From: Reclinomonas americana ATCC 50394
Taxonomy: Eukaryota
Length of the DNA stretch: 37,752 bases
Assembly: GCA_048213135.1 (NCBI GenBank)
Contig: PS015136.1
Location: 36,734 to 74,485, forward strand
Reading direction: 5' to 3'
Part shown: positions 1-37,752 of the stretch, piece by piece
Layout: the number at the start of each line of letters is the position of its first letter
How positions within the stretch are numbered: the stretch's first letter is position 1
The notes under the pieces: model-generated
Told to the model about the DNA's origin: nothing
The model's input: only the letters and a program-made list of their open reading frames with translations
Database searches by the model: none
Translations under genes and position numbers: made by a program

Positions 1-2002
1 CTGATCAGCACGCTGCGGTACGCCGGCAGCGACTCGGCCAGCATGTGCGCGATGCAAATGACAAACTCCTCCGGCTGCATAGTACACGCATGTGCGTGCG
101 TGTGAGCACGCCACCTCTTGCATACATAAACAAGTGGATGGAACGCAACATCGGCACTTGCTGGATTGGCATAGTCCACAAAGTACGCGCCCACCACTTG
201 CTGCTGTGCCGGTCTGCCGACGGCGCGAGATGACTGTGCGGCCAACTAAGAAAAGTGAGGAGAGAGGGAGAGAAAGAGAGAGATTTGACGAGGAGGACAC
301 TAGAAGTGAACGAAACTGGATCATGGAAGCGACGGAGAGCGATCTGGGCCAGTTGCGCAAAGAGCGCGGTCTTTCCGGTACCGGCACCGCCAATCACGGC
401 GAGAGACTGACTGCCACTCTGTTGCGAGATGGTTGAATGAGCAGGAGTGGCACTTTTAACACCGCACCGAATGGACGCAACCGTCGCCGCGGTGGACTCG
501 AGCATGTCGTAGAACCACTCTCGGCCAACAAAACCACCCAGCTGATTGCAGGCGGCCAGCGTCTGCTGCGCCTGGCGGAAAAAGGCACTGACGAGCGGCC
601 GGCTGCGCTGCTCGGCTTCACACACAATGTGCAGGCCGTTTGCGACTTGCATCTGCAGTCGTTGCCAGCCGATCTGCATCTCCGAGTCGGAGAGCACCAC
701 TGTGCGTGATGTCAGCCAAACAACACAAATACTCTCTCTCTTATTCCACTCAGAAATGAAGATATACAAACCGCTGTCGTCGGCAAACTTGCGCAGTTCG
801 ACCAAATCCGCGTAATGCGAGTACGGCATGCCGACCTTGAGCTGATGCGTCTCCAGGTACTCACAGGCCGTCAAAATGTGCGTCACGTGCTCGCGATACG
901 TCGCCGGATCGAAGGGACTGGTGCGCAGCAAGAAAAAGACCGCAGCTCGCATCACGTGGGAGATGGTGGCCACGGATTCACGCTGCGGAGGTGGATGAGG
1001 AGCGAGGGAGAGAGAGAAAGTGTTGATCCCACTCACCACTCCAGGCAATAGCACGTGCTCGTCTCCGTCGCTCACATTCATGAGGACCGCCAGGCAGATT
1101 TGCAGTGACCAAGATCTGCACGACGAATCAAATCAAGTGGGTGAGAGCGGGTGAGTGAGTAGGTGAGGGAGGGTGAGGGGGAGAGGAGAGAAGAAATACG
1201 TGGACGGGTGAGGGAGGATGAGGGAGGATGGGGGAGGATGAGGGGAGGATGAGGGGAGGATGAGGGAAGGATGAAGAGACGTTGCGAAAGGATGAACAGA
1301 GAGAGGATGAGAAACGATGAATAGAGCATGAGTGAGCGCAACAAGCACGAGTGAGAGGGCAAACGAGGATGGGCACGAGCAAGTGGGGTCAGGATGCTAA
1401 TGCACACACGAGATTGGAAAACATACAGAAAGCAGAGAGCAAAAGCGATGCATAAGTTGAAGCCAATATAACACGAAGCTCCACATGAGATCTTCCCTTC
1501 CCTCGATCGCCCTCCTCCATCGCCCTCGCTCACACTCACCGACACTGATGCTTGAGTGGTGCGCGCCTCCACTCGGCAATCTCGCGCGCCTTGCTGCTCC
1601 CCGCCACCGTCGGATCCGCGGCCGCATACTCACTCCACCACTGCTCCACATCAAAGCTCGCATGGCGGCGACAAAAGTCGGAGAGACGCGCGTGCGACTC
1701 GCGCTGGAGAATGCACTCCACGTGCTGCGAGACTTGCATGAAGCGAGCGTAGGTGTCGATTCTGGGAGAGAGATGAGCGAATGAGGGAAGGGCAGTGATG
1801 TGAGTGAAAGAGAGAGAGTGTGTGTGTGAGTGAGTTGAGGGAGTGAGTGAGTGAGTGAGTGAGTGAGTGTGTGTGTGTGTGCGTGTGTGTGTGGAGTGAG
1901 TGAGCTTGCATGCATTAGTGACTAAGGCGACGGATAATGCACGCTTACGGTCGACTTAGGCGACGCCTATGTGCACGTTCTCCCTCTCTCTCTCTCACAC
2001 GT

Positions 2003-2037
<35 letters not shown>

Positions 2038-2305
2038 CTCTCTCTCTCTCTCTCTCTCGTCTATTNNNNNNNNNNNNNNNNNNNNNNNNNNNNNNNNNNN
2101 NNNNNNNNNNNNNNNNNNNNNNNNNNNNNNNNNNNNNNNNNNNNNNNNNNNNNNNNNNNNNNNNNNNNNNNNNTTGTTGTGCTGCCTGTTGACATGGGCG
2201 TCAGTGGCGGTGACTCTGCACCGAGGTCCATGGAGGCCGAGGAGAAGAGGCGTTGAGGGGCGAGCGGAGTCGACATGATTGCACGACGCGGCCCGCTCGC
2301 AACAC
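1..2305 (-). CDS. NACHT/STAND-like P-loop NTPase, multi-exon, partial (3' end runs off the window; 5' start unresolved)
   Basis: Spliced exons give GGFVGREWFYDMLE...SLAVIGGAGTGKTALFAQLAQ (Walker A)...QQVVGAYFVDYANPASAD|PEEFVICIAHMLAESLPAYRSVLI, resembling TANC/NWD-type NACHT N-termini. Phase-compatible GT-AG introns are traceable from 1761 down to base 1. The exon at 2174-2305, across the gap, is tentative. Confidence 0.65.
1209..1272. repeat. Short tandem repeat of ~10-11 bp unit (GAGGG(G)AGGAT), ~6 copies, intronic
   Basis: Read directly: gagggaggatg agggaggatg ggggaggatg aggggaggat gaggggagga tgagggaagg at. Confidence 0.85.
1801..2058. repeat. Compound microsatellites (GAGT)n, (GT)n, (CA)n, (CT)n next to assembly gap 2066-2173
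   Basis: Read directly from the sequence. Confidence 0.9.
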
Positions 2306-3629
2306 CTGGTTGAGTGAGTGAACTTTCACCCGTTTTGAGAGAGAGAAGTCATCATGTCGCAGAGGCCGGTGTCGATATGAGCACGGGGCTTGATAGCCAA
2401 CCTTCTGCTCTGCGCGTACGACATGCACGGAGGCACACAAACATGCACCGCTGCGGAGATATGAGACTGATATCGATCTTGGCGTTGACGTGCATATGCA
2501 TGCGCAAACGCAGGTCCATCATGAACGCTTTTACGCATAGCAGGCACACAGCTGATCCTCTGTCGTGCGATATGGCACTAAGCTGGCGCCGTTGTCTGCA
2601 TTACAGCAGCTCCTCTGTGCTCCGCGACAAATTTCGCGAGGTGGTGAGAGATCGGCGTTTCGTTTTTCTCCACGTGCAGAGCAGCCTCTTCAGCGCCGTT
2701 TGGCCATATAGTGTAGAGCATGCACCCCGTTAAGATGAGCCGAGTTGCTGCGTCAGAGTCGGCAGCGCCACTGAGGAGGCGTCGAATTACATGTGTCGAT
2801 CGGCGAATTACGCAACGGCCTTGTCACCGCACTGTTTCTTTGTGAACTGCCCTGCTATGATGTGGTGCGCCATGCGGGAGGTAGTCGCCAGCTCGGCGCA
2901 CTAACCTGCAGGGAACCAACACGCGGAGCAACTCTGTAGCTGGGGCTGGAACGGCCACGGCCAATTGCAAGTATTCCTGATCGCCCTCGAAGAACCGCTG
3001 GCAACCTAACTGTGCCTTGCACCAACGCCGTACATGGCACTTTAGAGAAGGTACCTCACATGTACCTTGCTGGAGGTAATCGACGAATGCATCGACTTTG
3101 AGCTGGATATTCGCTTGGCCAGTTTCACCCACGAAAACTGCAACCCAGCGACTGCTGCGTCGCATTCACTGCTCATAAACTCTGCACACGGCATGCCACG
3201 CATCTTCACTCCACATTCTCTTGCAGAGACATGCATGAATCATGCAAGCGTGCATGCAAAAAGAGTATCGCGAGTGCAAACACACAACCGTTACGGAAAT
3301 CGTTCGCGGCAATTCAATCATTAGTCGAGAAGTCGCACGTTGAGCGCACGCTCTTTCGCTCACTTTCTCTCTTTGCTCTCTCCACCCTCTGCCTCGGTGC
3401 CTCATCCTCGCGTGCGTGCAACACAGACCACGTGTCTGCGTGTGACCGCGAGCGCCGTGCGCACACTTCTTCCTTCTCCTTCTTTCTTGTCTCTCTCTCT
3501 TTGCTTTCAAGCGTGTGCGTGAGTGCACTGAATGATCGCCTCACGCGCACATGGTGGCGTCCAGCACCTTCTCTATGGTGCGTGCGCTCCACCTTCTCTC
3601 TTTCCTGTGTCGTTCACCATGCACTCACG

Positions 3630-6600
3630 ATGTCCATCTTCTTGCTCATCACTGCAGCACTCATTGTTGTGTGTGTACTTGTCGTGGTACCACACGTGGC
3701 CGTCGCCAGCAACACCACGCCACTGAGTAGTGTGACGATTACGGGCTCGATCGTGCTGGCCTCTGCTGACTCGCTAACATTCTCGCTGCGGCCTTCACGA
3801 TCGTACGAGCCTGCAGACGGCGCCAACCCAATGATCGAGGTGCGCAGACTCTTTGTTCCTCTCTCTCTCTCTCTCGTGCATAGTCTCACACTGTGCTCTC
3901 CTCTCTCCACGCGCGCAGGTCCTTCCCGACAACGACAATGCCCTTGCCATGCTTCCCCTGAACCCCGTGCTGTGCCCTTGGTCGGGCGCCTACACCCTCG
4001 TCGGCAACTCCACCGACACCACGCCGACGGCAACAGCCGACTACGGCTTTGTGGTGTGCACGTTTGGTGAGCAATGCCACACTGTTGTTTCACTTTCTCC
4101 CTGCACTCGTCCTCACCGAGTCCTCTCTCCTCGTCCAGCTCGACCATTGCAAAGCACCGGACTACCGTACACGCGCTTCCGTGCACGTGTTTCCACGGTG
4201 GCAGGCAGCGGTCCGCAGTCGCCTGCCATGAACTCGAGTTGCGACCGTTCCCGTTGAGTGCCTTCTCGCAGCTCTGAGTCACTCATGACCCTGCTTGCAG
4301 ACGTTTTGTTGCTCGACACCTCGGTGTCGGCTGCCGTTCTGTCGCTGGCCGACAGCGTGCTCACCGTGTGGTTCAAGGCCAGTGATGCGGCGGACAGCAG
4401 CTTCGGCCTGTCGCCGCGCTATGAGGTGCACTGGCCGCCAAATTATTCGAGAGGAAAGTCTTTGACAAAAAACACTCACCTCTTGTTTCCCCACCGTTAC
4501 AGATCATGGCCATGTCTGATCTCGCCACCCCTCTCCAACCCGTTGTGGGCACCGACTGCGTGTGGAGCACGAATAACACCGACCCGGTGACTTGCATGTT
4601 TGCACTTACCGACAATTACAACGCCACCAGCATGTTTGCTGCTCGAGTCGCCACAAATCAAGTGGCCGGCATGCCGAGCGCCACTTTTGCGCCAGGTTTC
4701 GTGTCTCTTGCTTTGTTTCCTTCAGCTTTGTCTTGTCTTCCTCATTCTGGCGCACAGTGCAAGTGTTGAATGTCGGTGGATTCGACAGCGTGCGCGTCGT
4801 CTCTGGGTGGGTGAACGCCATCACCGTGGTGGGTACCGGCTTCTCTGGTGGCGATCAGTTCCGCGTCATCTCCACTGCCTCGTCGTGCAGTGACGTCGCC
4901 GTCACCAACGCTGCGGCCGTGGTATACTTGCAACGCTCGTGGTCTGGCCACTCGATGCACGTGCTATCGCTCGTGGTCGCTGGCGAAGGAGAGTATCAGG
5001 TGCGTCGGGGCATTCTTGCGCTTTCATGTGTAATGCATCGACACTCATCTCCTCTGTGCATGCACGCGATCAGCTATGCATGAAGTTCGCGCAAGGCACA
5101 GTGTTTAGCGCCATTCCGTCACCATTGTCCACATTCATGGCAGTGGCTCGTTGCGTTTTCGATTCGATTCTCTGCCCCTGTCCTCTTTATTTACCATCTC
5201 TCTCTCCACACACACACACACAGCCGCGGCCTACAACTCCACTCTTGTTGGTTTCACGGGCAGTCCTGCAGTTGATCCGCAACTCGTTGATGCCGCCATT
5301 GCTGGCAAGGGTGTGTGCATTTCTCGCGTTCACACCACCACTTTTGCTTCATCACTCATGTTGCTGCGTGCCTTTTCCTCACAGGACTCACCATCGACGA
5401 TGAGATCGCCGTGTCGCGCAGCCCCACTTGCGCATCGAAAGAGATCACCGGTTTTACCATTGTCGGCGCCGAGCTCATTTCCCCGGAGCTACGCACCTTC
5501 CACATTGGTGCCAGTGTCGGTGGGACGTACTATCTGTGCATTCGTTTCCGCGGGTCGGCTGCGTTGACCCCAGTGGGAAGTGCACCGTTCTTGGTCACCG
5601 GTGCGGCAATCCCGCAATGAGTTAGAGGAGCATCTTGCATGTGGAAACTCACTCCACACCTTCTCTCTCTCTGTTCGCGTCTCCTTGCACTCCCGCAGGT
5701 ATCGTCGCCAACATTGCACCGGCTGTCCTGCTGACGGACCGTGCCTCCAATCTCACCATTATCGGCTCCGCGCTCACCTCCGACGACAAATTCTTCTTTG
5801 TCCGCAGCAACTGCGCGGCCGCCGATCCAGCCACCAACTCCTCCGGCGTGGAGGTGCAGGTGTTGCCGGGGAGAAATTCCACAGTTACTCAGCTGCAATC
5901 CACTGCACGTGGGCTCGGCGACTTTAGGCTCTGTGCTCTGTATGCCAACAGCACACAACCGGTGGACACGGGCTTGTCGATCACTGCGCACGGTTTGTTC
6001 GAATTGCTCTTAGTGATTTTTCCTTTTCTTCCGCGTACTTACCTGCCCCCGTCCGTGGCACTACAGCCGAATTGAACGGCATTGCACCCTCCATTACCGT
6101 GGTCTCCATGGCTGTCACTGTGTCGGTGAATGGTATTGGCCTGCGGCCACAGTTCGGCTACAAGTTCGTGTCTGTGTCGGAGAACGACGGTTGCGGTTTC
6201 CCGAACAGCGATGCCGATGCCGCCGCCCCGATTCACTCCGTAGCGACGGCCTCCGATGGATCTGCTGCCACTCTTGAGCTCAGCACACCTGCCGTGGCCA
6301 GTACACTCTCGCTCTGCATGCGCGAATCCGTCGACTCGCCATACGGGCGAACACTGCTCTCGCTGACCGTGCGCAGTTGAGTCTTTTCGATCCGTCGCCC
6401 TCATGTTTAGCACAACTAACGTGTCTCGCCCGAACGCCACAGCTGTTGCGGTTGCGGAGAGTGTGTTGCCGTCGTTTGTGCGCGCCGGCGCCGGACTGAT
6501 CAGCACCATCACACTGGTTGGCAACAATTTCGAAGAGTCGACGGCCATTCGTCTGGTAGCGTTCGATCAGAGTGCCTCGTGCAACATGAATGGGGAGCCG

Positions 6601-9600
6601 AGCAATTCGCCTGCCGTTCTCTCGCTAACCACTGCGCGACCGACCTCCACTCACTTCCTCGTCACTGTCACTGTCGACTCACCGGGCAACTTTGTGGTGA
6701 GGCGCTGAGGGCGAAGTAATATTTGTTTTCGCACCGATGTCTAATCTCTGCTCTCTCCACCACGCAGCTGTGCATCAAGCCAAGCGACATTCTACCGTAC
6801 GAACAAGTGGGTGGTGTCATCAAGAGCATTCCCCGTTGCGTCTCAGTGTTCCTCCTTCAGTTTCTCTCCACATTGCCGATTTCTCACCCTTTCTTCGCAG
6901 CGCAAGCCACATCTTCGTCGTTGCAGGAAATGCAGGCAACGCAGGCGAACTCACAGCCGCAGGTGTTCCCGCTGACAGTCTACGGCAACGCACTGGATCC
7001 GACCGACAGGCTGATGGCTTCGGCGTTTGGAAACGGCTGCGCTGAACTGCCGGCCAATGTGGTGAACTTGGCCACGCCGTTCGCCACCTCCAACAGCACC
7101 ATGTACTCCACCACTATTTCGGCCACGGTCGGCGGCTATTACGAGCTGTGCGTCAGCTTCCAGAACCGCACGCCAAAGACTCGTGTGCTGTCAAGTGGAC
7201 TTGTTGTGCGCGGTGCGTCGTCGAGAGCAAGACGGTCTCCCATCCTTCTTTAACCGCCACTCACCTCTTGCCACACGCGCAAACTAGGTCTCGTGGAGTC
7301 GGTGTCGCCCCTGTCGGTGCCGGCCGACAAGCCGTCTATCGTCACAGTCCGTGGTTTTGCCTTTGCCGCGAACGACACTTTCATTGCAATTCCGGCGACG
7401 GCCTCGTGCACCTCCCCTCCACCAACGGCCACAACCACGCTGATTCGAGATGCAAGCCAGTCGACACCCACAACTGTGGTGCTGACACTAACGCCGGTGC
7501 TCGGTGGCACTGTTGATGTTCGACTCTGTGTGCGATACTCTGGCGTTTTGGCACCGGTCGCGGCGACGACTTCCATTATCTCCGTTGTCCGTTGCGTTTC
7601 TTCATCCACTAATTGTTCACTCGCGCACTGCTCGTTTTTGCTGACTTCATGTTGTACAGCGCGCCTCGACAGTGTGTCACCACTTCGTATGCTGCGAAGC
7701 AGTCGCACCACCATTACCGTCAGCGGCGTCGGTCTGCGATCGACTCTGCAGTTGCGGGCGGTGATGGCCGACACACCAACCGGCTGTGGCAACTCGACCA
7801 GTCTGATCGACTCGGTGGCGGCGTTCTCGTTGACCACTGTGGATCTGTCGGGTGAGACAGCGTCGTTTATCATGGAGCCACTGCGCTCTGGTTCGCTTCT
7901 GCTGTGCACGCGAACCAACCAGTCGGCGACATTCACGGCGCTGCAGCCCGGCACTGGCATGACCATTCTTGGTTGGTGTAGACGTTGGAAGGGGCTGTGC
8001 GTGTGTGTGTCTGTGATTCGTTGACTGATGAGCTTGCAGATTTGGTGACCTCCATGAGCCCGCTGGCCCTGCGTGCCGGTACCGATCTGGTGAATCGTGT
8101 GACTCTCGCCGGCAACATGTTCCGTCCGGACGATATTGTGGCGGTGGGCGATCCCAGCTTGCCGTGCTCCGCCGTCAGTGCAATCGCTCTCTCCATGCTG
8201 GTGTCGAGTCCTTTCAGCGGGAACAACACGCTTGCCACGGCAACACCGCCACCGTTGCAACCCGTTGCACCATCACGGCAGTCGAGCGCGGCAGTGACAT
8301 TTGTCAATGTCACATCCACTACCGACACGATGCATACTGTCGACATTGTCGTGCGCTTGCCTGGCACTTACACGGTCTGGCCTCAATCAGTCTCGTTGTG
8401 GAGATTTGCCTGCATGGTCCTCACTGAATATCACGATGCAGCTGTGCGTCAAATCCGCTCTGCTGAACACCTTTATCGTGCCAAGCAGCAATACTACTCT
8501 GGTGGCGCTCCTGCGTTGCGTCACTCTGCAGCTCGCCTCCCCCGTTTAATGGCATGCTCACTGCGCACCGCATGCACAGCCTCTGCCTCCACAACCGTCA
8601 CAGAACACATTATTCCCGTCAGCTTGCCGTCGCCTTCCCCGCCATCCATCGTGCCGCTCACCCTGCTAGGCGTCATGTTCACGCCTGCAGATACATTCAG
8701 TTTCGTGGACGCCTCGACTGTTGGCGGTTGTGCTCTGCCGGGCAACTCCACTGCACGTGTGGTAGATGCGACTTTCAAGTCCAACACCACGTTTGTGCTC
8801 TCTGTGGCCGCCACTGGCGGAGGTCACGTGCAACTGTGTGTGCGCTTTGCGTTGCGCGTGCAGCCTGAACCGGTCGCCGAGGGCGAATTCATTTGTCGAG
8901 GTTCGTGTGATTCGTGATCCGCATCTTTGTCGGTGCCCCCTTCTCACTTGCCCTCTGCAGGCGCGTTGCGCTCCATCTCTCCCACGAGCGCGGTTGCCAC
9001 GACAGTGGCACTGCCGGTCACGTTCTCGGGATACGGCTTCACATCGGCCGATATCGTGATCCTCATTCGCCTGGCGACCCCGTCCGCTGCTGTCTCCTGT
9101 GGCACACTGGCCACAGCAACAACACCGACCACCGACATGTTCGTGGCCTCGAGTGTGGTGGCCGACGCCGCCGGCTTGGTGGCCGTGGTCACGTTTGGCC
9201 AGCTGTCGGTGCCCGGTGGATGGTTTGGAGTATGCATTGGTGCGGCCGGCAGCAGCATGTTTGCCGCGCAACCGCAAGTGGTGTTCCAAGTCAAGCGTGC
9301 GTACCTCGATGTTTTTTGTGAGCTTCCACTTGTTCCTCTATTCACTCACCACCTCTTGCATGGCGTCTCTTGGCAGCATCGTACACGTCGGTGCTTCCGC
9401 TGCAATTCGACACCATGTCGCCCGCACCCTTTGTCATCACTGGCGTGGGCCTGTACAAGGGAACGAGTCTGCGCTTTGTGCACGACGCTGGAGCCGGTAG
9501 CTGCGGTGGCACTGCGGTGGTAGACGCAACACTGCCGACGATCAGCGGCATCACAATGCAGCCCGATGGCACTGCGCTCTCCGGCACTTTTTCGGCCATC

Positions 9601-12600
9601 AAGAGCGGCAGCTACCGCTTGTGCGCACTCGCCGACATTTCGTTCGAGTGGGTAGCGATGCCCAGCACGGTGTCTGTGGTGGCCGATTCCATTGTGCCCA
9701 CAAACGTCACCGTCACTGGCATTGTCGTGGACGGCTTTGTCATCTCGTGGGACTCGCGAGTGTCCAACAGCACCAAGAGCACGATTGATCGCTTCTCGGT
9801 CGTTTTCTCCACCCCCGGCTCCACTGCGGCCACCGAGCTCACCGCCGCGTTTGACGTGACATCGGTTCGCCAGTCGGTACGTTGCCTGACATGCGACGAC
9901 GGTCCCGAGCATGTATCTCATTACTATTGATGTTCTTCCCCTGTGGCAGCTGCGTGTCACCGGACTTGCCTCCGAGACATTTGTGTCGTCGCTGCGTGTG
10001 TACCCGTGGATCAAGAGCACCGGAAAGCGCTACAGCGATTACGGAGAACCGTCACCCAACTCGTTGACCACGCTCACCACTGGCACGTTCAAAATATGAT
10101 TGTCGGGTGATTGCAAGTGGCTCTGCTGATGACTGAAGTCTCTCTTGTCGCGCAGCTCCGACTGCGGCACCCGCCGATGTGAAACTGTCTGGCATGACAT
10201 CGGAGCCACGCAGCTTATTGCTGCAGTGGAGCGCTGTCACCATTGTCGGCTTGACGACCAAGTTCAACTATGTAGCGCAGTATCAGCGTGTTGGAGGCTC
10301 CGCGTGGCTCCCCCAGAATCCGGTACCCATTGGTCAACTGAGTACGAAATTCATGGGATTGCTGGCTGGTACGGGCATGTGAAGTGGTGCAGACAAAAGG
10401 GGTAGATGATTCATTCAATCTCTGCATTCGCTGCAGGTGTGTCGTATCGCGCGCGCGTCAAGGCCGTGTCCAATGGAGGCGACGGTCCGTGGTCGTCGTT
10501 GGCCACTGCATCCACAGCCACGGATGGTACTTTGCGAAGTCTTCTCTCGCCTTCCGTCTAGTCGTCTCTGACACCAATGCCCTTTGCACAATGCAGGCTC
10601 ACCTCTGCCTCCGACGAATGTGACTGTCAGCACAAGCCCAGTGCGTGTGGCCTGGCAGCAACCAACAGCACTCTCCACCATCACCGTCGACTCGTTCCTC
10701 ATCGTCTTCTCTTACTCGGGGTGAGTTGTGCAAGAGTCGAAAGTCACACACCCTGCGCACTTGCATCTCATTCATCAGTGCAGTGGTGCCGAGACGCGTG
10801 TGACAGTATCCGACGCTGCGGCGCGGTTCTTCTTGCCGACCGTGGACAAGCTGCCGGTCGGCATCGATATTGCGTGCCGCATGCAAGCTATTGCCGGCAA
10901 CAGCCAGAGTCCGTACTCGGATGCTGCTGTCTTCCAGCTGGCAGCCGCCAGCACGGCTTCGGGTCCCTCACTGTTCCTCACCTTCCCCGATCCGTCCAAC
11001 CCCACGGGCTTGTACGATGGCTCGCCGGTTGGCGGCCAATTGATGCTTACCGACCAGTCGGTGGCCGGCGGCACGGCCAACATTAACCTGTTGGCGGCCG
11101 GCGATGCACTGCAGTTGCGCACAGTCACTGCTAGTGAGGTACTGGGGAAACGAAAAAAACACTCACCTCTGTGCTTGCGGCAGATTCGACACTGGCGGCG
11201 TGGCGCTGGTGCAGCTGTCAGTGACGACATCTGCAACGGTGAGTTTTAGGGGGCACATCTTTCTCCACAACGTTCCTCCTTTGTGCTCGTCTAACCCCAC
11301 ATTCCAATGCTCAGGCGGGCTCAATTGGCACTCTTGTTCGCTCTTTCGACCTGAGCGCTCGTGCCGTGTCCATCTCCAAGATGACGACCTCGTCGATTGC
11401 GACGCGTGACACTGCTCCCGCTGCTACTGCACCAAGTGGCAGCAACGCGTGGCGTCAACCGCTGACGCTGACCGCCACCATTTCGCCACCGGTGCGTTTG
11501 TAATGCGGTGTATGCGCTGAGGGCCACCGAACTCATGCATGGTTGCGCGTGCACAGAGTGAGACTGCAGCTCTCATGGTGTCGACCTCGTCCGGTGGATG
11601 GGTGGGTGCCGACGGTCCCTTGTGCTCCAATTTCCCAGATGCCCCCAGACCCTCGTACGACAAGGCGTCCGGTGTTCTGCAAGTGCCGATTTGCGGTGCC
11701 GGCTCGTTTGGTCTCATGCGCAATGTTGGCGTCGTCACTCGTGCGTCACTCATTTCTTTCCGCGAATCCCGTGCTTGCTGTCGCCACTCACAAAAATGGG
11801 CCTCCATATCGCACAGCTCCACCCTCCAACTCGGGCGACTCGGGAAGCGGCACCAACGGCAACGGTTCCTCCGGTAGCGGAAGCACGCAATCACTGGCCA
11901 AACCCTGGTACCGCAGCGCCGGTGCCATTGCCGGTATCAGCGCCGGTGCGGCGGCAGCCTTTGCTCTCATCATCCTTCTCATTGTGGTGATTGTGAGGAG
12001 ACGCCGTGCCAAGCGCCTGGAGAGCAACAAAGTTGCGCGCTCGCACGTGTGTGTATACGCACATTAGCGACCAGCAGTCTCACTCTTCTTCCGCTTGTGT
12101 TCGCACAGGCTGGACTCACGATCACTGCGGCGGACGACCCCAACGGTGCCAACAAGTGGCCGATTCGTGACGAGAGGCGACACTCGGCGATTGGCTTGCT
12201 GGATCCGACAAGCCTCCACAGTCCCATGGCTGGCGCACAGCCGCCGGCGTCGCCAAGCGCATTCAAGCACCTCAGTACGCCCAAGTTAGTGGCGGGGGCA
12301 GCCGGCAGCGATTTGGCCACGGAGAGTGGCTCCGAATCGACGAAGCGCGCCACCATGATGCAGACGCTGAGCGACATGTCGACGACACATCCGTCGAGTG
12401 CCGGCAGCTTCGGTTCCATGTCACGCGACATCAACTCGGAGTTCGCCCGGACGCCAGGCAGTCAGCCACCTCACGACCACGCGCCGCATCACATCGGAAC
12501 GACGTTTGTCACTTTCGATTTTGATGGCATGACTGCGGACGACTTGCCGAGCGAGTACCTGGAGACGCTGGACGACTCACCAGTCGGCGACGGTCACGGC

Positions 12601-13011
12601 GGCGACGGATCGAGTGCACCGGCTATGCTAACACCACAGCCAGCCACTCCCTCCGGCACCTTCATGCGACCAATGGCCCTCTCGCCACGCACCATGGCCG
12701 ACGACGGGTGGACCGTGGTGCGCGAGGATCGCAACCTCTCGCCGGCCTCGGCCGCCGCCTTGGCACGTCGTCAGCATCACCACGGTTCGTCGGGAAGCAT
12801 CAGCCCCGCCGAGAGCGAAGACGTCGCCACGGCGTCGTGGGCTCACGTGGCGCCACCAGCCACGGAATCAATTTTGGATGTCACTCGCACGCGACGAGCA
12901 GTGGCGGCCACCACCGGCGGCCTGCCCAGCGGACGCAACAGCGCGCGTCCCTTCCAGACCGGCACCTCTCCACCCAAGAGTCGCGTACCGGTCTTCCTCA
13001 AGCCGCAGTGA
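3630..13011 (+). CDS. Large type-I membrane/surface protein: signal peptide, FN3-like N-region, 12 Cys-paired IPT/Ig-like repeats, ~3 FN3 domains, juxtamembrane beta domain, one TM helix, Ser/Pro-rich cytoplasmic tail (~31 exons, ~2400 aa)
   Basis: ATG 3630 gives a hydrophobic leader MSIFLLITAALIVVCVLVVVPHVAVA. 30 phase-compatible introns join the ORF pieces. FN3 motifs include SLLLQWSAV...YVAQYQ...LLAGVSYRARVKAVSNGGDGPWS. TM AIAGISAGAAAAFALIILLIVVIV is followed by RRRRAKR. Many N-x-S/T sequons. TGA at 13009-13011. Confidence 0.85.
10083..10155 (+). other. GC-AG intron
   Basis: acc act g|GCACGT...cgcAG|ct ccg act is the phase-1 join that keeps the FN3 frame (TLTT-APTAAPADVKLSG). The nearby GT at 10087 gives the wrong phase. 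Confidence 0.65.
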
Positions 13012-13134
13012 GCAACAGCGAAAACGAAAACAAGAAGAACATGTGTGCAGCGACGCCACCAGCAGCTGCAGTATTAGTTTGTGTGTGTATACGATGATGC
13101 ATATTGGTACTCTAAAACAAAACAAACGGGGAGG

Positions 13135-13705
13135 TCACTTGGTCTCCTCCTGGAGGGTGGGAGCAGAAAGTGAGGTCATGGTCAGCGATGTTATGCTGCA
13201 TGAGTCGCACCTCTACATCCCAGCCGTCGTCTCTCAGTTCCTGAATGAGTTCCGCGGCGCGCTGTTTGGGCAGGTGAGAAGGGAGGGTGAAGGGTAAGGG
13301 AAGGAGAGAGAAAGGGAAAGGAGGGGGAAAGGAGAAGGGAAGCGAGTGAAGGCAGGCAAGGGACGGCGAGAGACGAGCGAACAACAGACAGAGACAGGCA
13401 CAGAGGGAGAGAAGGGAGAGTGACGCAACGTCATCGGCAGGCGACGAGTGTGATTCTGCAGGCTCCGCATCTCCATAACGCGACCGATAGGCAAAGAAGA
13501 GTGCAGTGAGGGAGCCCACCAGGAGGAGCACAGCACGTGCGCCACGCTGAGTGTGAGAGCCAGGGAGACACACACAAACGCAGAGTGAGACAGGGTGACA
13601 AGAGAGAATGCATTCAGCAAGTGCATGTGCAAAGACCTTGGTGACTTGGCGCACAATGCCCATCGCCTCCTCAAAGTTCTTGTCGGGTATGGGTGCACTG
13701 CTCAT
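13135..13705 (-). CDS. Small single-pass membrane protein of unknown function (~83 aa, 4 exons)
   Basis: Spliced: MSSAPIPDKNFEEAMGIVRQVTK|RGARAVLLLVGSLTALFFAYRSRYGDAEPAESHSSPADD|RAAELIQELRDDGWDVE|EETK*. Three phase-0 introns have CTCAC branch-like motifs and pyrimidine tracts. Confidence 0.65.
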
Positions 13706-13767
13706 CTCCTCTGACGCCACAACTGAAGACACAAGAGACACGAGAGACAGGACTTTTTACTCATTGA

Positions 13768-15111
13768 TCACCTGGCTCCACTCTCCAACCGCGACGATAC
13801 AACGCCTGCACAGCCACAAGCAACATGTCAGTCGGCTACTCTTTCCCCATACCCTATTTGCTCATGTGCTTGTGGAGCGCACCTGTGAGCTCGGCCACTT
13901 GTCGACGTTCCTCTTCTATCTTGACGCGCAGCTTGGCCTGTCGTCGCTCCTCCCGTGCCTTTTTGCGTGCCCGCTCCTCTCGTTCTCGACTGCGTGAGGT
14001 GCGGCAGTGAGCAACGAAGGCGAGGGCATAAATGGAACTGCGAGCGCAGAAGACGCAACAGCTGCGCGATAACGACACGTGCTTGTTTCAGCTTTTTCGC
14101 GGCGGGCTTAATCTGCTCCGGTTGTGCCATGTACTGAATGCGCTCGGCGCCCTCGGCAAGCACACGATCGACCTCGTCGAGACGCGCCTCGTGCTCGTCG
14201 ACACGCGCGCCCACCAATTGTCGCAGCGTGACGCCCGACGCGGAGGCAGCCAGTGCCGCCCGCAGTGCCGCCAACGCAATGAGCATGGGATGGAAGAGGA
14301 ACTGAGCGTCGGTGGCCAGCGACGTGCGCACTGTGGTCTTGGCACGCTCCCAGGTGCTGGCCGACACACGCTGCGCCACATCCTTGCACCGAATCCCATC
14401 CAGGAAGCGATACGGATGATGAAAGTGCAAGTGGAAGAGCGTGCCGGCGGCCACAGTCAGCTCCATGGCCAGCACATCATCCATGGAGATACGCTCGTCG
14501 GAGATCTCCGACATGCGCTGCACCAGATCGCGCACCGTGACCGCGTACAGCTCCTCAGCCTTGCAGGCCAGATACAGACAGGCGACAGTGACTAGCACGG
14601 GGTCGTGCTCGGCCACCGAGTTGCGAATGTAGAATCGCTTGAAGAGAGACATGGCTGAGGCCTCGACGACCAGTGGCAGGTGCAAACGCACGGCCAAGTC
14701 GGGCATCTTGGCCAGGAAGTGATGCTGCAGCACCAGCTCTTCGTCCACAGTCAGCCAGTTGCGCTGGAGGGTGGTCAGCGCGCTCTTGCGCTTCTTGTCG
14801 CCACCAGAGGACTGTGAGGGGGAGAGGAGGAGAAGAGTGAAGACAAGTCAAATGCCTGTGCGTGATCATCATCTCCTGTCACACACCTCTGCTGCGGCAG
14901 CTGCCTCCTCATCCTCCGCCCGAGCCAGCTCCACCAGGCGCGTCTTGACGGCCTCCAGTGCCTCCTCTCGCCACAGCCTCAACGCGTCCACGTCACTGAC
15001 CATCCAGTGACGCGCCTGACTGCTGTCGTCGAAGAAGGCATCACCTCCTCCTCCTTGTCCTCCTCCTCCTCCTCCAGATGCCACACCACTGCTGCTGCCG
15101 CCTTCACTCAT
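13768..15111 (-). CDS. CCNH: Cyclin H (CDK7/CAK-TFIIH cyclin), 4 exons
   Basis: N-terminal FFDDSSQARHW matches the cyclin H SSQxRHW motif. Cyclin box AMSLFKRFYIRNSVAEHDPVLVTVACLYLACKAEE, then LHFHHPYRFLDG and TDAQFLFHPMLIALAAL. Introns 14886-14812, 14059-13990, 13882-13806. Confidence 0.9.
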
Positions 15112-15741
15112 GTACGTTGGTGACGGGGGGTGATGGCTTGATTTCGCGCCAATAATGATGTTGCTGTAAAGTTTACATATCCGTTGACGGCTGGTTCTCT
15201 CTTGATCGCGCGCTTTGCCTATTTGCAACTTTCTGCAATGAGGGCATACACCGCATTGTTGACTGCAAAGAGCACGTGCAAGAAACAGTTGCTATCTGTG
15301 GCGCGCTGAATTCGAATTCGAAGGCAGTTCGTGCACGTGAGGAGGATCTGCAGATAAGAAGCCACTGGGACATATGCATGGTAAGGCCAGCCTCGTGGTG
15401 GCAAGCTTGTGGTGGGTGCAACGATGCAAATGCATCGATCGCGAATTGCAAACTCGAGCTCCCCATGCTGCTGCGTAACCAGAGGTGGTACTATGTACTT
15501 CACAGTTGAGCCACATGCACAGGATCTGCAACTGCAAGCTTCTGCGCTTTCACGAGTGATCACGCGCGATAGCGAATTCGAATTCGATATCCCAGTCCTG
15601 CATTCGATACGCCCAGCTCCCTCTCCGCACACGGCACTGCTCACACTTCCGAGACACACAATTCTCTGCAAAGGGAAAGAAACGGCGTTGCCGCAAATTC
15701 GCGCCAATTTTCATGATCACCGCAATCTTCAGTGAGAGCGA
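15112..15741. promoter_or_regulatory. Probable bidirectional promoter region between cyclin H and BBS4
   Basis: 630 bp between divergent start codons, containing paired copies of GAATTCGAATTCGA (15308, 15574) and TTCGCGCCAAT (15143, 15698). Confidence 0.55.
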
Positions 15742-16327
15742 ATGGACGACGACTTTGGAGGAGGCGTGAGTGGTGTGAGTGGCGCAGGTGGTGCGCATGG
15801 CGGTGCCAATGTCTCTGCGAGTGTGGCTGCGAGTCTGTCGGGACAAGGCGATGCTCGCAACTGGCTCATTCATCTGTTGTACACGCGAGGAGAGCATGAT
15901 GAGTGCTTGAGACTCATTGAGGAGCAGGTGTGTGTGTGTGTGAGAGAGAGAAAAGAGGGGCGAAGAGAGGCGAAGAGAGAGATCGATAACAACGCATTGA
16001 TCAACTGCCTTCTGTGATCTCTCTCTCTCTCTCNNNNNNNNNNNNNNNNNNNNNNNNNNNNNNNNNNNNNNNNNNNNNNNNNNNNNNNNNNNNNNNNNNN
16101 NNNNNNNNNNNNNNNNNNNNNNNNNNNNNNNNNNNNNNNNNNNNNNNNNNNNNNNNNNNNNNNNNNNNNNNNNNNNNNNNNNNNNNNNNNNNNNNNNNNN
16201 NNNNNNNNNNNNNNNNNNNNNNNNNNNNNNNNNNNNNNNNNNNNNNNNNNNNNNNNNNNNNNNNNNNNNNNNNNNNNNNNNNNNNNNNNNNNNNNNNNNN
16301 NNNNNNNNNNNNNNNNNNNNNNNNNNC

Positions 16328-16396
<69 letters not shown>

Positions 16397-19062
16397 CAAG
16401 TCTTCGATTGTCTCCCTTGCTCTCGTGCTTCATTCCTACTCGACAGACAAGTCTCTCTCTCACTCTCTCTCTCTCTCTCTTCTCACTCTTCTCTGACTGT
16501 CTCTCTCTCGCTCACACACGCTGACCCCCCTCTCAGCTGCAAGAGACAAAAGGCATGTGCGAGTACGCTCTGTATGTCAAAGGTCTGTGCCTGTGTTCCT
16601 CCCTTCCCTCACTGGTCAGCTGTGTGTAACCATCATTCTCTCCACCGCTCCTCAGCTCTGATCAGCAGGCAGCGTGGCTCGATTCAAGAGTCTCTGGAGC
16701 TGTTCCGCTCCGCCACCATTCTCAACCCGCACAATGTCAGCAACTTGAAACAAGTCGCTCGATCACTGTTGCGTGCTCTGCTTTTGTTCATGTGCTTTGC
16801 TGGCATGCGGCTTACGTGCGCGTGTGTGTATGCGCAGTCACCTGCTGGGCAGGCACAAGAACGCGATTGATGTGTACGACGAGGCGCAACGCTTGGTCGA
16901 GGAGGATTGGGTGAGTTGTCCAGGAAGAGGGAGAAAGAGAGAGAGCCATGCGTCTCTGCTTCCTGACCCCCTTCCCTTCTCCCAGGAAATCTGGCACAAC
17001 AAGGGCGTGTGCCACATGTACTTGAAGAACTTTGACCAGGCCATCGACGCCTTTCAGTGCGCCAACGCCATTGCGCGGCACGATGCCACCTTCATGCAGC
17101 TGGCCAAGGTCTACACCATGCAAGACGACATTCCGGCGGCCATTGAGACCCTGGAGGAGGCACTTGAGTTCTCGCCCGAGAACCCCGAGATTCTCACCAC
17201 GCTCGGCATTCTGCACTTGCAAGTTGGCGAGAACCAAAAGGCGTTTGACAATCTCGGCGCGGCTCTCACGCAGGATCCGAAGAACCCCAAGGTGTGCGAG
17301 ACTCACTCATGTTCAATCTCTGTCTCTTGCATGGCTGCTCACCCCACCCTGCCAGACCATTCTCGCCGCCGGCTCAATCATCCAAGACCACAACGAAATG
17401 GATGTGGCGCTCAGCAAGTACCGTGTGGCCGCCAAAGAGACACCAAACTCGGCGCAGCTGTGGAACAACATTGGCATGTGCTTCTTTGGCAAGCAGAATT
17501 ATGTGGCAGTTGAGGCGATGGGAGAGGGGGGTGGGAGGTGGGGAAGGAAGATGAGCTGGCACTCACTGCAGTATCGCAGGCCATTTCATGTCTGAAGAGG
17601 GCGCTGTACCTGGCGCCGTTCGAGTGGATCATTGCGTACAATCTCGGGCTGGTGCACTTGAATACGGGCCAGTTGCGTTGCTGGGGTTTTGTGATCCAGT
17701 CATTTGCGGGTTTTGTTGTTTTGTGCTCTGTCATGGTTGTGGAGCGGTCTCTCTCTCTCTCTCNNNNNNNNNNNNNNNNNNNNNNNNNNNNNNNNNNNNN
17801 NNNNNNNNNNNNNNNNNNNNNNNNNNNNNNNNNNNNNNNNNNNNNNNNNNNNNNNNNNNNNNNNNNNNNNNNNNNNNNNNNNNNNNNNNNNNNNNNNNNN
17901 NNNNNNNNNNNNNNNNNNNNNNNNNNNNNNNNNNNNNNNNNNNNNNNNNNNNNNNNNNNNNNNNNNNNNNNNNNNNNNNNNNNNNNNNNNNNNNNNNNNN
18001 NNNNNNNNNNNNNNNNNNNNNNNNNNNNNNNNNNNNNNNNNNNNNNNNNNNNNNNNNNNNNNNNNNNNNNNNNNNNNNNNNNNNNNNNNNNNNNNNNNNN
18101 NNNNNNNNNNNNNNTCGTCACTTGTTTTTTCGTCTTGCGATCCAGTGTGTTGTTCTTGTGCTCTGTCGCAGTTGTGGCACAGTCTCTCTCTCTTCCCCCG
18201 TCGTTTGACCTGTGTGTTATTCTTGTGCTCTGTGGTTGTGTCCATGTCGCTTTGGGTTTCCCGTCGTGTGACGCAGTGTTAATTCTTGTGCTCTCGCTGC
18301 TTTGACCTAGTCTCTTGGGTGTCCGTCTTGTGATCCTGCGTGTTGTTCTTGTGCTCTGTCGCTGTTGTGGTGCAGTTTCTCTCTTTCTTTTCCCCCGTCG
18401 TGTGATCCTGCGTGTTGTTCTTGTGCTCTGTCGCTCTTTTGACCCAGTCTCTTGTTCCCCCCACCCCCGTCTCGTGACGCAGTGTGGTATTCTTGTGCTC
18501 TGTGGTTCTTGTGACCCAGTCGTCACTTGTTTTGTCATCCGTCTCCATCCTGCTTGCCTTTTCTCCCCTTTTCCCTTTCCACTTGCTTCCTCTCACATTC
18601 CCCTCCCCTCTCCCTCTCCCTCTCCCTCTCACTCTCCCCTCCCCCCTCCCCCTCTCCCTCACCCTCCCCAGATTCGCCTCGGCCTTCCACTACTTCTCCG
18701 CCTCGATCAACCTGAAGCGCGACTTTGCCAGCGCCTACATGTACCTGGCCATCACTCTGTCGCGGCTGGACGACTTTGAGAATGCCTGCCACGCCTACGA
18801 GAAGGCGATTGAGATGGAGAGGTGTGCTGCAATCTCCGTTTCCGATCACGCTGCCATGGTCTCACTCTTCCCCCCTTTTGGTAGCGACCATTTGTTTGAG
18901 CTCAACTACGCCGTCACGCTGTACAACCACGGCGACTCGAGGAATGCACGCAAGCACTTCCAGCAGTTCCAGCGCCTGTTCGAGGACCTGGATGAGGCAG
19001 CCAAGCAGGAGGATCCTGACGTGCTCACCATCTCCAAGCGTCTCAGCGATTTGTTGAAGTGA
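15742..19062 (+). CDS. BBS4: Bardet-Biedl syndrome 4 protein (BBSome TPR subunit), 9 exons
   Basis: Exons 15742-15927, 16537-16582, 16656-16767, 16838-16910, 16986-17291, 17356-17508, 17580-17671, 18672-18821, 18885-19062. Motifs [86 protein letters not shown] match BBS4. Confidence 0.96.
16017..16510. repeat. (CT)n microsatellite tracts flanking assembly gap 16034-16326 in BBS4 intron 1
   Basis: Read directly from the sequence. Confidence 0.9.
17687..18545. repeat. Degenerate minisatellite (~62-73 bp units, core TTCTTGTGCTCT) in BBS4 intron 7, interrupted by gap 17764-18114
   Basis: Six units of form CGTC-N-TGTGA(T)CC-N-GYGTGTTRTTCTTGTGCTCTGT plus a variable tail lie between ~18131 and ~18540. 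One more diverged unit lies before the gap. Confidence 0.85.
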
Positions 19063-19441
19063 GGTCGCCGCGCGTGTGTGTGTGCGCGCGCGCGTTTCAG
19101 ATTGAAATTATGGTGGTGTATACGCGATATCCGGCTGCATGCATGTACAAGTGCAGACAACAGCGGTGTTCACGTCCAGGCTTTGGTGTCGTATTGGCCA
19201 CGAATGACAGGATCAATTATTGCAAAAAATGCGTCACCATCGCTCTTTTCTCGTATGCCTTTCACCACCATCACTCTCGTTCTCAAGCACCACGTAGTCT
19301 CGTTGCGCAAGTCGCGAACGCCCGGCCACGTGCCTCGTAGTTGTATTGTCAGGCCTTCTTGTCAGCCGGAAATGCACTCAACCTGTCATCCTCGCACCGA
19401 TCTTTCCACGCCGTTTTTCTTGTCTTGTGTGAGAGAGAAGC

Positions 19442-22132
19442 ATGTCATCCAACAAGAAGGGTGTACCCAAGGCTGCCGCCGCAGCCAATGCTGTCGGTGT
19501 GTCCCTCTCACCCCTCCACACCCCATTCTCTCTCTCCCTCACTCATTCTCCTCCTCTCAGAAACCGAGAACACTCGCCGTCTGGAGCAAGCACGAGCCGC
19601 CTTCCAACACGCCCAGGCCGCAGTGAGCCAGGGCCAGCTGAGCGACGCACAAGTGATCCTGAGTCAGTGCGTGGACGAGTTCACAGCGCTGCTCGGACGC
19701 CAACACGGCGACACCATGCAAGCCATGTACACGCTGTCGATGGTGCTCACCAACGTCGGCCGCATGGACGAAGCGCTGGCACTCCTCCAGGAGCTGGTCG
19801 AGCTCGCCGAGCGCATGTTTGGCTCGGAGCACGTGAACGTCTCTGCTGCGAAGCTGGAGTACGAGAAGGTGGGCCGCGCCATGGCGCAGCGCGAGGCCGA
19901 GGCACTGCGCGCACAGGTCGCACAGATGCGGGAGGAACTCCGACTCAAGGAGCTGTTGCTTGACGGCTCAGAGCGCATTCCCGACCCGCTGGCAGTCCCG
20001 CTTGGTGCGTTTCCACGAGTTTTGTCGTGTTTCTCGTTTTGTCCTGTCATCCACCTCACACTGTTCGGTGGTGCCAACCTGCAGTGGACACGGATGAGCT
20101 GCGTGAACATCGCCGGATCATCTCGCAGAGTGTGCACGAGCTGCTGCCGTCGACGATTCTGGCCGAGCGGGGCGATCCGGATGCCGGATCGCAACTGGAG
20201 CAATCGGCCGTGTTTGCCGATATTCCCGACGCAGTCCGCGTCGCCAGCCGCGGCCTGAGCGAGTTCCGCGATCCGTCGGGCACGCCTCCGCCCGCTCCCG
20301 ACGCTCCCTACCACAAGGTAGTGCGCGCTCATGCCAACACACTGATTCGCATCGTGGAGGACCTGCCGAGCGATGCGCAGGATCGTGTGCGACAGATTGG
20401 CATGCAGACGCCGGTCACGCAGCATGCCGTCAGCGCTGTGGTTAGCCTCCGGGATCAGGTCAGCAAGGTGTTCAAGGAGGTTGCTGATGCAGCGCAGGTC
20501 GTGTACGGTGTGTCGGTGACGGAGGAGGCGGCCGCTGTGGCGCGTCGTGAGGCCGAGGACGGCAATGATCGCGACACGCACGATCGCGACCTGCGCCAAG
20601 TCAAGGCCATTAGCCGTGCCAGCGATCGCCTTGACAGCTCGGTGCACGCCTGCAATCAGACGCAGTCGCTGGTGGACGAGAGAAGACGCGGACAGAGCGA
20701 GACGGAGCGCGAACTGCTGTGGAACGACCTCTCTGTCAAGTGCGACGAAACGCTGGCCAAGCTGCGCGGCATGATTGACGAGATGCCGCGCAAGCTGGCT
20801 CGTGCGCAGCAGGAGACCAACTACACCAAGCAGGGCATTCTGCATGAGCGTCAAGAGCTTCTCAACCGCCTGCGCGTCAACGTGGTGCGCCTCGATGAGT
20901 GCGAGCGCGTGGAGCGACGGCTTGCCCGCGAGCGTCAGCAGCTGGACGAGATTCTTGCGCGACTCGTCAAGCGCGCTGACGCGGTGGAGATGGTGCAGAC
21001 TGAAGTGGTGCGATGGGCGCCGGCGCATCTGCGCAAGATGCGAGAGGCGGCGGCGAAGGAGCTTCGGGCGTGGCAGACCAGTGCCCGCGAGGCTGAGAGC
21101 TTTGCCACCCGACGGGAATTCGGTCTGCAGCGCGGCAGGGAGGAGCTGGAGCTGCAAGTCAAGCGATATGTGCGGTTCACGGAGGTTGCCGACCGCACTG
21201 CCGCCGACAATAACAAGTGGCGTGTGTTGAGGTTGCCCAGCAAAGTGGACCAGCAGCGCGAGGAGGAGGAGCGCAGTCAGGCGTTTGCCGCGGCCGCCGA
21301 GGCCAGCAAGCTGCTCGAGCTGTGCACGCGATTCTCGCTCAAGTGGGAGGACTGCTCGGAGGCCGACGCTCGCCTGCACTACCGCCGTGTGATGCTGGAC
21401 GCTGCGGTCGACGCCTGCAAGGGGCACCCGCCACCGGCCGTTCTCGCGGATTGTTGCGTCCCCACCCCGTTCATCGTGCAACTGCAAGAAGCACTGACAC
21501 TGACCTGCTGTCACACATACACAGTGGGGCTGTCTGATCTGCAAGACGACGTGGCGCTGTCGATCCAGTCGCTGGACTCGCTGCGACTGCACGCGTCGCC
21601 GCAGCCGATGAACGTTCGACCCAACGCCGCACAGGCGCGCTTCCAGTTGCACGAGACCCTCAATTCCGTCCTGGGCAAGGAGCATGCGCCGGTGACGGTG
21701 CGCTTCTCGCCACAGCAGAACACATTGACACTGGAGTTCGAGGTGCCGGTGCTGTCGACCAGCGCCCGCGATTCGCCCACCTCGATGGAGGCCCGAGCTG
21801 CGGCGACCACGGCACGTGCAGTCAAGGCCGTGCAGCGCGGACTGCGCGCCGAGCTCGCCGACCGCCTGCCCCCGGTGGAGCCCGTCATCGAGCGACGCGA
21901 CCACGCCATTGTGGCCATCGTAGCCGAACTCGGCTCGGCGGACGCACTGGTGGCGCTGGCGCTTCGCCGCGACCACTTGTCGCAGGCCATTAGCCAGGCA
22001 CAGCGACGATTCGCCGACGAGGATATCAGCAGCTTGCTGACCAAGACCTCGGCTACGGCCGCCGCAGGAGCGGCCGACGACTGGGCCGCGAGCAGCCACT
22101 CCACTGTCGTGTCGTCTGTGGGCCGACTCTGA
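19442..22132 (+). CDS. TPR (kinesin-light-chain-type repeat) plus long coiled-coil protein, 3 exons
   Basis: Introns 19497-19560 and 20005-20084 (both phase 1). KLC-type TPR LLGRQHGDTMQAMYTLSMVLTNVGRMDEALALLQELVELAERMFGSEH is followed by an E/R/Q/L-rich helical region. Confidence 0.8.
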
Positions 22133-22349
22133 GGATGACGATGTAAAAACGGAGTGAATGCACGCTATTTTAAAAAGAAGTTGTATCTCCTTCTCCTCCT
22201 CCTCCATTATCATCAGCCCGCAAGATCACGAAGTTTCTTCGGTGCCGCTGAAGGACAAGATTGATTCTCGCCTCTAGATATTCCGAACACATCGGCGAAG
22301 AGGAGAAGAGAAGAGAGAGCGACAGCTTCTCCTTTGCGTTGCCGCCAAC

Positions 22350-25300
22350 ATGAAGTTCGGTGTGCAGCTGAGTCTGCACTCACTGACGAAATGGCGCAAC
22401 AACTATGTGCGATACAAGCGACTGAAGGACAAGATCCACGCAGTGGTCGCAGCTCACATTGCCACCGGGTCTGACTCTCTCTTTGTCTCCCCTTCCCTCA
22501 CACACACATCGCTCACTTTGCGCTCATCAGTGTGGCCATTGACTTGCTGCCTGAGGAAAAGTCGTTTGAGGAGAGCCTGCACTCAGATCTTCGGTTCGCA
22601 TCACACTTGTCTGTTTGCTCTCTCTCTTTCGTGCTCACACTGTGCACGTAGGGCGGTGAACAACTTTGTGGCGCTGCAAAAGGCGGCACTGGAGAGCGAT
22701 CTGTTTGCGTTTGAGCAGCGTTTGCGCGTGTCGTTGGCGAATGGATCGTCGGATCGCCATCGACGACCCGAGGACGAGGAAGAAGAGGAGCGTGGGATTA
22801 CACTGGAGGAGGTGTCGCGACTGCGTGCGCTGTGTGTGGACTTTGTGCAGCTGCGACACTTTGTGCAGCTCAACGCCGAAGGCTTTCGAAAGGTGCTGAA
22901 GAAGCATCGGAAGCACGCGCAGTATGCGCTCGATCCGCGACTCGATCCCGCCACGGCCTATCGACAGCCGTTTGCCGATCCCGAGTCTCTGGCGTGGTTT
23001 GGTTCGCTCACTTGCTGTGCACTGGCATACCCTCCCCTCCCCTAGAAAACCTACCTCGTTGCTGATCCCTCGGTTCGCAGCTCGTCGACTGCAGCACATT
23101 CGCTCGCTCTTCCAGCAGCGTGTCAGCGACGCTGTGAGCGAGACCGAGCTGTTCAAGCAACTGATGGAGATCACGTTGGAGGTGCCGCCGGTGGTGCGTC
23201 GGCAGCGATCGATCTGGCGTCGATACTCGTTTCGCGGCTCGTGGGTCCCGCTGGCGCTGTGCTTGTATCAAAAGGTGAGCATTGCGGGAGAGCTCGACTC
23301 GCACTGTCTCTTACTCTCTACTCCCTCGTTCAGTTCACGGAGACGTTTGTCAAGGCCGTCACATTGGCGACGGTGGTCTCCTTTGCCTGGAAGACGGAGA
23401 GTCAGGGCAACGCGGAGGCACTGCTGATGCCGCCGGGCGGCATCTCGCGATTCGCCTTTATCGGCTGCCTGTTTGGCCTGGTGTCGTTGTTCCGCGCCGC
23501 TGCACTGGTGTTTGCTGCGTACTTTGCTCACGATGCGCGACTCGTCGGTTGGATCTGGGGCACGGTGCGGGCGCTCAGCTTGTGGACTCTCGCGCAACTG
23601 TCGGTGTGTGCACTCTGTGTCTCTGTGGCTGTGTGTCTGCACCCCCTCGTTGAGTTGTGCGCCCGCGCAGCAATCTCCATGGCTGTGGAAATTGGTCTTC
23701 CTCCTGCTCCTCCTCGAACCCTTTGCCGGTGTGATGACCTGCGCGGCCGCGTCGCGCTTGTTGTGGGGCTCACGTCGCTTGTGGAAAGGTGTATTCTCCC
23801 CGCTCCGCTGTCATTTCTTTTTCCCCCTGTCTCCCTCACATGCGTTTCATGCAGCCGACGTGAGCCGACTGTACGAGCGCATGGCCATGATTGATGCCAA
23901 TGGCGCCACCGGCAACGGCATGAGCGATGAGACACCCATTTCGCGTGGCACCTACAGCCTGTTGTCGTTCGCCATGTCGGTGTTGGGCGTGCTCGGCGCC
24001 TTTGTGATTGCGCGTTACGGTTTCGGCATGTACGCGTGCTTGCTGGTGGCGGCGGCGTTGGCGTTTGTGGAGGTGCCGCTGTTCTCGCTCTCATCGCGCC
24101 CCAGCCGGGATCTGCGCTTGCCCGACCCGATTGTCACCTACCACATGTCGCCGGCGTCGCTTCTCTCGCAACACCACACGATGCGATGGACGATGATTGT
24201 GCTGCTGGCCTCGTCGCCGGCGTACCAGGCCTCACCAACCGCCGTCCTACTGGTGTGTGCCGGCCTCTCGCTGGCCGTGCGAATCGGCGAGTTCGTCGGC
24301 AAACTCTTGTCGTATTCCACGGGCGCACGGTTCGGCACATGCGCGTGGTGTCCGCCTCCTCTTTTTCGCTTGGACTCACGACGGTGCCTCTCACAGCTTC
24401 TCACTGAGTCGCGTGTCGCTGTATGCCACCTCGAGCTTTGCGCTCTTCGCCCTGCTGCCGTTTGTCTCCGAGTACGCCGACATGATGCGCGCTCCGTGGT
24501 GGATGCTGCAATTTAAGTTGCGCCTCCCCGTTGCCGACGTCCATGTCTTCCACTCTCGCTCTCTCTCATCATGGCTGTGTGCGCAGACTGCCGGCGCCTC
24601 TGTTTGGAGATGTACGACTCCTTCTCAGCTTTGTTATTCTGCTGACATTTAGCGTGTTCAACTACCTCGCCCGCACCACCTCGGCAGCGCTGCGGCACAG
24701 CACCGAGTCTCACGCCCCGTCCACACTCGGCGGCCCATTGGATACGCGGCTGTGGCTGTTCAAAGTCGTCAAGAGCTTCTTCTCAGTGCTCGCCGGCGTG
24801 TTTGTGGAGGTGACACACTCACTTTTGCTTGTCGATCACTCACATACTCACTAACCTTGCGTGCTCGACAGAGACCATTTACCAACGTCCTCAATCTGTC
24901 GTTCATGTCGCTGGCGCTTGGCATCGTCACGTCGGTGCTCGGTGTGCTCGAGGCGTGGTCTGCACCGAAAATCATCAACGCCTCGGCCGACGCGGAGATG
25001 GCAGAGCTGGGTTTCGAGCGGCGCGGCCGTTTCATTGTGGTCGAGGGGCTTGATGGTGCGTTTTTCCCCTTCATATACCCCGAACTGTGTTTAAGAATTC
25101 CTCACCACTGCACACTGGTGTGAGCAGGATCGGGCAAGTCGACGCAGTTGGCCATGCTGGAGACCAAGCTGCGACTGGCGGGTTTCGATGTGGTGACCAC
25201 CGGGTGGAACTCGTCGTCGATGATGGCCGAGTCCATCAAGGCCTCGAAGCGTCTGCGTCACATGCGGCGTCGCACGTTTGCGCTCAGTCAGGCCACCGAC

Positions 25301-27845
25301 TTGTCGGAGCAGTTGTACGACGTGGTGCTGCCGGCGCTGAGGTGCTGCTGCATGCTGTTGTACGGACCACCTTGTGTATGCTCACGTGTTAATGCTTGCA
25401 GTGCTGGCAAGATTGTTCTCTCCGATCGCTACTTTTACACGAGCCTGGCGCGCGACACCGTGCGCGGCAGCGACCGCGTGTGGCTGGAGAATTTGTACGC
25501 CAACATGATTCAGCCGGATCTCGTCATGTACTTCCGCATCCCGGTGGAGACCGCCATCTCGCGCGTGGTGAAGCGGCGCATGGCCAGCAGCGCGCACGCG
25601 GTCGGTGAGTCCGACGACGACGAGGACGACTTGTCGGACGACGACCTGCGGGGATCACTGACCGACAGCCTACCGGTCGAATATCTCGAGACGCGTCCGC
25701 GCTCGCGACAGCCCCCGTTTGTCAGCAAGGTTCTCCCCTCTCCCCTCTCCACGGCCACCAGCGCAGCGGCGCCGTCTGCATCTCGCCGTTCATTTCCGCC
25801 GACGGGCGTGGTGGAGGACGGCGAGGGCGAAGATGTCGATGTGCGACGCCGCTCGCACTCATCGGCGCTGGGTGTGGTCACCAGCAGTGGCAGCGACAGC
25901 CACAGCAGCAGTGGATTCGGCCATGGTCTGGCGCACGCGGCCGATGACAAGGACGACGGCGAGCCGCAGTTGTCGTTCTACGAGGCTGGTCTCGATCTCC
26001 ATCTCGAGGATGATCCGCTAAAGGTACCAGGAACCACAGCTGTGTGCGTGGCGTTGCGCTCACTGTGTGTGGTGTTGCGCGCAGAATTTCATCTCGTTCC
26101 AGACGCTGGTGTCGGACCAGTATGACATTCTGGCTGATGGTGTGTGTGTGTACTGCTGTGCTTGTTGCGCTGACGCATTGCCACCAACATTTGTTCTTCT
26201 CTGCACCTTTTTGCAGCGTACGATTTCAAAGTGTTTGACGCCACGCAGGCCATGGAGTTGCAGCACGAGATCGTGATGCATCATGTCAACAGGATCCTCG
26301 TGCAAGGTCCGCATGTGCGCACCAACGTGCTTAACGCCTTCGACAAGAACCCCGAAGACGATCCGCCAAAGATGCGCTCAAATTATCTGCGCGGGCACGC
26401 CTGGAGCGGTCTTCATTTCTACTTTCGCAACATGCACCAGGTGAGCGCTGCGAGCGTGAGTGACTGTTCTTCCCGAGCCGTCCATCTAAGCCACGCCAAC
26501 AGACCATGCTGGAGCGCACCGAGGAACTGATGGATCTCGGCCCGATGCCGCGCGTGTTCTTGCACGGAAATCCACACATTGACAACTTTGCCAAGGTTAT
26601 ATCTTGGTGCCGGCGCTGTTCCGCGGAGAATGCCCTAACCCCACTCACGTGTGTAGGGCGTGGCCGGCTCTGCCTTGTTGGACTTTGATCGCTCCAAGTT
26701 CGGTCCATACGCCTGGGATCTGCTGCGCCTGATGGTGTCGCTCTCCATCCGCTCCAAGAGCGCTTCGACGCACCTATTGCACTGGTCGCTCGTGCGTGCC
26801 GTGCAGGAGGGCTACTTTTGGGGCTTCCTACATCCCGACATGCCCCTCCGCGACATGCAAAAGCTGTCGGTTTGTGCGCTTCACGATCGCCTCCTTGCCG
26901 CGTTTCTCCTTGCTAATTTCGCGCACAGGTGGCTCGCCCGTTGCCCGAGGAGGAGACGACGAATGCGTACCTTGCCGCCAATCGTGGCTGGGCCATGGAG
27001 ATGCGTGAGAATCAGCTGCCGGTGGACGACGAGAATGTGCAAACCCTGGTGCGCTTGTACGCCGAGTCGCGTGGCGAACCGAGACTGCTTTCCGAGTTTC
27101 GTCATCTGTTGCTCCTCTCCTCCAACCAGCGAGCTCAACGTCGGGTTGCACGAAACACCCTTTCTCATACGCAGCTATCGCATCGAAGAAGCTGGTCGTG
27201 GTTTCGGGTCCATGGCCGTTCGCGATCGATACTTGGTGGTGTTGGCGCCCACCGCCGCCGCCGCTGCCACGGATCGCCTATTCCTCGACATAAAAGAGAC
27301 TCGACGCGACCCCGACACGCGCTACTTTGCCAATCCATTCGACCACAATGGCAAGCGCATGATCGCAGCTGGCAAGCTGTACGCTCCGAGCTGGGTTGAA
27401 CGGGAGGTGAGTGTGGGTGTGAGAGAGAGAATGAGGTGCAATTCGTGTATTCACGACTCTTCGTGCAGGGGTTTGCCACGCTGGGCGATGTCGAGTATCA
27501 CATTCGACAGATACCGCCACAGACAATCAAGCTGAAAGGACTGTTGAACCTGGCCGACGCGCGTGACTTTGCGTACACGGCGTCCACTCAGCTCGGTCGA
27601 GGTCATCGCCTCTCGCTGCAGCCGGCCTGGTCGCCGCGTGATTTGCTGGCCCACCTGGAAGAGTTGCGACAGTGTTGCTCTTCTTGTCCTCAGGTGCGCT
27701 TGCACCCTCAACCGATCTCTCTCCGTGCAGCAATCTGCCGACCATCATCGATGTGGCTAATCAGTTGCGACAAGAAATCACGGGAGCGTACTGGCGCTAC
27801 CGCGCCAAGTGCGACGTTGCCGAACGCAACTTTAACAACAAATAA
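22350..27845 (+). CDS. SPX domain + multi-pass (MFS-like) membrane region + thymidylate-kinase-like P-loop domain + DUF2252 kinase-like domain fusion (~20 exons, ~1400 aa)
   Basis: SPX: MKFGVQL...WRNNYVRYKRLKDKI...FVQLNAEGFRKVLKKHRKH. Roughly 10 hydrophobic segments at 23240-24960. TMK: FIVVEGLDG|SGKSTQ, IVLSDRYFYTSLAR, PDLVMYFRIPVETAISR. DUF2252: LHGNPHIDNF, DFDRS..GPYAWDLLRL, GFGSM..RYLVVL, LDIKE, YHIRQ, LGRGHRLS. 19 phase-compatible GT-AG introns with no in-frame stop until TAA 27843-27845. Confidence 0.88.
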
Positions 27846-27896
27846 TCGACACCCAATCCCACTAGTGTATAGAGCAACCAACCTCGCATGTTTATA

Positions 27897-30800
27897 TTAC
27901 TCATTTGCATTGTCGTTCTCCGTGAGACCCAGCGATTTGAAGCATTGCATCACGTGCCGCACGCGGAGCAAATTCTCACGGCAGCGTCCCAGCCGGTCGT
28001 TGAAGTGCTGATGCACGATGAGCTCCAGCTCATCGCGATCGGCGGCCGCGAGGTCCTTGACGCGCACATAGCCGGCATTGTGGAACCACGAGAGGAGGCG
28101 GAGTACGTAATCGTCACTGTTTCGCCGGCCGACCAGTGGAGTGTCGATCAAGAGCGACGACTTCCACAGGCGCACTTTGGCGACCACCGTCGGTTTCACC
28201 ACCGGGTACCACCGACGGCGTCGAATGCGCACGGCCGCCGGTAGAGCCTCTGGCCTCCTGGTCGGCAAGTACTGCTCCTGTCGCCCGGTGACAGTGATAG
28301 ACTGCAGTGCCGGTGCGCACGCGACCAGTCCGCTCAACGCGTCGTCCACGTGGTGCACATCTGTGTTGGATCAAGAGCCATGTGAGCAACAGTATCCATG
28401 TGCTCTCTCTCTCTCTCTGCTGTGGCAAACACAAACCAATGAAAACAATGCTCGTCAACAGCGGCAGGGTGCACAAAGTTGGATCCAGCAAGCGCAATTC
28501 CAAGGCATCCACCCGACGCAATGTCAGTTGACGCAGCGACGGCGCGCATGCAGCAACGGCCGACCGCAACGAGTGCGAATGGCAGAGCTCCACTGGAGTG
28601 CAACTGAACGTCAGAATAACAGTAATCAAGAGTGACGGCCGTGTCAGTGACACCTCACCTTCTGAAATCACCAAGTCTTCCACCGCCTGACACCGCTCAA
28701 TGTGCACACCACCAATTGTGGCTCCGAGGAGACTACAGTGAGCCACGGCCACTGACGGGTTCGCAGCACTCGGCAAAAGCGGGAGAGCGCGCCGAGGATC
28801 GACGCTGGCCGCACCGCAGCGGAGCGACATGAAGTGGAGCAGCGCCTCCCGGGCGCGCCGGCAACCCGCTCGTGTATACAGACGTGCAGCAGGAGCAGGA
28901 ACGGCAAAGTGATGGATACGATGCCGCGGCCTGGCTGGCAGGGGCAGAACATGGAGACCGTCGACGTCCTCATCAAACTCGGCGACCCAGTCCACCGCAA
29001 TGGCTGGTCCCACCTCGTCGGCATCGACTGGCAGCTGCAACAGGTCGACCACCAGCGGCGCCGGCCGTGGCTGGCGTCGATTACGCTCACGAACCTCTTC
29101 TTCATCGGCGTCGTCTTCCGCTGCCCTTGGTGCGCCATCCAGTAGGGCGGACAACTGGCTCGGAATGGTGTCACCTGCGGCGAATAGGACGAGTCAAACA
29201 AGTGCACAGCGCATCGCACTCACTCACTCACGCAACATTGTGCATCAATGCTGCGCAGTGCAGCCAGCATCGCATCAGGCAGGTAAGTTCTGCAATATCC
29301 GAGTAGCACATCCAGAATGTCGTGCGATTCTCCCAGCACTGCAATGATGGTGGTCAGCAGGTGATCACCAAGTTGCACTTCCTCTTTCCCCTCTCTCTGT
29401 CGCTCACCAGGCTTATCGAGATATCCCGGCAGCTGCACAAGCACACACGATGGATCGCCATTCATGCACGAAATCTTATACGAGTAACCCGGCAGCTGCT
29501 GATCGTCGTCGTCTGCTGGTCCGAGCTCCAGCGCAATGCAGCACACTTGGCGGACCAGGCAATCGGCCAAGGCGCGGTACTTGTTGTGTGCCTCGTTGAG
29601 AGCATCGTCAAGCTGCAGAAGCACGAGGGGAGTGAGGGAGAGGCATGCAAGAGCAAGAGTTGAGGAGGAACATGGCAAACCAGCTTCAGCAAGGCGCGCA
29701 CATGCCGGTACGTCAAAAACGCATGATGGACAATGCGCTGCAGTTGATTTGCCAGCTCTGACGCCGCTCTGCTCTTCCCACTCGCCGTATGCTCCACCAG
29801 TTCTCTCACCACAACACGCGTTGCATCCACCCACTGTTCGCGGAACATGCGCAAGTCGATCATGAAGTTGCAGTCACCACCGGCGATTCGCATGACTGTT
29901 TCCTCCACTTGTTGTGCTGCGCGCACCATCATGATTCAACACTCCCGGCGACCAGTTGTGCGAGAGACAGACAGCTGCAAGAGGCGCGCACCATGCTCCG
30001 CGGTCTTGCTGTAGAACGTCTCGAGTGCACTGACCACGGCAGGCGCAAACAGCACAATGCTGACGGCTTCGGTGAGATCTGCGGGCACACACGTGTGAGA
30101 TGAAGGGCCAGGGAGAGAGAGAGAGAAGGAAAGATGAACGTAACCTGGCGCGGCCCAAATGTCGGTCTTGATGGTCAGTGTGCTGCCCTCCAGCTGTGTC
30201 ACCCACAGAGTTAGTCCACGTACGCAGAAAGAGGAAGGAGAGAGATAAAAAATCGCGGTACCTTGCAGGCACTGGCCAGCGGATGTTCATACGAGTGCTC
30301 GAGATGAATCTCCGAGACTGCTCGCAGTGTGCGCAAAATGTGGCGAGCAAGCAGTGCACGTAGCGAACGCTGCGCGCAACGAAAAATCAGGAGGAGAACA
30401 GTGAGCAACCAAAGAGGAGAGATAGAGAGTGTCCAACGGCCCACACGCAACTGTCAACTTCATAAACTTCTTGTCGTACCGCGAGGTGATGGCAAACTGC
30501 GTGCCGTACCACGACCGCAAGCTCGCTACCACATCCTCCACGGGCGACACATGCCGAGTAAACAAGTCGCACAACGCCATAGGCCGTGTGGGGTCGTCCG
30601 GCAAGATATCGTCGAGAGCCTGTGTCACCGACGGCCAGTGCACAGTCATGCGCCAGCGATCTGTAATGTCGTCCAGCATGGGCAGCAGATCAAAGTTGAC
30701 CGGATTGATGGGCAGCTCCCGCATGCATCGCGGACTGATAAAGTGATACTGAAGTTGTCGACGCAGTTGCTGCAGTACATCATCGCCGCCACCACAATCA

Positions 30801-33800
30801 TCAGCAAACAAGAGCGTGCAACCGAACGACACACAGATAACTCGCTTACCTGGGGAATGATACGCGACTGCAGCGCCAGTGCCGCGGCCTTGTTGTTCAT
30901 CTCTTGCAAGCGTTGACGCAACATTGGCGGCGGCACCATCTGACCTCCTATCCAGCAATTGCCGTACTCGTCGTCGTCAACGAGGAACACAAAGTAGATG
31001 CGATCGCGTGTCAACTTGTTCTTGGATACGACGAACGGATCCTCCTGCGGGTCGCACGCTTGCAACACCAATTCGACCGAGTCCACACCAAACACCTCTT
31101 GACGTGCGGCCTCAATCTCGCGCGTGAACGGACCCTGCTGCAGCGACAGCAGTGGCTCGTAGACGCTACGACACATGGTCATTAGCTCGGCGGCATCGTC
31201 CTAGACGAGGAAATGAGCAAAAAGTTGCGCGTCGCTCTCGCGAACAACAGACGCAAGCAGTAGTACCTCGTACAAGTGCATCCGGCTGCGTGAGGATCTG
31301 CAGTGACGGTGAATCGACTCCCAGTCGATGGTGATGGTCAGGCGGAAGAGCGACTTGTCGAGTTCGCGATCCGGCCAGTGACGAAGCGGGCGGAGATTGG
31401 CGAGTTTATACTCTTCGACACGACGCCATGCCTCCTCCAGTTGCCGCTCCACGTGGGGAATGAGCAACTGCTGTGTTGGCGTACGTGGTGCGCCGTCGAT
31501 GACGCCCACACGCAGGCGGACTGCACCACCAATGTCGGCCACCGTGCAGGCCACTTGCTCTGCAAATTGCACACACAAGAGGGTGACTTCCAAGCTTCCG
31601 TTTCAACAGGGACACAAGTGCAAGCGCACCTGGAACGGTTGTGAACGAGACAGAAACGGTACCACCAAAGCGCGGATAGCCCCGTTGCAGCAGCTGTGCC
31701 ACATGTCCGAGACACTATCGACAAGCAGCTTGGTGAGTTCAAGCAGCGAGAAGTGTGCACTGACATCCTACTCCTCAGCCCACCGTCGCCGTTGGCAGTG
31801 CACTGATGAAAATGCATTGAGACATGGCATCCCCGCGACAGGCGGCTGCGAGAGTCGCCCAGTCGACTTGCACCACCAATCCCGGGCACACACGGGCCAG
31901 CGCCGGCACAGCTTCCGCATTGAATTCGTCAATATAGTCCTCCACTCTGCGGTGCATCCAGTCAAAGTCACCAGCTGCCGCGGCTTGCAGCCGAGCCAAG
32001 TGCCGCAGATCGAGCCACGACAAGGTGCTGCGCGTCTCCGAAGTGGGAACCACCGAGAACGTCGTCTCGAATGCAGGCACCCGCGCCAGCCGCCGATCGG
32101 CCGCTACAGTCGGCAGTTCCACGTCGGGATGCCACTGCTGCTCGACTGTTTCGAGTTGTGCTCCAGAAAGATCTGTACCCATGCTGTGAGAGTCACCCCC
32201 CTCCTCTGCAGTGGTGCCACGAAAACAGACGCAACTGTGGTACCACAGCCGAACACGTGGATTGTGCTCCAACCAATGCCGCTCGTCGCCAGCGGGCAGC
32301 AGGTATGGCGGCAACACCGCCGCCAGCGCCGCTGCCGTACTCACATGACCGACGGCGAGAGCCTCTGCAATCGGGTTGCATTCACCGGGACCCAGCACAG
32401 GGCTCAACAGCTCGCTCAGTTCGGCAAGTGTCATATGTGCCGTGGCCCGCTCCAGCGCTGCGCAGTTGGTCAGTCCATGCAAACACACTCTGAAAATCGA
32501 TCACGAGGAGACGCACCCACGGCCACCAAGTCAGTCAGTCCGTGTCGAGCAACAAAGGAGAGCACTGCCGGCCCCACACCGGCTCCAACATCCACCATGC
32601 GATGCAGCGCGACCTCAAATCCCCTTACCAGATGCTGCTGCATCGACAACTCGAGTGCGCTCTGTACGACCTCTGCGTGCTGCTCCAGTGGTTCTGGCAG
32701 CACCTGCAGCAGCCGCACCAGGCTGGCCTCACAATCGCCTCGCAAATTCGCTAATTCGCGAAGCACTTGCGCCGGTGGAATGCCCGCTTGCCGCACATGC
32801 TCGACTGCACCAAGCGACGAGATTGAGCAACAATCGTCTCTTAACGTGACAGCGACAAAAACGCAACTGGCGGAGGGGCGAGAGAGGAGGACATGCCATG
32901 TATCCCATCGCGTGTGCTTGCAGGTTTGCGGTACTACAGTGGCCTCCGCGGCGACGGCCGCCGGCGTTTGCAAGAGGTCGCGGAAAAGACCGCACGCACC
33001 CAGCTGTTCCGTCATGCCCAAGAATTCGTCTGCAACTGCAGCATCATCGACGCCAATTCCACGCAGTGTGCGCAACACGTGTGTGTGACCGCACACACGC
33101 GCCATGACCGCGCAGGCCATCTGTCCGTCGGCCCCCGGTGTGCTCCACTGGTGGAGATGGGATATATGAGAGATGCTCTTCCTCTCCGTGAAACCACAAA
33201 GAAGAACACTCACCGACAACGGCGTCCACACTTCCACTCCGTGTTCTTTATGGACCTGCGAAATGACCGCAGCGAAACCACGCTCGGCGCAAATCTCCTG
33301 CACACTCTGCTGCGGTCCGTCCACCTCCTGTGCGTACGTCGCACATCATGTCAGTGGCGAGAAGTCCCCACTTTGATTGGGAATAAGCACGTACTCGTTG
33401 CAGCAACAGGTCGGGTGAGTAATGCTGATCGCTGAGATAGGAGAGCAATGTGGCCTCACTGGCATGCCGAGCCAACGTCAGGACAGCCGGTCGCCGCGGC
33501 AATACGCCATACTGATCACGGAACAAGTGTGCCAAATTGAGAGCGCCGCGTGCCAACGCCACATCGGTCCACGACACGGTGCCATCCTCCGTAAGTGGAC
33601 TCTGCATGTAGACGAGAGGATTGTCGCACTGCGCCACAATGCGAGCCACAATGTGACTTGCTCCACAACGCACAGCGAGGCCAAGCTCGCTGCCCACGAG
33701 AATCTGCACGCATAAATGAGAACTGAAATATGACGCGATGTGTCGCCTCCGCACGCAATTCAAACCTTGCGGACGCAGCGCGGCCACGTGTCCACCACAG

Positions 33801-36800
33801 GCTGGATGGGAGCGTGGCCGAACTCGGGCACAACACCTCGATCGAGCAACATGGCCGCGAGCGCCGGTCGCTTGTACCACAGGCACAGTGCCAGAGGCGA
33901 GCGCACAGGAGTGGCGTAGTCCGGTCCCATCCACGACTGCCACAGTCGAGAGTCGCGCTGATCAGTGGCCGGCACACCAAACTGGAAGTGCACAGGAGTC
34001 AGTGCAACAGCGAGTGAGTGGTGAAGGAGCATTGTAAAACGGCTCACCAAATCGATGAACTTGGCCAGCAATTCCTCCTGTCCGGCTTCGATGAGTGCTC
34101 GTGGCAGTGTCCACGCCGACAACAGTTGCATGCGCACGCCGACTGACAGGCGACGCAGCGGCTGACTGCCAATTGCCGGCAGCGGTGGCTCACGAGGAGG
34201 TCTCTTCTCCAGCACCAGTCGGACTGCGTCCCACTGCTGGCAATAGGCCGCCAACATGAGCGCCGTCCAGCCGTCACCCAGAATGTCGCTGCAATGCGCG
34301 CGCGGTCAGTGGACGACAAAGAAACGTTGGAGGGATGTCTGTGTGGGGCACACGCGCCGCACCGATTGGGATCGACATTCTCGCAGTCCAGCAGCTGCGT
34401 CACGAGTGGTACGATTCCCGGACCGCGATCGGCCACTTGAACCCAGCCGAATGGCGAAAAGAAATGCGCATCGCCTCGCGGCCGTACCACAATACTCAGT
34501 ACGAGGGCGTCGTACGACAACGTGAGCGAACCACAGGTGCCAGTGGCCACCACGTCCGGTCGCGCACCAGCGCGCAGCAAGGCACTAACCAGCGCCGAAT
34601 TGCCCTGCGGAGCACGGAAAGAGAGGGATGGACAAGAAAAATCAACAACACTGCCCAATAAAGGAAGATTGCTGCACTTCGCTAGACATACCATACAACA
34701 GGCGGCCATCAGTGGCGTCATCTACACCGCCGGTGTCAGCAACGCTTACGAAGGATTTGACGACAGCAAGCGAATAACGTACTTGGAGCGACACCACTCG
34801 CATGTGTACGTTGCCTACGCGGAGAGGCGGCAGTAGGGCGCCGGGAACCTGCCACGTGTGATCGAGAGCCGGTGACTGCGGCGGGTACCGTTCAAGCAGT
34901 GCGTACACGACAGGCAAGCGGTCCATGAGAATGCACTCAGCCTGGCGTGCGGTCAGCAGAGCGAGTGAAGAACGTGGAGGTGGATCACACATATACCAGC
35001 GTGCTGGAATCGGGGGAGCCTTCGACGACCACACTGTCTGGGAATGCCTGCGTCACACACCCACTGTCAAACAGCAGCATTGACGCAGACAGAGGTGATG
35101 CACAGTGGACTTGACCTCCAAGCATGCCTGCAACGACGACAAGCTGCACGTCGCCGCATGCGCCAGCACACTTCGCAAAGGTGACCGTGCTTGTGATGTG
35201 ATGCCAGACAAGGCCGGAGGTCGCGCAAACAACGGTTGCTGTTCTCCCTCACGCCACGAGAGAAACTCGCGTCTGTTGGTGTTTTGTGGGGGATTTTTAG
35301 CAGGGACTGGTAGCACATGAAAGAAGAGGTGTGACGAACCCGTATCCCTCCATGACCGAATCGGCCACGTCTCTCGGCATCACCAAGGCACGCAAATTGC
35401 CGAGTGCAAGACTGTCTCGTCCCGTTGTGCCACTACTCTCAAAGTGCACCCGCCGAACGCCAGCTCGGAAGCACGAAACCACCGTGACAGCGTTGCATTC
35501 GTTCAATGCGTACTTGGCCGGCACTTGAATCACCGGTGGCTCGGCAGTCACCGCTCGAACTCTCTCCAGCAGGCTGAGCGACTACAAGGCGGCGACGTGA
35601 GTCGAACACTGGGGTTGCCACGCCGAGGGCACACCACTTGCAACTCAACTGTCGTTGTCCAACCACGGCCGACCGTGATGCCGAGCAGCTCCGTCAGCAG
35701 CTCCAAGTCCAGCTGCGGAAGACGCTGCGTGAACGTGTCGACCTCGTCCTGAGCGATGCTGGAGATCAGTGCTTTCATCGTCGTGCGCTCTTCGTGGGTC
35801 GCTGGCGTGCCAACGCGTCGAAGCAAGACTGCTATGCATTGGCGGCAATCGTGCGCCAGAGTAGAAAAGGAGCCAGTCTCATCCACAGATAAGTCGACCA
35901 GGAATGTCGGTTGTCGCTGCACGGCGAGTGCGAAGTGGTAAGCAGCAGGCGATTGTTCAGATTTCGGGACATAGGAGAACTCTTCGCCGTACCGAGGCCA
36001 CCCAATGAATNNNNNNNNNNNNNNNNNNNNNNNNNNNNNNNNNNNNNNNNNNNNNNNNNNNNNNNNNNNNNNNNNNNNNNNNNNNNNNNNNNNNNNNNNN
36101 NNNNNNNNNNNNNNNNNNNNNNNNNNNNNNNNNNNNNNNNNNNNNNNNNNNNNNNNNNNNNNNNNNNNNNNNNNNNNNNNNNNNNNNNNNNNNNNNNNNN
36201 NNNNNNNNNNNNNNNNNNNNNNNNNNNNNNNNNNNNNNNNNNNNNNNNNNNNNNNNNNNNNNNNNNNNNNNNNNNNNNNNNNNNNNNNNNNNNNNNNNNN
36301 NNNNNNNNNNNNNNNNNNNNNNNNNNNNNNNNNNNNNNNNNNNNNNNNNNNNNNNNNNNNNNNNNNNNNNNNNNNNNNNNNNNNNNNNNNNNNNNNNNNN
36401 NNGTTGCCTGCCAACAGACCGCGCAACAATTCAACGTGCGACCACGAGAATGTCGAACCACCCGCATCAATTGCCGCTGCCATGCCTGCACAGCACAGAG
36501 AAATACGAGCATGAAACTTGGAGGAAAAAACAAGCTGCACACACGCTGCCCCCTTGTGGCCGACGTACCTTGCGCATACGCAACCGTAATTGCAGCATCC
36601 AGCGCGATTCTAGCTGCATCGTCGCCTACCCCCAGCAGAGCGTGGAATAGACTGCGACGACACGCGTGTCACGGATGGAAGGAGAAGTGTCGGTCAATAT
36701 TGATAGGTGGTGTGTGCGTACCGCTCGTGGCGTGCACCGGCGGCCAGCTCGAACGCAGCCTTCAAGGCTCCATCGGCGAAATCCGCACCCAGATCCTTCA

Positions 36801-37752
36801 GCACAAATACAATGTCGACGCGCTCCTCCATCTCGTGCAGCCGGTACTCATCGTGCACCTGCGGGCATGTGTGTTGCGCAATTCGCAGACAGAAGCTACT
36901 GAGTGCCGGTACAGTGCAGGCTGCAACGACAGCCTGATTCAACTCCTTGCGAGTGAGTCGAACTGCACACGGAGATGAGAATATTTGCCGAAATGGGGAG
37001 AAAGGACTGGAAGATGTGCAGACCATGTGGAGCGACCACGCGCACTGTCANNNNNNNNNNNNNNNNNNNNCGTGTGCACGATGAGTCAGTGAGAAACAAT
37101 GGAGGAGGAGGAGGAAGAGGCAGCGATGACACACCAAGCTCCAGGTTGCCGATCCGGCAAAAGAAGGTGAATGGCGAACTCTGCGCGGGTGAATCAAGGA
37201 TGATGATAATCGAGATGGTGGTGCGCATCGCAGAGGACCAAGCGTTACAACACCTCAAAGTAGGCAACCTGTCGCGTGTACTGCGCAACAATGGCCAAAT
37301 GACGCTGTGTCGTCGGATCGACAACCGCTGTGCTGCACGACCACACAGGAGCCACGTGTCTGCCAGACACTGTGGGTTGGAGACGGGAGAGCACAAACTA
37401 TGCATGGTTGCATACGAAACGATCGACCGCAGAGCCACCAGACGATTTCCGTGTGTCCACGACTGAGAGCATTGTTGAGGAGAGCGGGCTTGAACTGCTC
37501 GTACCAAATGTTGCTGACCAAGACTTCCGCCTGCGTCGATATTGGAGAGTGAGCGAGATACTGCAGAGAGAAGCAGAGAGAAAAAGAACACGCTTGCTCT
37601 TACTCGCACGCAACAATGTCACTGGAGTCACGAAGCGAAGCGTCGAATTCGAACTGGCGATTCCGCAGAGTGCGATCGTTGACGAACTGGGCGGCCACAC
37701 CCTGCACGCCACGGCTCCGTTGGTGACTGTTCGCAGTACCGCTGACGGAAAA
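27897..37752 (-). CDS. Very large ankyrin-repeat-containing protein with repeated alpha/beta modules and a C-terminal LRR-like region; partial (5' end beyond window, two gaps inside)
   Basis: Phase-compatible introns link the minus-strand ORF pieces from 27897 up to the gap at 36011-36402, and further exons continue to the window end. Ankyrin motifs MTPLMAACCM|GNSALVSALLRAGARPD, GWTALMLAAYCQQWDAVRLVLE, SPLALCLWYKRPALAAMLLDRG. C-terminal ACAPSLRQLTL/ACAPALQSITV resemble LRRs. Confidence 0.7.
36011..36402. other. Assembly gap (other gaps: 2066-2173, 16034-16326, 17764-18114, 37051-37070)
   Basis: Runs of N. Confidence 0.99.

Follow-up and report, generated by a model that had tools for sequence, protein, structure and literature searches.

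The window analysed here, the whole stretch of 37,752 nt, is nuclear DNA of an intron-rich flagellate eukaryote, with introns of about 70 nt that follow the ordinary GT-AG pattern. Donors beginning with GTT occur in all seven gene spans and on both strands, with at least one in each. They were followed with two gene models, a donor-neutral Viterbi model supplied with codon usage, an acceptor profile and AG, and with no donor information beyond GT/GC, and a self-trained model. The initial annotation had listed 27 such sites under the forms GTTGCG, GTTGAG and GTTTCG; all 27 do begin with GTT (GTTGCG 19, GTTGAG 4, GTTTCG 3, GTTACG 1), the one at 30144 being GTTACG and so none of the three forms named, and only 3 of the 27 have a G directly before the motif. 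The neutral model recovered 16 of these sites and the self-trained model 23, the four that the latter missed being 16768 and 27096 (both supported by homology), 4253, and 35649, which lies in a region outside the coverage of the gene models. The introns and candidate introns are as follows:

75..149, minus strand: intron, donor GTTGCGT at 149; neutral and trained models
234..316, minus strand: intron, donor GTTTCGT at 316; neutral and trained models
419..481, minus strand: intron, donor GTTGCGT at 481, G at -1; neutral and trained models
4238..4300, plus strand: intron with two in-frame donors 15 nt apart, GTTGCGA at 4238, chosen by the models, and GTTGAGT at 4253, chosen in the initial annotation
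4696..4757, plus strand: intron, donor GTTTCGT, G at -1; neutral and trained models
5150..5223, plus strand: inter-domain phase-1 intron, donor GTTGCGT; neutral and trained models
6376..6442, plus strand: inter-domain phase-1 intron, donor GTTGAGT; trained model
6835..6900, plus strand: phase-1 intron, donor GTTGCGT; neutral and trained models
7591..7659, plus strand: inter-domain phase-1 intron, donor GTTGCGT; trained model
8515..8603, plus strand: intron, donor GTTGCGT, with two possible in-frame acceptors, 8579 and 8603; models
11114..11183, plus strand: intron, donor GTTGCGC; neutral and trained models
12032..12108, plus strand: phase-0 intron after a transmembrane segment, donor GTTGCGC; trained model
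13262..13429, minus strand: intron of 168 nt, donor GTTGCGT at 13429; neutral and trained models
13990..14059, minus strand: intron, donor GTTGCGT at 14059, 70-nt form ending CAG, from reading the sequence; the trained model joined 13806 instead
16768..16837, plus strand: BBS4 intron, donor GTTGCGT; unique best homology score (218, next 208), gapless ARSL/HLLG
17509..17579, plus strand: BBS4 intron, donor GTTGAGG; both models, gapless YVA/AISCLK against homologues, by eye
17672..18671, plus strand: BBS4 intron, donor GTTGCGT; unique best homology score (272 versus 261), trained model; an N gap and 63-72-nt tandem repeats lie within it
21453..21524, plus strand: candidate intron of 72 nt, in frame and stop-free, donor GTTGCGT, absent from the initial annotation; trained model only, and could equally be coding
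24517..24586, plus strand: intron, donor GTTGCGC; neutral and trained models
27096..27174, plus strand: intron, donor GTTTCGT; ranked first among 80 GT/GC-AG candidates scored against 9 homologues, by a margin of 14.7
27663..27730, plus strand: intron, donor GTTGCGA; ranked first among 105 candidates scored against 6 homologues, by a margin of 8.6, and chosen by both models
29175..29236, minus strand: intron, donor GTTGCGT at 29236; neutral and trained models
30079..30144, minus strand: intron, donor GTTACGT at 30144, G at -1; neutral and trained models
30370..30451, minus strand: intron, donor GTTGCGT at 30451; neutral and trained models
32146..32235, minus strand: intron, donor GTTGCGT at 32235, with a 63-nt acceptor in frame as well; trained model
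32805..32867, minus strand: intron, donor GTTGCGT at 32867; trained model
35582..35649, minus strand: candidate intron of 68 nt, donor GTTGAGT at 35649, ending TAG; frame continuity only
37561..37614, minus strand: intron, donor GTTGCGT at 37614; neutral and trained models

Among the 95 introns of the neutral model, the commonest donor hexamer was GTTGCG (13), followed by GTGTGT (5), GTGAGT (4) and GTGCGT (4); since GTTGCG makes up 41 of the 2404 sense-strand GT sites, 1.6 of 95 donors would be expected to carry it (binomial P=1e-8). A T at +3 is required, in that the 56 sense copies of GT[A/C/G]GCG yielded a single neutral-model donor, as against 13 from the 41 of GTTGCG. When the self-trained donors were resolved by an unsupervised mixture of three components, the class took a component of its own, "ccaGTTGCGTct", with a weight of ~0.34. 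Donors of the form GTT[G/T/A][C/A]G made up 17 of the 95 found by the neutral model and 25 of the 88 found by the self-trained one, counts that depend on the model and are not independent, and the 17 of 65 introns that had been counted earlier in the complete genes are of the same order. The GTT class makes up about 18-28% of the donors across the two models, a range that comes from one 37.7-kb window, a small sample that sets no genome-wide rate; nine of the 25 trained-model GTT introns belong to a single repeat gene, in which the introns between domains are paralogous.

That these donors are artefacts, i.e., chance hexamers near the true donors, products of gene modelling, or assembly errors adding a T, is very improbable, and the evidence in hand largely refutes it. 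GTTGCG is not a rare hexamer (41 sense and 20 antisense copies), long open frames arise spuriously at high GC content, a model trained on its own calls can amplify a motif, and the assembly has gaps; but the enrichment appears with a donor-blind model, the sites are spread over every gene span, and the heptamer GTTGCGT is asymmetric between strands, with 18 sense copies, 16 of them called as donors, 3 antisense and 1 intergenic. Exonic GTTG[CA]G copies that are not donors carry T at +7 in 2 of 20 cases and A at -1 in 2 of 20, versus 16/22 and 11/22 in donors.

Protein homologues gave a further argument against an artefact. All five GTT junctions compared with them (16768, 17509, 17672, 27096 and 27663) were placed exactly and without gaps, at 27096 in spite of the gene models, which wrongly chose 27066. 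Together with the donor-blind model, this establishes the GTT donors as genuine exon-intron boundaries, as had been proposed; at the remaining GTT sites, the collinearity of the protein is judged from frame continuity. For four of the five, the BBS4 junctions plus 27096, the proteins would be matched equally well if both ends were cut one base later; at 27096 the residue at the join is Glu or Asp depending on the cut, and homologues show both. What argues for the canonical cut at these four junctions is the GT and the invariant CAG. From the frames and alignments, we infer that the GTT introns are excised; searches returned no transcript-derived protein of the organism. No GTTGCGT-type junction was found among 41 non-redundant BBS4 junctions (25 metagenome loci of other eukaryotes), and by this comparison the GTT donor class would seem peculiar to the present organism.

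Beyond their donors, the GTTG[CA]G introns can be set beside the ordinary +5G introns: their median length is 70.5 nt versus 68 nt, 22/22 versus 42/45 end in CAG, and 17/22 versus 37/45 contain CTVAY, a branch-like motif of the analyst's choice rather than a mapped branch point, within -50 to -8. The features of U2-type GT-AG introns were found, as all 25 trained-model GTT introns begin with GT, the frame or a collinear protein is restored (5/5 tested), and the branch-like motif is accompanied by a pyrimidine-rich tail. U12-type introns open with (A/G)TATCCTT and use a branch site resembling TCCTTAAC, and by eye no listed donor resembles the former. A family of introners or transposon-derived introns was also rejected, an all-against-all blastn of the introns having returned only four short pairs (15-18 nt).

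The donors of the window would appear to come in three flavours (^ marking the cut): the main class, G^GTNNG(T), with G at +5; an exon-heavy class, (A/G)AG^GT, without G at +5; and a stringent class, (C)(A)^GTTGCGT, with the rarer forms GTTGAGT, GTTTCGT and GTTACGT. The initial annotation had taken the last for the ordinary donor with one extra T. This is correct for the intron side, where the conserved G has indeed moved from +5 to +6, but the exon side has changed as well: a -1 G is present in 40 of the 45 ordinary +5G donors and in 1 of the 22 GTTG[C/A]G donors (P=1e-11), and in the donor-blind set the counts are 32/43 and 3/17 (P=9e-5). A occupies -1 in 11/22 of the GTT class, compared with 10/45 having A at -2 in the main class (P=0.028), and C occupies -2 in 11/22, compared with 7/45 having C at -3 (P=0.007). 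An inserted T could not have brought about this coupled loss of the -1 G, which again counts against an assembly error. With the -1 G lost and -1 A and -2 C enriched, the target string becomes CAG-T-TGCGT, as against NNG-G-TGCGT, and cleavage falls one base earlier in it. The last exon bases and the G that opens the intron then imitate a normal exon end (..AG). A better description of the class is an unchanged U1 target string in which T takes the place of the first G of the intron and the cut lies one base upstream.

U1 probably reads this third donor class one base out of register, with the cut staying before GU, and the earlier comparison with shifted U1 pairing was an apt one. The first G of the intron would pair with U1 C9, normally the partner of the last G of the exon, U at +2 would be mismatched opposite C8, and U+3, G+4, G+6 and U+7 would occupy the places of +2, +3, +5 and +6. 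The mismatch at +2 would be compensated by extra pairs of the -1 A with U10 and the -2 C with G11; the cut before GU would presumably be fixed later by U6, U5 and Prp8. Against the standard human U1 5′ end as printed in PMC4856993, which may not be that of this organism, the GTT class, lacking a +5 G, has on average 5.95 complementary positions in the shifted and 3.48 in the canonical register, with 20 of 22 sites pairing better when shifted, and the main class shows the reverse (3.83 shifted, 6.41 canonical).

The same donors might instead be read by U1 (and U6) in the canonical register with one U bulged at +2/+3, since the intron side amounts to an ordinary donor plus one U, and the +1 G and +2 U could then keep their normal partners; such a register exists in humans, where it is predicted for 68 of 201,541 sites (Tan et al. 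2016, PMC4856993). A bulge would, however, leave C9 free for an exon-end G, and yet the -1G/C9 pair is not kept, in the full or in the donor-blind comparison, whereas the enrichment of A at -1 and C at -2 is what U10 and G11 pairs would lead one to expect after a shift. That +3 tolerates T only speaks against it too, although a U-specific degenerate bulge would also fit. The +1 shifted register accommodates the exon-side change better than a bulged T, and the bulge is unlikely.

The shifted duplex is thermodynamically weak with the standard U1, a point in favour of the bulge and also of a different reader: the nearest-neighbour energy averages -1.46 kcal/mol for the GTT class versus -6.06 for the main class, and in the minimum-energy duplex the +1 G is paired with C9 at only 7 of 22 sites. 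Facing U1 position 5, the base at +5 is C in 20/22, where an A would pair with the standard U1, and this hints at a G in the RNA that reads it. The initial annotation proposed adapted U1/U6/U5 recognition or a variant snRNA. A dedicated or altered snRNA, i.e., a second U1 gene or a lineage-wide change in U1/U6, could thus be imagined, with a 5′ end matching (C)AGUUGCGU, e.g., with position 8 changed and/or a G facing the +5 C. Besides being frequent, the GTT class is stricter than the main one, with a near-invariant heptamer, and co-evolved U1 5′ ends are reported from Entamoeba (AACAAAC) and Mastigamoeba (ACGUAC); on the other hand, Mamiellales and Thecamonas, with GYGCGY-type donors, keep a standard U1 (both Roy and Bowser 2022). 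A single snRNA with flexibility of register would be more economical, and an altered snRNA seems rather doubtful. No snRNA gene was matched by Rfam in the 37,752-nt window. Overall, the observation of the GTT donors is confirmed, and the interpretation first given to it is supported in part.

At about one intron in four or five, the GTT donors are best explained by shifted U1 binding, which to our knowledge is known otherwise only as a human rarity; GUUAAGU is reportedly the example of a shifted donor given by Roca and Krainer in 2009. As with the human shifted-register sites (Roca and Krainer 2009, as summarised in Tan et al. 2016, PMC4856993), the introns here begin with GU and have U at +3 and a conserved G at +6, the last exon bases and the opening G of the intron resemble a usual exon end, the cut stays at GU, and a shift of one base improves complementarity to the U1 5′ end, here the human motif. 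The human sites are rare, all validated noncanonical registers together making up 1.5% of 201,541 sites (Tan et al. 2016, PMC4856993), whereas the GTT class supplies the commonest donor hexamer of the window; its core is also GC-rich, UGCGU and not UAAGU, and its register is one that we infer. The bulge +2/+3 and +3 registers, predicted at 68 and 51 human sites (Roca et al. 2012; table in Tan et al., PMC4856993), share the intron-side motif, but here the exon-end G is lost, not kept, and +3 accepts U alone.

The main class, GTG(C/A)G(T/C), resembles the GYGCGY/+4C donors of Mamiellales, Thecamonas and Mastigamoeba, and raises the same question of U1 co-evolution (Roy and Bowser 2022, bioRxiv 10.1101/2022.06.08.495308). 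The abstract and sections 15-16 of that work mention no +6 G donor class, and its cases have one canonical-register consensus per genome, whereas here two registers would coexist in the same genes. In humans, two major classes of 5′ splice site are described, set by pairing with U5 loop 1 or the U6 ACAGA box (Open Biol 2025, PMC11732430), and the mixture components of the window include a similar pair, an exon-heavy AG^GT and an intron-heavy +5 G flavour; the GTTGCGT class, which has neither the exon-end G nor the +5 G, is a third kind outside that split. The copepod Eurytemora affinis, with GA/GG donors in about 12% of its introns (PMC5714493), offers a parallel, as a kind of donor that is usually rare has spread within a single lineage and leads gene prediction astray, but there the GT itself is changed, while here the GT is kept and it is the register of the downstream consensus that appears to have changed.

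The window (37,752 bases, ~58% GC, five N gaps) is densely filled with eukaryotic genes, which lie on both strands and are interrupted by very many short introns. The genes identified include the following:

BBS4 (cilium) gene, recognised by single-exon BBS4 homology matches
Cyclin-like gene, identified from single exons
3551-13011, + strand: receptor-like gene with IPT/TIG repeats (weak Pfam match)
22350-27845, + strand: one gene model with an SPX-like start, membrane segments, a thymidylate-kinase domain and a C-terminal domain
Large ankyrin-bearing gene, identified from single exons

An Rfam scan of the window returned no family above its threshold, and neither the protein nor the metagenome collections contained a close relative; the BBS4 exon reached a best identity of 71% in the protein collection and likewise 71% in the metagenome scan, and the cyclin exon 35% in the protein search. 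In a BBS4 tree made from a quick search only, the window sequence was unplaced and formed a long branch. The nearest named BBS4 sequences are those of prasinophytes (Nephroselmis, Cymbomonas/Pterosperma), a proximity that has no tree support. The closest relatives of the thymidylate-kinase gene, at ~50% identity, include bacterial MAG proteins (e.g., Elusimicrobia) and “dTMP kinase” entries, and some of its relatives are ~1200 aa long with the identical kinase-plus-C-terminal order. This gene has ~19 introns in the window; the proteins most closely related to it are of bacterial type and intronless. It is possibly an acquired bacterial-type gene with later intron gain, including introns whose donors begin with GTT. 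Tandem repeats with 63-72 nt units lie within the gapped BBS4 intron (18197-18521, +), an 11-nt GGGAGGATGAG repeat, an AGTG repeat and a (TC)n run were seen beside or within introns (1212-1274, 1794-1904, 16329-16392), and TC/CA microsatellites flank most of the assembly gaps.

The initial annotation had proposed, from 27 coordinates, that a second class of donor starting with GTT is common in these genes. The motif does start at all 27 (GTTGCG at 19, GTTGAG at 4, GTTTCG at 3 and GTTACG at 1, namely 30144). A first gene model built on codons only was dropped as too weak, with an intron penalty that was too high. The genes were modelled with a neutral Viterbi model, which used GT/GC, AG, an acceptor profile and the codon usage seen in long open frames, and from which the donor profile was left out because circularity was to be avoided. 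Among the 95 introns of this donor-blind model, GTTGCG was the top donor hexamer (13), followed by GTGTGT (5), GTGAGT (4) and GTGCGT (4). GTTGCG accounts for 41 of the 2404 sense-strand GT sites, so that 1.6 would be expected as donors versus the 13 found (P=1e-8). The T at +3 is required, as only one neutral-model donor came from the 56 sense copies of GT[A/C/G]GCG versus 13 from the 41 of GTTGCG.

A three-component donor mixture was self-trained starting from the neutral-model result. One component, with a weight of ~0.34, converged on “ccaGTTGCGTct”, the remaining ones being “gAG/GTGcG” and “TcG/GTGcGT” (the slash marks the cut). In this trained model 25 of 88 introns have a GTT[G/T/A][C/A]G donor, i.e., belong to the GTT class, with its conserved G at +6, and at least one such donor is present in each of the seven gene spans. 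The neutral model recovered 16 of the 27 proposed sites and the trained model 23. The heptamer GTTGCGT, which typifies the class, has 18 sense copies, 16 of them called donors, and three antisense copies.

The sense copies that were not called are only those at 30922 (-), which is inside apparently good coding sequence, and at 36584 (-), where the modelling is poor and a donor may have been overlooked. Another copy starts an in-frame, stop-free stretch of 72 nt (21453-21524, +) in a long coiled-coil exon, with CTGAC motifs and an ACAG end; this stretch, an intron according to the trained model, may be plain coding sequence or else an intron that is optional or retained. At 10083-10155 (+) the trained model contains a candidate GC-AG intron (ctg/GCACGT) where the neutral model used a GT at 10087. 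About 18 of the 88 trained-model donors fall outside both main classes, and a third flavour of donor was noted over the whole window, with a strong exon end and no G at +5 (AAG/GTACCA, GAG/GTGCAC, GAG/GTACTA and AAG/GTTATA).

Protein homology was used to place individual junctions. The BBS4 homologues align without gaps across the donors at 16768, 17509 and 17672, and exhaustive scoring of GT/GC-AG pairs made 16768 and 17672 the unique best junctions. Scored against intronless homologues of the C-terminal domain, the intron at 27096-27174 was the best of 80 candidates and that at 27663-27730 the best of 105, and the same scoring, run as a control, correctly returned the ordinary junction at 27407. 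At 27096 our own gene models had picked the wrong donor, 27066, which shows that the GTT class misleads gene prediction, and, if transcripts confirm the class, gene finders trained on one donor profile will misplace its junctions. A small outside control came from the BBS4 junctions of other eukaryotes, of which 55 were found in 25 metagenome loci; none of the 41 that were left after removing identical contexts has a GTT...G(+6) donor. For the three BBS4 junctions and 27096, moving both ends of the intron one base downstream is equally compatible with the protein evidence, the join at 27096 being Glu or Asp, both of which occur in homologues. This later cut (TT...AG+1) was rejected because it would give up the GT together with the CAG that ends 22 of 22 GTTG[CA]G introns, and the GTT-class introns are therefore taken to be cut canonically. 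The proposed class was borne out and is far beyond chance, and its donors are very probably real as judged by gene structure and protein homology.

The GTT donors had also been described as ordinary donors, G/GTNNG(T) with G at +5 (e.g., GTGCGT or GTGAGT), with one T added. This description holds on the intron side but fails on the exon side, where G is found at -1 in 40 of 45 ordinary +5G donors versus only 1 of 22 GTTG[CA]G donors; of the latter, 11 of 22 have A at -1, and C at -2 is likewise found in 11. The same difference was seen in the donor-blind set (32/43 ordinary versus 3/17 GTT class, P=9e-5). A sequencing error inserting a T was rejected, as it would leave the lost G at -1 without explanation. 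NNG-G-TGCGT and CAG-T-TGCGT differ by a single base, the cut being one base earlier in the second; such an arrangement is that of the shifted U1 register, with pairing one base out of step, as summarised in the accessible text of Tan et al. 2016 (PMC4856993). When the standard U1 5′ end given in that paper is assumed for this organism, the GTTG[CA]G sites have 5.95 complementary positions in the shifted versus 3.48 in the canonical register, and shifted pairing is better at 20 of 22 sites, with the opposite true of ordinary donors. A simple bulged-U register, in which the extra U at +2/+3 is looped out, is a live rival that would suit the intron side; it is less likely, because the exon-end G would be kept, contrary to the 1 in 22 found. 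The other live rival is that a variant snRNA reads the GTT class. The duplex predicted with standard U1 is weak for this class (mean -1.46 versus -6.06 kcal/mol for ordinary donors) and the base opposite U1 position 5 is C instead of the pairing A; both features would be compatible with a U1 that is altered or with a second one. A common +1 shifted register of ordinary U1 is the best mechanistic reading, and one that we favour with moderate confidence.

GTT-class introns are ordinary in their 3′ end and in length (median 70.5 nt versus 68 nt for the others), and 17/22 of them versus 37/45 of the others have a CTVAY motif 10-30 nt before the 3′ end. Their donor is stringent. In the GTTG[CA]G set (n=22), for which G at +4 and +6 is fixed by definition, C is found at +5 in 20/22 donors and T at +7 in 16/22. 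These flanks are mostly absent from non-donor exonic sense copies of the motif (+7 T in 2/20, -1 A in 2/20). An introner family was rejected, the GTT-class introns not being copies of one element, and U12-type introns were considered and also rejected.

The receptor-like gene consists of ~100-residue IPT/TIG-like repeats, then FN3-like stretches (read by eye, no Pfam match), a membrane segment and a long tail, and it has a phase-1 intron at nearly every repeat boundary. Its inter-domain introns are all in phase 1 at equivalent positions and their donors alternate (GTTGCG, GTGTGT, GTGCGG, GTTGAG, GTTGCG, GTGCGT, GTTGCG, GTTGGT, etc.), so that the class switches while the phase stays the same, the nine sites being paralogous and not independent observations.

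The recognition of donors by U1 is usually treated as having a single register, with rare exceptions. In an unlikely extension of our results, the major spliceosome of this lineage would truly work in two registers: a dedicated reader would define about a quarter of all introns, the +1 register would be built in as a second donor code and not just be a mismatch that is tolerated, and introns at paralogous positions would change code with their phase unchanged. Such a reader might be a second U1 whose 5′ end is changed (at position 8 and/or with a G opposite the +5 C), or might consist of co-adapted U6/U5/Prp8 contacts. If transcripts confirm the donors, a shifted-type donor as the commonest single donor hexamer would mean that much of a genome's splicing can run through an alternative register. 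They would then also provide numerous natural substrates for studies of how the cut is positioned once U1 leaves, and the same-phase alternation at paralogous inter-domain introns would reveal how the class of a donor changes with time.

The literature text searched contained no account of a frequent GTTGCGT class with G at +6, and figures and supplements of cross-species surveys may already show one for some lineage, this species included; searches on the motif itself gave primer-type matches only, and none of the papers retrieved on human registers or on lineage-specific donors describes the class in its accessible parts. According to the accessible text of Tan et al. 2016 (PMC4856993), the validated noncanonical registers together make up 1.5% of 201,541 human donors, with 68 donors predicted for the bulge +2/+3 register. 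Atypical donors that are lineage-wide are reported, in the accessible portion of Roy and Bowser 2022, with a co-evolved U1 in Entamoeba and Mastigamoeba and without one in Mamiellales and Thecamonas, and differ from the GTT class in that they are described there as a single consensus in the canonical register.

Follow-up and report, generated by a model that had tools for sequence, protein, structure and literature searches.

Genes and intron models

We analysed a window of 37,752 nucleotides, a single stretch of DNA read on both strands, in which all introns are predicted models. Its DNA is nuclear and eukaryotic, and closely packed with GT-AG introns of about 70 nt. Two of its genes were curated. 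Gene 1 (positions 3630..13011, plus strand) was curated by protein-repeat periodicity; it has 31 exons and encodes a 2413-amino acid type I membrane protein, and the curated model is open, with no stop codons. The repeats of this protein are about 100 amino acids long, mostly one per exon, only 25-35% identical to one another, and have phase-1 introns at their boundaries. The second is a BBS4-like TPR gene (15829..19062, plus strand) with eight introns and two internal runs of N, curated by homology (tblastn of relatives). Its spliced product is colinear with metagenome relatives, and 57-81 of the 74-84 HSPs that span each of the eight junctions are ungapped.

Introns were rebuilt independently of a list of 65 introns compiled in an earlier sequence-only reading of this DNA. 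We used a self-trained Viterbi gene finder whose donor score drew on intron positions +3..+9 only and ignored exon bases. The best set contains 75 introns: 29 from gene 1 (30 curated introns less the ambiguous 12047), eight from the BBS4-like gene and 38 from other genes. The last group comprises 40 introns identical in two blind runs (59 and 75 calls), less two antisense to gene 1, filtered for a YAG acceptor and a length of 50-140 nt. Genes outside both training and curation, the minus strand included, served as blind test genes. On the plus strand at 3840-27663 the set has 53 introns; about 12 of the earlier list are left out because the two runs disagreed there.

Donors take two forms that differ in the last exon base

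The donors of these introns have two forms. The common form is G|GTNNG(T), mostly G|GTGCGT or G|GTGAGT, in which the last exon base (-1) shows the usual strong bias to G. The other form reads [C][A/C/T]|GTTG[C/A]G[T]. In the output of the blind gene finder, taken over both strands, +5G donors have 51 G and 22 non-G at -1, versus 3 G and 20 non-G for GTT donors with G at +6 (Fisher test, p = 1.7e-6); many of the non-G '+5G' calls of the first blind run proved on later inspection to be gene-finder errors. The best set gives 45 G and 4 non-G for +5G donors (n = 49) and 0 G and 16 non-G (A 9, C 5, T 2) for GTTGNG donors (n = 16; p = 7.5e-12 for this split in the whole set of 75). The split is also found when gene 1 is removed (29/2 versus 0/9, p = 2.0e-7), in the blind test genes alone (24/2 versus 0/6, p = 3.1e-5), and in the BBS4-like gene, where G precedes 5/5 normal donors versus 0/3 GTTG donors. 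The rest of the set consists of GTT[A/T]CG donors (2 G, 1 non-G), donors with neither +5G nor +6G (5 G, 1 non-G) and a single GC-AG intron preceded by an exonic G.

These counts bear out the central claim of the sequence-only reading, that donor class tracks the last exon base. Its proportions are matched by the 53 rebuilt plus-strand introns at 3840-27663: 34 are +5G (32 after G, 2 after C), 14 are +6G (13 after non-G, plus the donor at 4696), four are neither (all after G) and one is GC-AG (after G). The exceptions that it named are present as described. Two are normal-register donors after C in gene 1, agc|GTGCGT (9297..9302, plus strand; boundary codon Pro) and ctc|GTGCGT (11741..11746, plus strand). 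We identified a further normal-register donor after A, cga|GTACGT (33389..33394, minus strand), in phase 0 and with no other in-frame donor; the introns with C|GTGCGT (9297, 11741) and A|GTACGT (33394) look real. The third named exception, cag|GTTTCGT (4696..4702, plus strand), has 9 potential pairs with U1 in a bulged register, 7 in a shifted register and 5 in the canonical register, and makes a better canonical or bulged-U site, one whose exon side pairs strongly. A donor of the same kind, cag|GTTACGT (30138..30144, minus strand), also pairs best in the bulged register (8 potential pairs). The intron of gene 1 at 10083..10155 (ctg|GCACGT, 73 nt, plus strand) is probably of GC-AG type: it leaves the curated reading frame intact, the exon frame is open to 10096, and the intron would be 160 nt long if it began at 9996, the sole GT donor in a compatible phase.

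GTTG donors in individual genes

Gene 1 contains 7 GTTG and 18 +5G donors. Repeat boundaries with Gly codons carry G|GT and those with Pro or Thr codons carry C/A|GTTG; donors 7213 and 8375 were placed using repeat periodicity together with a 'GxYx|LC' motif. All the GTTG donors of this gene are on the plus strand. Those in phase 1 are ccc|GTTGAGT (4253..4259), where read-through reaches a stop codon and cga|GTTGCGA, 15 nt upstream (4238), is another candidate; ctc|GTTGCGT (5150..5156; boundary codon Pro), which is needed to avoid a frameshift; gca|GTTGAGT (6376..6382; Thr), where read-through also meets a stop; ccc|GTTGCGT (6835..6841; Pro), whose intron is in frame and stop-free and is supported by repeat periodicity; tcc|GTTGCGT (7591..7597; Pro); and tgc|GTTGCGT (8515..8521), which has no other in-frame donor and a stop on read-through. 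The donor gca|GTTGCGC (11114..11120) is in phase 2, with a frameshift otherwise.

The BBS4-like gene has five normal donors, all after G, and three GTTG donors, after T, A and A. The donor act|GTTGCGT (16768..16774, plus strand) interrupts a conserved Leu codon in phase 2; its intron is 70 nt, homologue residues are contiguous over the junction, and 75/77 spanning HSPs are ungapped. This intron is old, since its position and phase are common to an intron in a 70%-identical relative (L039). The donor gca|GTTGAGG (17509..17515, plus strand) is in phase 0 after the Ala codon GCA and opens a 71-nt intron that the blind gene finder overlooked; the homologue alignment across it is gap-free (78/84 spanning HSPs ungapped). 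At cca|GTTGCGT (17672..17678, plus strand; phase 2), whose intron contains a run of N, the homologue alignment stops at the donor and restarts at 18672, and 78/78 spanning HSPs are ungapped.

Blind runs placed GTTG donors in other genes as well. On the plus strand these are att|GTTGCGT (21453..21459; phase 1), called in both runs on signals only, the intron being in frame without a stop, and taa|GTTGCGC (24517..24523) and aga|GTTGCGA (27663..27669), both in phase 2 with a frameshift otherwise. On the minus strand they are cca|GTTGCGT (32861..32867; phase 1), with no alternative donor, aca|GTTGCGT (32229..32235; phase 1) and aca|GTTGCGT (30445..30451), in phase 0 after the Thr codon ACA and with a frameshift otherwise. 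The minus strand lay outside the region examined in the sequence-only reading.

Frame or stop codons require 10/16 GTTG introns, and 5/16 are in frame and stop-free, three of these supported by signals only. At 11/16 GTTG junctions the mRNA length is fixed by frame and homology. Sliding both intron ends by one base (TT...AGN) gives the same length; this slide is disfavoured by the GT-AG rule and by the Pro codons at repeat boundaries, and nothing else argues against it. Two donor forms thus exist, they partition by the -1 base independently of the repeat gene, and cleavage at the GT is consistent with frame and homology.

Sequence features of the GTTG class

GTTG donors make up 16/75 introns, about 21%, in this window. 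GTTGCGT occurs 22 times in the window versus 8.5 +/- 3.1 in shuffled sequence (0/100 shuffles reach 22), and 14/22 copies are located at predicted or validated donors. Since GTTG[AC]G copies that are not at donors already have a low frequency of G at -1 (about 10/54, a hand count), these counts do not demonstrate a depletion of G in the class, just the absence of the strong -1 G enrichment seen in the normal class.

The GTTG motif is narrow, with C (13) or A (3) at +5 and T at +7 in 12/16. GCGT occurs in 10/16 GTTG donors versus 8/35 GTG.G donors (p = 0.011), so that on the intron side the GTTG class is the nearer of the two to consensus. At +4 of the normal class, C (21) is preferred to A (11). 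On the exon side, GTTG donors have C at -2 in 11/16 and A at -1 in 9/16, and CA ends the exon in 7/16 versus a background of 8.3% (p = 1.6e-4); just 4/49 normal-class donors have CA at -3,-2. The sequence-only proposal that exon ends are freed from splicing constraint is contradicted by this preference.

Phases 1 and 2 account for 14/16 GTTG donors versus 27/49 +5G donors (p = 0.03), a difference that is not significant without gene 1, unlike the -1 effect. Otherwise the two intron classes differ at the donor alone: their median lengths are 70 and 71.5 nt, their composition is the same, and the branch motif of GTTG introns is [A/T]CT[C/A/G]A[C/T], as in other introns. U12-type introns are marked by the consensus /RTATCCTT at the donor and by a branch site to match. 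No GTTG donor resembles this consensus and the branch motif is shared with other introns, and we rejected a U12-type assignment.

Pairing of GTTG donors with U1

We counted potential base pairs with the canonical U1 5' end (ACUUACCUG, as printed in PMC4856993), on the assumption that the organism's own U1 has this 5' end. GTTG donors have a mean of 7.06 pairs in a register shifted by one base, 6.38 in a bulged register and 4.06 in the canonical register. The shifted count is close to that of the normal class in the canonical register (7.24), in agreement with the sequence-only observation that both forms superimpose as G-[G/T]-T-G-[C/A]-G. The shifted register exceeds the canonical register in 14/16 GTTG donors, with two ties. 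Compared with the bulged register, it is strictly best in 9/16 and tied in 5/16, so that no other register beats it in 14/16; the remaining 2/16 pair best with the bulge. Of the five gene 1 donors after C, four have equal counts in the two registers and one does better in the bulged register.

On balance we favour the reading that these are two discrete forms of major-spliceosome donor and that the GTTG form is the same recognition element read in a shifted U1 register. The GTTG form would be the common element with a T in place of the G normally at intron +1, and a U1 snRNA or U1-like recogniser would pair with both forms in one physical register. In the GTTG form, U1 C9, which normally faces the exon -1 G, would face the first G of the intron, and U10 and G11 would face the last two bases of the exon; the preferred exon-end C (-2) and A (-1) are the bases that would pair with G11 and U10. 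Because the sole catalysable GU is one base upstream of that in the normal form, cleavage would come one base 'early' when measured against the U1 register. We infer U1 as the reader, a canonical U1 5' end, and a choice of GU by later steps (U6, U5, Prp8).

The shifted-register pair counts and C-A exon ends support the earlier suggestion that the two classes share one element read a base apart. The need that it inferred for a G at the U1 '-1' position is not absolute, to judge by C|GTGCGT (twice) and A|GTACGT (once). Other parts of that proposal fared less well. The intron's G was said to be used when the codon cannot supply one, yet both phase-0 GTTG donors follow codons able to end in G, GCA (Ala) and ACA (Thr). 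A 1-nt donor shift by a single G/T change would drop one mRNA base and break the frame. In the one orthologous intron compared, with L039, the cleavage point is identical and the difference is one extra T.

Alternative explanations

A bulged-U register would keep canonical pairing (+1 G with C8, +2 U with A7), loop out the +3 U and pair GCGU with U1 positions 6-3. It is known at human sites, according to the Figure 1C legend of PMC4856993, its mean of 6.38 pairs is close below the shifted mean, it ties with or strictly exceeds the shifted register at the donors counted above (5/16 and 2/16), and the GTT[A/T]CGT donors after CAG (4696 and 30144) are best in it, with 9 and 8 pairs. It still places the exon -1 base opposite C9, however, and because a bulge destabilises the duplex it predicts -1 G to be at least as enriched as among normal donors; the observed frequency in the GTTG class is 0/16. 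This register would also set the preferred exon-end C (-2) and A (-1) against U10 and C9, with which they form no pair. The defining feature of a +2/+3 bulge, in which pairing of -1, +1 and +2 is kept and one U is looped out, is present at 4696 and 30144 and absent from the GTTG class. The absence of -1 G together with the C-A exon end thus favours a shift over a bulge, and we regard the bulge as an unlikely account of the class. Canonical-U1 thermodynamics alone fails to explain the benefit of the T, because GTTG duplexes are weak in ViennaRNA in the shifted and the bulged register alike (mean -1.7 versus -6.3 kcal/mol for normal donors) and in silico deletion of the extra T leaves canonical-U1 pairing equal or better; the minimum-energy duplex sets G+1 on C9 in just 8/16 GTTG donors. 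Such weak duplexes would be expected if GTTG donors instead paired fully with a dedicated snRNA, be it a second U1 or a U1 whose 5' end is non-canonical: either a variant matching GUUGCGU (e.g. A for C at position 8) or a U1 that fits GCG better than ACUUAC. The narrow GTTG motif and the preference of the normal class for C over A at +4, which canonical U1 does not explain, point the same way. Against this, an Rfam search of the window found no snRNA gene, U1 included, the U1 5' end hardly varies among eukaryotes, and GTGCGT and GTGAGT also serve as donors in GC-rich genomes whose U1 is canonical. We judge such a U1 to be improbable as well.

Biased donor picking, repeated counting of paralogous gene 1 introns, or codon and phase effects could also produce an apparent partition. 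Gene 1 introns do lie at homologous repeat boundaries where Gly codons give G|GT and Pro/Thr codons give C/A|GTTG, phases 1 and 2 are over-represented among GTTG donors, several in-frame alternative donors are present, and G is in any case uncommon at -1 before GTTG[AC]G. The association nevertheless appears with donor scoring blind to exon bases, persists without gene 1 and on the minus strand, and recurs in the homology-validated BBS4-like gene; the gene 1 repeats have diverged to 25-35% identity, and the phase effect vanishes without gene 1 while the -1 effect stays. This explanation is largely refuted, and we consider it very improbable. GTTG introns might instead be a young mobile family (introner-like elements) that carries its own donor and a CA target-site preference, as their uniform donor motif, narrow lengths (48-89 nt) and CA exon ends might suggest. 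An all-against-all blastn of 73 introns found no sequence families, with matches of just 13-18 nt in low-complexity or branch-site sequence; GTTG and normal introns agree in length and composition, and the 16768 intron is old. A mobile origin is therefore exceedingly improbable.

Relation to known donor registers

Some atypical 5' splice sites in humans are described as pairing with U1 in a shifted (+1) register (Roca and Krainer, 2009, as cited in PMC4856993). As those sites are presented there, U1 C9 faces the +1 G, the whole set of pairs is displaced by one position, the cut stays at GU, and the sites score very weakly in the canonical register; the GTTG donors resemble them in the register that we infer and in their weak canonical score. 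Unlike the human sites, the donors in our window have GTTG[C/A]GT rather than an A-rich consensus and show a near-complete -1 partition with a marked C-A exon end, here known from sequence alone. Human shifted-register sites number in the tens and are a rare class, unlike the 16/75 introns found here. In canonical donors, the exon -1 G and intron +5 G compensate each other. The donors with neither +5G nor +6G follow this rule, with -1 G in 5/6; GTTG donors break it unless read one base out of register, because both -1 G and +5G are missing. Bulged-nucleotide registers with a +2/+3 U bulge have likewise been described for 5' splice sites of human genes (Roca et al., 2012; Tan et al., 2016, via PMC4856993). 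As outlined in that source, an extra U after GU lets a downstream G.GU pair with U1; CAG|GTT[T/A]CGT (4696, 30144) fits this best, unlike the main GTTG class, which is without -1 G.

Implications

GTTG donors thus fit a known, normally rare, one-base-shifted reading of the splice signal. We suggest, tentatively and as the less probable extension, that this lineage has made the shifted U1 register a standard second donor class for about one-fifth of its introns, possibly with its own U1 variant matching GUUGCGU. If true, recognition register and cleavage position would be uncoupled genome-wide, and a dedicated signal would serve introns behind non-G codon positions. The hand-off from U1 recognition to exact cleavage has been studied mostly on a few atypical human sites and engineered reporters; if the share of 21% holds genome-wide, hundreds or thousands of natural shifted-register donors would provide a natural experiment on this step. 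N|GTTGCGT gets a very low score from standard donor models, and the first gene-finder runs missed or misplaced several such donors (e.g. 17509); annotation here therefore needs a two-class donor model. These donors also bear on the preference of introns for sites after G: positions after A, C or T appear not to be avoided here but to admit introns by way of a different signal.

Intron models and anchor genes

We identified a best set of 75 introns in the window, comprising 29 curated introns of gene 1 (3630-13011, + strand), eight introns of a BBS4-like TPR gene recognised by protein homology (~15829-19062, + strand) and 38 introns of other genes. Introns were called as gene models by a self-written Viterbi gene finder trained on the window itself. 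The donor score uses intron positions +3 to +9 only, so that the exon bases in front are excluded. Early runs drifted and called too many tiny exons; because the raw output was noisy, we built gene 1 and the BBS4-like gene as anchors.

The curated gene 1 model has 31 exons, is open throughout without a stop, and encodes a 2413-aa membrane protein with a signal-like N-terminus, ~15 divergent ~100-aa repeats, one transmembrane stretch and a 300-aa tail. The repeats are 25-35% identical in protein and have a common start motif (x-L-x-S-V-S-P) and an internal G-x-Y-x-L-C. There is mostly one repeat per exon, with phase-1 boundaries; some contain an extra phase-0 intron at GxYx/LC (a slash in a sequence marks the predicted cleavage point). 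With the boundaries fixed by these motifs, two gene-finder errors were put right, to gcg/GTGCGT at 7213 in place of the call at 7206 and to acg/GTCTGG at 8375 in place of 8351 (both + strand). Calls at 3302, 3457 and 3578 (upstream of the ATG at 3630) and at 13008 and 13081 (after the stop at 13009-13011) were rejected. The call at 9996 was replaced by a probable 73-nt GC-AG intron (ctg/GCACGT, 10083-10155, + strand): the exon frame is open to 10096, and with 9996, the one GT donor of compatible phase, the intron would be 160 nt long, which is atypical. No relatives of gene 1 were found, a gene 1 exon used as a protein-search query returning nothing.

For the BBS4-like gene, relatives were drawn from a representative protein library and a scan of metagenome contigs, most of them intron-less, and many were 55-72% identical. 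The closest are metagenome contigs (up to 72% identity), and the best named relative is a protein of the oomycete Aphanomyces astaci (52% identity over one exon). The spliced product aligns end to end with these relatives, and at its eight junctions 57-81 of the 74-84 spanning alignments are ungapped within 5 residues on each side. Two calls in this gene, 16572 and 17538, gave way to the true donors at 16583 and 17509. Inside its introns, runs of N are bordered by long (GT)n, (GA)n and (CT)n tracts (15940-16034, 16327-16400 and 17740-17763, + strand), which probably explain the assembly gaps. The presence of the gene implies that the organism is ciliated or flagellated.

The finder was then retrained on gene 1 and the BBS4-like gene only and run on all other genes, a test set outside both curation and training. 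Its 38 introns are those on which two blind runs agreed exactly and which end in YAG and measure 50-140 nt. The best set omits the ambiguous donor 12047 and two calls that lie antisense to gene 1; donors 12032/12047/12053 (ambiguous) and 26441/26456, 30849/30834 and 33765/33774 (tandem and in frame) were not counted. Tandem candidate donors 13-15 nt apart, some in frame, occur at 4238/4253 (+), 29236/29223 (-) and 26441/26456 (+), and may be places where alternative 5' splice sites are used, or just reflect ambiguity of the gene models.

Gene content of the window

The window, 37,752 bases of eukaryotic nuclear DNA, has a G+C content of ~58% and is interrupted by five runs of N. The gene models place genes on both strands, with very many short introns breaking them up. 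Introns of the final set have a median length of ~70 nt, YAG acceptors and a clear branch motif, [A/T]CT[C/A/G]A[C/T], mostly 12-31 nt upstream of the acceptor. Among 36 seed introns this motif (ACTCAC, TCTCAC or CCTGAC, 12-31 nt upstream of acceptors) is unusually uniform. An Rfam scan of the window gave no match at gathering score.

Searched exon by exon, Pfam names only cyclin, TPR, thymidylate kinase, a weak DUF2252 and weak ankyrin; it returned nothing for gene 1, including its repeats, or for a region read by eye as FN3-like. Further + strand genes include one with the thymidylate kinase domain, whose profile coordinates (77 then 80) validate the junction at 25342. In the gene model, thymidylate kinase exons run on into weak-DUF2252 exons (24874-28244, + strand), which reflects either a gene fusion or the merging of two separate genes by the finder; a protein search with the DUF2252-like exon gave no matches. 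The minus strand carries a 28-exon gene model (27897-35778), a cyclin gene and others. The cyclin exon retrieved only 33%-identical proteins with homology confined to that exon, and cyclin thus provides no junction test.

The last exon base separates two donor classes

Donors with G at intron position +5 (the normal class, G/GTGCGT type) have G as the last exon base (-1) in 45 of 49 cases, versus 0 of 16 GTTGNG donors (the GTTG or shifted class, with G at +6, as in /GTTGCGT; Fisher p = 7.5e-12), which follow A (9), C (5) or T (2). Where both +5G and +6G are missing, the donor follows G in 5 of 6 cases. The split recurs in each part of the set: G versus non-G counts for +5G and GTTGNG donors are 16/2 and 0/7 in gene 1 (p = 7.5e-5), 5/0 and 0/3 in the BBS4-like gene (p = 0.018), 24/2 and 0/6 in the test genes (p = 3.1e-5) and 29/2 and 0/9 in all but gene 1 (p = 2.0e-7). 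A fully blind run on both strands gave 51 G and 22 other bases before +5G donors, versus 3 and 20 before GTT donors with +6G (p = 1.7e-6). A sequence-only reading of 65 introns had claimed that the last exon base, G or non-G, almost dictates donor class; this split is borne out, with or without gene 1, and the three exceptions which that reading named are all present as described.

The GTTGCGT motif is over-represented in the window (22 copies versus 8.5 +/- 3.1 in shuffles), and 14 of the 22 copies are predicted or validated donors. Given the exon-blind scoring, the per-part counts and this enrichment, the partition is a real observation: neither biased donor picking nor the counting of paralogous repeat-gene introns accounts for it. 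G precedes only about 10 of 54 non-donor copies of GTTG[AC]G, and the shifted class is therefore one without strong G enrichment rather than a demonstrated case of G avoidance. Uncounted GTTGCGT donors include 29236, 14059 and 13429 (after T, T and C; matching call in one run only) and acg/GTTGCGT at 481, which is in frame without a stop and possibly no intron; adding all four brings the shifted class to 19 non-G and 1 G. Four more copies on the minus strand (37614, 36584, 2816 and 149; preceding bases T, G, C and T) lie where gene models are poor; the sequence after each resembles an intron, with a pyrimidine tract and CAG.

Features of the GTTG class

The GTTG-class motif is narrow: after GTTG, the next base is C in 13 donors and A in three, the one after it is G, and T follows in 12 of the 16. 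Ten of the 16 introns are needed for frame or stop avoidance, and one more spans a run of N and is fixed by homology. GT-AG splicing at GTTG donors would give Pro or Thr boundary codons in gene 1, in agreement with the Pro from the unambiguous C/GTGCGT intron at 9297, which is consistent with cleavage at the GT. Exons preceding GTTG donors have C at -2 in 11 of 16 cases and A at -1 in 9 of 16. The exon ends in CA at 7 of 16 GTTG donors, against a coding-sequence frequency of 8.3% (p = 1.6e-4). No CA preference is seen at -3,-2 of normal donors (4/49). Donors of the form GTT[A/T]CGT, two of three of which follow CAG and best fit a bulged register, were kept apart from the shifted class.

Pairing of GTTG donors with U1

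The canonical U1 5' end is ACUUACCUG. We counted potential pairs with the U1 5' end printed in PMC4856993, which may not be this organism's U1. Normal donors average 7.24 pairs in the canonical register. For GTTG donors the mean is 4.06 in the canonical register; it rises to 7.06 for a one-base shift and to 6.38 if a U is bulged. These donors obey the -1G/+5G dependency only if read out of register. We lean towards a shifted U1 register as the mechanism of GTTG recognition. Exon bases -2 and -1 would then face U1 G11 and U10. In the rival bulged register they would face U10 and C9, and the C-A exon end would pair with neither.

Nearest-neighbour energies with canonical U1 average -1.7 kcal/mol for GTTG donors versus -6.3 for normal donors, and removing the extra T leaves pairing no weaker. 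Nor would a canonical U1 predict the C that is favoured opposite U1 position 5. Either exon-side pairing and protein contacts matter more than these energies indicate, or this organism has a U1, or a U1 variant, that departs from the canonical one; a variant U1 reading the GTTG class is a rival to the shifted register. Much less likely are an artefactual partition, given the exon-blind scoring, and mobile introns. The latter (introner) hypothesis was rejected, as introns form no sequence families and GTTG introns match the others in length, composition, acceptor and branch motif.

The interpretation offered by the sequence-only reading is partly supported: its register idea accounts best for the data, but the claims around it were too strong. 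An obligatory G at the U1 '-1' place does not hold, as C/GTGCGT occurs twice and A/GTACGT once. Nor is the shifted class confined to sites where the codon cannot supply G: the GTTG donors in phase 0, two in all, come after GCA and ACA, codons that could equally end in G, and the excess of phases 1 and 2 among GTTG donors is modest and disappears without gene 1. Exon ends, proposed to be freed from constraint, instead show another preference (C-A). As for the suggested 1-nt donor shift by a G/T change, a +1 G-to-T change would move cleavage by one base and break the frame.

At two positions, after residues 48.3 and 85.7, a 70%-identical BBS4 relative (locus L039, 3600-3930) has an intron where the window has one, and both of its donors are normal-register (aag/GTGAGC and ct/GTGAGT). 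At the only comparable orthologous intron, in the same Leu codon and phase, the relative reads tcgct/GTGAGTGCC and the window cact/GTTGCGTGC. The cleavage point is the same and the window has one T more, at odds with a class switch that shifts cleavage. This single comparison suggests that class switching may occur by insertion or deletion of a T with the cleavage point unchanged, and not by G/T substitution.

Relation to known U1 registers

Shifted and bulged U1 registers are established for atypical human sites (PMC4856993). Our limited search of the open-access literature, covering main texts, found human register work but no species described as using GTTG-type donors in abundance. The comparison here is drawn from one window with introns from gene models. 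Relative to the human atypical sites, four features would be new: the scale, with GTTG donors making up ~1/5 of this window's introns; a distinct consensus that is GC-rich; a near-complete partition according to the -1 base; and the preference for C-A where the exon ends.
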